Notes under the pieces: model-generated
What the model saw: only the letters and a program-made list of their open reading frames with translations
What the model was told of the DNA's origin: nothing
The model's database searches: none
DNA from: Leucoraja erinacea
Taxonomy: Eukaryota
Reading direction: 5' to 3'
Length of the DNA: 64,000 bases
NCBI RefSeq assembly: GCF_028641065.1
Contig: NC_073384.1
Location: 10,292,001-10,356,000, forward strand
Shown here: positions 1 through 64,000 of the stretch, in pieces
Layout: each line of letters starts with the position of its first letter
How positions within the stretch are numbered: position 1 is the first letter of the stretch
Translations under genes and position numbers: made by a program

Positions 1-627
1 CCTTAGGCACAAGGGCCACATCTAACTCCCTCTTAAATATAGCCAATGAACTGGCCTCGACTACCCTCATGGTTGATCATCCAGAATCAGTACCCCGTTC
101 CTGCTTTCTCCCCATATCCCTTGATTCCGTTAGCCCTAAGAGCTTTATCTAACACTCTCTTGAAAACATCCAGTGAACTGGCCTCCACTGCCTTCTGTGG
201 CAGAGAATTCCACAGGTTCACAACTCTCTGGGTGAAAAAGCTGTTCCTCACCTCAGTCCTAAATGGCCTACCCCTTATTCTTAAACTGTAACCCCTGGTT
301 CTGGACTCCCCCAACATCGGGAATATTTTCCCTGCATGTAACCTGACCAATCCCGTAAGAATGTAGGGACCCGAAACGTTATGCATTCATAGAAACATAG
401 AAACATAGAAAATAGGTGCAGGAGTAGGCCATTCGGCCCTTCGAGCCTGCACCGCCATTCAATATGATCATGGCTGATCAACCAACTCAGTATCCTGTAC
501 CTGCCTTCTCTCCATACCCCCTGATCCCTTTAGCCACAAGGGCCACATCTAACTCCCTCTTATATATAGCCAATGAACTGGCCTCAACTACCTTCTGTGG
601 CAGAGAATTCCAGAGATTCACCACTCT
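1..627 (-). mobile_element. CR1/HER1 LINE 3' fragments (two)
   Basis: GESRTRGYSLRIRGRPFRTEVRNSFFTQRVVNLWNSLP, with an ATAGAAAC tail repeat at 389-412. Confidence 0.85.
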
Positions 628-1084
628 TTCCTTCTATCCAGAGATGCTGCCAGAATTGTGTGTCTCTCTGAAATGTATAGACAAATGGTATGGATCGGGA
701 CACTTGTTCAGACTAATGTAGATCAGTTGAACAAGGGTCTCAATCCAATACATCTGCAGGAAAATTTTCCTCCACAGATGCTGCCTGACACGCTGACTTG
801 ATCCAACACTCTTGTTTTTTGCTCAATTTATGTTGCAAATTTACATTGCGAGGAAACAAGAAGGATTTAGAGGTAGATCTTATCTCCTGCCTTAAGATCT
901 GTCATTAAGATTCTTAAGGAACCAAGATTTGGTTACATAGCACTGTGCCTGCACTTGTTCCTCTCTGTTTGACTGAGTGATTCACCCTGCAACTTGATGT
1001 GCCTGGGACACAAGTCGACACAGCACTGACAACTGACGAAAGATATACTTGGCTTTATTCAAACTCTTACTTGCAAAGCCAAAG

Positions 1085-1565
1085 TACAGATGCGCTGTGG
1101 AAGGCATTTTATCGGGATGTATCACAGCTTGGTTTGGGAACAGCTCCATCCAAGACCGCAATAAATTGCAGAGAATTGTGGACGCAGCCCAGACCATCAC
1201 ACAAACCAACCTCCTTTCCATTGACTCCATTTATACCTCACGCTGCCTCGGCAAGGCCAGCAGCATAATTGAGGATGGGTCGCACCCACTCCCTCCTCTT
1301 CCCTCTCCCGTCAGGCAAAAGGTATAGACGTGTGAAAACGCACACCTCCAGATTCAGGGACGGTTTCTTCCCAGCTATTATGATGTAACGGAATCATCCT
1401 ACCACAATTAGGGAGCAGTTCTGAACAACGTTCGACCTCATTGGTGATCCTTGAACTGTCTTTGATCAGACTTTACTGGCTTTACCTTGCACTAAACGTT
1501 ATTCTCTTATCATGTATCTATACACTGTAAATGGCTTGATTATAATCATGTTTTGTCTTCCTGCT
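1085..1565 (+). mobile_element. Rex1/Babar-like LINE 3' fragment
   Basis: YRCAVEGILSGCITAWFGNSSIQDRNKLQRIVDAAQTI. Confidence 0.7.
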
Positions 1566-2721
1566 TTTTTTAAACATTGTGATGATGCCTGCCTTAACTA
1601 CCTCCTCTGGCAGCTAGTTCCATATACATGTACCTACCACCTTTTATGTAAAACAATTGCCGCTCTGGTTATATTAAATCTTTCCCCCCTCACCTTAAAC
1701 ATATGTCGTCTGGTTCTAAATTCCCCTACATTGGGTAAACGACTGCGCATTCACCCTATCTATTCCTCTCGTGATCTTATACACCTCCATGAGAGCACTC
1801 CTAATCCTCCTGCGCCGCAAGGAATAAAGCCCTATCCCGCTCAACTTCTCCCTGTAGCCCAAGCCTTCGAGTTAACTTATGATGCCAGAGAAGTTGCTCA
1901 GCTGTAATTAAAACCTATTGTAAAGAGAAGACAATCTGAAATAGACATGTGTCTTCTTAATGAAGATTAGCTATGGCCCATAGTGAAGTGTCTTTACATT
2001 TCTCAATACAGCTGGAATTTTGGTCAGAGAGTAAAATGCACTTTTGTTTGGCTTCTCCGAAATGTTCAAGAAAGAACTGCAGATGCTGGAAAATCGAAGG
2101 TAGACAAAATTGCTGGAGAAACACAGCGGGTACGACAGCATCTATGGAGCGAAGGAAATAGGCAAAGTTTCGGGCCAAAACCCTTCTTCAGACTGATATA
2201 GGGTGGGGGGGACATGAAGAAGAAAGAAAGAGGAGGAGCCAGAGGGCTGTGGGAGAGCTGAGAAGGGGAGGAGAGCAAGAGCTACCGAAAATTGGAGAAG
2301 TCAATGTTCAGGCCACTGGGATGCAGACTGCCCATTGCTCTTAGGAAATAACAGGAGAAGACTTTCCATGCAGCGTAAATGTGCAAGGGAATGAAAATCC
2401 ACCTGTTCAGCATTCAATAGATCATTCTCTACAATTTTCACCACCTTCAAGGAGATCCCACCATCAGGAATATCTTCTCCTCTACTTCCATTTCAGAATT
2501 TCTCAGGGATTGTTCTTTTCCTGACTCCCTGGATCCATTTTTCCATCCCCGCAAACAATGTCCGCCCCCTCCGAACGGCAGTTTATGAGTGTAGATGACG
2601 CAGCACTTGTCCTTTCATCTCTTCCCTTCCCAGACAATCACAATCACAATCACGATCACAATAATACTTTATTAGCCAAGTCTGTTTTGCAACATACGAG
2701 GAATTTCATTTGCCAAGGCAG

Positions 2722-5700
2722 TCATCTCTTCTCCTTGCGAATGAAACATAAACCAAAGGAATAGTTAGATCTCAAGCCGGGTGTTGAGCAGCCAGGTTGT
2801 TGTCTCTGCGTCAATGTCTGCCAGGCCCTGAGCTCCATTTGGTGGGTGGTAGAGCGGGCACCCAGAGATGACATGGTTGGCTGTCTGTTGTTCTGCTCCG
2901 CATTCACAGGCTGGGCTCTGGCGGAGGGAGCCCCCATCTCCACACGCTGGCATTGAAACGCCCAACTCCAGTACCAAGTCTGTTGAGCTTCACCCATCCA
3001 CGCTCCTCTGGGGAGGTCAGACCCTGGACAGCTTTTATCTGGTGAAGAGATGTAGCTGTGTAATGGAGATGAGGTTGCCTTCCACTCCTGTGACCACTTG
3101 GTGGCTATCCAGTGTGCTTTTGTCTCAGTTGGCTGGATGGATGCTAGGAGTTGTTTTCCATGTGGAGCAAAGGGGTGACGGGACTTCAGTCGGGGTGGCC
3201 TCTGCTCTCTGCTGATAGCCTGATGGAGGAGGTGATCTGGGTCCATGGCATGACGAGATAGTGCCAGAGTTGCTGCTTGCCTTTGGATCCCTGCAGGCGG
3301 AATGCCTGCAAGTATAGGGAGCTGTTCGACTGGAGTAGGTTGAAGGCACCCAGTGATGGTTCACAAGGTGCTGTTCAGGCTCGTGTCTACCAGGCTAGTA
3401 TGTCTACTTCTACTCCATATGGGTGCGTAGTACTCAGCTGGAGCATACACAAGAGCTAAGGCAGAGGTGCGAAGACTTGATAGACTGGCTCCCCAACTTG
3501 TTCCTGCCAGGTGGCGGATGAGGTCACTACGTGCAATGTTGCGGAGACCAGCCAGGATTGATGAAATGTAAGCAATGTCCAGCTTTACGCTGAGGTGGGC
3601 GGGTTTAAAACGCGACTTTCACTAGGCTGTTGCAATCGAAAATGTTCAGCCTAGTAAATCATTAACGAAAATTCACTGAAAGACCCCGTCGCAAAAGGTA
3701 TTATTAGTTTTTATGGCCTTGTATAATAGTTATAGTAGTTTAAAAATCACTCTCTAAACCCGCGACCTCTCGCAGCCCCAGGGTTTTATAAAGCAAACAA
3801 TTAAAGGTATGTACCTTATTTTTACATTAAAAAGGGCTTCTTTATAACCCTTTATACAAAGTTACTATTGCGAGTAGCTAATTTTGGGCTCTTTATATCC
3901 CGCAGTATTTTTCTGGGCATTTGAGGGCACAAATCTAGCGCAATGTGAACATTCTAAACCAGCGCGTTCACAGGAACCCACTAGAAAGCTGATTTAAAAT
4001 GGACTTTAATTTACAGCAATTGAACACTAAATTCCTTCCATTTGGCCTATAAATTAATGTAAATGAGATTTCAAAATCATGTTTTATTGAGAATTATTTA
4101 TTAATATTATTTGGACACAGGCTATTTAAAAATGTTAATCATTTATTAAGAAATGGATAGATGTTTAGATCTAGTAATTGAAGTTTGAAATTAGCTACAC
4201 TTGGGTAACTAACTAATTATATGTTTTAATTTCAGGTCATCCAAGTAAGATTATTTTATATTTGGTTCAGAATGGTTCAATCTACGATAACTGAAAATTG
4301 CATTCAGTTCTCTTAATTTTTAAGAAGGTTATGGGCTTTTGACTGTCCACGATCACAGCTTTTTTGTTATGTCCATAGAAAATCAATAGGGAACAAGATG
4401 CTAATTTCCGAGTATGAAAATGGCCATAACTTTTTAAATACTTGAGATATGAAAGTGAATTAGGTGTCAAATTAAACTTCTTTTTATGCTTTATCTGATG
4501 GGATAAATTACAGACTTGATTTTTTAATTCTCAAAATTGCTAGGTATACTGCCAACTTCCCCAGGTCTTGACTCAAGGAGTTTTCGATTGTATTCCACTC
4601 TTTCTTTTTTTTTTTCCTTTCTTATTTATTTTATTAGAAGTATGTACAGTAATGTGGCACCGAGGTGCCTAATATATATTGGCATGTTACATTTTATGTA
4701 CAACTTCATTTTTATTTATTTTTTAATAATAAAAGAGAGAAAGAGAGAATAGATAATAAAAAATAGAAAAACGTGTGATATATGGTGCGTGAAAAGGAAA
4801 AGGGAGGAAAGAGAGAACGTGAGGGAAAAACAAGGAGAGAGAAAGAGAAAGAGTAGAAAGTAGGAGATTATAGGAGATAGGTATTTATAATCTTGACCAT
4901 CCTTCTCCCAGTCCTGAAACAATCGTCTTCCACTCTCTGTGTCTCATCAGGATGGCTAGATCGTCAGCATACCCATATTTTCCAGCGATGGTCTCTGGGA
5001 GGTCATGGATGTACACGTTGAAAAGCAGCGGAGCCAAGACGGAACCCTGTGGGACACCATTCTTCAGTCTGCTGAGCCTACTCTGCTGTCCATCACTAGT
5101 CGCAAGCACAAAGCTGCGGTTTGATATCAACTTCATGATGTAGCGTACCATGCGCCTGCCTGGCAGTGCCTGAAGTAGCATTGCAGTTAGTCCCCGGTGC
5201 CACACGGTGTCAGATCTATAACAACAGCTCCTGCCGTCTCGTTTGCCCCAAAGCAGTCCTCGATGTCTTGGGCGGGGAGGCTTACCTGGTCCACAGTAGA
5301 TCGACCTTGGCAGAAACCAGTCTGCTCGTGGGGTAGTTGAGGGTCTATGATGGGTTTGATATGCCCGTGGATCCGCCTCTCAAGGAGTTTGTATGGGATA
5401 CAGAGCAGCGAGATGGGCCGGAAGCTTTTAGGATCATCCTTTGGCTTGTTCGGCTTTGGGAGAGCGATGACTGTTGCACGACGCCAGATCTTTGGCATTT
5501 TGCATTTCTCCATGGAGGTTGGCGGGTACTGTCGGATCCAGTTGGTAGCAACTTCTCCAGAATGTAGTAGAAACTCCAGGTGCATGCTGTCAGATCCTGG
5601 CTCCTATCCTGCTTTCAACATCTTGAGTGCTGTGGCCATTTCCTTGGAGGTGAAAGCCATTGTTAGGTCCGTATCCACTCTCTCAATTTTCCATCACTCG

Positions 5701-5845
5701 GCCACCTCTTTGCTCACTTCGCACGAGAAATCATGGTCAGAGTTTGTGAATCGACCATTCTTGACTAGTTGAGATGGGATTGCGTTGGTGGTGACTGGGC
5801 ATTTTCCGTGTTTGGATGTAGCTCTGTCGGTCAGGGGGTTGACTG
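2722..5845 (-). mobile_element. Degenerate Ingi/Vingi-like (I-group) LINE interrupted by two insertions
   Basis: RT motifs WRRATVIALPKPNKPKDDPKSFRPISLLC, NGVPQGSVLAPLLFNVY and YADDLA. C-terminal RLKSRHPF and CECGAEQQTANHVISGCP. 3' end ...CGCAAGGAGAAGA. Frameshifted. Confidence 0.7.
4590..4925 (-). mobile_element. Poly(A)-tailed LINE 3' end (L1/Tx1-like) nested in the Vingi-like element
   Basis: T-rich tail with TTTATT at ~4600-4635 (poly(A) and AATAAA on the minus strand), a purine-rich 3'UTR-like stretch, and a short coding remnant. Confidence 0.4.
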
Positions 5846-7080
5846 TAGAACACACTAAACACATTTTTAACATAAACATCCATCACAGTGACTCCTCCAC
5901 ATTACTCACTGTGATGGAACGCGAAAAAAGTTCAATCTTTTCCCTTTGCTCTCCCACGGTCAGGGGCCTTGAACCAGGGTGATCTGACTCCCTTAGCCGG
6001 CACGTTTTGGCCCTGCACATCGGGGAGATCAGCTCCTGCATCGGGGCGATGTCAGCTCCTCCGTGCTGGACGATCGAACCCCGCGTCGGTGCGGGTCGAG
6101 CCTCTGCGTTCGTTGGAGCTCCTGACGTCCACGGCCTCTCCCGAGACTGCAAGCTCTCGATACAAAGTCCGCAGGCCACAGTTGGAGCGATCCCAGGCAA
6201 GTGATTGACTCCGATGTAAAGTCCTCGCCCCGCGGTGGGGCCCAAGGTCAGTCCGAGGAGGCCTCCAGCTCCATCAATGGTAGGCCGCAGAGTGACCGGA
6301 GAATGCGATCCGGAAAGTAATCGCATCGCCGGCTGGTAAGAAACTGAAAAAAATGTTTCCCCCAACCTCCACCACCTGCCCCCCACATAAAACAAACTGG
6401 AGACCATTTATACAAACTTTTAACATACACTAAACATTAAAAAAAAGATGAAAAAACAGACAGACTATTGGCGGGGCTGCCAATCATGCGGTGCCCCTTC
6501 TGGATGTGATGTTGAATTCAATATCTTCAGGTAACATGATTTCTGTCTGTATCAGTTGGCTTTCCATGATATTGGGTCAGCCTATGTGTGTTTTTGTTTA
6601 TTTATTGTTCTCCGGGAATGCCAAGTCTAACTGGCCAGACGTGTCCTCCTGCTCTGGATTTTACAACTCTGACATCCATTTGTCTATGTGTAGGAAGGAA
6701 CTGCAGATGCTGGTTTAAACAGAAGATAGACACAAAAAGCTGGAGTAACTCAGCTGGTCAGACAGCATCTCAGGAGAAAAGGAGTAGGTGATGTTTCAGG
6801 TCGAGACCCTTCTTCAGACTGAGAGTCAGGGGTACTATGTTCCTTTGTCTATGCTTTCACTTTACTTATTCCCGTCTACTCACTGACCAGATGACCTTAT
6901 TTCCATCTTATCGTCATGGTCACCCCAATTCAACTCTAACATTGATGTTCCTAAATTCCACACCCCCCTCCTCTACCCCTTCATGTTCCCCCCCCCCTTT
7001 TTATCATGTAGTGCAGTGGAGTGGGGTCCCCTTCTCTCCCAATCTCTCCCCTTCTCATTTTGATTGGTTCTCTTTCAGGA

Positions 7081-7197
7081 CTCCCCCCTTCTCCCCCTCT
7101 CTCCCCTTCCTCTCCCCTTCTCCCCTTCTCTCCCCTTCTCTCTCCTTCTCTCCCCCTCTCTCCCCTTCTCTCCCCTTCTCCCCCCCCTCCCCCCTCT
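7081..7197. repeat. (CTCTCCCCTT)n pyrimidine tract
   Basis: Seen directly in the sequence. Confidence 0.9.
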
Positions 7198-7326
7198 AAA
7201 GGGCTTACCTTACACTGTGCAGCCGTTTTACCTTCTTCTTCATCGTGGGTGTGAATTTCAGACAGCGCTCCCCCGGTTTTCCTAACTCCCGACTTTGCGA
7301 TGTGTTTGTTTGTGTGCGCGGTCAGT

Positions 7327-8187
7327 CGATCCAGCTTGCGGTTTCAGCGCGGACGGTCGATCCAGCTCGAGGTTTTCCAGGCGAATGCCCTCGAGCTTGA
7401 AGGTCGAAGACACTCTTCTGGACTCGCGGATTAGGTCGCCCAAGTGGGACAGCCCCTTAACTCTCCTTCATGCTCAAGAGTAGTCCCTGCGTACTCGAGG
7501 CCTCGGCTAGGTCGTGGTGTATTTTTCAACATTGTTGAAAAATGCCCACGAGTAAAAAAAGGTCGCCATGGAAAAAATCAATACTTCTTTTACTCGTAGG
7601 TTTAGTCGAAGTAGGTCGTAGTAGGTCGGCATGTTATTCGTAGGTAATCGAGGGTAGTCGAAGATAATCAAAGGTAGTCAAAGGTAGTCGTAGATAGTCT
7701 TCATCATAGTTGAAGGGAGGTCAAAGGAGATCATCTTCACTCTCCACTGTTCGGTGTCGAACTTTCCTGAAGTTAGTCGTATCTAATCGTAGCTAGTCGA
7801 AGCTGGTCTTCAACATAGTCGAAGGAGGTTGAAGGAGGTCTTCCACATGTCATTTTTTCAAACTCTCCTAAACTCATCTAAACTCGCCAATTAGGTCGCC
7901 TACGAGTAACATGCCGACCTACTATGACCTACTTCGACTAAACCTACGAGCAAATAAAATATCGATTTTTTCCATGCCGACCAATTTTTACTTGCGGAGA
8001 ATTTTCAGCATGCTAAAAAATACTCCTCGACCAAACTGAGGCCTCAAGTATGCGGGAACTTCTCTCGAGCATGAAGGAAAGTTACATAGACGTCCTAGGA
8101 CCACTTGTCGACCATGCTGCGAGTTTTGAGTCGAGCGTAAACTCTTCTAAACTCACAAATTAGGTCCCCGCAGTGGGACAGCCCCTT
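7327..8187. repeat. Composite MITE-like repeat with GTGGGACAGCCCCTT ends and ~190-bp inverted arms
   Basis: Arms ~7460-7645 and ~7899-8085 are reverse complements. Internal GTAGTCGAAG-type repeats. A second copy is at 13516-14170. Confidence 0.7.
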
Positions 8188-8668
8188 TACATCACCAGAG
8201 ACCCAGGTTTGATCCTGCCAGAGTAGATGAATCGAGGACAAGAGGACATAGGTATAACGTGAAGGGGAAAAGATTTAAGAGGAATCTGAGGGGTAACCTT
8301 TTCACACAAAGGATGGTGGGTTTATGGAACAAGCTCCCGAGGAGGTAATTGAGGCTGGGACTATCCCAATGTTTAAGAAACAGTTCGATAGGTACATGGA
8401 TAGGACAGGTTTGGAAGTATATGGACCAAACATAGGCAGATGGGACTAGTGTAGCTGGGACATGTTGGCCAGTGTGGGCAAGTTGGGCCAAAGGATTTAT
8501 GACTCTACGGGTGCTGTCAGTACAGACTTTGTACGTTCTCCCTGTGATCACGTGGGGTTTTCTCCAGGTGCTCCGGTTTCCTCTCACACTCCAAATACGT
8601 ACAGGATTGTAGGTAATTGGCTTTTGTTTAAAACATGTAAATTGTCCCTAGTGTGTGGGATAGTGTTA

Positions 8669-8976
8669 AGGGCCTGTCCCACTTGGGGATAATTTGCGCG
8701 TAATTTACGTGACATAATTTACACGTCACGACACACGTGATGCGCACGTGGTGCTCAATACGTGTGCATGGTGCACATTACGCGTGCATGGTGTGAGGTG
8801 ACGTAGGCAGTGATGTGCAGTGCCCGTGGCATTTTGGGATGTACAGTCGCCATCTGCATGTGGCAAATGACGCCCCAGGGATTTGTATGGGATGTACAAA
8901 ATCAAAGGAGATCATCTTCGCTCTCCATCTGCAACTTTCCTGACGCGCAAAATGACGCCCAAGTGGGACGGAGGCC
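8669..8976. mobile_element. MITE with GGCCTGTCCCAC termini inserted in a SINE
   Basis: Left end AGGGCCTGTCCCACTTGGG..TTTGCGCGT is inverted relative to right end ACGCGCAAAATGACGCCCAAGTGGGAC.. . SINE sequence continues on both sides. Confidence 0.65.
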
Positions 8977-9691
8977 AAACCTTAGTGTAAACTGCGGGCC
9001 TATAACGCTGGTCAGCGCCAGACTCGAAAATTTTCAGCGAGCCACCAGGGCCTATTTCTGCACTGTATGTTGTCTAATGCTCTAACAGTCTAAAAAAGTC
9101 TAAAACCATCTAAAAAATATTGCAAGAATCAAGGGATTTCTGTCCAAAGAAGACACTGAAAAACTTGTTCATGCATATATTTTTAGTAGGTTAGATTATT
9201 GTAATGGCATCTTTACAGGTCTCAATAAAAAATCAATTAAACAACTGCAGCTTATCCAAAATGCCGCTGCCAGAGTCTTGACCAACACCAAGAAAATGGA
9301 CCACATTACACCTGTCCTTAAATCTTTGCACTGGCTTCCTGTGTGTAAGAGGATAGATTATAAAATTCTGTTGCTGACCTACAAGACACTGAATGGTCTA
9401 GGTCCAAAATACATCTCTGACCCACTTGTTGTATATGAGGCGCCTAGACTCCTCAGGTCTTAAGGGACAGGTTTACTCTGTGTTCCCAGGGTCAGAACTA
9501 AAAAGGCTGAAGCAGCATTCGGTTTTTATGTTCCACACCTGGGGAACAAGCTCCCTGAACACCTGAGGTGTGCACAGACTGTAAGCGCATTTAAATCAGG
9601 TCTAAAAACACTGTTGTTTACTATAGCTTGTCCATAACCCGACATGCAGGTAATCTTAACCGTCTAATTTTAACCCTTTTATGTGCTTTTA

Positions 9692-12306
9692 CAGTTTTTG
9701 TCAATCGCTTTGACACTAGCTTCAGAACTTTGATGTCATTTTTCACAACTCTAGATACAAAACTCAAAACGGCCACCACTTGTATCACAGGCTGTCCAAC
9801 GTTCAAAACATTGCATTGTGTATTCATATCTTTAAAGAAAGCTTGCACTCACAGAATCATTGGTTCAAACAACTCATTTATCATGAAATCCCATAGGGAC
9901 ATTTCTTTAGATCACCCACACACAACATACACATAGTTTCACTGTTTAGTTGTTCGTACAGCCATTTAATATTGTAGTACAAAATATGTGATACATGTTT
10001 CATCCTGTGCTACACGTAATGTCACTGTAAAAGGATTAGTAGAGAGAATACCACAGACACAGTGGAATCATTGAACAAAGCTGAAATTTATTGATGAATA
10101 CAAACTAAATGACAACATAGGTTGAATGAAAGCAACAATTACTGTAACAAAACAAAAAAAAAGTCCTACAAAACAAACTGCCGTGTTCCTCACCTGGTTA
10201 CTGTACAGTAAGAAAAAAAAGCTAAACAAAGGATCAACAATCACTCGTCATCCCCCATCAACCCTGTCTTGTGGATTGGGCCACAGGTTCTCATCCACAT
10301 CCGCATAGATGTTTTCGTTTGCCAAACATCTTGGAAAGTACCTTCGCGCATGGCGAATCCAGGCCTGACACTGGTCTGCTGTAATGTCATCGCAGGCATT
10401 GTCCATGGCCTGAAGAAGGGTCACTTGTTGATGCGGATGCCGATCATACACTTTCCACCTCCATGTGGAGAAAAATTCCTCAATGGGGTTAAGGAAAGGA
10501 GAGTATGGGGGCAAGTACACAGTGAGGAACTGTGGATGGGCCTGAAACCATGCCTGCACCAGATGAGCGTGGTGGAACCTGACGTTGTCCCACACAATGA
10601 CATAAATTACACCAACAGCTCTACAGACTAGAGTTAGCTCATCAAGAAATGCAATAAGGCGCTCTGCATTATATGCGCCAATCAGAGATCTACGCCCTAC
10701 CACACCATCTTCTGATATCGCCGCACACATACTGATGTTGGCCCCACGTCGTGCAGGTACTTGTATGGTTGCCCGCTGGCCAATTAAATTTCGCCCTCTC
10801 CTCCTTGTCCTGGCCAGGTTGAAGCCTGCCTCATCCACAAAAACAAATTTGTGATGATTTTCATCCGCATCCAGGGCCATCACCCTCTATGTACAAAAAT
10901 ACATGTTGGAAAGAGAATTACTGTACAGTATTGATTACAGTACAATGATGGGGAATTTTTCACAAACAGGCATCATGAAACTGAACATACCTGAACATAC
11001 TCAATCCTCAGTTGCTTCACTCTGTCTGCATTTCTTTCAAAAGGCACACGGTACAACTGTTTGAGGGACACCTGGTGCCTTTTCAGAACACTTGCAATGG
11101 TCGGCAAACTTATGGCTTCCACATTCCTGAAGAGATCTTCATCGTCCAGGATGTTCTGTCTGATTTCTCTAAGCCGAATGTCATTTCTGGCCCGGACCAT
11201 GTTGACCACAGCCCGTTCCTGTTCCTCAGTGAGGAGTCTGCCTCTGCCTCCACTATTGGGTCTAGTCTCAATTCTGTAGGGAATATGACAGGAAGAACAT
11301 GTCATCATACTGTAGAACACATTTTCATAGTCACATTACCTACTCTGTGCTGCACATTGGCATGCAGTGTACAATCATTTGACAATTACAGTAAGAGTAG
11401 CCTACAGTACTGTAATGTTTACTGTAGTGCATGCTGAAGACTTACCGGTTCTCATTGCGGAAAGTTCTAATGATTGAGGCCACGGTTGATCTTTTAAGGT
11501 TTGGTTGTATCATTCTCGCTGCCTCAATCATTGTCATGCCATGATTGATGACATGATCTACAACCATTGCTCTAATCTCATTGGAGACTCTTTGCCGTTG
11601 CTGTCTTGGTCCTTGTCCTCGACCCCGTTCCCCCACACCTCTCAAACGGGGCCCATGGCCACCTCTCAAACGGGGCCCATGGCCACCTCTCAAACGGGGT
11701 GCTTGTCCCCTGCCATTCCTTTGACCACGTCTTCCTCCTCTCCTCCTCTCTCCTTCTCCTACTTGACCTCTATGGTGCCCACCTGCCTGCTCCATGTTGT
11801 ATCACTACAGATGTTGTTGTGGATGTTGTCCACTTACACCCATACCACAAGGTCAGATCAATCATCAGTAACAAATTGGTGTCACAGGTGGTGTCAATCA
11901 TTGTCGTCATCCTGAAACTTTCATGATCTGAACATGCTCATCCTCAGTTTCCATAAGACTATGCTTTAAGAGTAATGCAACAGTTACTTGTCATTTTGAG
12001 CAGTTGTATCAATTGATAGTTAGATTATTGTAATGAAATGAATAGACAGTCATCTCAAATGTAATGTGTGAATTGCATTTTGAAATGGTTATACTTTGAT
12101 GTTAAGTTGTGTCATTTTGAACAGGTGATTATAGTTCAATGGACAAATGATCTTTGGTTTATGTGAATTGTATCCAAGAAATTGGAAAAAGTGTTAGAGT
12201 TTTGCAAAAAGTGCATTTTGATCATTGGTTGTGAGTTTTGTATCTAGAGTTGTGAAAAATGACATCAAGGTTCTGAAACTAGTGTGAAAGCGATTGACAA
12301 AAACTG
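9692..12306 (-). mobile_element. Full-length IS630-Tc1-mariner DNA transposon (2615 bp)
   Basis: TIRs of ~75 bp starting CAGTTTTTGTCAATCGCTTT (9692-9766 vs 12232-12306, 3 mismatches). Flanked by TA at 9690-9691 and 12307-12308. Encodes a DDE transposase. Confidence 0.93.
10248..11795 (-). CDS. Spliced DD35E transposase, 3 exons (11795-11446, 11273-10991, 10886-10248), 423 aa
   Basis: Intron 1 is 11445-11274 (CG|GTAAG...CTACAG|A, phase 2). Intron 2 is 10990-10887 (CAG|GTATGT...CATAG|AGG, phase 0). The joined frame is open: HTH-like N-terminus, FVDEAGF, IVWDNVRFH and LPPYSPFLNPIEEFFS, with 35 residues between the second D and the E. Minus-strand AATAAA at 10087-10092. Confidence 0.88.
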
Positions 12307-13515
12307 TAACAATCGGTTTATTGTTTCATTGAGGTTGTTTTATTATTCATACATTTGTCGTATTGCTTGTTTTGCAATTTTTAATTATTGACTATTTTAT
12401 TTTTTCTTTCCTGTAAAGCACCTTGAATTGCTGTTTGCACGAATGGTGCTATACAAATAAACTTGCCTTGCCTTGCCTTGTCTTGCCTAAAGGTCAGGAA
12501 GTCCAGAAGCCATTTGAACATGGAGGGCCCAAGGCCAAGGTCCAGAAGTTTGGGGATGATCTTATTTGGTATTACAGTGTTGATTCATTCCTCCATCCAA
12601 TACGTCGTGGCCCAATATCTTGTAATTCACTTGATATGGTCATAAGGTCATAAGTGATAGGAGCAGAATTAGGCCATTCAGCACATCAAGTCTATTCTGC
12701 CATTCAATCATGGCTGATCTATCTCTCCCTCTGAACAGCATTCTCCTGCCTTCTGCCCATAACCTCTGACACCCGTACTAATCAAGAATCTATCTATCTT
12801 GGCTTTAAAAATGTGTCACTTCTCCCAAATTATAATTAAAACATAAAGTACATGAAACTGATTGTGTTGATGCACATATATCATTGGGATTATCAAGTGG
12901 ACACCTCCCTTCACTGGTGTTTCGTTGAGTTAAGCCAAGAGCACCTCGGGAAAGCTCAATCCAGTATCCGACTCACAAGGTCAAACTGAAAGGTGGTTTA
13001 CACAGTATAAACCCCCCTGCAGTGATTATATGTGATTCCAGGGTCTGTTTCCACTCTACAGGCATAATTAAGATTGTCCCATTATATACTCTCAGCGGTA
13101 TGTGGGAAAATACGTCTTTCACTGAATCTTAAGTCAGAATCTCTTCTAGGTTGAAGAAAACAAACAGTATTAAAATGGTATGCGAGGGCTGTGAACTGCA
13201 AATGCTATTTTTGTAACTACGTATCTTTGAGGTTGCTTTCAGCCGATCATGAAGAAAACACGCCGGGGCTACTAAATTGTGGCTCTGAGACACATATGGT
13301 TTTGGTTTGGATGGCATGGTAATCATTTCACGTTTTATTTCTGAGACCTCATGGCATGGCGAAGTGTGGAATTTCATGTCCTCTGGGAATGCAGGCAATG
13401 TTAAAGAGCACAAACATTTTTGGCAGATGTATCGATTTGGAAGAAAAATATTAAACCCTGTTTACAAAAAACCGATATATATATATAGTTTTTTTTAAAA
13501 GGGCTTAGTTTCAAA

Positions 13516-14170
13516 GCGGACGGTCGATCCATCTCGAGGCTTTCCAGGTGAGTGCCCTCGAGCTTGAAGGTCGAAGACACTCTTCTGGACTCACGGATTA
13601 GGTCGCCCAAGTGGGACAGCCCCTTAACTCTCCTTCATGTTCGAGAGTAGTCCCGTGTACTCGAGGCCTCAGCTAGGTCGCGGCATATTTTTCAACATGT
13701 CTAAAAATGCCCACGAGTAAAAAAAGGTCGCCATGGAAAAAATCAATACTTTTTTTATTCGTAGGTTTAGTTGAAGTAGGTCGTAGTAGGTCGGCATGTT
13801 ATTCGTAGGTAATCGAGGGTAGCCGAAGGTAATCGAAGGTAGTCGAATGTAGTCGTAGATAGTCTTCAACATAGTTGAAGGGAGGTCCAAGGAGATCGAA
13901 GGAGGTCGTCTTCACTCTCCACTATTCGGTGTCGAACTTTCCCGATGTTAGTCGTAGGTAGTCGTAGCTAGTTGAAGCTTGTCTTCAACATAGACGAAGG
14001 AGGTTGAAGGAGGTCTTCTGCATAGTCGAAGGAGGTCTTCAACATGACATTTTTTCAAACTCTCCTAAACACATCTAAACTCGACAATTAGGTCGCCCAA
14101 GTGGGACAGCCCCTTAACACTATCGACGACTACCTTTGACTACCTTCGATTACCTTTGACTACCTTCAAT
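13516..14170. repeat. Second, direct copy of the 7327-7898 repeat
   Basis: Colinear with 7327-7898 starting at GCGGACGGTCGATCCA. GTGGGACAGCCCCTTAAC occurs at ~13611 and ~14101. Confidence 0.75.
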
Positions 14171-14192
14171 TGCCTTTGATTGTTTGTGTGTG

Positions 14193-14551
14193 NNNNNNNN
14201 NNNNNNNNNNNNNNNNNNNNNNNNNNNNNNNNNNNNNNNNNNNNNNNNNNNNNNNNNNNNNNNNNNNNNNNNNNNNNNNNNNNNNNNNNNNNNNNNNNNN
14301 NNNNNNNNNNNNNNNNNNNNNNNNNNNNNNNNNNNNNNNNNNNNNNNNNNNNNNNNNNNNNNNNNNNNNNNNNNNNNNNNNNNNNNNNNNNNNNNNNNNN
14401 NNNNNNNNNNNNNNNNNNNNNNNNNNNNNNNNNNNNNNNNNNNNNNNNNNNNNNNNNNNNNNNNNNNNNNNNNNNNNNNNNNNNNNNNNNNNNNNNNNNN
14501 NNNNNNNNNNNNNNNNNNNNNNNNNNNNNNNNNNNNNNNNNNNNNNNNNNN
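14193..14551. other. Assembly gap
   Basis: Run of N. Confidence 1.
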
Positions 14552-14903
14552 CGTGAAAATTATCCTCAGGTACAATCTACTTTGCAAAAAATAAGTTACA
14601 TTCTCATTCCCGGGCTAGATGGTTAAATATAGCGAGCACAGCTGTTTCGGCTCCGGATGGATTAAAAATGCACAGTTCCCACGACCTCGGCGATAAGGAT
14701 CGCAGGAGTAGGGGGATAATGTTAGCTCGGGGCACCACTTCCCCAGCGCTGCCTCCTCCTCCGCGTCCACATTTGCAAAACTCCGTTCGTTTAACGCTAA
14801 ATGCCTGAAGCTGCTTCGCTCCCTGAGGCTGCTTCGCTCGACGTGAGCCCACGTTAACCTGTGCAGCGGAATTCTGACAGTTTCGCACACTGAGATCACA
14901 CTT

Positions 14904-15427
14904 CTTTCTTTTTTTTTTCCGTGGGAAACTATTTTATTTTATCCTTTTCATACACTTATGTTATTGGAGCAACCGCGGACTGGGACCTTTGAACAGACAC
15001 ACGGGTGTGGTATTTGGCCAGATGACCAGTAAACTCCTGATAAGGAGCCTTGCTAAACACAGAAAGTCTCTTTCCAAAGATCGGGGGGTCAGTTAGCTGT
15101 AACATGGCATCGAAGGTAGCTTTAGCGAAGTTACCCATTGTGGCCGTGCAGCCTCTGGCGAAGGTGTAGCAATCACGGATACCAGCCATGCAGCAGTTTC
15201 TTGGGTACAGGGGCTGAGACTGACTATACCATTAGTCCAGTACCACGGCGAGCAGGGATCAGACAGACCAAAACGGAACCACATCGGCCAGTCACCTTGC
15301 AAGATACAGTGTGGGTTTTGCCAACCCTGTTACCCCAGGAATGATGGACAGTTTTGCCAGAATGATGCCCCCTCGAATGGCAGTGGCCATTTCCTTTGAG
15401 CATTTGACGCCCAACCCACCCAATGTT
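14904..15427 (-). pseudogene. RPS2: 5'-truncated processed pseudogene of ribosomal protein S2 (uS5)
   Basis: Fragments [58 protein letters not shown] and [28 protein letters not shown]...[20 protein letters not shown] lie in shifting frames with no introns. They are followed on the minus strand by AATAAA (~14934-14939) and a poly(A) remnant (T-run ~14904-14918). Confidence 0.9.
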
Positions 15428-16111
15428 CCTAGCTGGAATCAATGATCAGAAGACACTGCCCTTTCTTGAGGGGGTAGGAAAGAACTGCAGATGATGATTT
15501 GAATCGAAGAAAGACACAAAATGCTAGAATAACTCATCGGGACAGGCCGCATCTTTGGAGAGATGTTTCGGGTCGAGACCATTCTCCCTTCTCTCCGGAG
15601 ATGCTGTCTGTCCCGCGGAGTTACTCCAGCATTTTGTGTCTACCTTACTTGAGGGGGGTTTGCGATGAGGCAAAGCGCTAGATGAGAAAAAGTGTGCTTG
15701 AACTTTTCAAGTGCATCTTCGCTGGAATGTTAAAGATGAAGGAATGTTGACATTGTAACTCCCAAGTGACTTCTTGGCGGTTTCCGCTAGTTTCTGTTTA
15801 AGGGCCGTGGGACAATCGCATCTAGTAACACGGCTGCGGGAATCTGAGAACCCAAGGGGGTGGGGGTGGGGGGTGGGGGGGAGGGGGAAGAGAAATAAAA
15901 GTACATCTGGAAAATATACAGCTCCGCCATCTCCGGCGTGTTGGCCACCTGGATCCGCGGACTGGTTGCGCTTGTGAAGATGTTACTCTGAAGAAGCCGA
16001 AACGCCACCCACTCGTTTCCTCCTGAGATGCTGCCTGTCCCGCAGAGCTACTCCAGCTTGTTGTGTCTACCTTCGGTTTAAACCAGCATCTGGAGATCTT
16101 TGTTACACAAG

Positions 16112-17833
16112 ATGCTGCTGCTGCTGCTGCTGCTGTTGATGCTCGGCTCGTTGTCCGCGGTGACTGGGAACCTGCCTCTGCCCTCTCACACGCTGTGCGT
16201 GGCCGATGCGTGTTACACGGCATATCTGCACAGGAAGACCTTCCACCCAGCCTCGGAAAGTTGCAAATACAACGGAGGCAAACTGGCCACCGTCGGGGAC
16301 GCCGGCGAAGACGAGCTGATCCACCGACTCTTGTCCGGGTTCCCCGCCGGCCGGCGGGCGAAGAGTAGGTTCTGGCTGGGGCTGCATCTACCCCCGAGGC
16401 ACTGCTACCAACACCACCGGCCGCTGAGAGGCTTCCAGTGGACGGCCGGGGGAGGGGAGACGGCTTATTCCAACTGGGCGAGGGAGCCTTTGAGCACTTG
16501 CACGGCGCACAGGTGCGTCCACCTAGTGAACAGCTCCAGCCCCGGCGGCGCCAACTACAAGTGGATGGACGGGTCCTGCAGCCACGCTATGGACGGTTAC
16601 CTGTGCAAGTTCAGCTTCAGGGGTATGTGCCCGCGGGTGGAGCTGGGCGGCCCGGGCTCGGTCACCTACACCCCGCCGTTTAGGGCCGAGATCCTCTCCT
16701 CGCCTCTCATCCCCTTCGGTTCCCTGGCGGTCGTATCGTGCGCCGTGGGCTCGCCTGCCCAGGTCTACATGCTGTGCGTGGAACTGGAGCCTCAGAGTTA
16801 CGGCTGGTCGAAGAACGGCTCCTTCTGTCTCCCCGCTTCGGGCTGCGACCTGGACAACGGCGGGTGCGCTCAGATCTGCGTGAGCGGAGAAGGGGGAGAC
16901 GGTGGTGGTGGTGGGGCAGGAGGAGATAGCCACCGGTGCCAGTGCAAGGCTGGGTACCAGCTGGAAGCAGACCAACGCTCCTGTGAGCCGCGGGACCCGT
17001 GCAAGGGCCACCAGTGCCAATTCCAGTGCGTGGGCCACCTGTTGGAGTACCAGTGCGTCTGCCCGTCGGGCTACCGGTTGGCCGGAGACGGACGCAATTG
17101 CGTGGACCTGGACGAGTGCGCCGGTCGCCCCTGCCACCACACCTGCCTCAACACCGACGGTTCCTACCGGTGCCAGTGCAGAGCCGGCTACCGGCTCCAA
17201 GCAGGCGCTCGCTCCTGCGCCGATATCGACGAGTGCGCGTCCAGCCCCTGCCATGGGACTTGCTCCAACACGATGGGCAGCTTCGAGTGTTCCTGCAGTC
17301 CGGGGAGCAAGCTGGGGCAAGACGGAGTGAGCTGTCTCCCGACTGACCGGGCCACCACCCCCCACATCTCGGCCACCACGGTGGGAGACCGGAGTCCCAC
17401 AACACTCGCTCCTCTGGTGCTCCACGCTGTTGACTCGGCCACCCCTCGCCCTGGGACCTCCTCCGCTCAGCCAGAAGAAACCAGAGGTCGTCTCAGGCTC
17501 AGCAGCTTGGCGGCGGAGACGCGTGGCCCGGGCTTGTCCGCCGTTACTTCTCCCAGCTGGGACGGGGACCAGATCCAGGACCGCTCCCCCGGCCTGTCGT
17601 GGTTCCTGAGGGGCGCGCTGGTCTCTGTCGCCGTCCTCCTGCTAGTGCTGTGCGCGGTGGGGTTCACCCTGTGCCTTCGCCACCGGCTGCTCAAGAAGAA
17701 AGAGAGCAACGCCGGGGACTACTACAGCTGGGTTGAAGCGGCGGGACAATCCAAATTCAGGGCTCCGTATGTCAAGTGCAGCCGCTCAAGGGACAACTAC
17801 ATCGAGATCGAAGCCAGTCAAACCGAAGTATAG
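16112..17833 (+). CDS. CD93: CD93 (C1qR1)-like group XIV C-type lectin receptor, single ORF, 573 aa
   Basis: First ATG is at 16112 (the ORF-track start at 16100 is TTG). Domains in order: poly-Leu signal peptide, C-type lectin domain (FWLGL, YSNW, C-x-DGYLC), sushi-like segment, 4 EGF repeats (two Ca-binding, DLDEC/DIDEC), S/T/P-rich stalk, TM helix. The cytoplasmic KKKESNAGDYYSWVE resembles the CD93 tail. Lies upstream of THBD on the same strand, as in human. Confidence 0.9.
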   Translation: MLLLLLLLLMLGSLSAVTGNLPLPSHTLCVADACYTAYLHRKTFHPASESCKYNGGKLATVGDAGEDELIHRLLSGFPAGRRAKSRFWLGLHLPPRHCYQHHRPLRGFQWTAGGGETAYSNWAREPLSTCTAHRCVHLVNSSSPGGANYKWMDGSCSHAMDGYLCKFSFRGMCPRVELGGPGSVTYTPPFRAEILSSPLIPFGSLAVVSCAVGSPAQVYMLCVELEPQSYGWSKNGSFCLPASGCDLDNGGCAQICVSGEGGDGGGGGAGGDSHRCQCKAGYQLEADQRSCEPRDPCKGHQCQFQCVGHLLEYQCVCPSGYRLAGDGRNCVDLDECAGRPCHHTCLNTDGSYRCQCRAGYRLQAGARSCADIDECASSPCHGTCSNTMGSFECSCSPGSKLGQDGVSCLPTDRATTPHISATTVGDRSPTTLAPLVLHAVDSATPRPGTSSAQPEETRGRLRLSSLAAETRGPGLSAVTSPSWDGDQIQDRSPGLSWFLRGALVSVAVLLLVLCAVGFTLCLRHRLLKKKESNAGDYYSWVEAAGQSKFRAPYVKCSRSRDNYIEIEASQTEV

Positions 17834-18179
17834 ACCAGAGAGAGACCTATTCAATAAACCAGAACCACCCATATGTGCTCACCTCAAGAGCTCGTATCTT
17901 GCACACCCGGCTGCAGCTTCAGAAAGAAAGATAGGCAGGTCTATCCCCTGATGAATTAACTGTCTCTCTCCCCACAGATGCTGCCCGGCCTGCTGAATAT
18001 CTATCACACTTCCATGCCACGATACGATACGATGCCACCACACAGGTACAGGCCATTTGGCCCATCGAGACTACAGTGGCTCTCACAGCGCACCCATCTC
18101 CCCATACCCTACTGTATCTCACACGCTTATCGACTTCCCATTCACCAATCACCCACCACAACGGGGCAAATTGCAGTAA

Positions 18180-18703
18180 CATAGAAAATAGGTGCAAGAG
18201 GAGGCCATTCGGCCCTTCGAGCCATTCATTGTGGTCATGGCTGATCGTCCCCGATCAATAACCCGTGCCTGCCTTCTCCCCATATCCCTTGACTCCACTA
18301 GCCCCAAGAGCTCTATCTAACTCTCTCTTAAATCCATCCAGTGATTTGGCCTCCACTGCCCTCTGTGGCAGGGAATTCCATAAATTCACAACTCTCTGGG
18401 AGAATTTTTTTTTCTCAGCTCAGTCTTAAATGACCTCCCCTTTATTCTAAGACTGTGGCCCCTGGTTCTGGACTCACCCAACATTGGGAACATTTTTCCT
18501 GCATCTAGCTTGTCCAATCCTTTTATAATTTCATATGTTTCTATAAGATAACCCCTCATCCTTCTAAACTCCAGTGATGACAAGCCTAGTCTTTTCAATC
18601 TTTCCTCATATGACAGTCCCGCCATCCCAGGGATCAATCTCGTGAACCTACGCTGCACTGCCTCAATCACAAGGATGTCCTTCCTCAAATTAGGAGACCA
18701 AAA
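18180..18703 (-). mobile_element. CR1/HER1 LINE 3' fragment downstream of CD93
   Basis: FWSPNLRKDILVIEAVQRRFTRLIPGMAGLSYEERLKRLGL. Confidence 0.85.
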
Positions 18704-21700
18704 CGAGTCATACAAAGTGGAAACAGGACCTTTGTGCCCAATATGCCCACGCCGACCAACATACCCCATCTACACTAGTCCCACCTGCCATGTAGCTGTC
18801 TAAATGTTTCTTAAACGTATGAATGTACCTGCCTCAACTACCTCCTCTGGCTGTTCATTCAATATACCTACCACCCTCTAAGTGCTTATGTATAGTGATA
18901 CGTACTGAACTGTATACATCAATTAATTTCATTGCACCTTGGTACATGTGAGAAATAAAGTAACATAACCATACCATACTCTTTATGTAAAGGAAGTGCC
19001 ACAAAGGTTCCTATTAAATCATACCCCCTCAGCTTATATCCTCTGGTTCTCGGTTCTCCTACTCTGTGTGAGAGACTGCATTTCCCCGATCTATCCCTCT
19101 TATTATTTTGTACATCTCTATAAGATCACCCCTCATCCTTCCATGTTCCAAGGAATAAAGTCCTAGCCAGCTCAACTTCTCCCTATAGCTCAGGCCCTCG
19201 AGTCCAGGCAACATCCTCATAAATCCTTTCTGCACCATTTCCAGCTCAATGTGGCCCTAACTATAAACTACTCAAAATGTGGCCTTAACATTGTCTTGTG
19301 CAACTGTAACATGACCTTCCAACTTCAATGCTCAATAGACCCAAAGTCTAACTCAGTGGGTCAGGCAGCATATCTGGAGAAAAGGGATGGGTGATGTTTT
19401 GGGTCAGAACAATTCACTAGACTGAAAGTCGGGGGGGGGGGGGGGGGGGGGGGACTGAAGGAAGGAAAAGATCAGAACAAAGCAAGGCTGGCAACATATT
19501 GCCTTTTCTTAGAGTGAGTCAGAGTGATACAGCATGGAAACAGGCCCTTCAGCCCAACTTGCTCACACTGGCCAACATGTCCCAGCTACACTAGTCCCAT
19601 CTGTCAGCATTTGGTCCATATCTCTCCAAACCTGTCCTATTCATGTACCTATCTAACTGCTTCTTAAATGTTGGGCTAGTCCCTGCCTAACTACCTCCTC
19701 TGATAGCCTCTTCCATACACCCAACACCCTTTGTGTGAAAATACAATTTTCTTACCTTCAGTTCCTTTCCTTATTTCAGCCTGAAGGTCCCAACCCAAAA
19801 CATCACCCATACTTTGCCTCCAGAGATGCTACCTGACCCACTGAGTTGCTCCATCACTTTGTGTCTATCTTTGATATATACTAGCATCTGCAGTTCCTTT
19901 CTACAGATTGTACACTCAATACACTGATGAAAATCAATGTGCCAAAAGCCTTCTTGATCACCCTATCTATTTGTGATGCCATTTTCAAGGCAGTAGTTGA
20001 TTAACTACACGTATGTGTTTTGGGGTGTGAGGGACATTCCTCCGCAGTCACAGGGAGAACATGCAAACTCCACACAGGCAGCACATTTCTAGAAACACGC
20101 AACTTGCAATTGCAAATGAACCCCAAATCATTTTAATTGTGCCAACTATGGGAAGAGAGTACTTCTGCTTATTCTGTATCTTTTAGACCAGCAATAATCT
20201 ATTTTAACTCAGTAGCAAATCAATGCAAGGGTTCTGGTAGGCCTCAACTCATTATCACCTATCCCACAGCCAACAATGAACCATTGTGGGCTCCACTTTT
20301 CTTTGTTTATCAGTGCTTTCTGCACATCTTTCATTTATTTGTCCTAAGAAGTGTCTGAAGAAGGGGCTTGACCTGAAACATTGCCTATTATTTTTCTCTT
20401 GGGATGCTGCCTGACGTGCTGAGTTGCTCCCGCTTTTGTGAAATATTCATTTGTGTGGCAAATGACACTGGCTCGAACTCTTGTGCAGAATTCTGATGTT
20501 CTTGAGAAACCATACAAAATCTTGATATGTTATAAGTCAGAATTGTTGTTTTAGGTAAAAGTTAATAAAAGCCCATGATAGGAGTATTAAAATATGGTCA
20601 TCATCAATGAACGGTGTTATTGGTTTAATCAACCAAACAGCAAAGATATCACCATCAACTCAAGTAAAACACTATCGGTCTGCACCTTAATACCATGTAG
20701 AGAGGAACTGGTGGTCTGAAGAAGGGATCAATCTGAAACATCACCCATCCTTTGGCTCTAGAGATGCTGCCAGACCCGCTGAGTTACTCCAGCACTTTGT
20801 GCTCATGCACCTTAATACCTGCAGGCTAAATGAAAAATGACCTTCCTTTTATTGTTCCTTATTGCTTCCTTGTAATGTTGAGCAGAGCGGCTAAGGTCTA
20901 AAGAGTCATAGAGCTATAGACTACAGAAACAGGCCCATCAGCCCATCAAATCCATACTAATCCCATACTAATGCCATTTTTCTGCCCGGCCACATTCTTT
21001 TACTCGCTTTCAAATTCAATATAGTTATTTTTCGGAGAGGAAAATTGGGCCTCCTATTTCCCTCGGTAACCACCAAAACGAGGCAGCAAAAATTAAGTCC
21101 TGGCTTCTTGTAAATATTTTCACCAAGAGCAGAAAGATAAACTGTACACATTGCTCCAAAGGGTGGATCCCTGCTTGATGGGAAATCAACTATCCTTGGA
21201 AAAACAATGACAACAATGGTGTAATAATAACAGCTGTCTGCTTTGTACTTTATCATGAGGTTTGCTTCGGCAGGCTGCTGGCATTACTCAGGAAAGGAGC
21301 CCAAGTCTATTATAATATTCTTTAAATAAATAGATACAAAGTGCTGAAGAATCTCAGTGGGTCAGGCAGCATCTCTGGAGAACATGGAACAGTGACATTA
21401 TGGGTCTGGACCCTTCTTCAGACTGAAGTTTTCCTCCTCTCTGCAATGAGAGAGGAGTTCTTTGAAACCCTCGTTCACTGTTCCCCTCCGCTGCTCCCCT
21501 GCACTTTAACTGCACAATCATCTGCCTATACATTAACCTTCACTTGTATCAACCGACTACCTGCCAGGCTTTGCCTTCCAGCTTTCTTCCTGCCCCTCGC
21601 CACTCCTGCAATCAGTCTGAAGAAGGGTCCCAGCCTGAAACGTTACCTGTCCATGGACACAAAATGCTGGAGTAACTCAACAGGGCAGGCAACATCTCTG

Positions 21701-23764
21701 GAGAAAGGGAATAGGTGACATTTTGCGTTGCGACCCTTCTTCAGAGTGAGAGTCAGGGGAGAGGGGAACTAGGGGTATGAAAAGATACAGAGCCAGAGCC
21801 AACACTGATGACTAAGCTAAGGTGGAGCCCACAATGGTCCATTGTTGGCGATGGAAGAGGACGACTAGGGCGGGGGAATGATGGAGAGAGAGGGAGTGCA
21901 AGGGTTATTTGAAATACCTGTCCATGTTCTTCAGTGATGCTGCCTGACCTGCTGAATTACTCCTGCACTTTGTGCCTCTTTTGTAAACCAGCATCTGCAG
22001 TTCTCTGTTTCCCTATTATAAAGCTGATGGATTGAAAAATGCAGGAAGAATGTGTGTTTTTTTTAATGAGTGAGCCTGTGGGCATACTTGTGAAAACATT
22101 TAACATGGAAAATGTAAATGTTCTCAACAGGGTTGCTGGTGATAAGAGAAAATAACAAAAATGTGTAGGTTTTCTTGGTATGTTGCTGTAATTATATATT
22201 TTTAATAAAAGTTTACTTAATCTGCCTTCACCTCATATTCTACTTTGATTTCAGACGAGATATAGAATGAATAAACGCAAAAAGGCAGACATTACAAACA
22301 CTGTATTCCCACAGAGTGTAGATATCAAGGAATTGCTTGGAAACCTACAGCAGGTTGTTTTGTGAAACGGTTTAATGTGAAGTTACAGACCAGACCTGCA
22401 GGTTTGATTCCTGGTTTGTGTTGAGATAATTGATTTCGACTGGTGTAGCTGTTACAATAGTTCTCATCAATAGTGGAAAATGGAAGAGGAAGGTGGAGCG
22501 TGCACCCACATAGTTTGCTAAGAATTTCATTGCCCCGTCCGGGACATATGACAATAAAACACTCTTGACTCTTGGATCACTATTGAGTAACGTCTGATGA
22601 AAAGAAAATTTAATCATTCCAACTTAAGGATGAGACTAGATTCATATCAGCACATCTGCTATTCAAATCTACTCATCAGAAAATGCCACGATCTTACAAA
22701 CCAAGGTGAACAAGAACTTCTGCAATCTTAGGTAACCTCTAACAACCTCTATATCCCCCACACATCTCTTTCTTCCCACCCCCTCCCCTGTGCCCCACCT
22801 AGGCTCACACCAATTTCGACCCTCCCCCCTTCCACCTCCATTCCATCCTCTGGCTTCACAATTCGCAACTCTTTCACCAATTGTCTCGTAGTTATTTTTT
22901 CATTGCTGGCCTTTGTCCAATATCTGCCCATCAAACCCACCCTCTCACCTGCGTTCACCTATTACATGCCACGCTTTGTCCTACTCCTCCTCTCTTCTAA
23001 CTTTCTCCCCCCCCCCCCACGCAGAATCAGTCTGAAAAAGGGTCCTGACCCAAAACGTCACCTATTCATATTCTCCTGGGTTGCTGCCTGACCTGCTGAG
23101 GTTCTCCAGCGCTTGTGACTTTTTTTGTCAACCAGCATCTGCAGTTCCTTTTGTAGGAAGGAACTGCAGATGCTGGTTTACACCGAAGGTAGACAAGAAA
23201 TGCTGGAGAAACTCAGTGGGCCAGGCAGCATCTCTGGAGAGAAAGAATGGGTGACGTTTCGGGTCGAGACCCTTCTTTTTCAGTCTGAGATCCGGGCTTG
23301 ATCCCAATTACGGGTACTGTCTGTATGGAGTTTGCACGTTCTCCCCATGACCTCCTGGGTTTTCTCCGAGATCTTCAGTTTCCTCCCACATTCCGGAGAT
23401 GCATAGGTTTGTAGGTTAATTGTCTTGGTCGAATTGTTCCTGGTGTATGTCGAGTAGCGTTAATGTGCAGGTAAAGCCGAAGGGCCTGTGTCCACACTGT
23501 ATCTCTAAAATTAAAACAAAACTAAAAGCTTTTCACTGTACCTCAGTACACGTGACAATAAACTAAACTGTGCTGTCGACAGCCCACGAAGGAGAAGTAC
23601 CCTGGTTCCCAAAGACAGGCCAATTATCCGAAGTCTTTCCATAGACGAGTGACTAAAGTACTTTGCGTCTTTTTTGTTTGCATTAAAATGTGGATATATT
23701 TGGAAGATGGTACTTGTTGAATGGGGCCACACAAACAGCCCGGATCCTCAGCAATGAAGAGTTT

Positions 23765-25757
23765 TAATATTCACTGCGCTAGAGTCCAAGCCCTTCGCTG
23801 GCGCGACAGACCGACTTAAGAACATCCTCGAGAGGGAAGGTGAAGAGCCGAATGTAGTTGTGCATGTAGATACAAATGATGTGGGCAAGAAGAGGAAGGA
23901 GGTTCTGCAACCTGAGTACAGAGAACTAGGTAGGAGGCTGAAAAACAGGACTTCTAGGCTTTTGTCACTGGGTTACTTCCAGTACCTTGTGCTAATGAGG
24001 GTATGAACAGGGAGATAGGGGATCTTAATGTGTGGCTGAGGAGCTGGTGCAGGGGGCAGGGATTTAGATTTCTAATTCACTGGAATCTCTACTGGGGCAG
24101 ATGTGACCTGTACAAAAGGGGCGGGTGCACCTTAATTGGAGGGGGACTGACATTCTGGGAGGCAGGTTTGCTAGTGTGACACAGGTTGGTTTAAACTAAA
24201 CAGTGGAGGGGGGGGAGGGGGGTTACAGTCAACAACGTAGACGCATATGTAAATTAACAGGAAAGAATGTGTAGGAAAGGACACATTTAAACTAACAGGG
24301 CAGGGGGATGGGACCCAATGCTCGGAGACAGAGGGTCATAAAGGGAGGACAGAAGGAAAAGATAGAAGGGAGATAAGAAAAACAAACCTGAAAGCTTCGT
24401 GCCTTAACGCAAGGAGCATTCGTAATAAGGTGGATGAAATGAATGCGCAGCTAGTGGTTTAGGAATATGATATAGTTGGAATTACAGAGACATGGCTCCA
24501 GGGTGACTAGGGCTGCGAGCTAAACATGCAGGGATATTTGATATTCAGGAAGGATAGACAGAAAGGAAGAGGAAGTGGGGTAGCATTGCTGGTTAAAGAG
24601 GAGATTAATGCAATAGCAAGGAGAGACATTCGCTTGGATGCTGTAGAATCGGTATGGGTAGAACTGCAAAATAGCCAAGGGCAGAAAACACTTGTTGGAG
24701 TTGTATACAGACCACCAAACAGCAGTAGGGAGGTTGGGGATAGCATCAAGTAGGAAATTAGGGATGCATGTAGGAAAGGCACAGCAGTTATCATGGGTGA
24801 CTTTACATATAGATTAGGCCAACCAAATTGTAGGGAGCACTGAGGAGGAGGATTTCCTGGAATGAATGAATGAATGATTGAATGCATGCATGAATGAATG
24901 TATGAAAACTTTATTGTCATTCAGATATACACCTAGACACAGTGCACCTTGAACGAAATTTCGTTGCATTTTACTCTCCAAAATCAGTTAATAGTTAAAA
25001 GTTCCAGGTGCGTCCATAAAAATGCCTCATGCGCATGGTTCTGTAAAATAAATATATTAAAAAGTTTTTAAAAGTGACGATATTTAAAAAGTTCTAGCCT
25101 CGGTTTTTTTGATTGTTCAGTAATCTTATGGCCTGGGGGATGAAGCTGTTGCAGAACCTAGTTGTCCCGCTCTTCATGCTGCGGTACCTCCTCCCAGAGT
25201 TAAGCAGTATGAAGTCCAAATTGTGGGTGTGTGGGGGCTCTGATAATGCCTTTAGCTCTAATCAGACAGTGCTTGTACCCCATGTCCATGATGGAAGGAA
25301 GAGAAGTCCCAATGATTTTTTCCGCTGTCCTCACCACTCTCTGAAGACACTTCCAGTCCGCAGCTGTACAGCTGCCGCACCACGTGGAGATGCAGCTGGT
25401 CAGGACCGACTCAATTGTGCTTCTGTAGAAAGTGGCGAGGATGGGAGGGTGGAGGTGTAAACTTCTCAACCTGCGGAGGAAGTACAACCGCTGCTGTGCC
25501 CGTTTTGCCAGAGATGTAATGTTTGAGGACCAGGTTAAGGTGTCCGTTATATGCACCCCCAGGAACTTGATGCTTTTCACCTGCTCCACTGCTGAGTTGT
25601 TGATGCAAAGTGGAATATATACGCAATGGTTTTTTAAAACAATATGTAGAAGAACCGACTAGAGGACAGGCTATCCTAGACTGGGTATTGTGTAATGAGG
25701 AAGGATTAGTTAGTGATCTTGTGTGCAAAGCCCCTTGGGCAACAGTGACCATAATAC
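23765..25757 (+). mobile_element. CR1 LINE 5'-internal fragment (ORF1 SGNH-esterase plus ORF2 APE endonuclease), interrupted by a Rex1-like element
   Basis: ORF1 segment VVVHVDTNDVG...NVWLRSWCRGQGFRF. ORF2 segment CLNARSIRNK...IVGITETWL...GVVYRPP. Resumes at ~25612 with QYVEEPTRGQAILDWVLCN. Confidence 0.8.
24862..25610 (-). mobile_element. Rex1/Babar-like LINE 3' fragment with (TTCA)n-type tail
   Basis: EQVKSIKFLGVHITDTLTWSSNITSLAKRAQQRLYFLRRL...FYRSTIESVLT. (ATGA)n at 24862-24905. Confidence 0.8.
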
Positions 25758-26816
25758 ATAGCCGTCCGAAGGGGGGGTGTGATGGGTGCGGTTGCACCCC
25801 CCTTTTTTCCCCAGAGTAAAAAACAACGCCGCGTGGGAGGGAGAGAGAGGGGGAAGGAGGGAGAGGGGTGGGTTAGAGGGGGGGGGGAGAGAGAGGGGTG
25901 GGTTAGGGGGGGGGGGAGAGAGAGGGGGGGGGGTTAGGGGGGGAGAGAGAGAGGGGTGGGTTAGAGGGTGGGAGAGAGGTGGGAAGGGAGGGGGGAGAGA
26001 GGGGGGGAGAGAGAGGGGGAGAGAGATAGGGTGAGAGAGAGGGAGGAGGGAGGGAGAGAGAGAAGGGAGAGAGGGATCTCTCGGGTACAGGGCCTGCCTT
26101 GCTCGTTCTTTCTGCGTCTTCTGTTCCCGCGAGCGTTCGTCGACCAAAGCTCTCGGGAGTTTGTGGGAGCTCTCGGGTACAGGGCCCGAGACGAGGTGCG
26201 AGCGGGCGAGTGTCGACCAAAGGCCGCCGCAGTCTTCAGCTACGAACAAATAAATACACACACGCACAGGAGGGGGGAACGGGGAACGGGGAGCGGGGCG
26301 CGGGGCGGCAGCTCGCTGGGGATCGCCTCTCACACAGCGCAGATGCAGCACACAGAACCATTGTGACCTCATCAGCCAAAGCCACTCGGTTTCTATTTTC
26401 AAAGACATTTCAGATTTGTGAACATTTTCATAAATAACTCGAGAAATAAAGCATGAATTTTTCAGATAGGCCAATTTTGGACTCCACGGGATAACTCTAC
26501 AGGAATATGTAAAAAAAAATCGCCTTCGTGTGTCGTTTTTTTCAAGTAGATGCGATCACACACAAACACACGCACACACTCTTGATTCAACCAAAATTAT
26601 TTCTGAAATATTAGTCATAAATTTGATGCAAAAATCCTCCAAAATAAGGCTCAGAATGCACCAGAGAGCATCTAAAACCCCAGAGCTCCCAGAGCCCTTA
26701 AGCGGGCCAAGGACCCGGCCATGACGGACTTTGAGCTGTGCGCACATTATTTCACATAAAGTTTTTGTAATCCTGTCATGCCACCCCCCTCTTTGAAAAG
26801 CTTTTTACGGGCCTGC

Positions 26817-27600
26817 AATATTCATACCACTGGGCTGTAAGCTGCCCTAGCGAAATTTGAGATGCTGTTCTTCCAATTTGCATTTGGCCTCACTCTGACA
26901 ACGGAGGAGACCTAGCTCAGATAGGTCTGTGTGGGAATGGGAAGGAGAATTAAAGTGTTTAGCAACCGGGAGATCGGGTAGGGTTCAGACGGACTGAGCG
27001 AAGGTGTTCAGCGAAACGTTCACCCAGTCTAAGTTTGGTCTCGCTGATGTATATGAGTCCACATCTTGAAAATCTCACTGAAGTCTCAGGCCTAGTGAAC
27101 CTTAAGTAGGAAACAAAAGCGCCTGAAAACACAGTGCGTGTGACATTCTGTCAACCCATCTTACTGACCCTTCTGTCTTGGACCTCCTCCATTGTCAGAG
27201 TGAGGCCCAGCATAAATTGGAGGAACATAACCTTGTATTTCGCTTGGCAACTTACACCCCAGCGTTATGAATTTTGTTTTTTTTCTAACTTCAAGTAACT
27301 CTTGCTTTCCCTCTCTCTCCTCCCCACCCCCTTATCCCCATCCTCCACCCTCATTCTCCGACTAGTTCAAGTCCTCCTCGTTGTCACCTTCCCCTCAGCT
27401 AACAATGAACCATTCTACATTTCAAGCTACTTTTTAACTTTGGGCACTCCCATGGGTCCCCAGCTATGCCTGCCTCTTGGTAGGATACGTTGAACAATCT
27501 CTGTTCCAGGCGTACACTGGCCCTTTCCCCGAACTCTATCTCCCTTGCATTGACATCTGCTTCGGTGCTACTTCCTGCACCCATGCAAGGGCTCATTTAA
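26817..27600. mobile_element. Penelope-like element fragments (GIY-YIG end in both orientations, RT remnant)
   Basis: LLHCQSEAQHKLEE...-type GIY-YIG tail, and GTPMGP...VGYVEQSLFQAYTGP from a PLE RT. Confidence 0.65.
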
Positions 27601-27792
27601 CCACCTTCCACATTCCCTTATTCGCATCTGTGTTGATCTCTCGTTTTCACACCTTACACTCCCCTATCTCTAGGCTCCCTCCACCCCACCCCAGCCCCGC
27701 CCTGACGCTCAGTCTGAAGAAGGGTCTCGACCCAAAACGTCACGAATCCCTTCTCTGCAGAGATACTGCCTGCCCTGCTGAGTTACTTACAG

Positions 27793-28108
27793 TCCTGTCC
27801 CACGGTACACGTTCATTCTATGTTTCTATGTTTCTATTCCAAGAGCTTTCCCGAGTTTAAAAAAAAAATCAAACTCGTGGTAAGCACGGAGAATGATCGT
27901 AGCGGGTACGTCGGAGCTCGGGGACGTCTCTTAGCGCTAACGGCAGGTACTCGGGGAGACTCGCTAACGGCAGATAAGCATGGGCAAACTCGTGAAGATT
28001 TTTCAACATGATGAGTACCGACGATGTGGCCATTACCGTAAATCTCCGAATTCGAATCAGGGCAAACTCGGGAGAACTCTTGGAATAAACTCGTACCGTG
28101 GGGCAGGA
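27793..28108. mobile_element. MITE with CCTGTCCCAC termini, ~500 bp upstream of THBD
   Basis: TCCTGTCCCACGGTAC ... GTACCGTGGGGCAGGA inverted ends. It interrupts a Penelope-derived repeat (GAGTTAC|...|CCAGCATTTTG). Confidence 0.65.
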
Positions 28109-28450
28109 GGTTTACCCCAGCATTTTGTGTCTATCATCAGAGCTAAGAGCTCTTGTTCGAGATTACAGCGCCTCCCCCTCCTTCCTCCCCGAGCTACGAT
28201 GTTCCAACTTGAATCGTGCCGTGAGTACGTGACCCAGAGTGACCGGCGTTACCAAGTTAAGGAAACACCTCTATAATCTTCCGGCAATCCGCGTCCGCCT
28301 TCGCGAAAGGGGGATTAAAAAGTTAGAGGCAGCAACTTCTGGTGTCTCCTTGCACAGTTGCAGGAACCCGCTCGAAAGGGCGTGGGGCATTTGGCAGGGA
28401 AACGGCAAACCACTCAAATCCCTTGCATCACAGACCCAACCTATTTACGA

Positions 28451-28498
28451 ACTTCCTTCCTTGTGCAGCTGAGAGGCCAAGTGTATTTAAACCTGAGC
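28451..28498 (+). promoter_or_regulatory. Putative THBD core promoter (tandem ETS sites plus TATA-like box)
   Basis: ACTTCCTTCCTT at 28451-28462 and TATTTAAA at 28484-28491, about 120 bp upstream of the ATG. Confidence 0.5.
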
Positions 28499-28576
28499 TT
28501 CAGGGAGAAATCGGGACCAGAGAGGAAAGGGGGGGCTTCAGAGCGGACCAAGCCTGAAGGGACAGACACAGAGAGT

Positions 28577-28607
<31 letters not shown>
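28577..28607. repeat. (GA)n microsatellite immediately before the THBD start codon
   Basis: Seen directly in the sequence. Confidence 0.95.
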
Positions 28608-28608
<1 letters not shown>

Positions 28609-28610
<2 letters not shown>

Positions 28611-30246
28611 GATTGTGGTTTGGGTCGCCCTTTGCGCTTTGGCGTCCACGGCGCTTTCTGAATCGCAGGACGAGGAAGAGCCGACGCCGGCCGTCTGTGT
28701 GGACGGTTTCTGCTACGCTTTGCGGAGGGAGCGCAGGAAGTTTAACATGGCCCGGAGCGCCTGCAAGAAGGACGGGGGAGACGCGGTGACCGTGCGGACC
28801 ACGGTGGCGGCCGATGCCGTCTCGGCGCTGCTGCAGGCGGCCGGCGCTCAGCCCAACTCCCGCTACTGGCTGGGGCTGCAACTCCACCACAAGACGTGCC
28901 CCGACAACAGCAGCCTCTTGCGGGGCTACCGCTGGGTGGACGGGGACAGCGACACGACCCACTACACCAACTGGGCTCCGGCGACGGGCTCCACCTGCGG
29001 ACCCCACTGCGTGGTGGTCTCCAGCGACGAGCTGTGGCTGGAACGGCCGTGCAACGAGAAGACGGACGGGGTGCTGTGCGAATACCGCTACAACGGCAGC
29101 TGCCCCAGCCTGGCCAACCGCACCGCCGTCTACCACCTGCCCTTCGGCTCGCAGGGCTCGGACTTCTCCGCGCTGCCCCCTGGCACCGTGGCCCTGGTCA
29201 GCGCGGGCGAGGAGCCGCTGAGATGCAACGAAAGTCGGGACTGGCTGCCCGTGGGCACGGCTCCTTGGCAATGCCGGGTGGGGAACGGAGGTTGCCAGCA
29301 CGTTTGCCACGACGGGCCGCCGCCGGCTTGCAGCTGCCACCCGGGGTACCGGTTGGACGGGGACCAGCGGAGCTGCAGCGAGATAAGCCCATGCGATGGG
29401 GTGAGGTGCGATCATCGCTGCGAGGTGCGGAACGGCTCGCCGGTCTGCTTCTGCGATGCCGGCTACCAGCTGGACTCCGACCACAAGGGCTGTTTGGACG
29501 TGGACGAGTGTGTGCGGAATCCCTGCCAACAGACGTGCAATAACTCAATGGGGAGCTACACATGCAGCTGCTCCAGCGGCTACCGGCTGGTCGAGGACGG
29601 CAAATGCATGGACATCAACGAGTGCATGGAATACAATCCGTGCCAGTTCGACTCTTGCGGCAACACGCAGGGAAGTTTCACTTGCTCCTGCAAGAGCGGC
29701 TTCCAGACGGATCCTGCGGACCACACCAAGTGCGTCTTCTATTGCAAATCCAAGGAGTGCCCGGCCATATGCCTCGGTATCAGCTGTCACTGCCCGCCCG
29801 ATTACATTCTCAACGACGACACGGGGACCTGCCACTACTTTGGGGACAACGACGCTCCAGCCCACCCCTGCATCCCCACCTCCAGCGGCGCCAAGTGCCA
29901 ATGCGAGGACGGCTACCAACCGTCTGAAGACGGGGCCACATGCGAGATGGAAGAAAGCTCCGGCTCTCCCCCGTCTGACGGCCCCATTGCCACCGACGAA
30001 CCAAAGGGCCTGGCCAGAGCCGGCTTGTCCTTGGCGGTTGTCCTCGGCAGCCTGTTCGCCATCGCCGTGCTGACTTTGATCTTCGCCGGGGTGGGACACC
30101 ACCTGCTCAAGAAAAGGGGCAATTGGCAGACGTCCACCAAGTACAAGGCGACCAGCCAGGAGCAAGACGTGAATCTCAGCCAGGTCACCACTGGCGATGA
30201 TCAGAAACTGCGGTACACCAACGACATTTGCAACGCGGGGACCTGA
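28609..30246 (+). CDS. THBD: Thrombomodulin, single ORF, 545 aa
   Basis: Signal peptide, C-type lectin domain (YWLGLQL, YTNW, DGVLCEY), sushi-like region, EGF repeats including the thrombomodulin-type EGF5 (CPAIC...CHCPPDYILNDD), short Ser-Gly stalk, TM helix and cytoplasmic tail. Lies between CD93 and the SSTR gene. Confidence 0.9.
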
Positions 30247-31242
30247 GGCTAGGTGTGGAGACGAGACTGTTCAGCCCAACTCGATAGAACGGGAGAGGGG
30301 AGGGGGGAGGGGGGGTGGGGGGTGGCAGTCTGGTGGGATTGAGGGGTAAATCCATCAATGGGCGTTGCGACCCCGCGGCTGGCAGCAGTAATGGTGTGAG
30401 CGCGAATCCCATCTCTCAACTCCACTCTGTTCCCAATGCATCCCATTCCCATTGTAACTCCACAAGTTCCCCAACCCACAGGGCGCTATTTTTTTTAGCC
30501 TGATGCCAAACCTAAAGGTCGTATTCGAGTTTTGCTGATGGTCAGGCGATGCAGTTGGATTAATTGATGGCAGACATCCATGCAAAGCTGACTGTTAATG
30601 GAAAGCTCCCGCACACGATACATTCATCTTGGATATTCCTTAGCCATGAGCCGTTCACCCAGGTAGAAATCATTTTTTTTTAAAGTAAACGATAGGTTGC
30701 TCCGAGGATAAGTATATATATTTTTCAGCAAAAAATGTGAAAGCCAAATTCCAAAGTTCGCGATGACTACATCTATCGATTAGGTGATGTTTATTTAAGC
30801 AATTGTTCCGTTTTAGTTTTTTTAGTCTGGAGATACAGCGCGGAAACAGGCCCTTCAGCCCACCGCGCCGACCGGCGATCACCCCGTACACTAGTACTAT
30901 CCCACTAAGAATAATTTGCAATCTTTACTGAAGCCACTACAACCCGCACGTTCAACTTGGGAGTGTGGGAGGAAATCGGAGCACCCGGGGAAAGCCCACA
31001 CGGTTCACGGGGAGAACGGACAAACTCCGTACAGACAGCATCCGTGGTCAGGATCCAACCCGGGTCTCTGGCGTTGTTCAAGGCGGCAACTCAACCGCGA
31101 CGCCACATTTGTGAAGGACCGCGTTTTGCACAAAGTGACCCACCTTGCTGGCAAGCACAAGGCAGATTATAATCTGATTTCCGTGATAACAATGTTATTT
31201 GTGGATCCGACGCCGAGACTTTGGAAACTATCATTCTTTAAA

Positions 31243-31696
31243 GGTTGCTAAACACTTTAACTCCCCCTCCCATTCCCACATTGACCTTTTTGTCCTGGGC
31301 CTCCTCCATTGTCAGAGTGAAACCCAGCGTAAATTGGAGGGCAGTTTACACCCCAGCGATATGAATATTGACTTCTCCAACTTCAAGTAACCTTTGACTT
31401 CCCCCTCTCTCTCTCCCACGTCCCAGTTCTCCTTCTAGTCTGATTATCCTCATTTACATTTTATCTCTGTTTGCTTTGTTATTACCTTCTCCTCGCTATA
31501 ACATGATCCATTCAACATTTCCCTTTGAACTTCGTCCCCTTTGTCCCGTTTTCACGCCTTACATGTCCTGATCTCTGTATCTCCCTCTCCCCTGATTCAG
31601 TCTGAAGAAGGGTCTCGGCCGGAAACATCAACCATTTCTTCTCTCCAGAGATGCTGCCTGTCCCGCTGTGATACTCCAGCATTTTATGTCTATCTA
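31243..31696 (+). mobile_element. Penelope-like element 3' end with pLTR-like segment, in the putative THBD 3' UTR
   Basis: VAKHFNSPSHSHIDLFVLGLLHCQSETQRKLE...MNIDFSNFK* followed by the CTGAAGAAGGG...GAAAC motif at 31602. Confidence 0.7.
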
Positions 31697-31951
31697 ATGT
31701 TAAAAGGAAATCACGCCCTATCACTCCAATATGAATTAGCAACACATCAATGAGTTGTACATCTAGATGTTGACCCAGAGGATGCACAATTATTTGGGGC
31801 TGGGGGAATCGAGATGGGGAACTTGTTCATTAATATTTATTATATATATATTTTGAAATATCTGTATAATCACTTTTTAAATCAGTTTTACATATTTACA
31901 TGAACTGTAAAAAAACACGACTATGGCGTTCATTATTGCATACATTTTTTA

Positions 31952-31957
31952 AATAAA
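31952..31957 (+). terminator. Candidate THBD polyadenylation signal
   Basis: AATAAA after an AU-rich stretch (TAATATTTATT at ~31831), followed by T-rich sequence. Confidence 0.45.
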
Positions 31958-32792
31958 CATTTGGAATTATTTCTTTAAAAGAACCTCTTCTTTCTTTTTT
32001 GTTGCAAAGGCAGAATATTGTGAGTTGGCCAAATATTATTGCTGATCAGCAGAAATAAGAAGGTTGAAAGTTGACATCTTGTCAGCCACATTGGGTCTGG
32101 AATGATTTGGTGTTTATTTATTTGGCCATACCAGTTAACCCCATGAAGTGTGTCGGAAGGCACTGCAGATGCTGGTTTATATCAATGGTAGGCACAAACT
32201 GCTGGAGTAAAAACTCAGCAGGGCAGGTGCCATCTCCGGAGAAAAAGAATAGGCGGCGTTTCGGATCGGAAACCTTCTTCAGAGTGAAAGATAGAGAAGA
32301 CCAGAATAAACCAGGGCCGGCAACAGATGACCTCAGGAAAGGTGGAGTACATAATGGGTCATTGTTGGCTGGGGAAGATGTGCAAATGACTGGGACATAA
32401 GGATGCGAACAGTGGAACTAGCAGGATGGCTAGGGGGGGATAGAGGGGAGGGAGGGAGTGCAAGGGTTACTTGAAGTTAGAGAAACCAATGTTCATACCA
32501 CTGGATAGACAAAAATGCTGGAGAAACTCAGCGGGTGAGGCAGCATCTATGGAGCGAAGGAATAGGTGACATTTTGGGTCGAAACACTTCTTCAAGGGTT
32601 TTGACCCGAAACTTTGCCTATTTCCTTCGATCCATAGATGCTGCCTCACCACCTCACCTGCTGAGTTTCTACAGCACTTTTGTCTACCTTCGATTTTCCA
32701 GCATCTGCAGTTCCATCCTGAACACTTCATACCACTGGGTTGGAAAATGCCTGAACAAACAGTGAAGGAAGGAACTGCAGATGCTGGTTTAC

Positions 32793-33202
32793 ATAGAAAC
32801 ATAGAAAATAGGTGCAGGAGTAGGCCATTCGGCCCATCGAGCCTGCACCGCCATTCAATATGATCACGGCTGATCATCCAACTCAGTATCCTGTACCTGC
32901 CTTCTCTCCATACCCCCTGATCCCTTTAGCCACAAGGGCCACATCTAATTCCCTCTAAAATATAGCCAATTAACTGGCCACAACTACCTTCTGTGGCAGA
33001 GAATTCCACAGATTCACCACTCTCCGTGTGAAAAATGTTTTTCTCATCTCGGTCCTAAAAGATTTCCCCCTTATCGTTAAACTGTGACCCCTTGTTCTGG
33101 ACTTCCCTAACATCGGGAACAATCTTCCTGCATTTAGCCTGTCCAACCGCTTAAGAATTTTGTAAGTTTCTATAAGATCCCCCCTCAATCTTCTAAATTC
33201 TC
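32793..33202 (-). mobile_element. CR1/HER1 LINE 3' fragment
   Basis: RGDLIETYKILKRLDRL...FFTRRVVNLWNSLP with an ATAGAAAC tail. Confidence 0.85.
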
Positions 33203-36200
33203 GAAATTACACAGAAGATAGACGCAAAATGCTGGAGTAACTGAGCGGGACAGGCAGCATCTCTGGATAGAAGGAATGGGTGATGTTGCGGGTCGAGACC
33301 CATCTTCAGACTTAGCCTTCCTTTGCCCATTCCTTCTATCCAGAGATGCTGCCTGTCTCGCTGTTACAGTACTTCCGAATGTTGTGTCTATCTTCAACTG
33401 AAAAGTGAGGTGTTGTGCCTCCAATCTGTGTGTGGCATCACTCTGACAATGGAGCAGGACAGATAGATATAAAATGCTGGAGTAACTCAGTGGGTTAGGT
33501 AGCATCTCTGGAGAAAAGGAATAGTTAGCGTTTCGGATAGGCACAAAATGCTGGCAAAATGCTGATAGGCACAAAAAGTAGCTCAGCTTCAGTAACCACG
33601 TGAAGTGCCTGAGGTCACACACAAGCAACCGATGGAAAACTGGAGGAATTAATATAACAGGAAGCCAAAGCTAAAACAAAATATCTTTTGAAAAAGTGAT
33701 GTTAAAGTGGAATTTTAAGTAAAACCCATGGATCTTGCGATGGAATGAAGACATTGAACAATTGCTGCAAGTAAGATTAAAATAAGAAACAAAGAACTGC
33801 AGATGCTATTTATTACACAAAACGACACAAAGTGCTGCATTCATCAGCCAGTCAGGCAGCATCTCGGGGGAACGTGGGTGGGTGATGTGTTGGGTCGGGA
33901 CCCTTCTTCAGACTACTACAATCAGATTAAAGAAGGGTCTCCACCACTTATCCATGTTCTCCAGAGATGCTGCCTGACCTGCTCAGTTAGTCCAGCACTT
34001 TATGTGTCCTGTTGAAGGCTAAAATAAGCATTGGCCTTTGCTTAGCTCCTGGCCTGACATCAAGTGCTTTTGAGCTGATGAAACACATTTGAAATGCGAT
34101 CGCTGGCCTGGTATAAGTAATACCGTCATGTCTCAAAAGGTCATAAGGAAGAGGAGTAGAATTTGGCCGTTCGGCCCATCAAGTCTACTCCGCCATTCAT
34201 TCATGGCTGATCTATCTCTCCCTCCAAACCCCATTCTCCTGCCTTCTCCCCATAACCTCTGACACCCGTACTAATCAAGAATATATCTGTCTCTGCCTTC
34301 GAAATATTCACTGACTTGGCCTCCACAACTTTCTGTGGCAAAGAATTCCACAGATTCACTATCCTCTGATTAAAGAAGTGTTGGAGTTTCTTAATGGGTC
34401 AAGCAGCACCTCTGGAGTACATGGAGGGGTGGCTTTTTGGGGCTGGTCCCTCCGACTGATTGGAGTAGGGGGAGATATTGGAAGTGAAGATTGGACAAAG
34501 CTTTTTGTCATTTCATCTTTGGCTTTTGTCCAACCATCTAGCACTCAACTCCCCTCACCTGTGTCCACTTATCGCTTGCCAGGCTTTGCCCCGCCTCCAT
34601 TTCTCTTCCAGCTACTACAATCAGTCTGAGCAAGGTCCCAATCCGAAACGCCGCCTATCCATGTTCTCCAGAGATGTCGCCTGACCCGTTCAGTTACTCC
34701 AATGCTCTGTGTCTCATTTGTAAACCAGCAGCTGCAGTTCCTTGTGGCTATGTTGATTTCACTGCTGACAACTGGTCACTGTTTATATCAGAGTGAGGTT
34801 GAACTTGCGAATCTCAATCTTGGCAGTGGTGCATTTTTAGCTGCAGTTCAATGTGGGACACACGTGCTTTTGAGCCAGAAGATACTTGGATACCAAGAGC
34901 TACCCTGGAGGTTCGTGTTCTTATTCGAGTATCGGACAGCATAACATAGGAATAGGCCCTTTGGCCTACAACGACTGAAGACTGATAAACTAATCTTCTC
35001 TGCCTGCATGTGATCCATTCCCCTCCACTGCCTGAATATCCACGCACCGATCTAAAAGCCTCATAAATGCCGCTATCATATCTGCCTCCACCACCCTCCC
35101 TGGCAACGTGTTCCCGGCACCTGACACACTTGTTGGAAAAAAAATTGCTCTGCACATATCATTTCAACTGCTCTCTCACCTTACAGCAGTGCCCAGCATA
35201 TGCTAGGCTATCCCACACAGTTTAGAGGAAGTGTCTACATTGTCACAGACGGTTGTGGAGGCCAAGTCAATGGATATTTGTACGGTGGAGATGAACACAT
35301 TCTATATTAGTACGGGTGTCAGGAGTTATGGGGCAAAGGCAGGAGAATGGGGTTAAGAGGGAAAGATAGAACAGCCATGATGGAATGGAGAAGTAGACCT
35401 GATGAGCCGAATGGTCCTATTCTTCTCCTGGAACTGATGAATTTATTCTTGGAGGTCAGCCTTGCTTTAGGCAGGATATTTTAAACCCTGTCTGCTCCTG
35501 CAGATGAATGACCAATATCCCAGGGCACAACTTTAAAATTCAAAAAAAAACCATGAAAATATACAAGACAGACATAAAATGCTTGAGTAACTCAGCGGGT
35601 CTGGCAGCATCTCTGGAGAAAAGGAATCGGTGTTGTTTCAGGTTGAGATTCTTCTTCAGATCTGAAACATCACCTATTCCTTATTTCCAAAGATGCTGCT
35701 TGGCCGCTGAGTTACTCCAGCATTCTGTGTCTATCTTCAGTATAAACCAGCATCTGCAGTTCCTTCCTACACTTGAAAAATATGGAGCCTATAAAGAGGG
35801 CAGCTTGATCACACAATTTAATGCCTTATTTTTTCTGATACCTGTCTTTTAAGTCCATTTTGCTTGCAAATAAAATGCTCATCCTCACCCTCAACAATAA
35901 GCATGTCATGGCATAATCATAACAAAGTATTTTTACAAAGTTAAATGCTTTAAACCAATCAGTGCTGGTGCATGGGTGGTGTCCACACATAGTTTAGTAT
36001 AGTTTAGTTTAGTGATACGGTGCAGAAACAGCTACTTGCTGTCACAAACAATATCATAGCTTTTTTGTAAAATTGTTTTTGTATGAATATTGATTTCTCT
36101 AATTTCAAGTAACCCCTGCATTACCTCTCTCTCTCTGTCCTTCCCACATGCAGTCATCCCACTGTTTGCTTCCATATATCCCTTCATCATCACCTCTTCC

Positions 36201-37014
36201 ACAGCCATCAATGTGGGCTCCATCTTTCCTTGCTCGTCAGTGCTGGATCTGACTTGTTCTGAACTTCATGCCTCTAGTTTCCCTCTCCCGGGCCCTGACT
36301 CTCAGTCTGAAGAAGGATCTCGACCCGAAACGCCACCCAGTCTTTCTATCCTGAGAAGCTGCCAGTCCTGCTGAATTACCCCAGCAGTTTATGTCTATCT
36401 TCGGTGTAAACCAGCACCTGCAGCTCCTTCAAAGACAGAAACATGCCCTTTGGCCCATCAAGTCCATGCTGCCAGCGATCCCCGTATACGTTAACCTTAC
36501 AGAATAGGTATAACTTACAATTTTTACTGAAGCCAATCAACCTACAAACCTCTACTGCTTTGGAATGTGGGAGGAAACTGGAGAACCTGTGGAAAAGCAC
36601 CTTGCAGTCACGGGGAGAATGTACAAACTCCGTACACACATATCGGTAGTCAGGATCGAACCCGGGCCTCTGGCGCTGCAAGGCAGCAACTCTACCGCTG
36701 TGCCACCGTGCCTCCCCATACTCATGTGCTTGGAAGAACTCCAACAAGCACAAATCTGCAACAATACTGAAAATAGGAACTAACTATTGAGTGATTTCAA
36801 CAGTCATTCAGTTTTGCCCGCCGGATCCAATGCATATCATGTACCTGATCAGACATAAGTCAAACTTAAGCTGACATCAAGATTTGGGTAAGAGGCTCTG
36901 AAGATTTTCGGAATCCAAATAAACGATAACCCATCTGTGGTAGGGGTCTGCACCCCTTTCCATATCTGTTCCCACCCCACCCAATCCATCTAGTCAAAGA
37001 GCAAAATCCTTTAG

Positions 37015-37204
37015 NNNNNNNNNNNNNNNNNNNNNNNNNNNNNNNNNNNNNNNNNNNNNNNNNNNNNNNNNNNNNNNNNNNNNNNNNNNNNNNNNNNNNN
37101 NNNNNNNNNNNNNNNNNNNNNNNNNNNNNNNNNNNNNNNNNNNNNNNNNNNNNNNNNNNNNNNNNNNNNNNNNNNNNNNNNNNNNNNNNNNNNNNNNNNN
37201 NNNN
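37015..37204. other. Assembly gap
   Basis: Run of N. Confidence 1.
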
Positions 37205-39401
37205 CCTTGTGCATCCCATCCCTACACTGTTGTTCTGTATTGAACCATCCTGGTCTTGCAGCCTGCTCCACAGTGTACAAGGAAACTACAGGGCCAAATA
37301 CACACAAAACTACAGCATCTACTACTGGCAATTATGTCATAAATATTTTCGTATTGTATCAGTGGGAAGACTATATATTCCCCTACATTCGTGCCAATTT
37401 TCTTATTTGATAGAAACTGGCCTGATATTACTTGGAAAAGATAAGATATAAATTGTAAATCACATCTGTGAATTATTGACCTTATGTTCATTAGTGATAG
37501 GAGAAGAATTAAGCCATTCGGCCCATCAACTCTACTCTGCCATTCAATCATGGCTGATCTATCTCTCCCTCCTAACCTCATTCTCTGCCTTCTCCCCATA
37601 ACCCCTGACACCCATACTAATTAAGAATCTAACCATCTCTGCGTTAAAAATATCCATTGACTTCCTGTGGCAAACAATTCACCACCCTCTGACTAAACAA
37701 TCTACAATACGAAAAGTCTGAAGAAGGGTTTCGGCCTGAAACGTTGCCTATTTCCTTCGCTCCATAGATGCTGCTGCACCCGCTGAGTTTCTCCAGCTTT
37801 TTTGTGTAACCTACAGATACCTATTGTGTTCAGTTCTGGGCACCATGTTATTTGAAAGATGTTGTCAAGTTGGAAACAGTACAGAGAAGATTTATAAGGA
37901 TGTTGCCAGGACTCAAGGGTCTGAGCTATAAGGAGAAGTTGTGTAGGCTGAGACTCTATTCGCTGGAACGCAGGTGGATGAGGGGGTGATCTTATAGAGG
38001 TGTATAAAATTATGAGAGGAATAGATCAGGTAGACACATAGAGTTTCTTGTGCAAAGTAGGGGAATCAAGAACCAGATTTAAGGTGAAGGTGGAATGATT
38101 TTCTAGGAATCTGAAGGGTAACATTTTCACACAAAGGGTGGTAGGCTGTACAAAACAAGCTGCCAAAGGAGATAGTTGAGGCAGGGTCTATTGCAATGTT
38201 TAAGAAGCAATTAGACAGGTACATGGATAGGACAAGTTTAGAGGGATATGGGGCAAACGCAGGCAAGTGGGACTAAGGTAGATGAGACATGAGTCGGTGT
38301 AGGCAAATTGGGCCATATGGCCTGTGTCCAAGCTGTCGACTCGATGAATCTATGAGCCTGTAAGAGAACACCGATCTCTGGTCTAGACTGAAATTCCATC
38401 TTCCCTGTCTATCTTATCAGCCAACCTTCCTACGCAACTCTAACCAACATCAGTAATATGGCAGTGTTAACTTTAAATACATTCGACATCTGTTCCTCAT
38501 TATAACGGACAAGCTTTTCCCTTTTCCCTTTGAGAATAGGGAAGATTCAAACAAGAGGACATGACTTCAGAATTAAGGGACAGAAGTTTAGGGGTAACAT
38601 CAGGGGGATCATCTTTACTCAGAGAGTGGTAGCGGTGTGGAATGAGCTTCCAGTGGAAGTGGTGGAGGCAGGTTCATTGGTATAATTTAAAAATAAATTG
38701 GATAGGCATATGGATGAGAAGGGAATGGAGGGTTATGGTATGAGTGCAGGCAGGTGGGACTAAGGGGAAAATAATTGTTCGGCACGGACTTGTAGGGCCG
38801 AGATGGCCTGTTTCCGTGCTGTAATTGTTATGTGGTTATATGGTTATATGGTTATATAATGAAAAGAGACTGTGAATTAATGACTTTGGTAATTTCAAAG
38901 AGAAATACATTAATTACTCCTGATATTGGTAACTATTATTGATAAACAATGTTTCATCTTTTTTTGTTTATCTCATTCTGCAGTTCATTTTTATTACATA
39001 AAAGTGTCCCGACCCGAAACGTCTCCTATTGATTTTGTTCCAGAGGTGCTGCCTGACCCATTGAGTTACTCCAGCATTTTGTGTCTATCTTTGGTATAAA
39101 CCAGCATTTGCAGTTCATTTTTTATTACAATATGTTTCATGTATCGTTGATGATTTTATAAGACCTATAAATTTAGAATTACGTTTGGGTGGTTGAAAAT
39201 AGAATAAATAAGCATTACTTTATGACACTTTCAATCAAAATAACAGTGCATTACATTATAACACTACAGTAACTCTCAAATATAAGTGGCATTACTGGGA
39301 AGAGCACTTCAGAGGACCTTAGCAATTTTGGAAAGAATTAAGAGCATTATACATGTGGCAAACTACATTGTAATTGCTACTGGGTTGGAATATAATGTTA
39401 T

Positions 39402-40182
39402 TAGAAACTTAGAAACATAGAAATTAGGTGCAGGAGTAGGCCATTCGACCCTTCGAGCCTGCACTGCCATTCAATATGATCATGGCTGATCATCCAACTC
39501 AGTATCCCGTACCTGCCTTCTCTCCATACCCTCTGATCCCCTTAGCCACAAGGGCCACATCTAACTCCCTCTTAAATATAGCCAACGAACTGGCCTCGAC
39601 TACCCTCTGTAGCAGAGAGTTCCAGAGACTCACCACTCTCTGTGTGAAAAAAGTTCTTCTCATCTCGGTTTTAAAGGATTTCCCCATTATCCTTAAGCTG
39701 TGACCCCTTGTCCTGGACTTCCCCAACATTTGGAGCAATCTTCCTGCATCTAGCCTGTCCAACCCCTTAAGAATTTTGTAAGTTTCTATAAGATCCGCTC
39801 TCTATCTCCTAAATTCTAGAGAGTATAAACCAAGTCTATCCAGTCTTTCTTCATAAGACAGTCCTGACATCCCAGGAATCAGTCTGGTAAACCTTCTCAG
39901 CAATCCCTCTATGGCAATAATGTACTTCCTCAGATTTGGAGACCAAAACTGTACGCAATACTCCAGGTGCGGTCTCACCAAGACCCTGTACAACTGCAGT
40001 AGAACCTCCCTGCTCCTATACTCAAATCCTTTTGCTATGAAAGCTAACATTCCATTCGCTTTCTTCACTGCCTGCTGCACCTGCATGCCTACTTTCAATG
40101 ACTGGTGTACCATGACACCCAGGTCTCGCTGCATCTCCCCTTTTCCTAGTCGGCCACCATTTAGATAATAGTCTGCTTTCAT
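39402..40182 (-). mobile_element. CR1/HER1 LINE 3' fragment
   Basis: QRDLGVMVHQSLKV...LYRVLVRPHLEYCVQFWSP through to the tail. Confidence 0.88.
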
Positions 40183-41494
40183 TCAAGGATAGGACAGGAT
40201 TGGAGGGATATGGACCAAACGTGGGCAGGTGGGACTAGTGCAGCTGCAACATGTTGGCCCGGTGTGGGCAAATTGGGCCCAAGGGCCTGTTCCCACACTG
40301 TATCACTCTATGATTCTACTCAGCTATGGTTAAGAGTTTTCTTGGTGGCTTGCTGAGAACAATATCATTCTGCAAACTAAACATTGGGACAAAGTTGGTC
40401 CAATGCCAACAACAAACTGTGCTTTTTTTACAAGATAAAGGGTTATTGACATTTGAATAAATCAGTTCCCATGGATATTTCCAAATTCTAATCAAGAGAT
40501 GTACAAGTAATGGAATGTGCATTGACAGAAACAGAGCCAAGATATCTTTCATTTTTGAAAGTCTAGGACCAGAGGCCGTGGCCTTAGAATAAAAGGACGT
40601 ATCTTTAGAAGGGAGATGAGGAGGAACTTCATTAGTCAGTAGGTGGTGAATCTGTGGAATTCATTTGGGGCTGCACAGTGGAGCAACGGTAGAGTTTCTG
40701 CCTTACAGCGCCAGAAACCCGGGTTCAATCCCGACTACGGGTGCATGTCTGTATGGAATTTGTGTTTTCTCCCCGTGATCTACGTGGGTTTTCTCCATGA
40801 ACTTTGTTTTCCTCCCACGGTATAAATGTAAATATGTCCATAGTGTGTGTAGGGTAGTGTTATGTGTAGCCATGATCATATTGAATGGCGGTGCAGGCTA
40901 GAAGGGCCGAATGGCCTACTCCTGCACCTAAACATTTTCTATGTTTCTATTTTGCAGGGATTGCTGGTCGGTGCGGACTTGGTGGGCTGAAGGGCCTGTT
41001 TCCGCACTGTATCTCTAAGCTAAACTAAACTAAACTAAACTAAACTAAACTAAGATGGCTGTGTAGGCCAAGTCTATTGATATTTTTAAGGTGCGGATTG
41101 ACAGATTATTGATTAGTACAGGTGTCAGGGTTTATGGGGAGAAGGCAGGAGAATGTGATTGAGAGGGAAAGATAGTCATGATTGAATGGTGGAATAGACT
41201 TGATGGGCCGAATGGCCTAATTATGCACTGAATACGTACAAACTTATGAACTTATTATGAACTAACATCAGAAAGTTATAGATGTTATTGAAACTGGTCG
41301 ATCGATGTTCACTGATGCTAAGCATGGAAAGTCTTCTCAATGTGTACACCAATGGGTAAAGCTCATTCATGGGAAGGTATGTGATACAAATTAAATAAAC
41401 TGTAATGAGTATGATGATGCAGTCACGATTAGCTTGGTTTAGTTTATTGTCACTTGTACCAAGGCACAGTGAAATGCTTTGTTATGTGCTAACC

Positions 41495-41715
41495 NNNNNN
41501 NNNNNNNNNNNNNNNNNNNNNNNNNNNNNNNNNNNNNNNNNNNNNNNNNNNNNNNNNNNNNNNNNNNNNNNNNNNNNNNNNNNNNNNNNNNNNNNNNNNN
41601 NNNNNNNNNNNNNNNNNNNNNNNNNNNNNNNNNNNNNNNNNNNNNNNNNNNNNNNNNNNNNNNNNNNNNNNNNNNNNNNNNNNNNNNNNNNNNNNNNNNN
41701 NNNNNNNNNNNNNNN
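41495..41715. other. Assembly gap
   Basis: Run of N. Confidence 1.
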
Positions 41716-41919
41716 TTATCTTCTGGTTTGGCGGTCTTTCTATTTGTGCAAAAACGTTCCACGATGGATCTATCTGGTCTCCTGCCAGTCAGCAGTGAGC
41801 GGATTGGTCTCTTCCCCTGTCACTCCCCGGGACGGTCCGCCCCTTCCTGCGCCATCGTGTCTTTACTGGAGCTGAGGATGGCCGGCGGAGGTTTACAAAC
41901 GGACTTTTGGAGGGACCCG

Positions 41920-42205
41920 AAGCAGCCCAGCCCAGAACCAAGCAGCCCAGACCAGCCCTGCCCCACCCCGCCCCGCCCCAAGCAGCCCAGCCCCAAGCAG
42001 CCTAGCCCCAAGCAGTCCAATGTTGGAGACCCCGACCCAGCCCAGGCCAGTGTGGGAGACCCAGCCCAGCCCAGCCCATGTTGGAGACCGGAGACCCAGC
42101 CCAGCCCAGCCCGTAGTCGGAGACCCAGCCCAGCCCAGCCCAGCCCAGCCAGCCAGCCCAGCCCAGCCCAGCCCATAGTCGGAGACCCAGCCCAGCCCAG
42201 CCCGT
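41920..42205. repeat. (CCCAG)n-based minisatellite, followed by a C-rich low-complexity tract to ~43000
   Basis: Runs of CCCAG punctuated by GGAGAC units. Confidence 0.9.
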
Positions 42206-43925
42206 AGTCGGAGATGTGGCCGATGTGGCCAAACGTAAAGTGGAGACTGTGATCTCGGTGGAGGAGAACTAACAGCGACCAGCGCCTGCTGGGAGTCCAA
42301 TCCATATCACCTCCACTTCCTGCCACTACTCCTCTGGTTCCCCTCACTGGCTCCTCCCACCCTCCCCTGTGATACCTCCCTCTCCCCCATGCTTCTTCCC
42401 TTGTCTTTTCTCTGAACTCACTCACTCCCCGACCACACACACCCCTCTCCCCCCACAACTCCCCCCCCGACCACACACTCTCCTCTCCCCTCACACACCC
42501 CCCCCTGCCCACACACTCCCTCCCCCGACAAGCCCCCCTGCCCACAACCCCCCCCAACACACACAACCCCCTGACACACACACACACCCCTCCCCCAACC
42601 CCCCCCCCCCCCTCCCACAACTCCCACAACCCTTCTCCTGCCCCCTTAAACCCACCCTGCCCCCACAACTCTCCCGTTCCTACAACCACACCCCCCCCCC
42701 CCCACCCCCGTCCCCATAACCCCCCCCCCCCCACAACACCCCCACACAAAACCCCCACCTCACAAACCCCCCACACCTCCCCCACAACAATCACCCCCCA
42801 CACCTCACGCCCCCACAAACCGCCCCCGTCCCCAAACCCCCCCTCCTACTCCCACAAACTCCCCACCCCAACACCCCCCTGCCCCCACAACCCCCCCACC
42901 CTCACAGTCGCTTTCCCCCACACACCCCTCCCCCCGCTCACACAACCTCCCCCCCCCCACATCCTCTCTGCCCGCACACACCCCCCCCCCCCCACAAACC
43001 CACGTCGCCTATTTCCTTCGCTCCATAGATGCTGCCTCACCCGTTTTCTCCAGCATTTCTCCAAACATTTTTTGTCTAACTTCGATTGTCCAACATCTGC
43101 AGTTCCTTCTTGAGCTATTGATCACAGATGTTTTATCCTAGGAGGACAATAAACAAGCGCAGGACAATACCAAAATCTTCTTGCTAATTATACATGCATC
43201 TGGCCAAATCATGTACTTGAAGCCAAGTTTCTTCTAATTGCCGTAATGAATTGTTCTGGCTATAATCTAGGCAACTTCATCTGATCATGTATTTTAATCA
43301 GGTATAATTTTTCCGTTGAAGATAGTCGGAAAATGCTGGAGCAAATCAGCGGGCCAGGCAGTACCTCTGGAGAGAAGGAATGGGTGATGTTTCGGGTCTT
43401 TCCACTAACTGATAGCACGCAAAAAAAACTGTTCAATGCGCCTCGGTGCAAATGGCAATAAGCTAAACTAAACTAAACTAATCAGGTGGGGTTGTGTGGG
43501 GATGAGTGAAGATTTCATCTGGAATTTATATGTGAGGTTCTACATGAAAATAGCACAAAAGTAGCCCACTCATTTTCCAGTTAATTCAAATATAAATGAA
43601 TGGCATATTAATTCCAAACCAGGATTACAATATTGGTCTGAAGAAGAGTCTCAACCAGAAACGTCAACTATTTCTTTTCTCCAGAGATGCTGCCTGACCC
43701 GCTGAGTTACTGCAGCTTTTTGTGTCTATTTATAATATTGAACCCAAGTCCTTACATTTCTAATATAATTCACTAGATAGCATATTGAAACAACCTGACT
43801 GATTTTTCTCAACCGTACCAAGGCCACGGGAAAATTCACATCCTGCAGAGTGAAAAAATAAAACCAACATGTCTACATTTAGCTTTCTCTGCAATAGCTC
43901 AGATCCACAATAAACACCTTTCAAC

Positions 43926-44228
43926 ACGGTGGCGCAGCGGTAGAGTTGCTGCCTTACGGCGCCAGAGATCCGGGTTCGATCCTGACTGCGGGTGGTGTCT
44001 GTACGGAGTTTGTACGTTCTCCCCGTGACCTGCGTGGGTTTTCTCCAGGATCTTTGGTTTCCTCACACACTCCAAAGACGTGCAGGTTTGTAGGTGAATT
44101 GGTTTGGCATAATTGTAAATGTTCCCTACAGTGTGTAGAAAAGTTCTAGTGTGCGGGGATCGCTGGTCGGCATGGACTCGATGGGCCGAAGGACCTGTTT
44201 CCGTACTGTATCTCTAATCTAAACTAAA
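43926..44228 (+). mobile_element. tRNA-derived SINE (HE1/V-SINE-like); representative of about 9 copies
   Basis: A-box-like GGTGGCGCAGCGG, B-box GGTTCGATCC, core GGAGTTTGTACGTTCTCCCCGTG and (CTAAA)n tail. Other copies at ~8500, 23290, 30810-31105(-), 36430-36712(-), 40666-41053, 45200-45508(-), 52415-52735(-) and 55705. Confidence 0.8.
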
Positions 44229-46705
44229 CAAATATAATATTTTACGGTTAAACACAGTGCCAGCTCAATTTGGCGTGAAGAACAGATCTCAGTCGTCTAA
44301 CTCGCAATGCAAAACTTTTGTGTCTTCATCGACATATTAGGAATGTAAGTGAACAAAACCATGTTTTGTTTATTATTATCTGATTGCAGTCGTGAATTGA
44401 TTTAGCTGTAATCTAGGCAACGTTATCTTATCGGGAACGGTTGTGTGGGGATGGGTGAACATTTCATCTTGAAAATATACGTGTAGTTCATGAAAATAAC
44501 TCAAAAATAGCCCATTTAATTACCAGAGAAACTAAATATAAATGAATTAATTAACAAACCGGTGTTACAACATAATTAATATATTAGTTATGCAATCAAA
44601 TGAGTATTGTGTGGAGGTGGATGCATTTAATTAGTTTTGCTTTATTGTACATCTTATTTTTAACTCTTCAGTATCAACATCCTGATGAGTATTTTTATTT
44701 TCTTGCATTGATGAGGGGTGATCTTATAGAGGTATATAATATAATGAGAGGAATAGTTTGGTTAGGTGAACAGTAGAGGACATAGGTTTAAATTGAAGGG
44801 AAAAAGATTTAATAGGAATCGGAGGGGTGACTTTTTCACACAAAGGGTGGTGGGTGTATGGACCGAGCTGCCAGAGGTGGTAGCTGATACAGGGCCTATC
44901 CCAACATTTTAGAAACAGTTAGACAGGTACATGGATAGGGCAGGTTTGGAGGTATATGGGCCAAACTTGGGCAGGTGTAGCTGGGACATGTTGGCTGGTG
45001 TGGGCAAGTTAGGTCATAGGGCCTGTTTCCACGCTATATGACTGTATGATTCTAATCACTGAAATAAACAGGCTGCAGGTATTTACAATGGGAATGTAAT
45101 GATGAGCTGTGGACATTTAGACTGATATCTGTGTACTTTGATTAACAATGCACACATTTGAATTATCAACTTTCTGGCCATTGCTGGTAATTGTTTTTAG
45201 TTTTTAGTTATTAGTTTTAGAGACACAGCGTGGAGACAGACCCTTCGGTCCACCAAGCCCGCTCTAACTAATGATCACCTATACACTAGTTCGATCCCAC
45301 ACATTAGGGAAACTTTTACAGAAGCCAATTAACCTGCAAACCTGCACGTCTTTGGGATGTGGGGGAAAACCGGAGCACCTGGAGAATACCCACGTGGTCG
45401 CAGTAGGGAACGTACAAACACCGTACAGACAGCACGCATGGTCAGGATCGAACCCAGTTCTCTGGCGCAGTGAGGCAGCAACTCTACTGTTGCTCCACTG
45501 TGCTGCCTTGTCACCCTGTTCACAGTTTGTGTCAGGTGAATGCTCCTTAAAACATGGAACATCATGGTCATAGAGCCATCATTGGAAACTACACGATGGA
45601 GATTCAACATTGAAGGCAGCAGTGGCGGATGGAGGATAGAAATGGTGTTGGTTCCCTTTCTTGGAACTGGTTAACTCTCTCAACTTGTCCCTGGACTCGG
45701 AAGAGGACTGAGTGCTCTCCACCATTGTTCTGCTCTACTGCAGCTGCTGTCCCCTTAAACCCCCCCCCCCCCCCTCCCCCGCACCCACACTTATTTATTT
45801 AATTACTACTTATTTACTGTTATTAGTGACTTTTTTTTTTTAGTACTTTTTGTTTTGTTTATCTTACCATATTTGTGTGGATGTGTATGTATGTGAGTGT
45901 TGTTTGTCCCCGTTTGGTTCCGACCTGATTCGGGTGGGTTGAAGGTGGATAAGGGCAAGGGCTTTGAGGGTTGCTTACATACTGTTGCACAATTAGGCCT
46001 TAACTGTCACTGTCTGTTATTATTGTACGTATGCAAATTGCTGTGAAATTCAAATAGAAAGATTTAAATTGAGAAATGGTGTCGGTGAGTGGGCTGTGGG
46101 CTTACATACTCCAATGCCCTTGGAGACCAGCTACGGGAGGCACCCCGGACGGGGCAGGGAGGCTGAGCGGTGGCCACGCGAGGCGAGGCTTGGCGCATTC
46201 GCAGGTCGATGGGTCCGGATCAAGGAGTTGGTGGAGTGGGCTGCTGGAGGCCTTGCAGCAGCCTGGGGCTCAAGTTGGATTGGGTGCCGCTCCAAAAAGG
46301 CAACGATATGATACGATACGATACAATACGATATAACTTTATTTATCCCAGGGGGGAAACTGTCATCAAAACACAAAATACATGAAACATTAAGTTAAAG
46401 TGATGACTGGAAAGGATTGGGGATGTGCAAAGATTGGGGAGGGAATCAGCGGGTGGGTGGGAGGGGGGGGGTGGTTTCGGGTCTTTCCAGTCAGTCCACC
46501 CCACAAAACAGAAGGGGGGTTGGGGGAGTTGTACAGTTTGATAGCTACAGGTAAGAAGGATCTCCTGTGGCGTTCTGTGCTGCATCTTGGTGGAACCAGT
46601 CTGTTGCTGAAGGTGCTCACTCCTCAGGTTGACCAGTGTGTCATGGTGCGGGTGAGCTGTATTGTCCAGGATGCTCCGCAGTTTGAGGAGCATCCCCCCC
46701 TCGCC

Positions 46706-47317
46706 TCATAGCAAAAGGATTTGAGTATAGGAGCATGGAGGTTCTACTGCAGTTGTACAGGGTATTGGTGAGACCACACCTGGAGTATTGCGTACAATTT
46801 TGGTCTCCAAATCTGAGGAAAGACATTCTTGCCATAGGGGGAGTGCAGAGAAGGTTCACCAGACTGATTCCTGGGATGTCAGGACTTTCATATGAAGAAA
46901 GACTGGATAGACTCGGCTTGTACTTGCTAGAATTTAGAAGATTGAGGGGGAATCTTATAGAAATAGGCGAGATGCAGGAAGATTGCTCCCGATGTTGGGG
47001 AAGTCCAGGACAAGGGGTCACAGTTTAAGGATAAGGGGGAAATCCTTTAGGACCAAGATGAGAAAAACATTTATCACACAGAGAGTGGTGAATCTCTGGA
47101 ACTCTCTGCCACAGAAAGTAGTTGAGGCCAGTTCATTGGCTATATTTAAGAGGGAGTTAGATGTGGCCCTTGTGGCTAAAGGGATCAGGGGGTATGAAGA
47201 GAAGGCAAGTGAGGATACTGAGTTGGATGATCAGCCATGATCATATTGAATGGCGGGGCAGTTTTGAAGGGCCGAATGGCCTACTCCTGCACCTATTTTC
47301 TATGTTTCTATGTTTCT
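46706..47317 (+). mobile_element. CR1/HER1 LINE 3' fragment
   Basis: LLQLYRVLVRPHLEYCVQFWSPNLRKD with a (TTTCTATG)n tail. Confidence 0.85.
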
Positions 47318-48934
47318 AAGACCACCTCCCATGAACCCAACTCCGCCATCAGGATGGAGCCAGCATTCATGATGAGTTTGTTAATCCTGTTGGCGTCCGT
47401 GGCCTTAGTAAAGCGCGTGGATCGGACGCGGCCTGCAGCATCACGGAGCGGTGGAGCAGCAGTGAGGGACATCGACAACAGCTTCTGGCCAGGCCGACCC
47501 CAGTAACTTCAACCCAGTGCCGTCACCAGGACAACGGGCCTTTATGGCCAAGTTAAGACTCTAACATTGTTAACAACTCTAAACTTGAAGGGTAAAAGAT
47601 GGCACCAGAAATGTGGCGACTCTTATGCACAACCTCAGTGTCATTTCCTAATCTTACACTTATGCACTTAAGTATGATTGTATGATAGTAAGATTTTTAC
47701 TAAATTCTCCACAATGAAAGAATATTACTGTACCTGTGACAATGTTCATTTGACAATAATATAACCTTTGACCATTGAATTTTGAATGGAGTTTTAATAC
47801 ATATCAAATGCTCTTTATCCTGAATCTGGAATATGTATTCAAGAAGGAAGGCAAATATTATGCAATGAAATAACACCAATAAAATAGTAATCATTGCTTT
47901 TTGAATTTATTTTCTAAATATCAATTAAAAATATATAAAATGATCGTACTGCATAAATCCAAAAAATACACAAAAAAATCTTCAAATTTCATGGATTTAT
48001 TTGCTGATGAGAGAGTTCAGCTCAACAGGTATATTTCCCTGGCAATAGTTGACCTTATACAAATTGTAATATTCTCAGAACGTGTAAGGATTTTTTCATT
48101 CTCTAATAAACTTGCAGGAATATAGTTAAGCTTTTTAACCATGTGTTAGAATGCTTATGAATAGTTATCATAGTCACCATTAATGGTGAGGGGGGGAAGA
48201 TTTAATGGGAACCTGAGGGGTAGCTTTTTTACACAAAGGGTGGTGGGTATATGGAACAAGCTGCCGGAGGAGGTAGTTGAGGCCGGACTATCACAACGTT
48301 TGAGAAACAATAAGACAGGTTGCATCGTGGCTTGGTTCGGCAACTTGAGCTCCCAGGAGCGGAAAAGACTACAAAAGGTAGTAAACACTGCCCAGTCCGT
48401 CATCGGCTCTGACCTCCCTGCCATCGAGGGGATCTATCGCAGTCACTGGCAGCATCATCAAGGACCCACACCATCCTGGCCACACACTCATCTCCCCGCT
48501 ACCTTCAGGTAGAAGGTACAGGAGCCTGAAGACTGCAACGCCCAGATTCAGAAATTGCTGCTTCCCCACAGCCATCAGACTGTTAAACTCAACTCAAACA
48601 AAACTCTAAACATTAATAGACTATTATCTGTTTATTTGCACTTTATCTGTTTATTTATTCATGTGTGTATTATTTATATAATGGTGTATGGACACACTGA
48701 TCTGTTCTGTATTCATGCCTACTATATTCTGTTGTGCTGAAGCAAAGCAAGAATTTCATTGTCCTATCTGGGACACATGAATATTGAATCTCTTGACATG
48801 TACATGGATAGGGTAGGATTAGAGGGATATGAGATATAGGCAGGAAGGTGGGACTAGTGTAGATGGGGCATGTTGGTCGGCGTGAATTGTAAGTTGGGTC
48901 GAAGGGCCTGTTTCCGCGCTGTATGACTCTATGA

Positions 48935-49463
48935 CTCCCCGTTGGAATGCAACCTTGTCGTGGCCGGGGAGCTTGTGTGTCTCAGTGACCCCTAGAGCTA
49001 TGCTAGCGGGAGATTCGTCTCCTGTTAGGGTCTCCCATGCTGGACAGGTCGAAGGGTAGAGGCGGGACGAGGAGTGATCCACTGGTCCTTCCAGGTTGGA
49101 GGTTGAGCAGAGGGCTAACAACCCTGTCTCGTAAAACAAATATGTTACGGAAACAGCAACTGAAGGAATCAACACTGTTGGGCGTGATGGTCTTCCAGGG
49201 CTATCGACAGATGCTAGGATGAATGTCAATGGTGAAGAGAACCACACAGCATCCCAAGAATAGCCCTGCACTAGACGCCATAAGGGAAAAGGAAAAGAGG
49301 GAGACCCAAAATCACCTGGCGTCGAACTGTAGAGGAGGAAATTAAAACAATGGACCTGACCTGGGGTAGTGTCTAGAAGCTAGTCTTGAACATGCAGGAG
49401 TGGAGAACCTTCGTTGCTCCCCTACATGCCAGGAGGCATAATAGGCAGTAGGTAAGTAAGTAA
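48935..49463 (+). mobile_element. Internally deleted (bipartite) RTE-clade retroelement
   Basis: RTE-type 5' UTR (CCTTGTCGTGGCCGGGGAGCTTG, GGGCTAACAACCC) joined directly to the RTE ORF end (GKRKRGRPKITWRRTVEEE...EWRTFVAPLHARRH) and a (GTAA)n tail. Confidence 0.7.
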
Positions 49464-50206
49464 TCACTATGATTTACAGCACATAAATAGTCCCTTCGGT
49501 TCATCTTGACCATGTTGGCCAAGTAGGCTTGTCCCATTTGCCTGCATTTGGTCCATAGGCCTTTAAACCTAAGAGATGCTGAAACAAGGAACTGCAGATG
49601 CTGGTTTAAGTTTGAAGCAGAATCCTGACCCGTCTGTGGAATGCTCTGCCTCCGAGACAGGTTCTCTGGATGCTTTCAAGAAAGAGCTAGATAGGACTCT
49701 TAAAAATAGCAGAGTCAGGGGATACGGGGAGAAGGCAGGAACGGGGTACTGATTGGGGATGATCAGCCATCATCATATGGAATGGCGGTGCTGGGTCGAA
49801 GGGTTGAAAGGCCTACTCCTGCACCTATTGTCTATTGAAACGTTACTTATCCACCTTTTCCACAGATGCTGCCTGACCACTTAGTTACTCTAGCTCTTTG
49901 GCCCTTAAACCTTCCCTAGTTGTTAGAATTAGAATTTGAATTAATGTTTAAAATATATCTTCAAAGTTTTTTGAATCATTTTAATGTTCACAGAGACCCA
50001 TAGAATGGTAGTCTTTGGATTAATATTAAATGTCACTGCTTTTTGAAGGTCAACATGAAATAAATCTGGCTTGCAAACATCCTTGCTCTGAGTCCTTTTA
50101 TTCCCTGCAAGCGATTAACGTCACAGCCAATATTGCAACAATATTCTCAAAACAACTTTGATTATCCATGCATAGAACTGGACAAAATTACCACTTGTAT
50201 AAGTAA

Positions 50207-50422
50207 TGCCCCTGTCCCACTTACGAAACCTGAACGGAAACCTCTGGAGACTTTGCGCCCCACCCGGAGGTTCCCGGAGGTTTTTGTCAGTCTCCCTACC
50301 TGCTTCCACTACCTGCAACCTCCGGCAACCACCTGCAACCTCCAGGAACCACGTGGAAACCTTGGGTGGGGCGCAAAGTCTCCAGAGGTTTCCGTTCAGG
50401 TTTCCTAAGTGGGACAGGGGCA
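50207..50422. mobile_element. Near-palindromic MITE (Harbinger-like termini)
   Basis: TIRs of ~60 bp (TGCCCCTGTCCCACTTA...GCGCCCCACCC). Internal ACCTGCAACC repeats. Flanks are TAA and TAT. Confidence 0.75.
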
Positions 50423-51755
50423 TATGTCTATGTTCAAAACACAAAGTGCTGGAGTAACTCAAAGGGTCGGCGACATTGGTGGAGTGTCTGGATCAGTGAT
50501 GTTTCAGGTTGGGACCCTTCTTTAGACCCATAACATCACCTATCCATTCCCCCTACAGTTACTCCAGCACTTTGTGTTTTGCTCAAGGCTCCAGCATCTG
50601 CATTTCCTTGTATCTCCAATAAATCTACCTGGTGATCTCAAATCATGCTGGTAGAATATATATTAGCTGTTTTATTTCCCAATGATTAACCCATTAGCCG
50701 TACATTTCAGCAAACATGCCCAGAATATCTCGGAGACCTGAAACGTCACCGATTTTCTCCAGCGATGCTGCCTCGCCCGCTGAATTACTCCAGCATTTTG
50801 TGTCTGTCTTTGGTGTAAACCAGCATCTGCAGTTCCTTCCTGCACATGGAGGTAAGGAAAGGCTAGAACATTACAGGGCCAGGAACAGATGACCAAGGAT
50901 GGGTGGAGCCCATAATGGCCAATTGTGAGCTTGGGAAGAGGAAGGGATACAAGGATGAGAATTGCCTCAATTGCCACAGAAGGCAGTGGAGGCCAAGTTA
51001 GTGGATATTTTTAAGGCAGAGATGGATATATTCTTGGTTAGTACAGGTGCCAGAGGTTATGGGCAGAAGGCAGGAGAATGGGGTTAGGAGGGAGAGATAG
51101 ATCAGCCATGATTGAATGGCGGAGTAGACTTCATGGGGCGAATGGCCTTGACCACCGGGTGGCGCCAGCCATGGCTGCCTCGCCAACAGTCTGTCTGTTC
51201 TTTCCTTCTTTGTGTTTTAATAGTATGCGTTAAATGTATGTTTTTAATGTTCTTTAGCTTGTTTTATGTGGCGGGTGGGTTTTGGGGAAAACTTTTTCCT
51301 AATCTCTTACCTCGACGGAGATGCGATTGTTTTTCTTACCGTATCTCCGTTCACACTGTGGCCTAACATCGAGGAGTTGGTGGCCTTTGCTGGAGACTGA
51401 TTTTGAGAGCTCAACCGTGGGGAACCAGCGGGACTTTAACATCGTGGAGCCCGCGATCCCTTTGCCAGGGATGGACCTCGGTGCTCCAACTGTGGGTGCT
51501 TCCGGACTCCAACATCATGGAGCCCGCGGTCTCTGGTCAGAGACTGACTTCAAGAACTCCAAGGTACGGGAGTTTCGACCGCCCCGATGCTGGTATTTCG
51601 AGTGCCCCGACGCGGGGGCTTCGACCGCCGGCTGCAGGAGCTTCCATCGCCCCATTCGACTGCCCGAGTAAAGAGGAAGCAAATCGGACTCCATCACAGT
51701 GGGGAATGTGGGGAATCTGCTGTGGTGGATGTTTATGTTAACTTTGATGTAGTTG

Positions 51756-51809
51756 GGGGTGGAAGATTGCAACCTTCACATGGTCCGCCCTGTTTCGACA
51801 AATGCAATC
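51756..51809 (+). ncRNA. HDV-like self-cleaving ribozyme (predicted; this copy possibly decayed)
   Basis: P1 GGGGTGG/CCGCCCT (G1.U wobble), P2 GATTGCA/TGCAATC, P3 ACC/GGT, 7-nt L3 TTCACAT, minimal P4 with a TTCG loop, J4/2 C-A-A-A. Confidence 0.7.
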
Positions 51810-51898
51810 AACCTGGCTTGCACAATCAAGTAAGATCAAACGCAACAAGTTGTCCTACAACTTTAGGCTGTGCACACCATACGCAAGAACAAGAAGAA
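51756..51898 (+). mobile_element. Short non-autonomous retroelement (Vingi-type 3' tail) with 10-bp TSD
   Basis: GATGTAGTTG duplicated at 51746-51755 and 51899-51908. Ends CCATACGCAAGAACAAGAAGAA, similar to the 3' end of the Vingi-like LINE in this window. Confidence 0.75.
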
Positions 51899-52107
51899 GA
51901 TGTAGTTGTGTGTCTTGTTGCTTTTTTTCCCGTATGGCTGTATGGTAATTCGCATATCACTGTACCGTAATTAGTACATTTGACAATAAAAGACCTTTAA
52001 AACATTTAAATTATACTCCTATTCCTTATGACCTTGAGAACAGTGGAGCTAGTAATACGTCTAGGGTGGGTGGTGGGGGGGGGGGGGGGGGGGGGAAGGG
52101 GGGGGGT

Positions 52108-52143
<36 letters not shown>

Positions 52144-52755
52144 AGAAATCAAACTGCCTGCAAGTAATGGAATGCAATAGAGTACAAGAACAAAGAGAGA
52201 CATCTTCAATTTAAAACTATCGACATGGAATTTGACTTCAGTGGATATGTAAGGCAGGTTTCAGTGTAACAGCTGCATTAATAAGCAAAGTGCACAATGT
52301 TCCTTTTTATTGCAGTTCATAGTCATGAAAATTGCGTAGGGGTGGGTGACCTTGCATCCCAGCCAAACTCTTTTTCTATCCCCTCTTTTAATTGAAGGAA
52401 GTCTACCTTTCTTCATTTGGTTTAGAGAGATACAACATGGAAACAGGCTCTTCCACCCACCAACCCTGTGCCAACCATCGATCGTCCGTTCACACTAGTT
52501 CTGTGTTATCTCACCTTCTCATCCACTCCCTACACATCAAGGGAACTTTTGTGAGGCCAATTCACCTACAAGCCTGCATGTCTATGGAATGTGGGAGGAA
52601 GTCAGAGCACGCGGAAGAGGCCCACACGGTCACAGATAGAACATACAAACTCCGCACAGACAGCACCCGTGTTCAGGATTGAACTCGGTCCTCTGGCACT
52701 GTGAGGCAGCGGCTCTACCAGCTGTGTCACAGTACTGCTAAACGTGAGACCATAA

Positions 52756-53240
52756 AGGGCCTGTCCCACGAGCATGCGACTGCATGCGGCAAGCGTGACC
52801 TAACGTGGTCGCTTGAGCCGTACGGCCTCGCGGGGCCGGTCCCACTTCAATCGCCGGAGCCATATGGAGTTGTGCGGACTGGTCCCGACATCGTGCGGGG
52901 CTCCGAAAAACTGACACAGTCCAAAAATTCCGCGCGGTAATGGCCTGCTGGCCCGCAGTCGCATTGAGGCCGTACGCACCGCCTCGATGCTGTTCGCACC
53001 ATCTCGACGGCATACGCCTAACGCAAACTTCCCGCGGACTTTACTCGAACTTCACGTTAACTTGTACGGGGTCATTCCATCTCCGTGCGGCCCCCGGTTA
53101 CGGTTTGGTCGTGCTCGCCCCATGCAGTTGCATGCTCGTGGGACAGGCCCTGTACGGGGATCACTCGACCTCCGCGGGGCCCCCACTTCCGGTTTGGTCA
53201 CGCTCGCCGCATGCAGTCGCATGCTGGTGGGACAGGCCCT
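52756..53240. mobile_element. PIF/Harbinger-type MITE
   Basis: TIRs of ~45 bp (AGGGCCTGTCCCACGAGCATGCGACTGCATGCGG...). TAA on both flanks (52753-52755, 53241-53243). An extra copy of the right end lies at ~53065-53150. Confidence 0.8.
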
Positions 53241-56035
53241 TAAGACATCGGAGCATTATTAGGCTATTTGGCCCATTGAATCTGCTCCAGTGATTTGTGG
53301 TGGATCTATTGTGGTTGATCTATTTTTTCCTCTCAACGCCATTCTCCTGCCTTCACCTTGTAACCTTTCACACCCAATTTTTTAAAGCACTCCCCTTTAA
53401 AAACACCCATTGACTTGGTCTCCACAGCCCTCTTTGGTCAATTCCACAGATTCACCATCCTTTGGCGAAATAAATTTCCCCTTATCTACATTTTAAAGGT
53501 ACATCCACTTATTCTGAAGCTTTGCCCTCTGGTCCTAGCCTCTCCCACTTCTGGAAAACATCCTCTCCACATCCACTCCATCTCGGCCTTTCATTGTTCG
53601 ATAGGCTTCAATGGGATCCCATCTCATCCTTCTAAAGTCCAGTGAGTACAGGCTCAAATCTATCAAATGCTCCACGTATATTAACCTGAGATCATTCTAA
53701 TATACGTCCTCTGGGCCCTCTCCAACGTCTGCACATCCTTCCTCAGATATGGAGCCAAAAACCACTCAATGTATCATTGCTAAACATTATTGCTGCATGT
53801 AAAACTGATAACCAGGAAAGAAGAGATTATGGACACTGGTTCTGCAGCCATTTTATTATTTATAATGATTATAAAGCAGAAAGAATAATTTAATGTCTAA
53901 ACCCGCAGACAACTTTCTTCGCAAGATCTTCAATAACTTTGTTCAAAATAAGAAATATTTAAGACTTACTCAAAATGCATGAAAGAATGTGACAAAAGAT
54001 GGCGCCGTGTAGAAAGACTGCATTTATATATGAACTCTTCAAAATTATTAAAGTTTCACCGATATATTGTGAACACCACACACCGCACAAATGCATAATA
54101 TTTTACAAACACTGAAATTAAAAAGGCAATTATCAAAACCTTTTTAAGTTTTTTCCATGAATTATGAACCTATTCCTTCAAACGCAGCAGGACGGTGAAC
54201 AAAAACAAAGTCATTTTGAATGATAAATAAACACAACTCAGCTCATGTGCAAATGTACGACTTTGGCCTGTGCAAATTTGGATTTTAAACTGGTCGATGG
54301 TCAAAGAAGATAAGGGGTTATTGAAAGTAGGGTGAAAAATGCATTCGATGCTGGTAGAATGTTTGTTTACATTACTCAATGTTCCAATGTGAAAAATTGG
54401 AACACAAAACTTTGCTTCATTGGCTGAATTATTATGCATATTTATACATCTCTTGCGCACTACACCAATGAAAGGAACTGCAGATGCAAACTTTACAACT
54501 CCTCACCCTTCTGTCGTGGGGCATAGACTGAGACTGACTGCCCCCCGCCCGTCCCCACCGCCCCAATCTTTGCACAACCCCCAAGCCTTCCCACTTGTCA
54601 CTTTAATTTCATGTTTCATGTAAAGTGTGTTTTGTGTATCTTGTGTTTTTATGACCGTTGGCAGATCAATTTCCCTCCTGGGATAAATAAAATTCTATCG
54701 TATCATATCATATCGTATAGTATGCTGGTTTATACCGAAGATAGACACAATGTGCTGGAACAACTCAGCTAGTCAGGCAGCATCCCTGGAGGATAGGAAG
54801 CGGTGATGATATGGGTCGAGACCCTTCTTCAGACTCTTTTGATCTTTAACTATTTAACCTGCATGTCTCTATTAATTTGATTATGAATGACAGCAGATAT
54901 TCAGCTTTATACTGAGTTTACATTTGCTCCATTACTGTAATTACTGAGTGTGGAATTCTCTGCCTCAGAGGGCGGAGGAGGCAGGTTCTCTGGATGCTTT
55001 CAAGAGAGAGCTAGATAGGGCTTTTAAAAATAGCGGAATCAGGGGATATAGGGAGAAGGCAGGAACGGGGTACTGATTGTGGATGATCAGCCATGATCAC
55101 ATTGAATAGCCAAATGGCCTACTCCTGCACATATTGTCTATTGTCTAGTGTATTGGAACTTTCGATGCACAGTATAAATCTGTGTACACAAAAAAGCTGG
55201 AGAAACTCAGCGGATGCAGCAGCATCTATGGAGCGAAGGAAATAGGCAACGTTTCGGGCCAAAACCCTTCTTCTGTATAAATCTGTGTGTTTCTTCATTA
55301 GTAACCATCTGCCAGTGGCACACTTACTATTCGAGTTTAGAGTTTGGTTTATTATCACATGTAACGAGGTACAGTGAAAAGCTTACAAGGTCAAGGGAGA
55401 AGCCTCACTCCTTGGACTTACATGGCCTCACCCGCTGAGTTTCTCCAGCATTTTGTGTCTACCATGGACTTGCACCAAATCTTCTTGGCGTGGTATACTT
55501 CAGACAGAGCTGTGGGGCTGCTGTACTTTGAACTGAGACAGTAAAGTGATAAGCCTACTGGCTCACAGTGCCTGAGGCCCATGTGGGAACCTATCAATTG
55601 TAGATTGTATTCAGTTTAGACCAGAGCAATAGCAAATTATTTTCCTCTTTCTTTTATTTCTTGTTTACAGGAACAGGTCACTTCACAGCACACCTTTGTG
55701 TAACACGCACGCAGCTAGTACAACCGCTGCCTCACAATGCCAGAGACCCGAGTTTGATTTCGACCTCAGGAGCTGTCTGTGTGGAGTTTGTATGTTCTCC
55801 CTGTAACGGCGCAGGTTTACTTCGAGTGCTCTGGTTTATAGACAATAGACAATAGACAATAGACAATGGGTGCAGGAGTACGCTATTCAGCCCTTCGAGC
55901 CATTCAATGTGATAATGGCTGATCATCCCCAATCAGTAACACGTTCCTGCCTTCTCCCCATATCCCCTGACGTCCACCCAAGTTCCAAAGATGTGCAGGT
56001 TTGAAGGTTAATTGACAGGTATAAATTGCCCCCAA

Positions 56036-56567
56036 TATGAGGAAGGGCATTATTGCCATAGAGGGAGTGCAGAAAAGGTTCACCAGACTGATTCCTGGGA
56101 TGTCAGGACTGTCTTATGAAGAAAGACTGGATAGACTTGGTTTATACTCTCTAGGATTTAGGAGATTGAGAGGGGATCTTATAGAAACTTACATAATTCT
56201 TAAGGGGTTGGACAGGCTAGATGCAGGAAGATTGTTCCCGATGTTGGGGAAGCCCAGGACAAGGGGTCACAGCTTAAGGATAAGGGGGAAATCCTTTAAA
56301 ACCGAGATGAGAAGAACTTTTTTCACCCAGAGAGTGGTGAATCTCTGGAACTCTCTGCCACAGAGAGTAGTTGAGGCCAGTTCATTGGCTATATTTAAGA
56401 GGGAGTTAGATGTGGCCCTTGTGGCTAAGGGGGTCAGGGGGTATGGAGAGAAGGTAGGTACGGGATATTGAGTTGGATGATCAGCCATGATCATATTGAA
56501 TGGCGGTGCAGGCTCGAAGGGCCGAATGGCCTACTCCTGCACCTAATTTCTATGTTTCTATGTTTCT
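56036..56567 (+). mobile_element. CR1/HER1 LINE 3' fragment nested in a SINE
   Basis: 144-aa open CR1 ORF2 end with a (TTTCTATG)n tail. SINE sequence on both sides. Confidence 0.85.
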
Positions 56568-58382
56568 AATATATAAGGAGTGGATAAGAATGTGGGGGTA
56601 ATATAGAACTTGCATGAACAATGGTGTGCATGGACTCGGTGGGCTGAATGGCCTGCTTCCATGATGCATCTCTAAACTAAAACAAAGCTCTCATAGGTGT
56701 ATGCAGAAGATACCATGCATAGTTTGAAGGTCAACCATCCCTTCTCTCCAGAAAACGTCACCCATTCCTTCTCTCCAGGGATGCTGCCTGTCCCAGTGAA
56801 TTACTCCAGCATTTTGTGTCTATCCAGTTCTTTCCTACACATGCACAGTTTGAAGAAGAGTAGGGGGTTTCTCCTGATAATCTACCAAGCCTAAGACATC
56901 ATTGATGAGATGGTGATTAATTTAATCATCACTGCACAATCCTGTTGTGCAGAATTTGACTGATTGAGTTTATTATAACATTGACATTAGTACAGAAGCA
57001 GTTTATACTTTAATATATCACTCACCACTGGGTCCACATTTGGATTTTACGAGAACACTTTATTCTAAGGTTGCTTGCCATGATTGTCCTTAGGATTAAT
57101 AATCATTTAAGTGCATAGATTAAGTTGTTTGACAGAAGGGAATTTAGTCTGACAGCGCGCTTATCTCTTGATTAAGATAATGTTTCGAGGTGAAAAGACA
57201 AAATCATTACCTAATGCCAACTAATCTTTTTCTTCTGCCCTGGCATATTTAGTGCCAAATCAGGTGCTTTAGTTCATTAGCTTCATGTTACCTCACTGTG
57301 ACTGCCCAATAGTGTGTTGTTCCGTGAACTGTATGCACAGACCTCTCCCAAACTCTGACAACGTGCTGACAGCTGACTATCTTTCTGTCATTCCGTAAAA
57401 AAGGTGATCCGTTAAGATGATCCCCGTTTGTCAGCCTTCAACATTACCCAGGCACTTCTGCAAATTGAATATCACAAGATTGCTGAAGTATATAGTGTCT
57501 GTGTAACAACGTAATTATAATGACAGGTGACAGATACACTCCATAATGTGAGAGACAAAGCTGTCCATTTTTAATCTATCTTCCCACATCAACCGGCAAA
57601 AATCTACATTCACAAGATGACTGTAGATCCACTCACGCCCTGGCCTCGGGTCGGACAAAGGTGGCATTTTCTATGAAGAAAATATCCCACCCTTTGTCAA
57701 TCTTAAATATGACTTCATTTGTACATCATTGGAAAGATATTGTTCGGACAAATAGAATTCTTGATTATGTTCGCTGGTAATATCGCCGACAGTTTCAAAA
57801 TGATAATAGATGCCCTTTTCTCGCTGCTTTTCAAGAGAGAGTTAGAGTTAGATTTAGCTCTAAGGGCTAAAGGAATCGAGGGGTATGGGAGAAAAAGCAG
57901 GAACGGGGTACTGATTTTGAATGATCAGCCATGATCATAATGAATGGCGGTGCTGGCTCGAAGGGCCGAATGGCCTACTCCTGCACCTATTTTCGATATG
58001 TCTACGTTTACTGTGACCTCAATCGATGGGTTACTGCTATGGCGCGGGTAATCCTCAGGAGAGAAATCTAGTTATTGAGGCTAAACCGTCAACCGTTTGA
58101 GCTGTTTTATGATTGAACGTTGCGCACCTGCACACTACAGAAGTTACCTTGAAAAACATTAATTAGATTTGACATACGACAAACACCGGTTTAATTCGTT
58201 AATAACACGAGAGCAGTTCGCAGAATGGAGCCCATGGTGATGGTCAACTGTTGGTGCGAGTCACGCACACAGCGATGGGAGAGAGACAGACAGACTTAGA
58301 CAGACAGAGGAAACTGACAATGTCCATCAAGAAAGCAATGTATAGGCACAAGGTATATATATATTTTCCAAGCATATTACGA

Positions 58383-58413
58383 ATATCATTATGAAAATTA
58401 TGAATATTATGAA

Positions 58414-58460
<47 letters not shown>

Positions 58461-58477
58461 GCATTAGCATTATTATT
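58383..58477. repeat. (ATT)n microsatellite downstream of the SSTR4 stop codon
   Basis: Seen directly in the sequence. Confidence 0.95.
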
Positions 58478-58653
58478 TTCCAACCATATATATCCTCGCC
58501 CGACCCTAAGCGGTGCAATCCCAGCGCTCATACAACAATGTGGAGACCATGAAGATAACTCACAGATTCTTTTAGCAAAATATATTTAACCCGTTTGTTT
58601 TAGACAAAAAAAAGTCACTAAGAGGTAATAAAACAAGACTTCTTTCACTACAT

Positions 58654-59805
58654 TCATAGCGTGGTGGTTCTGGAGCTGCATGTCCCATTCCGACAGAGCG
58701 GGTGAGAAGCAGGGTTGCCGGGCTGACATTCTATGGGATTACACAGCCTGCCCTTCAGGGCGGTGGCGTAATAGTCCACCGGCTCCTCGCTCCCGTTCTC
58801 CAGCCAACGGAAACACAGGATCCTCTGGAAGGACCTCCTGAAATTGTCCGAGAGGAAACCGTAGAGGAAAGGGTTGGCGCAGCTGTTGGCGTAGCTGAGG
58901 ATAAGGCACAGCTGGTTGACCGTGGAGTGGAGGGGGAGAAAGATGTTGGCCAGCTGCACCACGTAGAAGGGCATCCAGCAGATGACAAACACGGCCACCA
59001 CCATCAGGACCATGCCGGTGAGTTTCTTCTCCGACCTCCTGCGCTGCTGCCAGCCCGCCTTCAGGGCGACCACCCTCATCTTCACCACGATCAGGACGTA
59101 GCACAGGCAGATGGCGAAGACGGGGATGAGGAAGCCGAGCAGGGAGGTGTAGATGACAAACGCCACGGACCAGGAGCGATGAGGCCAGAGGAAGTTGCAG
59201 TGGACCACACCGTCCTCGCTGGGAGCGGTGCCGGCGAATATAATGATGGGCAAGATGACAATGAGCGACAAGACCCAGACGCAGATGTTGATGACCTTGG
59301 CGATAGTGGGTCTCCTGTACCTCGCCGCTTTGATGGGGTGCACCACGGCCACGTACCTGTCCACGCTCAACACGGTGAGGCAGAAGACGCTGGTGAACTG
59401 GTTGATCCCATCCACGCTGAGCACCGTCCGGCACATGAGCGAGCCGAAGGGCCAGCGCTGCAGGGCGGCCGAGGCGGACAGGAACGGGACGCTCAGCATG
59501 AAGAGCTCGTCGGCGATGGCCAGGTTGAGGATGTAGATGTTGGTGGCCGTCTTCATCTTGGCGTACCTGAGGATGACGAAGATCACCATGGCGTTGCCCA
59601 CCAGCCCCACCAGGCACACGACGGCAGAGATGAACTGGATCACCACCGTCCCGGCGTCTCTCTCCTCCTCCTCCTCCTCCTCCCCGAGCGAGTAGTTCAG
59701 GGGGAGAGCGGTGACAAAATCCGCCGACTCGCCGGAGCTGTTCCATGAGCCCATCTCCGCTGCTGTGTCCCGGTGTGAAGGCAACTGGAAACTACGCGTG
59801 TTCAT
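58654..59805 (-). CDS. SSTR4: Somatostatin receptor (class A GPCR), most likely SSTR4, 383 aa
   Basis: ATG at 59805 (ORF-track start 59811 is TTG). Seven TM segments with [52 protein letters not shown], the SSTR signature [18 protein letters not shown], and [12 protein letters not shown] (SSTR1/4 group). SSTR4 is preferred over SSTR1 because of the convergent position next to THBD. Confidence 0.85.
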
Positions 59806-61949
59806 ATTCAATCAGCACCTTCACCGGTAGCACCTCTCCTCTCCTCTCATCTCCTCTCCTCTCCTCTCCTTCACTCCCCCCCTCACCCCCTTCCTCCCTA
59901 TGACAGGTCTTCAAAGAAAATTATCTCCCCTTCGCTTCTCCCGTCACCTTCTCTGTCTCCTCTTCAGCCTCTTGCTTGGCAAACCAAGATTCCAGCCATC
60001 AGACGGGATCAGAGCGCAAGAGCTTGCAACAGCTAGGACTCACGACCGTGTGTGTGTCTGTGTGTGTGTGTGTGTGCATCTTTTATGCAGTGCGGTTGCT
60101 TTCGTTGTTCGCTTCGGCTTGCTCCTTAAATACAAGACCTGATGAATGAACAACAGTCGGCGACCTACCTATAGTCCTGCGTCATCCACTCAACAGTGTG
60201 CTGTCTTGAATCTTTAAAAACTTGAACTAATCGCACGGCGGATAAATATGCAATATGCCCCTTTCATTTTGCAAGGGAGTCAGGTGGATCTGCCAAATGC
60301 AGAAAATAGAGATGCTTTCATCTGATCGGACACTTGTTAAGGTCGAAAGACAATGTTTTCACATGGGGGGAGTACTGTCGTTGAAAATTGGGCTTTAAAG
60401 TGGCAGTGACAGGTACCCCAAGAAGGACAGGTCTAGATCTTAGAACATAGAACATTACAGCATGGGAACAGGCCCTTCAGCCCACAATATTTGTGCTCGA
60501 CATGGCGTCAAGGCAAATTCTTCTGGGAAGATTTTAATCATGCATGCATTAGCGTGTATTCTGGAATTCAAACTTTCCAAAACAATATGATAGGGGCATG
60601 TTGCATATTTATCCACCCTTGCGATTAGTTCTAAGGATTCAAGACAGCACGCTGTTGAGTGAATGTGCTGGCTCTGGCGAGGGTCCAGAGGAGGTTTACA
60701 AGAATGGTCCCAAGAATGAGTACAAGACCGAAGAAGTCTGAAGAAGTGTCTCGGTCCGAAACGTCGCTTATTTCCTTCACTCCATAGATGCTGCCTCACC
60801 TGTTGAGTTTCTCCAGCATTTTTGTCATTCGCTGTAGTTTAGAAGAATGAGAAGGGGCCTCATAGAAACATAGAGAATAGTGAAAGGCTTGGATAGAGTG
60901 GATGTGATGAGGATGTTTCCATTAGTGGGAGAATCTAAAGCTAGAGGTCATAGCCTCAGAATTAAAGGACGTTATTTTAGGAAGGAGATGAGGAGAAATG
61001 TCTTTAGTCAGAGGGTGGTGAATCTGTGGAATTATTTGCCGAAGAAGGCTCTAGAGGCCATGTCAATGGATATTTTTAAGGCAGATATAGATAGATTCTT
61101 GATTAGTATTGGTGTCAGGGCTATGGGGAGAAGGCAGGAGAATGAGGTGAGACTGGAGAGATAGATCAGCCGCGATTGAATGGTGAGCAGACTTGATGGA
61201 CTGAATGGCCTTATTCTGCTGCTATCTCATAGCCTTATGACCTTATGAACAGTTCTAGGATTTGTGACATGAATATGTCTATTTTTTATTCTATCTCACT
61301 TGACCTTTTCTCTCATGGTAATTGAAGAATTGCCAAGGTTGGGTGTAAAGCAAAGCTGAAGTTTGAATTGTGTATGAATTTATTTTTAAACAATTTCATT
61401 GGTTTTCAAGCTTCAGATCTTGCAGTGCATGACGTGGCTCTTTGAAGTGATTGAAAGTCTCAGTGCACAGTAGTTTTAGCAACTTGTAAATAACCTTAAA
61501 ACCAATTTCTAAACTTGTCTGAGTTTCATTTGTTGCTGGAGGGAACCTATCCCAACTGGATATGTGCAGGCTAAATCCGCAGGTAAATGTCAACAATGAC
61601 ATTAAATGCTCCTGAAAACGGCTCCACACTTTAAGCAATGAGGCATTAACAACTTAGAGCTGTCTTGTTGCTCCACGATTTTATACGTTTTCTGAAAATA
61701 ATTGTCATATGCAACAATGTTCATTTGTGATATGGAAATATATAGCTGTAGAATATGCAGATACAGCCCTTTGGTGCTATAATTAGAGCCACAGTATCAG
61801 AGAGCATAGAAGCAGGCCATTCTGCCCCACTAGTCGATACCAACAAAGATGCTCTATCCACGTAAGTCTCATCTGCCCGCATTTGGCATATCCCTCTAAA
61901 CCTTTCCTCCATGTACCTGTGCAAATGTGTTTTAAATGTTGTTATAGTA

Positions 61950-62435
61950 CCATATAACCATATAACCATATAACAATTACAGCACGGAAACAGGCCATCT
62001 TGACCCTTCTAGTCTGTGCCGAACACGTATTCTCCCCTAGTCCCATACACCTGCATTCAGACCATAACCCTCCATACCTTTCCCGTCCATATAACTATCC
62101 AATTTATTTTTAAATGATAAAAACGAACCTGCCTCCACCACCTTCACTGGAAGCTCATTCCACACAGCCACCACTCTCTGAGTAAAGAAGTTCCCCCTCA
62201 TGTTATCCCTAAACTTCTGTCCCTTAATTCTCAAGTCATGTCCCCTTGTTTGAATCTTCCCTACTCTCAGTGGGAAAAGCTTATCCACGTCAACTCTGTC
62301 TATCCCTCTCATCATTTTAAAGACCTCTATCAAGTCCCCCCTTAACCTTCTGCTCTCCAAAGGATAAAGCCCTAACTTGTTCAACCTTTCTCTATAACTT
62401 AGTTGCTGAAACCCAGGCAACATTCTAGTAAATCT
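61950..62435 (-). mobile_element. CR1 subfamily with (TATGGTTA)n tail
   Basis: RFTRMLPGFQQLSYRERLNKLGL... The tail repeat CCATATAA is at 61950-61975. A related copy lies at ~38516-38856. Confidence 0.8.
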
Positions 62436-63343
62436 AGTACCTGCCTCAATCATCCCCTCTGGTAGCTCGTCCCATATACCTACCACCATCTGTGTGAAAA
62501 AGTTGCCTCTCAGATTCCTATTAAATTGTTTCTCTCTCACTTTAAAGCTATATTATCTGATTCTTGATTCCCCTTTTCTCTGGGTAAAAGACTGTGCATT
62601 CACCCTATCTATTCCCCTCGTGATTTTATACATATCTATAATATTGCCCCCTCAGCCTCCTGAATAAACGTCTAGCCTCTAAAACCTCTCCCTATACCTC
62701 AGTCCCTGGTAACATCTTCACACATCTTCTCTGCACTCTGATTGTGTGCCAAAGGACTCATTTATATCATTGCAGAAAAGAAAGTGGTGACTGATGAGGG
62801 ATTAAAATTACTGTTGTGACTATTCATAGATGCAGAAGTAGATCTTTAGTTAGACATTCCTATATAAACATTTTTAACAGCTGTCAACCTGTTTAATCTG
62901 TAAAAACGTTATTGAGTTTATTATATTATCTCTAACTGTTTCAGAAATGATTTGCTTGGGATCAGAATTGCAATGGATACTGACTGCAGCTTTTGGTTAA
63001 CAAATATATGCATAACGCTATATATATCTGAAGTAAACTGCACATAAGTAGAGAAATCTTAGAAAAAAAAACACTTTAAGTGAAAGAAACATGGTTTATG
63101 CAAATGACATTATAGTACCATGGTAGACAAAAATGCTGGAGAAACTCAGCGGGTGAGGCAGCATCAATGGAGCGAAGGAATAATGGATAGGTGTACACTC
63201 GCATGCATTGTACCCTCGCATGCATTTCCAGATTTCAGATTTCCATCTGCTTTGCATAGCATTCTGTTCATTTAAGGCACAAAATGCTGGAGTAACTCAG
63301 CAGGTCCGGCAGCATCTATGGGGAAAATGGATAGGTGACCTGT

Positions 63344-63371
63344 CTGAAGAAGGGTCCCGACCTGAAACGTC
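63344..63371 (+). ncRNA. Minimal type I hammerhead-like motif of a Penelope-derived repeat (representative copy)
   Basis: CTGAAGA-A-GGGT(CCCG)ACCT-GAAA-CG-TC: CUGAnGA and GAAA core, stem II, short palindromic stem III, UC cleavage site. Confidence 0.55.
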
Positions 63372-64000
63372 ACCTATCCATTTTCTCCACAGATGCTGCC
63401 GGACCTGCTGAGTTATCTGCCATTTTGTATCTCTCTTTCTTATAGACTAGCACCTGCAATTCCTTTTATTATTAATTTCTATTCAATTTGAGCAGTTAAC
63501 AAATTAGACCAGACAGATTCTTTTTGGATATAAGCACGTTTTCAGTAAGAATTAGCGTAGAGGAAGCATGTTTAATGACACATCATTGAACATGGTCAGT
63601 TTTGTCATTTATCTAACCTTACATATTGCATTTTAAACCATTTGCTTATGCATTTCATGAACCAATTAGTATTTCGTAGCCTGAGTTACGATCATACAAC
63701 ATTTACACACTCTCAGAGGTAATATAGCAGCCTGCAACATGGACAGCTGCAGGAGAGTTGCAAAAACCCTTCCTTTAACCTCTGTCCGACACCCACAGGA
63801 AAAATCTACCACACCATTTCTGAAAGATATGTTATCCCTTTAAAGAGCGTATCGGTACTGTGTTATTTGAATGAGTGAAAGGGAATTTAGAAGTAGATAT
63901 TTGTCCAAACGTATTCAGTTGTTATGTGATTCTCACCAGTGCATGATTATGTGAACTGATCGCAATTTCTTACAGATAGGGAGAGATTTTGTAATGCAAT

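Follow-up and report, generated by a model that had tools for sequence, protein, structure and literature searches.

The locus and its hammerhead-bearing repeat

The window analyzed here is a stretch of 64,000 nucleotides of skate (Leucoraja erinacea) DNA with two host reading frames on the forward strand, a lectin-EGF ORF that is CD93-like by its domains (16082..17833, with an AATAAA at 17853) and the thrombomodulin (THBD) ORF (28558..30246, next AATAAA at 31952), amid numerous copies of a short repeat carrying a hammerhead-like motif. The original prediction listed 22 positions for this motif and spoke of more than 20 copies. All 22 lie within a copy on the strand given, and the motif is real and repeated, but the number was an under-count, since a profile of the 133-nt end piece of the repeat returned 54 fragments. 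These cover 5,082 bases, or 8.0% of the non-N window, in agreement with the very high copy number that had been proposed, and the same profile found no match on the reversed window. The 28-nt motif has nine matches at ≤3 mismatches in the 64-kb window, compared with 0.00 expected from shuffles. The motif exactly as it was first written does not occur in the window, but three copies (21617, 37718, and 63344) fit it once the first stem II pair may be G-U. The exact pattern had no match in metagenome contigs and viral contigs, collections ill-suited to a fish repeat. Rfam gave no hammerhead family at E≤1, with all 15 matches under the gathering score; its miRNA matches were rejected as hairpins formed by inverted pairs of copies.

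The copies belong to at least three subfamilies (A, B, and C), with nested and variably truncated ends. An old degraded inverted cluster (619..817) is followed by a subfamily B copy consisting of ORF end, hammerhead, and tail (2064..2340, minus strand), a short tailed copy with a 12 bp flanking direct repeat (6687..6833, minus), and a head-to-head pair with a 15 bp target duplication and one tail (15475..15647). A copy with stem II deleted (15983..16108, plus) ends just 5' of the ATG of the CD93-like ORF (16112). Beyond that ORF, four copies (19334-, 19775+, 20353+, and 20713+) occupy 19327..20802, the last of which is flanked by a 14 bp target duplication and has a short piece of inverted tail on its 5' side. 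The subfamily C head-to-head pair at 21327..22007 has a near-intact core at 21617; a nested antisense copy (21655-21914), with a 12 bp duplication, interrupts the pair's long arm at the cleavage site. At 22700..23293, a long subfamily C copy (plus) lies tail to tail with a short subfamily A copy (minus) whose CUGANGA is interrupted by an insertion. The region 33459..35771 contains a single copy together with three head-to-head pairs (33788/33921, 34375/34620, and 35561/35657), each with a tail on one arm, and a subfamily B copy with a near-intact core (37715..37807, plus) begins at the hammerhead 5' edge. More single copies (39000+, 43002+, 43317-, 43633+, 49837+, 50735+, 54722-, 55174-, 55425+, and 56752+) and the pair 50437-/50523+ lie within 39000..56827; copies 60734+ and 63100- and the pair 63274-/63340+, with a near-intact core at 63344, lie within 60734..63467.

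Coding remnants and insertion structures

A Penelope origin had been suggested for the repeat, and it is supported by pieces of GIY-YIG endonuclease and reverse transcriptase (RT) that adjoin hammerhead copies. The longest coding remnant (P0001; 26817..27066, minus), in the inverted arm of a head-to-head unit, is the C-terminal part of a GIY-YIG endonuclease with one frameshift and one stop. Its matches include proteins of skate, stingray, and whale shark as well as full-length ORFs that combine RT, a CxxxxCxxC linker, and GIY-YIG, and its identity with the end of an 816-aa ORF (RVT_1 + GIY-YIG) is 42%; P0001 alone has no Pfam match, and the GIY-YIG scores of most of its relatives fall under the curated cut-off. 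At 27165..27787 (plus), an endonuclease end leads into a 3' UTR that contains an RT-motif piece as an insert (27459-27629), followed by the hammerhead at 27714 (G12>A) and a cut tail; other copies skip the region 27424-27632. The GIY-YIG-type ORF end expected upstream of 31602 was found by tblastn (31226-31387, E 1e-15), within an insertion at 31243..31697 (plus) that comprises endonuclease end, 3' UTR, and a broken hammerhead (31602-31629). The one expected at 36082 is present, but only as its last nine codons, which continue into 3' UTR, hammerhead 36307 (U16.1>C), and tail (36080..36439, plus). The compound insertion at 32150..33397 (minus) has a main arm (33207-33315) and, beyond an intervening CR1 fragment, that arm's tail (32766-32793), an inverted arm (33323-33397, plus), and, in partial tandem, a second unit made up of ORF end, 3' UTR, hammerhead 32255-32282, and tail. 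Nested in an older ORF end at 32506..32723 is a subfamily B head-to-head pair with a 13-15 bp target duplication and a one-arm tail. Within the window there is no full-length ORF flanked by hammerhead-bearing pLTRs. The Neptune clade is marked by a CX2-5CxxC linker ahead of the endonuclease and by a CCHH motif. The CxxxxCxxC linker of the closest relatives (P0002, P0005, and P0022), which lies outside the window's own remnant and is shared with Nematis, suggests that the source Penelope-like elements (PLEs) were of Neptune type, an assignment read from relatives that would also fit Nematis.

The structures of the insertions match the hallmarks of PLE insertion (PMC8557442, PMC3846280, PMC11167929). 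Their 3' ends are bimodal, with 17/54 at columns 94-104, 21/54 at columns 125-133, and only 1/54 at columns 113-124, and these two end points recur in hundreds of contigs from other loci, beyond which the flanks are AT-rich and unlike one another. The optional tail, found at one end, measures ∼35 nt, which is within the 30-40 nt of PLEs. Truncation at the 5' end is accompanied by inverted and tandem structures, namely, nine evaluable head-to-head pairs and one partial tandem; by pattern, eight of the nine pairs have the tail on exactly one arm and none has it on both, and a degenerate tail was found in the ninth by alignment. Flanking direct repeats occur in 12/38 units versus 26/1,406 mismatched pairs, a comparison in which the unit bounds were drawn manually with the sequence in view and at least one hit (60735) probably arose by chance; the target duplications are 9-16 bp long. 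We conclude that the copies are very probably fossil insertion products of autonomous, presumably Neptune-type PLEs, and they are old, broken, and almost certainly inert fragments of Penelope-type ends in the skate genome.

By this account, the element's GIY-YIG endonuclease would cut AT-rich DNA with a 9-16 bp stagger, and the RT would begin internally at either of two points, which lie about 65 and 100 nt 3' of the position where the hammerhead cleaves; this choice would make the tail optional. Copying would mostly halt within 100-150 nt, in or just beyond the hammerhead, and a short inverted second arm would often be added. To this scheme the window contributes the coding link, the two 3' ends, the inversions, the duplications, the subfamilies, and a neutral-looking decay; internal RT start and AT-rich cutting are taken from the anole PLE (PMC11167929) and other papers. 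That element, Anolis Poseidon PAc (Frangieh et al. 2024, PMC11167929), likewise has AT-rich flanks, two 3' ends that delimit a tail beyond the hammerhead, and no RNA ends at the cleavage site, but it belongs to the Poseidon clade, whereas relatives of the skate element, itself known from sequence alone, carry the Neptune/Nematis CxxxxCxxC linker. The skate repeat is one more case of a known element, in a batoid, and it shows PLE ends taking up about 8% of a window that contains genes.

Hammerhead architecture and decay

The subfamily majority sequences support the predicted minimal type I hammerhead with a palindromic stem III. In all three, the CUGANGA / GAAA / UH core, the extra nucleotide, and the G10.1-C11.1 pair are present, and changes between subfamilies avoid the core. 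Stem III is palindromic and loopless, with C15.2-G16.2 in 19/44 copies and the CpG-decayed C-A in 18/44. Stem I is as weak as had been anticipated: pair 1 is U-A in 19/29 and U-G in 6/29, pair 2 is G-C in 22/27, and pair 3 is an A-C mismatch in 18/26, leaving 2 bp rather than the helix I of about 4-5 bp expected for a minimal hammerhead, and its computed pairing probability is ≤0.001.

The motif is the already described minimal hammerhead of Penelope-type ends. In the available text of Cervera and De la Pena (2014, PMC4209133), the minimal hammerheads of metazoan PLE pLTRs have the same type I topology, extra nucleotide between A9 and G10.1, G10.1-C11.1 pair, and palindromic, loopless stem III, and they are mostly single motifs tied to truncated PLEs, with opposite-strand pairs 100-700 bp apart. 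Cartilaginous fish are not named there. The motifs described in that text differ in having a helix I of 4-5 bp (schistosomes) and a helix II of 7-8 bp, compared with 2 and 4 bp in the skate. The Drosophila virilis Penelope variant, as the same text presents it, shares the 2-bp helix I, but its helix II is bulged and 6 bp long, its helix III contains a 2-nt insertion, and its copies are young and differ little from one another, whereas the skate copies are old.

Core mutations are common, as first noted, and no single copy keeps the full canonical motif. Under a loose rule, 5/32 core-spanning fragments passed as intact; 23154 was rejected because of an insertion within CUGANGA, and 60734 has one stem II pair broken. 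CpG decay accounts for frequent changes such as G12>A (14/42) and G16.2>A (18/44). At non-CpG positions, the core mismatches in 32/364 cases versus 163/1808 in the invariant flanks (p=1.0). Against all downstream non-CpG columns (279/2233, p=0.045) the core is slightly more conserved, although subfamily differences inflate the downstream figure. The core decays like its flanks, in a neutral-looking manner.

For 16 copies, RNAalifold gave no hammerhead stems, only a 7-bp downstream helix (-1.88 kcal/mol) that lacks covariation support. A double-hammerhead fold reaches -6 to -7 kcal/mol in subfamilies B and C versus a cofold minimum near -20, in energy models that do not score the catalytic core. 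Neither contigs nor the raw single-cell run X23 contained RNA end pile-ups at the cleavage sites, which is a weak test of self-cleavage. The source hammerheads presumably worked, if at all, as protein-assisted dimers, and the dispersed single copies would be inert.

Host genes, retrozymes, and the 5' ends of the copies

Copies near the two host genes had been proposed to affect mRNA stability, and co-option of some as active ribozymes controlling THBD or CD93 mRNA is the most improbable of the readings that we considered. The 31602 copy does lie probably within the THBD 3' UTR: near-identical presumed RNA contigs extend from the THBD coding region across it to 31819, the next AATAAA is at 31952, and the copy is also present in organism B. 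However, it has lost the G10.1-C11.1 pair (G10.1xG11.1), the stem III pair (C15.2xA16.2), and the second stem I pair, which leaves a 1-bp stem I; it has no dimer partner within the same transcript; and the presumed RNA contigs reach an equal depth of 31.6 upstream and downstream of it, although contigs gauge level poorly. In the CD93-like gene, an AATAAA follows the stop by 20 nt and precedes by 2.5 kb the first copy claimed for the 3' UTR, and the near-intact 21617 core lies beyond five AATAAA signals downstream of that stop. Run X23 had no end pile-up at any hammerhead; it also had no reads on the THBD coding region and is silent on THBD mRNA. There is no sign that the repeat regulates either host gene. 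The idea of a separate, non-autonomous family fared little better. According to a preprint (bioRxiv 10.64898/2026.07.22.740005), retrozymes derive from pLTRs and are present in one chondrichthyan genome, and the skate repeat resembles non-LTR retrozymes (PMC7229834 and the same preprint) in being a hammerhead-bearing, PLE-related, high-copy repeat of a non-mammalian vertebrate. Unlike them, it has no tandem monomers and no canonical hammerhead, only the minimal one, and it has coding remnants attached: its copies are the ends of coding PLE subfamilies with PLE insertion structures. No head-to-tail array of the repeat appears among the window's 59 tandem-repeat rows, nowhere in the window do complete hammerheads recur in successive tandem units, and the only direct tandem (32150..33397) includes an ORF end. 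Only 2/39 of the 5' ends fall at the cleavage site (columns 34-36), one of them the copy split by a nested insertion, and cleavage products as templates were rejected on this count. A non-coding repeat that self-cleaves, circularizes, and amplifies as its own family is, therefore, quite unlikely.

The 5' ends leave more room for a reading that would supplement, not replace, fossil PLE insertion. They pile up at the hammerhead 5' edge: of the 39 that map between columns -14 and 45, nine are in columns 4-6 (scan p about 0.005), and for several of these a target duplication or an inverted partner independently defines the boundary. Random truncation does not account for this pile-up. Many of the short copies might instead be complete leaders of 100-135 nt that begin at the hammerhead 5' edge, where the TCAGT site would serve as an initiator-like transcription start or as a splice acceptor, and that end where RT starts internally; we regard this as possible but doubtful. 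The TCAGT site fits the initiator consensus, YYANWYY. The sample is small, boundaries are uncertain by 2-3 nt, and the bin at columns 4-6 was picked after seeing the data, though the scan test allows for that choice. RT stalling at a structure accounts for the pile-up equally well, and no RNA 5' pile-up is listed at the site, in a library poorly suited to show one.

If the short copies are indeed whole leaders, a Neptune PLE may mass-produce a SINE-like short element that has no master gene of its own, with an initiator on the hammerhead 5' strand and an RT start 100-135 nt downstream placing the whole leader at 10^4-10^5 or more sites. The hammerhead, shrunk to a stem I of 2 bp (1 bp in one lineage), might then persist as a promoter or RT-binding scaffold, not as a nuclease; we offer this extension more tentatively still. 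So abundant a family offers very many natural junctions, from which one could learn if a short PLE insertion is a full copy of the leader and if cleavage has any importance at all. A tract of 70-90% pyrimidine ending in CAG precedes the site in all three subfamilies and is a putative acceptor only; in the available text of PMC4209133, the D. virilis Penelope intron ends at the same place, the 5' end of helix I. In 3/28 copies, the site reads TCACT, which keeps the initiator and loses the AG and one stem I pair, and rotifer pLTRs have a TCACT initiator-like site (PMC3846280).

Identity and extent of the repeat

The element is real, was spotted correctly and is of a known kind, consisting of short end pieces of Penelope-like retroelements (PLEs) that bear a minimal hammerhead. 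All 22 motif positions listed in the original prediction fell inside a repeat copy, on the strand claimed. The motif gave nine matches in the window at ≤3 mismatches, against 0.00 expected from shuffled sequence, and a 133-nt end-piece profile recovered 54 fragments (8.0% of the non-N window), with no profile match in the reversed window used as a control. The 54 are fragments rather than events and correspond to 38 insertion units, whose bounds were set by hand. They fall into three subfamilies of 31, 9 and 14 fragments with non-CpG divergence of 13.5%, 7.1% and 14.0%, respectively, so the copies are old. Contig depth summed over the copies was ∼8,000 to 540,000x that of the single-copy thrombomodulin (THBD) region in two presumed DNA runs; this is not a copy number and serves only to suggest that the family is very large. 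Minimal hammerheads dispersed by the thousands in fish PLEs were described in 2014 (PMC4209133). In the accessible literature text, we found no account specific to skates or sharks beyond the whale shark genome paper, which mentions Penelope (PMC8455134), and a preprint whose supplements may list this family (bioRxiv 10.64898/2026.07.22.740005).

A Penelope origin had been proposed, and the coding remnants bear it out. Longer copies carry a 200-300 nt pyrimidine-rich region upstream of the motif, preceded by an ORF end; tblastn located endonuclease ends at 31226-31387, 27163-27264 and 2285-2383 and a reverse transcriptase (RT)-motif piece at 27459-27629. The longest remnant (26817-27066, minus strand), with one frameshift and one stop, both read as X, had no Pfam match itself; 922 relatives were found at E≤0.001, among them complete ORFs (about 815 aa) that combine RVT_1 with GIY-YIG, and the closest contain the CxxxxCxxC linker, which characterises the Neptune and Nematis clades (PMC8557442). 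The best matches of the remnant were Leucoraja and Rhinoraja proteins; those of thrombomodulin were Rhinoraja (66%), then Pristis and Narcine, which points to a batoid host and probably to a skate. One copy has a fragment of the element's own RT domain within its 3' UTR (27424-27632, plus strand) that other copies skip, which suggests a template jump. Four annotated proteins related to the remnant (P0002, P0005, P0036 and P0040; three named from skates) join the same endonuclease end to unrelated host domains, and these are probably gene-model artefacts or exonisation.

Structure and decay of the hammerhead

In the majority sequences, CUGAAGA and a single extra A lead into a stem II of 4 bp; GAAA, a C-G stem III without a loop, and UC or UU follow, as in the minimal hammerhead of PMC4209133. 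Differences between subfamilies spare the core, except at one CpG-decay column, and in subfamily B two changes convert U-A to U-G pairs; no two-sided compensatory change was found between subfamilies. The position of these differences outside the core, together with the U-G conversions, is modest evidence that the source elements were under selection.

Stem I was predicted to be weak and many cores mutated, and both proved correct. Stem I is no longer than 2 bp, the next position being an A-C mismatch in 18 of 26 copies, and contig consensus ends from other loci have an identical stem I 3' arm. In energy models that ignore the catalytic core, the pairing probability of stem I was ≤0.001 and its inclusion in a dimer cost about 3 kcal/mol per junction. 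The Drosophila virilis Penelope hammerhead is likewise described with a 2-bp helix I (PMC4209133), and an anole ribozyme cleaved only with protein (PMC11167929); by analogy, a weak stem I would be compatible with function in the source RNA. The strict motif is intact in no copy; three copies match it if G-U is allowed at the first stem II pair. The changes at G12 and G16.2 follow CpG decay. Non-CpG core mismatches (32/364) were as frequent as those in invariant flanks (163/1,808; p=1.0); over all flank columns the comparison was 279/2,233 (p=0.045), a figure inflated by subfamily differences.

Insertion anatomy and the retrozyme question

The 3' ends are bimodal, with 17/54 at columns 94-104 of the profile, 1/54 at 113-124 and 21/54 at 125-133, the last including column 133, where the profile model itself ends. 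Contigs of public runs pass out of the repeat at 35772 (439 and 406 contigs) and at 32506 (554 and 541 contigs), into AT-rich sequence that differs between contigs. By pattern, exactly one arm carries the ∼35-nt tail in eight of nine head-to-head pairs; alignment shows a degenerate tail in the ninth, and no pair has it on both arms. Flanking direct repeats scoring ≥9 occurred in 12/38 hand-bounded units vs 26/1,406 mismatched pairs; one of the 12 is probably a chance match. These features are those reported for PLEs generally, which have an inverted truncated copy, a 30-40 bp tail at one end and 8-10 bp duplications (PMC8557442, PMC3846280; PMC8969392 gives the same picture), and the 3' ends and flanks resemble those of the anole PLE, where RT starts internally at two sites with AT-rich cutting (PMC11167929). 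Two copies are nested inside older ones, and 32150-33397 is an inverted arm plus partial tandem interrupted by a CR1 fragment. At 20695-20712, a 16-nt inverted tail piece lies between the target duplication and the copy's 5' end, a minimal inverted arm. Both 3' end points are preceded, ∼15-20 nt upstream, by their own CAGCAU able to pair with one shared upstream AUGCUG (elements at columns 56-61, 82-87 and 112-117); such alternative pairing, for which covariation support is absent, might define where RT starts in either case.

The original prediction also suggested a very high-copy, non-autonomous, hammerhead-bearing family. What defines a retrozyme is a series of tandem units with a full hammerhead in each (PMC7229834; bioRxiv 10.64898/2026.07.22.740005), and the preprint reports retrozymes in one chondrichthyan genome. 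None of the 59 tandem-repeat rows in the window is an array of such units and only 2/39 5' ends fall at the cleavage site, which speaks against retrozyme identity within the window. The 5' ends pile up elsewhere: 9/39 ends between columns -14 and 45 cluster at columns 4-6, where the 5' strand of stem I lies (p=0.005 in a scan test). The site reads TCAGT (TCACT in 3/28 copies), preceded in all subfamilies by a 70-90% pyrimidine tract; a transcription initiator, a splice acceptor and RT stalling are candidate explanations. The promoters of PLEs have been located in the pLTR (PMC2377424, PMC3846280). Were the site an initiator, short insertions of the most frequent type would be complete copies of an RNA leader, a reading drawn from few copies that we consider rather unlikely.

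Host genes and other repeats

The copy at 31602-31629 was placed in the THBD 3' UTR, which is probably right, since near-identical contigs of run X2 are continuous over 28615-31819 (depth 27-41) and the first AATAAA past the stop is at 31952. X2 depth is 31.6 on either side of the motif; X2 was taken as RNA by guess, from zero depth at 26100-26463, which both DNA runs cover. A raw RNA run gave no reads on the THBD coding region. Pairing in this copy is lost at G10.1-C11.1, in stem III and at the second position of stem I.

The lectin-EGF ORF at 16082-17833 (+), which we take to be CD93-like from its domains and the synteny expected in vertebrates, has an AATAAA 20 nt past its stop. In the interval 15983-16112 (plus strand), a PLE end piece ends 3-4 nt ahead of the ATG of this ORF, and an inverted PLE pair lies 340 nt upstream of that piece; the 5' leader or promoter may be made of PLE remnants. 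A single-exon rhodopsin-family GPCR at 58654-59811 (-), presumably somatostatin-receptor-like, fits the SSTR4-THBD-CD93 neighbourhood of other vertebrates.

The window also holds a Tc1/mariner-type transposase remnant with DDE_3 and HTH domains (10248-11801, minus strand), an RT-bearing LINE remnant (2722-5603, minus strand) and about 20 fragments that we assume to be CR1-like 3' ends (5.0 kb) and eight presumed SINE-like fragments (1.4 kb). A near-perfect, MITE-like hairpin of about 215 bp at 50207-50422 gave a sub-threshold Rfam match.

Follow-up and report, generated by a model that had tools for sequence, protein, structure and literature searches.

Anatomy and surroundings of the element

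The window, the whole 64,000-nucleotide stretch of DNA analysed here, contains a transposon of 2,615 bp at positions 9692-12306 that has CAG at both termini and TA on either side. Its terminal inverted repeats (TIRs) are identical at 75 of 79 bases (94.9%, E 2e-30) and at 72 of 75 over the outermost 75 bases, which bears out the first-pass annotation of a TA-flanked element with TIRs of about 75 bp. The transposase gene lies on the minus strand in three exons, and the features of the element and of the repeat beside it are as follows.

9104..9637, plus strand: end of a decayed LINE ORF2, without a Pfam match
9690..9691: TA target-site duplication, 3' side of the gene
9692..9770: TIR, 79 bp, 3' end of the element, 75/79 match to the other TIR
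10087..10092, minus strand: candidate polyadenylation signal AATAAA (motif match only)
10248..10886, minus strand: exon 3, aa 212-423, DDE catalytic domain
10887..10990, minus strand: intron 2, 104 bp, GTATGT...ACATAG, phase 0
10991..11273, minus strand: exon 2, aa 117-211, comprising a GGRGR linker, a RED-like second helix-turn-helix and the beginning of a long helix
11274..11445, minus strand: intron 1, 172 bp, GTAAGT...CTACAG, phase 2
11446..11795, minus strand: exon 1, aa 1-117, Arg/Gly-rich tail, then first helix-turn-helix (PAI-like)
11636..11699, minus strand: 24-bp tandem repeat, 2.7 copies, within the Arg/Gly tail
11989-12006 and 12110-12127: two sub-terminal copies of a TIR-internal motif, present at the 5' end only
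12228..12306: TIR, 5' end of the element
12307..12308: TA target-site duplication, 5' side of the gene

The sub-terminal motif copies are possible extra binding sites for the transposase. A short palindromic motif, TACAGTA/TACTGTA, is repeated in each of the two introns and again in the 3' UTR near 10200. Neither a second copy of the element nor a MITE was found within the 64-kb window.

The transposon apparently sits inside the 3' UTR of the older LINE fragment at 9104-9637, which we take to be teleost L2-like, and the LINE tail resumes at about 12309-12485; no empty LINE site, that is, a copy lacking the transposon, was present in the window. The LINE fragment and the transposon are possibly both transferred elements, one inserted into the other. 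Beyond the LINE tail lie another LINE-like remnant (~12490-12585, minus strand) and a dispersed SINE- or LINE-tail-like repeat (~12630-12820) that is matched at up to 15 other places in the window. The other LINE remnants of the window are presumably shark-type CR1. Three assembly gaps (runs of N at 14193-14551, 37015-37204 and 41495-41715) leave the element untouched.

Three host genes, each a long single ORF, share the window: a CD93-like lectin/EGF protein (16082-17833, plus strand), a thrombomodulin-like protein (28558-30246, plus strand) and a somatostatin receptor (58654-59811, minus strand) with best PDB matches to SSTR1 and then SSTR4. The CD93 label is a probable one, based on domain layout, and the trio presumably corresponds to the tetrapod THBD-CD93-SSTR4 block. 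The best matches to exon 3 were two gene models of the thorny skate Amblyraja radiata, at 96-97% identity, which represent clusters of 11 and 9 sequences. These matches give good support to a skate-like host, in keeping with the elasmobranch host proposed in the first-pass annotation.

A transposase gene split by two introns

Three seemingly separate ORFs had been joined in the first-pass annotation into one 423-aa frame through GT-AG introns of 172 and 104 bp with matching phases. This structure was confirmed: the three joined minus-strand exons read through 423 aa without an internal stop, and the junction residues fit those of relatives. An open frame by itself cannot fix the junctions, because 8 of 60 nearby GT-AG combinations also stay open; the originally proposed set is the combination whose junction residues match relatives without gaps. 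With intron 1 unspliced the frame stops immediately after aa 117, and with intron 2 retained it stops after aa 216, so that a working enzyme needs both splices, as had been claimed. The further claim that no stop or frameshift remains held for stops and failed for frameshifts, since the G run at 10256-10252 has one additional base relative to the frame of both skate gene models. Because of this extra G the protein ends in GG instead of GDDE. Lying near the stop codon, the extra base may reflect either a mutation or an error in the assembly.

The catalytic triad is formed by D229 (10835-10833), D311 (10589-10587) and E347 (10481-10479), with 35 residues separating the second D from the E, the spacing that defines DD35E. 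Exon 3 matched Pfam DDE_3 (E 5e-25), while the matches of exon 1 to HTH_SB (E 0.0016) and of exon 2 to HTH_32 (E 0.001) were below the cut-off. The NCBIfam IS630 profile NF033545 scored 101.4 bits against a cut-off of 100, and the earlier assignment to IS630-like DD35E elements of the IS630-Tc1-mariner (ITm) superfamily stands. In a profile built from 60 relatives the exon-1 part matched the PAI subdomain of Sleeping Beauty (E 2.5e-5), exons 1-2 matched Pax paired domains, and the catalytic domains of Sleeping Beauty and Mos1 were matched as well.

The AlphaFold model that we used represents P0022, a relative sharing about 60% identity with the window protein, rather than the window protein itself. 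Its mean pLDDT is 81.6 and its pTM 0.63; it consists of two bundles of three helices each and a DDE fold, plus a disordered tail, and its best structural match was Mos1 (E 7e-14). Junction 1 falls directly after the first bundle and junction 2 falls within helix 168-186. The hallmarks of ITm elements found here are TIRs with a TA target duplication and a paired-like two-helix-turn-helix region joined to an RNase H-like DDE domain, the fold being that of P0022.

Intron positions across relatives

To place the junctions among relatives, 333 proteins from the relative searches were aligned to the spliced window protein. Junction 1 was crossed without insertion by 65 of 142 named gene models and junction 2 by 102 of 142, the remainder being mostly partial or gapped. 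These models are not independent evidence, because protein homology can drive them; unspliced ORF calls are more independent. Among 87 unspliced exon-1 ORFs, 70 stop within 4 aa of junction 1, one crosses it and 16 end earlier. Similarly, 46 of 61 unspliced DDE ORFs begin within 4 aa of junction 2; the others carry a 24-39-aa in-frame insert at that junction (four), cross it cleanly (four), are gapped (one) or start elsewhere (six). The length filters of the searches bias these counts toward partial ORFs and do not set the position of the breaks. ORF scans therefore fragment the gene at the very junctions where these unspliced calls break, as the first-pass annotation had anticipated. The skate model P0121 has an identical junction 2, and NCBI automatic gene models already include the exons.

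Three intron-free ORFs, P0022, P0212 and P0230, have relatives 93-96% identical to them that start at or retain intron 2. This suggests spliced transcripts as the simplest reading of the intron-free forms, which could also be intron-less genomic copies. Exon 1 is conserved as protein, and the intron-derived stretches vary freely between subfamilies. Judged from these alignments, the introns are common to the whole family, teleost relatives included, and the novelty first suggested for them falls away. The Arg/Gly repeat tail was rejected as a novelty too: it is common to teleost relatives, with 0-8 copies of a short peptide motif.

In the set of 43 distant relatives, most of which are unspliced calls and, where scorable, DD34E, the frames run largely contiguously across both positions, which suggests that both introns were acquired at the root of the vertebrate DD35E clade; the long-ORF search by which such relatives were found is biased toward intron-less ones. 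As a separate observation, seven models (P0064, P0066, P0068, P0069, P0071, P0074 and P0078) have the DDE exon fused to a domain of another kind (Ig, trypsin, TRIM, kinase or lectin). Annotation errors, or exon capture via the splice acceptor of the element, may account for such fusions.

Our literature search, whose coverage left out most subscription journals, returned no description of introns in this clade, and the accessible portions of PMC9341512 and PMC8533490 contain nothing on them.

Clade placement and probable horizontal transfer

Quick trees were built from 71 rows and from 22 rows picked after the first tree had been viewed. In the 71-row tree the skate rows are nested, with support of 100, in a 44-row DD35E clade of teleost, bichir, frog, hagfish and skate rows, and are sister to mainly cypriniform rows. 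The clade adjoins DD34E relatives, of which unnamed and fungal rows are the nearest outgroups, and lies apart from bacterial IS630; this tree held no named Hiker, Gambol or Tc1 reference. Across the aligned parts the window protein is 82-89% identical to its teleost relatives, and in the 22-row quick tree teleost monophyly was weakly rejected (p-AU 0.041). Horizontal transfer involving the skate subfamily is likely on this sequence evidence, and the nesting of skates among teleosts could also come from old paralogous subfamilies.

Rows from a hagfish (P0192, Myxine), a frog (P0178, Aquarana) and a bichir (P0221, Polypterus) are likewise nested among teleost subfamilies, a pattern that suggests further horizontal transfers. 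To our knowledge, hagfishes do not figure in the described host range of Hiker.

Relation to Hiker

The Hiker family, in the 2023 study of Shi and colleagues, is said to measure 2.1-3.7 kb, to have a TA duplication and TIRs of 16-30 bp, and to occur in ray-finned fishes and frogs; it reportedly encodes a single ORF of about 370 aa and is likely inactive owing to truncated DNA-binding domains. The window element resembles this description in its DD35E triad, its TA duplication and its length. It differs in having three exons rather than a single ORF, TIRs of 79 bp rather than 16-30 bp, and, after splicing, a complete two-helix-turn-helix domain where Hiker DNA-binding domains are reportedly mostly truncated. 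We class the window element as a variant of Hiker as described, since the single-ORF description may itself be an artefact of annotation.

Two published data sets, each consulted in part, bear on this identity. In the accessible part of PMC13469147, Hiker/DD35E is placed beside Gambol and Dici. In the supplement of PMC12400950, the 30 of 33 Hiker rows available map Hiker representatives to Repbase Mariner families, with two rows mapping to TcMar-ISRm11. Matches reach 98-100% to Mariner-3_DR, Mariner-1_GA, Mariner-36_SSa and Mariner-7_XT. Taken with the tree placement, this grouping and this mapping make it very probable that the clade is Hiker (RepeatMasker TcMar-ISRm11). The same 30 rows include a representative named HKAmbrad, which we read, by the naming pattern, as Amblyraja radiata. 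A skate member is probably already catalogued, and the skate host is therefore probably not new.

The same sources led us to suspect that published Hiker proteins were read straight through the introns. In Supplementary Data 8B of PMC13469147, as far as it was available, the three references HK-Anagra, HK-Labcat and HK-Sanluc are listed with a length of 372 aa and a single contiguous interval of 1,116 bp apiece. One relative in our set, P0011 (48 cluster members), is an unspliced ORF of exactly this length, composed of a 31-aa leader, exon 2, 31 aa of in-frame retained intron 2, and exon 3, and it is without the first helix-turn-helix. In P0324 a nearly identical leader sequence is located in intron 1, behind a normal exon 1. 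Within the P0011 subfamily, sequences from Labeo, Cirrhinus, Sarotherodon, Oreochromis and Micropterus share 95-99% identity, which fits the finding of one length in three distant fishes. The length match alone is modest evidence, because the Gambol reference GM-Anoara in the same table is likewise 372 aa in 1,116 bp.

Other representatives may amount to a lone exon 3. Half of the available PMC12400950 rows (15/30) align from the query start over just 486-672 nt, and three near-perfect rows span 648, 654 and 672 nt, lengths close to that of exon 3. For Repbase Mariner-3_DR the Hiker match covers 1399-2052, coinciding with exon 3 of the window element at element positions 1421-2059. Such short representatives may be deliberate extracts of the DDE domain, and Repbase entries may already annotate the exons. 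Published Hiker protein models, in the portions available, appear to ignore the introns, and this is the weightier implication that the first-pass annotation had missed.

Missed introns would explain both the reported single ORF of about 370 aa and the reported truncation and inactivity, and the latter may be a splicing oversight. A wider proposal is that a complete transposase of three exons, so far unrecorded, is encoded throughout the vertebrate Hiker clade, that the published single-ORF proteins are unspliced read-throughs or lone exons, and that the reported truncation and inactivity are artefacts; we regard this as a real possibility that falls somewhat short of probable.

Comparison with other families

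The window element is like bacterial IS630 in that its protein passes the NF033545 cut-off and matches plasmid IS630 proteins at 26-35% identity among the 15 matches listed, but it belongs to a separate clade, has spliceosomal introns and resides in a eukaryotic host. Relatives of the DD34E type, to which Gambol and Dici belong, have largely contiguous ORFs across both junction positions, in contrast to the DD35E window element; hosts on the DD34E side are invertebrates (for Gambol) and fungi, as opposed to the vertebrate host here. Split transposase genes are known elsewhere in the superfamily, as the Tc1, Tc3 and pogo genes also contain introns. The Minos gene, like that of the window element, is interrupted, having two exons and a 60-bp intron according to the accessible part of PMC2874221, but Minos has one intron, another clade and triad, and invertebrate hosts.

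State of the window copy

The residue at position 178 of the window protein, in the second helix-turn-helix region of exon 2, is Ser (codon 11092-11090), whereas 93 of 102 aligned relatives have Arg. The window protein differs from the skate models P0121 and P0120 at 9 of 306 and 7 of 211 residues, respectively. The copy is young and well preserved, and the earlier call of a young element holds in the sense of fairly young. It is also slightly decayed, and is an ordinary insertion.

Alternative explanations

Our preferred reading, which we hold with considerable confidence, is that the element is a cut-and-paste, IS630-related vertebrate DD35E transposon whose transposase depends on the splicing of two clade-ancestral introns. 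Compatible with it, and somewhat favoured by us, is the view that the family is spliced yet this copy, and perhaps the skate subfamily, is a dead relic no longer able to transpose. The Ser at position 178, where Arg is nearly invariant in alignment A1, argues for this, together with the one-base 3' insertion, the four TIR mismatches, five substitutions relative to P0121 (three of which also differ from P0120) and the absence of exon 1 from both skate gene models. On the other hand, 1,272 coding bases are free of stops, the triad and splice sites are intact, the skate siblings are 97% identical, and the insertion changes just the final residues of a variable tail. That this copy is still active seems doubtful from its sequence, and the first-pass suggestion that it is possibly still functional is weakened by the Arg178 to Ser change, the terminal insertion and the TIR mismatches.

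Preference for the spliced gene rests on what each competing account leaves unexplained. Were the family to work as an unspliced single ORF, of about 372 aa or exon 3 alone, with incidental introns, one would expect frames open through intron 2, as in P0011, P0012, P0025, P0143, P0153 and P0189, and contiguous references such as the three 372-aa Hiker proteins in the available part of the published table; yet the unspliced frame of the window stops early, the 372-aa form is without the first helix-turn-helix and carries an insert in mid-helix, and exon 1 is conserved as protein while intron-derived stretches are free to differ. We consider this account improbable. Slightly less credible still is a host gene domesticated from a transposase, or an assembly contaminated with teleost DNA. 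Domestication can be marked by an intact, intron-bearing frame, and the teleost-like look of the closest non-skate relatives and of the surrounding LINE fragment would fit contamination. Both were rejected, since TIRs are intact at both ends with a TA duplication, at least two other skate loci are 97% identical, and the window is contiguous, with vertebrate genes and LINE remnants that are presumably of shark type. Least credible of all is Traveler (DD35E/TR) or another Tc1-derived family, for which the DD35E spacing, the TA duplication and the vertebrate host would be suitable. According to the accessible part of PMC7093834, Traveler measures about 1.5 kb (1,072-2,191 bp), encodes 304-350 aa in a single ORF, is bounded by 13-68-bp TIRs and has Tc1 as its closest relative. 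The 2.6 kb, 423 aa and 79-bp TIRs of the window element fall outside these ranges, and P0022 barely matches Sleeping Beauty (E 0.094) yet passes the IS630 cut-off; Traveler was rejected on size, ORF and TIR ranges as so reported, and on an affinity to IS630 rather than Tc1.

Proposed mechanism and significance

In the spliced-transposase reading, host splicing would remove the two introns to yield a complete enzyme, in which the Arg/Gly tail and first helix-turn-helix would come from exon 1, the linker and second helix-turn-helix from exon 2, and the DDE domain from exon 3. By analogy with the Mos1 and Sleeping Beauty fold and with Tc1/mariner biochemistry, this spliced enzyme would attach to the TIRs, cut the element out and reinsert it at TA. 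The skate subfamily probably arrived via horizontal transfer involving ray-finned fishes and would have been amplified fairly recently, the window copy having apparently begun to decay.

The skate element is a good example of a known family, and its value lies in exposing the gene structure. The new point is one of annotation: a conserved three-exon structure was seemingly missed in the family description. If that structure is the norm, the published models of Hiker proteins, the trees drawn from full-length sequences and the assays that found no activity have to be done again. Active members are plausible, given that one subfamily shows 95-99% identity between carp, cichlid and bass lineages. 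If the wider proposal is true, Hiker would be an IS630-like vertebrate family that is young, has been transferred widely, depends on splicing and is probably active, and it would be a potential source of transposon tools. It would also be a vertebrate ITm clade that has carried two introns through repeated horizontal transfers and has been missed by ORF-based surveys.

Follow-up and report, generated by a model that had tools for sequence, protein, structure and literature searches.

A 143-bp Vingi-derived retroelement headed by a predicted minimal HDV-like ribozyme

The stretch of DNA analysed here (the window, 64 kb) carries, at positions 51756–51898 of its forward strand, a non-autonomous, internally deleted element of Vingi type, 143 bp in length. 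A 10-bp direct repeat bounds it (51746–51755 on the left, 51899–51908 on the right), as an earlier sequence-only reading of this DNA had proposed; the insertion and its duplication are fixed because 71 reads (42 starts) that stem from the host repeat's other copies lack precisely 153 bases here, the sum of 143 and 10. The first 54 nt (51756–51809) constitute a predicted minimal HDV-like ribozyme with its predicted cut just 5' of G1 (51756), on the evidence of a descriptor, of folding and of RNA 5' ends found at the corresponding position in the family. They are followed by the remainder of the part derived from the 5' end of a LINE family termed here VingiB (51810–51836), of which 51814–51824 form the 5' arm of a predicted end-to-end helix, and by a junction segment (51837–51849) that is unmatched by the 3' end of the parent and, read by eye, looks like a short duplication of local sequence. 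The segment that stems from the 3' end of VingiB (51850–51884) holds the last codons, the stop codon (51864–51866) and an 18-nt 3' UTR, with the 3' arm of the predicted helix at 51869–51879, and an (AAG)n tail (51885–51898) completes the element. No second copy was found inside the 64-kb window. On the reverse strand lie two pieces of a single copy of a sister LINE family, VingiA, namely a 3' fragment (2725–3600) and a reverse-transcriptase fragment (4930–5850). This LINE encodes a reverse transcriptase and a C-terminal cysteine knuckle which, from the clade motifs, we take to be of the Ingi/Vingi type.

Used as a protein query, the endonuclease N-terminus of VingiA gave 81 matches (147/147 candidates scored), from which 30 were returned as loci and 60 longer stretches were fetched; the fetched LINE stretches sort into five Vingi-type families (A to E). 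One VingiB copy (L160), flanked by a target duplication and carrying Exo_endo_phos and RVT_1 domains according to Pfam, matches the element at nt 3–77 (80%) and nt 95–141 (94%), with 2,777 bp between the two end matches, and has itself an internal deletion and broken frames. Additional VingiB copies (from 42 matches at the 5' end and 674 candidates near the 3' end) place the segments derived from the VingiB ends at nt 3–81 and nt 100–129 of the element, which is identical to the VingiB majority 3' end over the 30 nt that comprise the last three codons, the stop codon and the 18-nt UTR; families A, C, D, and E score far below B against the same end. Both ends of the element are common to one autonomous LINE whose coding region has been deleted, and sequence comparison shows that the element is the first ~80 nt of VingiB joined to its last ~30 nt and an AAG tail, an internal deletion of the NARTc/SIDE type. 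Its head is therefore the parent LINE's own 5' end. This agrees with the earlier suggestion that the element lacks a tRNA head, and ARAGORN found 0 tRNA genes in the window. A Pol III SINE headed by a tRNA, 7SL or 5S sequence was considered and set aside on the same grounds, together with the lack of an Rfam match.

The sequence-only reading had likened the 3' tail to the LINE end near 2725 and proposed a Vingi-like LINE as the mobilizing partner. The likeness is real but extends to the terminal ~7 nt and the AAG tail only, and VingiA, which otherwise resembles the element in a 26-nt core of the head, was rejected as the parent, as were families C, D, and E by end comparison. Dependence on a Vingi-type LINE does fit the family data, the partner family being VingiB and not the LINE in the window; the comparison of both ends with full-length Vingi elements that had been recommended finds in VingiB (L160) a match to both. 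Vingi elements are defined, in the available text of a recent review, by a compact single ORF with an APE endonuclease and a reverse transcriptase and by the lack of RNase H (PMC13708176). A compact single ORF encoding an APE endonuclease as well as a reverse transcriptase, in which RNase H was undetected, was found here by Pfam on five proteins from L160 and from the family E copy L122, the C-terminal pieces of these proteins falling in no family, at a length of about 3 kb. The parent LINE would thus be of Vingi type, a name that rests on this architecture and on clade motifs. As the VingiB copies observed are 80–95% alike and broken, the partner may be extinct in this genome.

Across the well-covered nt 10–54, two fixed differences separate the young element from 15/15 parent copies, and both are structure-neutral: a U-A pair of P1 has become U.G, and the other lies at the free second base of J4/2. 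VingiB copies cut short inside the head are many, G1 being retained in 5/15 of those aligned. Older copies of the element retain the parent letters. An older subfamily, represented by two copies ~700 bp apart in L028 and by L123, is 83–85% identical to the window or reference copy, carries parent-type letters and a shorter middle, and is common in the reads of the organism that supplied the RNA data (organism C, below).

In an assembly of 2.19 Gb, from a host that by its repeats resembles a cartilaginous fish, the whole-element search gave 2,997 first-look candidates; 40 were scored, and the 39 besides the window copy are 93–95% identical. One identical 54-nt head has 269 exact occurrences (146 forward, 123 reverse) compared with 0 for the reversed control. 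The family numbers at least hundreds of copies and in all likelihood thousands; a copy number of 1 obtained from incidental matches was set aside. G1 is the common first base in 31/31 copies aligned from the first 30 loci, which had been picked by whole-length likeness. When 30 loci were instead picked on the 3' 69 nt alone (from 40 scored among 1,296 candidates, window copy included), 24 begin at G1, three at nt 2–4 and the others at nt 20, 25, and 77, which bears out the expectation that abundant copies would align at G1. Among 81 distinct copies, 77 begin at nt 1–2, and a 9–16-bp duplication (mode 11–12) ends exactly at −1 in 65 of these 77 full-length copies versus 2/77 controls, so that the coincidence of predicted cut and duplication boundary that had been noted at the window copy holds for the family. 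Dispersal over many contigs, variable target duplications and a simple-repeat tail are shared with elements of the SIDE type. Public sequencing data containing the element sequence comprise 20 runs from nine studies under seven organism codes, none of the runs listed being registered as RNA.

The predicted fold is a nested double pseudoknot of HDV-like form, for which the coordinates given earlier for P1, P2, P3, L3, and the candidate catalytic C all proved correct. P1 (51756–51762 with 51785–51791) has seven pairs in the window copy, including the G1.U wobble and one U.G, and P2 (51765–51771 with 51803–51809) has seven Watson-Crick pairs. P3 (51772–51774 with 51782–51784) has 3 bp and is closed by a 7-nt L3 (51775–51781). 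J1/4 (51792–51793) is predicted to form P1.1 with L3 through one Watson-Crick C-G pair plus U.U, and the segment up to 51798 is a 5-nt remnant in place of P4. A tiny TTCG-capped P4 had been proposed for this remnant; ViennaRNA leaves its 5 nt unpaired and there is no helix. J4/2 (51799–51802) begins with the candidate catalytic C at 51799, and its last A is the first base of the AUG with which the reading frame of the parent LINE begins. A descriptor of this fold, composed after the data had been seen, matches the window at this site alone if it tolerates CpG decay in L3, and nowhere in its strict form; it gave 0 matches in 40/40 Markov-shuffled windows, and 87 matches of seven motif classes in 904 kb of fetched loci, the examples all being this element or Vingi 5' ends. 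Rfam gave no HDV-type match, either in the window (0/15 matches) or on an intact copy (0/3).

Majority heads were used for the comparison among families, single copies of families C and D being missed by the descriptor through decay; they were built from 6, 5, 7, 10, and 8 copies (A to E), with few B copies reaching G1. All six heads (the element and the five families) parse from the first base as P1, P2, P3, a 7-nt L3, and J4/2, with 17/17 pairs formed in the element and families A, C, and D, 16/17 in B, and 15/17 in E. Most positions of P1 and P2 show two to four pair types across the heads, P3 occurs as three sequences, and P1.1 has a C-G pair in five heads and a U-A pair in family C. L3 keeps its first U and its CG, and J4/2 its C, in all six, these having been constraints of the descriptor, and the L3 U...G pair and catalytic C are present in the family majority and in the 269 identical heads. 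Covariation in the helices, proposed as a check, was found as compensatory changes across the five LINE families and not within the short family itself. The predicted ribozyme is 54 nt in the element and family B and 67, 74, 85, and 89 nt in the other families, the difference being P4, which is a real hairpin in A, C, D, and E. On these models all five Vingi-type families found appear to begin, at their 5' end, with an HDV-like fold whose helices differ yet compensate, and the head of the element seems to fit the P4-less, minimal HDV-like subgroup. The first in-frame start codon was seen to lie inside the predicted ribozyme in all five families, linking 5' processing to the start of translation: it is an AUG at the J4/2–P2 junction in A, B, and C, an in-frame ACG at that place in D, and an AUG in the 5' part of the ribozyme in E.

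The window copy differs at nine positions from the majority of the 31 aligned copies. It carries A at both 51780 (in L3) and 51800 (in J4/2), where the family majority has G, and the earlier supposition of CpG decay was right at both positions. Its corollary, that both changes may have inactivated this copy, stands for the first and falls for the second. The A at 51780 removes the U-G pair of L3 and is likely to be crippling, the equivalent change having been reported to slow the antigenomic HDV ribozyme 528-fold (PMC3386971); the A at 51800 should be harmless because families A and D carry A there as their majority state. Two changes in the window copy also break the predicted end helix. This copy is probably a slow, weak or dead ribozyme within a family in which many heads are intact.

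That helix was sought between two 30-nt stretches, one directly following the ribozyme and the other directly preceding the tail, which in the element pair at −23.5 kcal/mol with 11 contiguous pairs (p 0.002). Pairing of the ends is significant in families B (p 0.001) and D (p 0.017) and not clear in A (0.08), C (0.15), or E (0.51), giving support in 3/6 heads only; a 6-bp palindrome present in both arms explains part of it. At nt 59 and 61, fixed changes that separate the young element from its parent each close a mismatch of the helix. As a rule for the whole clade the helix was rejected and is treated as a lead, not a finding; speculatively, pairing of the post-ribozyme stretch with the 3' UTR may hold the ends of the element together.

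RNA 5' ends were examined in four raw-read runs from two studies (X21–X24), with 1–5% of each read; the runs were chosen by species label and come from organism C, in which 0.63–0.75 of the words sampled were present and which could be a different species. Between 3,805 and 4,565 RNA reads per run aligned to copy L009 of the element. The largest rows of loose ends directly before G1 all end in the same sequence, which we take to be the template-switch adaptor, in 1,559 reads of X21 (agreement 0.81), 1,309 of X22 (0.77), 509 of X23 (0.43), and 668 of X24 (0.45). The adaptor abuts G1 in thousands of reads, and RNA of the family therefore starts at G1 in organism C; a table of sharp starts was empty because the adaptor stays on the reads as a loose end. 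Read depth at the 5' end in X21 was 1,811 sense versus 519 antisense (~3.5 times), and runs of A, probably due to oligo-dT priming on the tail, follow the 3' end of the element in RNA reads. Adaptor junctions account, on a rough split, for 53–63% of sense reads in X21/X22, which is no cleavage rate because short molecules are favoured. In a wider control region (48200–52060), a weak comparison, no adaptor was seen among the six loose-end rows listed of 1,832, the element's own row not being among the six.

At both sites in L3 and at the catalytic C, CpG changes were rarer in sense than in antisense reads (ratios 0.50, 0.63, and 0.72), against a median ratio of 0.97 at 12 other CpG sites (rank p 0.024; p 0.18 in the unstranded runs), in a comparison that was post hoc and drawn from non-independent reads. 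Changes at the catalytic-C site were depleted in X21 (0.50), while X22 showed no depletion there (1.06), and a non-core site in P1 (L009 position 1532, ratio 0.43) was more depleted than any core site. At that position, the parent-type A of the P1 3' strand made up 16% of sense versus 38% of antisense reads in X21/X22, other old-subfamily markers being strand-balanced, and the U.G form may be favoured among RNAs that start at G1. An apparent scarcity, in the RNA reads, of variant sites in the ribozyme relative to the 3' part (4/54 vs 16/76, p 0.047) was dismissed, since among the rows listed (nine more exist) it becomes 4/54 vs 10/69 (p 0.26) once an indel-rich stretch is left out.

We consider it likely, with good confidence, that this is a Vingi-derived non-coding element whose 54-nt predicted P4-less ribozyme cuts read-through RNA before G1 and whose product is copied by the protein of the parent. 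Its observed basis is a family of two-part VingiB origin with target duplications and precise DNA 5' ends, together with RNAs of a related organism whose 5' ends lie at G1. A sense copy within a host transcript, transcribed from upstream host sequence, would fold, and the predicted ribozyme would cut before G1, yielding an RNA of ~140 nt with a protected 5'-OH end. The VingiB protein would then bind the 3' UTR and AAG tail, nick DNA and reverse transcribe the RNA in trans (target-primed reverse transcription), as the shared 3' end and tail suggest. The short length would make insertions mostly full-length, and in such a mechanism the ribozyme would therefore be inherited. The steps after the RNA 5' end are modelled on work on L1Tc/NARTc and the R2 SIDEs (PMC3383444; PMC3414825; PMC4035085).

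An element of the same origin could also owe its G1 ends to an internal promoter starting at +1, as does Pr77 of L1Tc, with a P4-less ribozyme that is weak or vestigial; we judge this unlikely, though deserving of some weight. Loss of P4 and a weak P1.1 would suit it, as would a faint B-box-like 5-mer at 51794–51798. In L1Tc/NARTc the same 77 nt that hold the ribozyme are also a promoter (PMC3383444), and since template switching captures capped and uncapped ends alike (PMC6280765), a transcription start at +1 gives the same picture and adaptor capture cannot separate a cap from a 5'-OH. Yet the fold is retained, with compensation, in five families of differing primary sequence, changes at core sites are under-represented in sense RNA, and the majority adaptor junction has no extra G, which according to the same source is found at capped ends in a minority of reads only. 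Nor does the reduced structure preclude activity: a P1.1 with a single Watson-Crick pair is compatible with fast cleavage by HDV-like ribozymes (PMC13635239), and HDV-like ribozymes lacking P4 are a known active subgroup that cleave (PMC10879173). Promoter and ribozyme may both be active.

It is improbable, in our estimate, that the element and its parent are real, and the fold possibly so, while the G1 signal in RNA is a library artefact of strand invasion at a run of G. The element starts with four Gs, and T stands at −1 in 41/77 copies and so resembles the 3' end of the adaptor, a kind of site that is a known source of artefacts (PMC6280765). Invasion would remove Gs, however, and the majority junction retains the three of the adaptor and the four of the element; GGG is found upstream in 1/77 copies, so that such a junction is not easily produced by invasion. 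Nor do the 24 rows listed (535 more exist) include one with adaptor at −1, nt 2 or the G run inside the element. That the HDV-like pairing is a chance match in the head of an ordinary SINE is close to refuted already, and we give it next to no credence: it could appeal to the missing Rfam match and to a descriptor composed after the fact, but 40 shuffled windows gave 0 matches and five independent LINE families show the same topology from their first base. A wider reading goes beyond the ribozyme-headed element preferred here and is advanced tentatively, as possible rather than probable. It holds that the Vingi clade sets its RNA 5' ends by HDV-like ribozymes that contain the start codon, and that one lineage gave rise to a 54-nt P4-less form, active in the cells of vertebrates, from which a 143-nt SINE was seeded. 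Hundreds of working ribozymes would then cut host transcripts, and paired element ends would explain the 5'+3' parasites of ribozyme-bearing LINE clades.

The architecture is already known from trypanosomes and Drosophila rDNA, and the element works like NARTc, RIME, and the SIDEs, whose tested features it shares. NARTc/L1Tc of Trypanosoma cruzi and RIME/ingi are likewise pairs in which a short non-coding element consists of the first ~77 nt of a LINE (with a ribozyme cutting before +1) and its last ~30 nt; NARTc/L1Tc target duplications are 11–12 nt (PMC3383444), and the element has ends of ~80 and ~30 nt and a duplication mode of 11–12. It differs in its animal host, in a Vingi-type parent without detectable RNase H, in an AAG rather than a poly(A) tail, in length (143 vs 263 nt), and in a 54-nt ribozyme without P4, whereas L1TcRz has P4. 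R2 and the R2/R1 SIDEs of Drosophila are also internally deleted and ribozyme-headed, SIDEs being released from co-transcripts (PMC3414825), and self-cleavage has been reported for the ribozymes of both NARTc and the R2 SIDEs (PMC3383444; PMC3414825). SIDEs are, however, site-specific in 28S rDNA and about 0.5 kb long, while copies of the present family are scattered over many contigs in far greater number. Bipartite derivatives of Vingi made of 5' and 3' ends have been described (Vingi-1_EE family; Kojima), RTE, Ingi, Vingi, and R2 being the clades reported to yield them; Vingi is absent from the six ribozyme-bearing clades named in the available text of the same source (PMC5786205). Minimal HDV-like and theta ribozymes share the P4-less nested double pseudoknot and a G1 at the processed end, but are nearly 99% from phage with roles in tRNA processing, whereas here the motif heads an animal retrotransposon; in the portion of that study available, the P4-less minimal ribozymes are described as of unclear function and no match to minimal ribozymes is reported from the eukaryotic genomes screened (PMC10879173).

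A 2026 review mentions HDV-like ribozymes for R2 only in the part of its text available (PMC13708176), and another states that some metazoan LINEs and SINEs use them (PMC6765202). Neither a Vingi ribozyme nor this short family was found in the literature searched, outside which lie Ruminski 2011, the 2011 Vingi paper, Repbase, and patents. Three points appear to be new: HDV-like folds at the 5' ends of 5/5 Vingi-type families, a minimal ribozyme without P4 for which an animal offers a plausible role, and RNA evidence for the predicted processed end. Vingi ribozymes would close the correlation of ribozyme-bearing LINE clades with those that make bipartite elements, and with natural point variants numbering in the hundreds, the activity of individual copies can be tested in RNA data that already exist. 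Vingi-1 has been used as a gene-insertion tool that retains its native 5' UTR (PMC13708176), to which a 143-nt natural template showing the least cis sequence required is relevant. Copies inserted in sense within introns or UTRs could cleave the RNAs of the host.

Several further elements were noted. Family E (L122, L124–L126, L148–L150, L154) is young, with copies ~97% alike, ~3.1 kb in length, a TAAA tail and long open frames, its ORF beginning inside the ribozyme and reading through. The 5' parts of family D are amplified on many contigs as partly tandem units at 1.8–3.4 kb spacing (L121, L123, L127, L133–L136, L140, L143, L145, L179, L180), many with A in place of G1 or without the second half of the ribozyme, and the unit looks like a LINE fragment turned satellite. 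At L105, L108/L129, L158, L161, and L162, the Vingi copy has an inverted piece of its own family attached to its 5' end or close by, in the manner of twin-priming inversions. Within the window, a ~530-bp RTE-like short element with a TAAG tail occupies 48935–49461 on the forward strand and has a second copy in L096/L034, that in L096 lying inside a VingiA head with a 12-bp duplication. Its start has a perfect 7-bp P1 with a C-G first pair, a 7-nt L3 and a G-C P1.1 pair, with the P2 5' strand and P3 the same as in the element at 51756; no P2 3' strand or catalytic junction was seen in it, and this start may be a half or variant HDV-like fold. A 216-bp element with long inverted ends at 50207–50422 is MITE-like, and in Rfam gave a chance MIR820 match below the gathering score.
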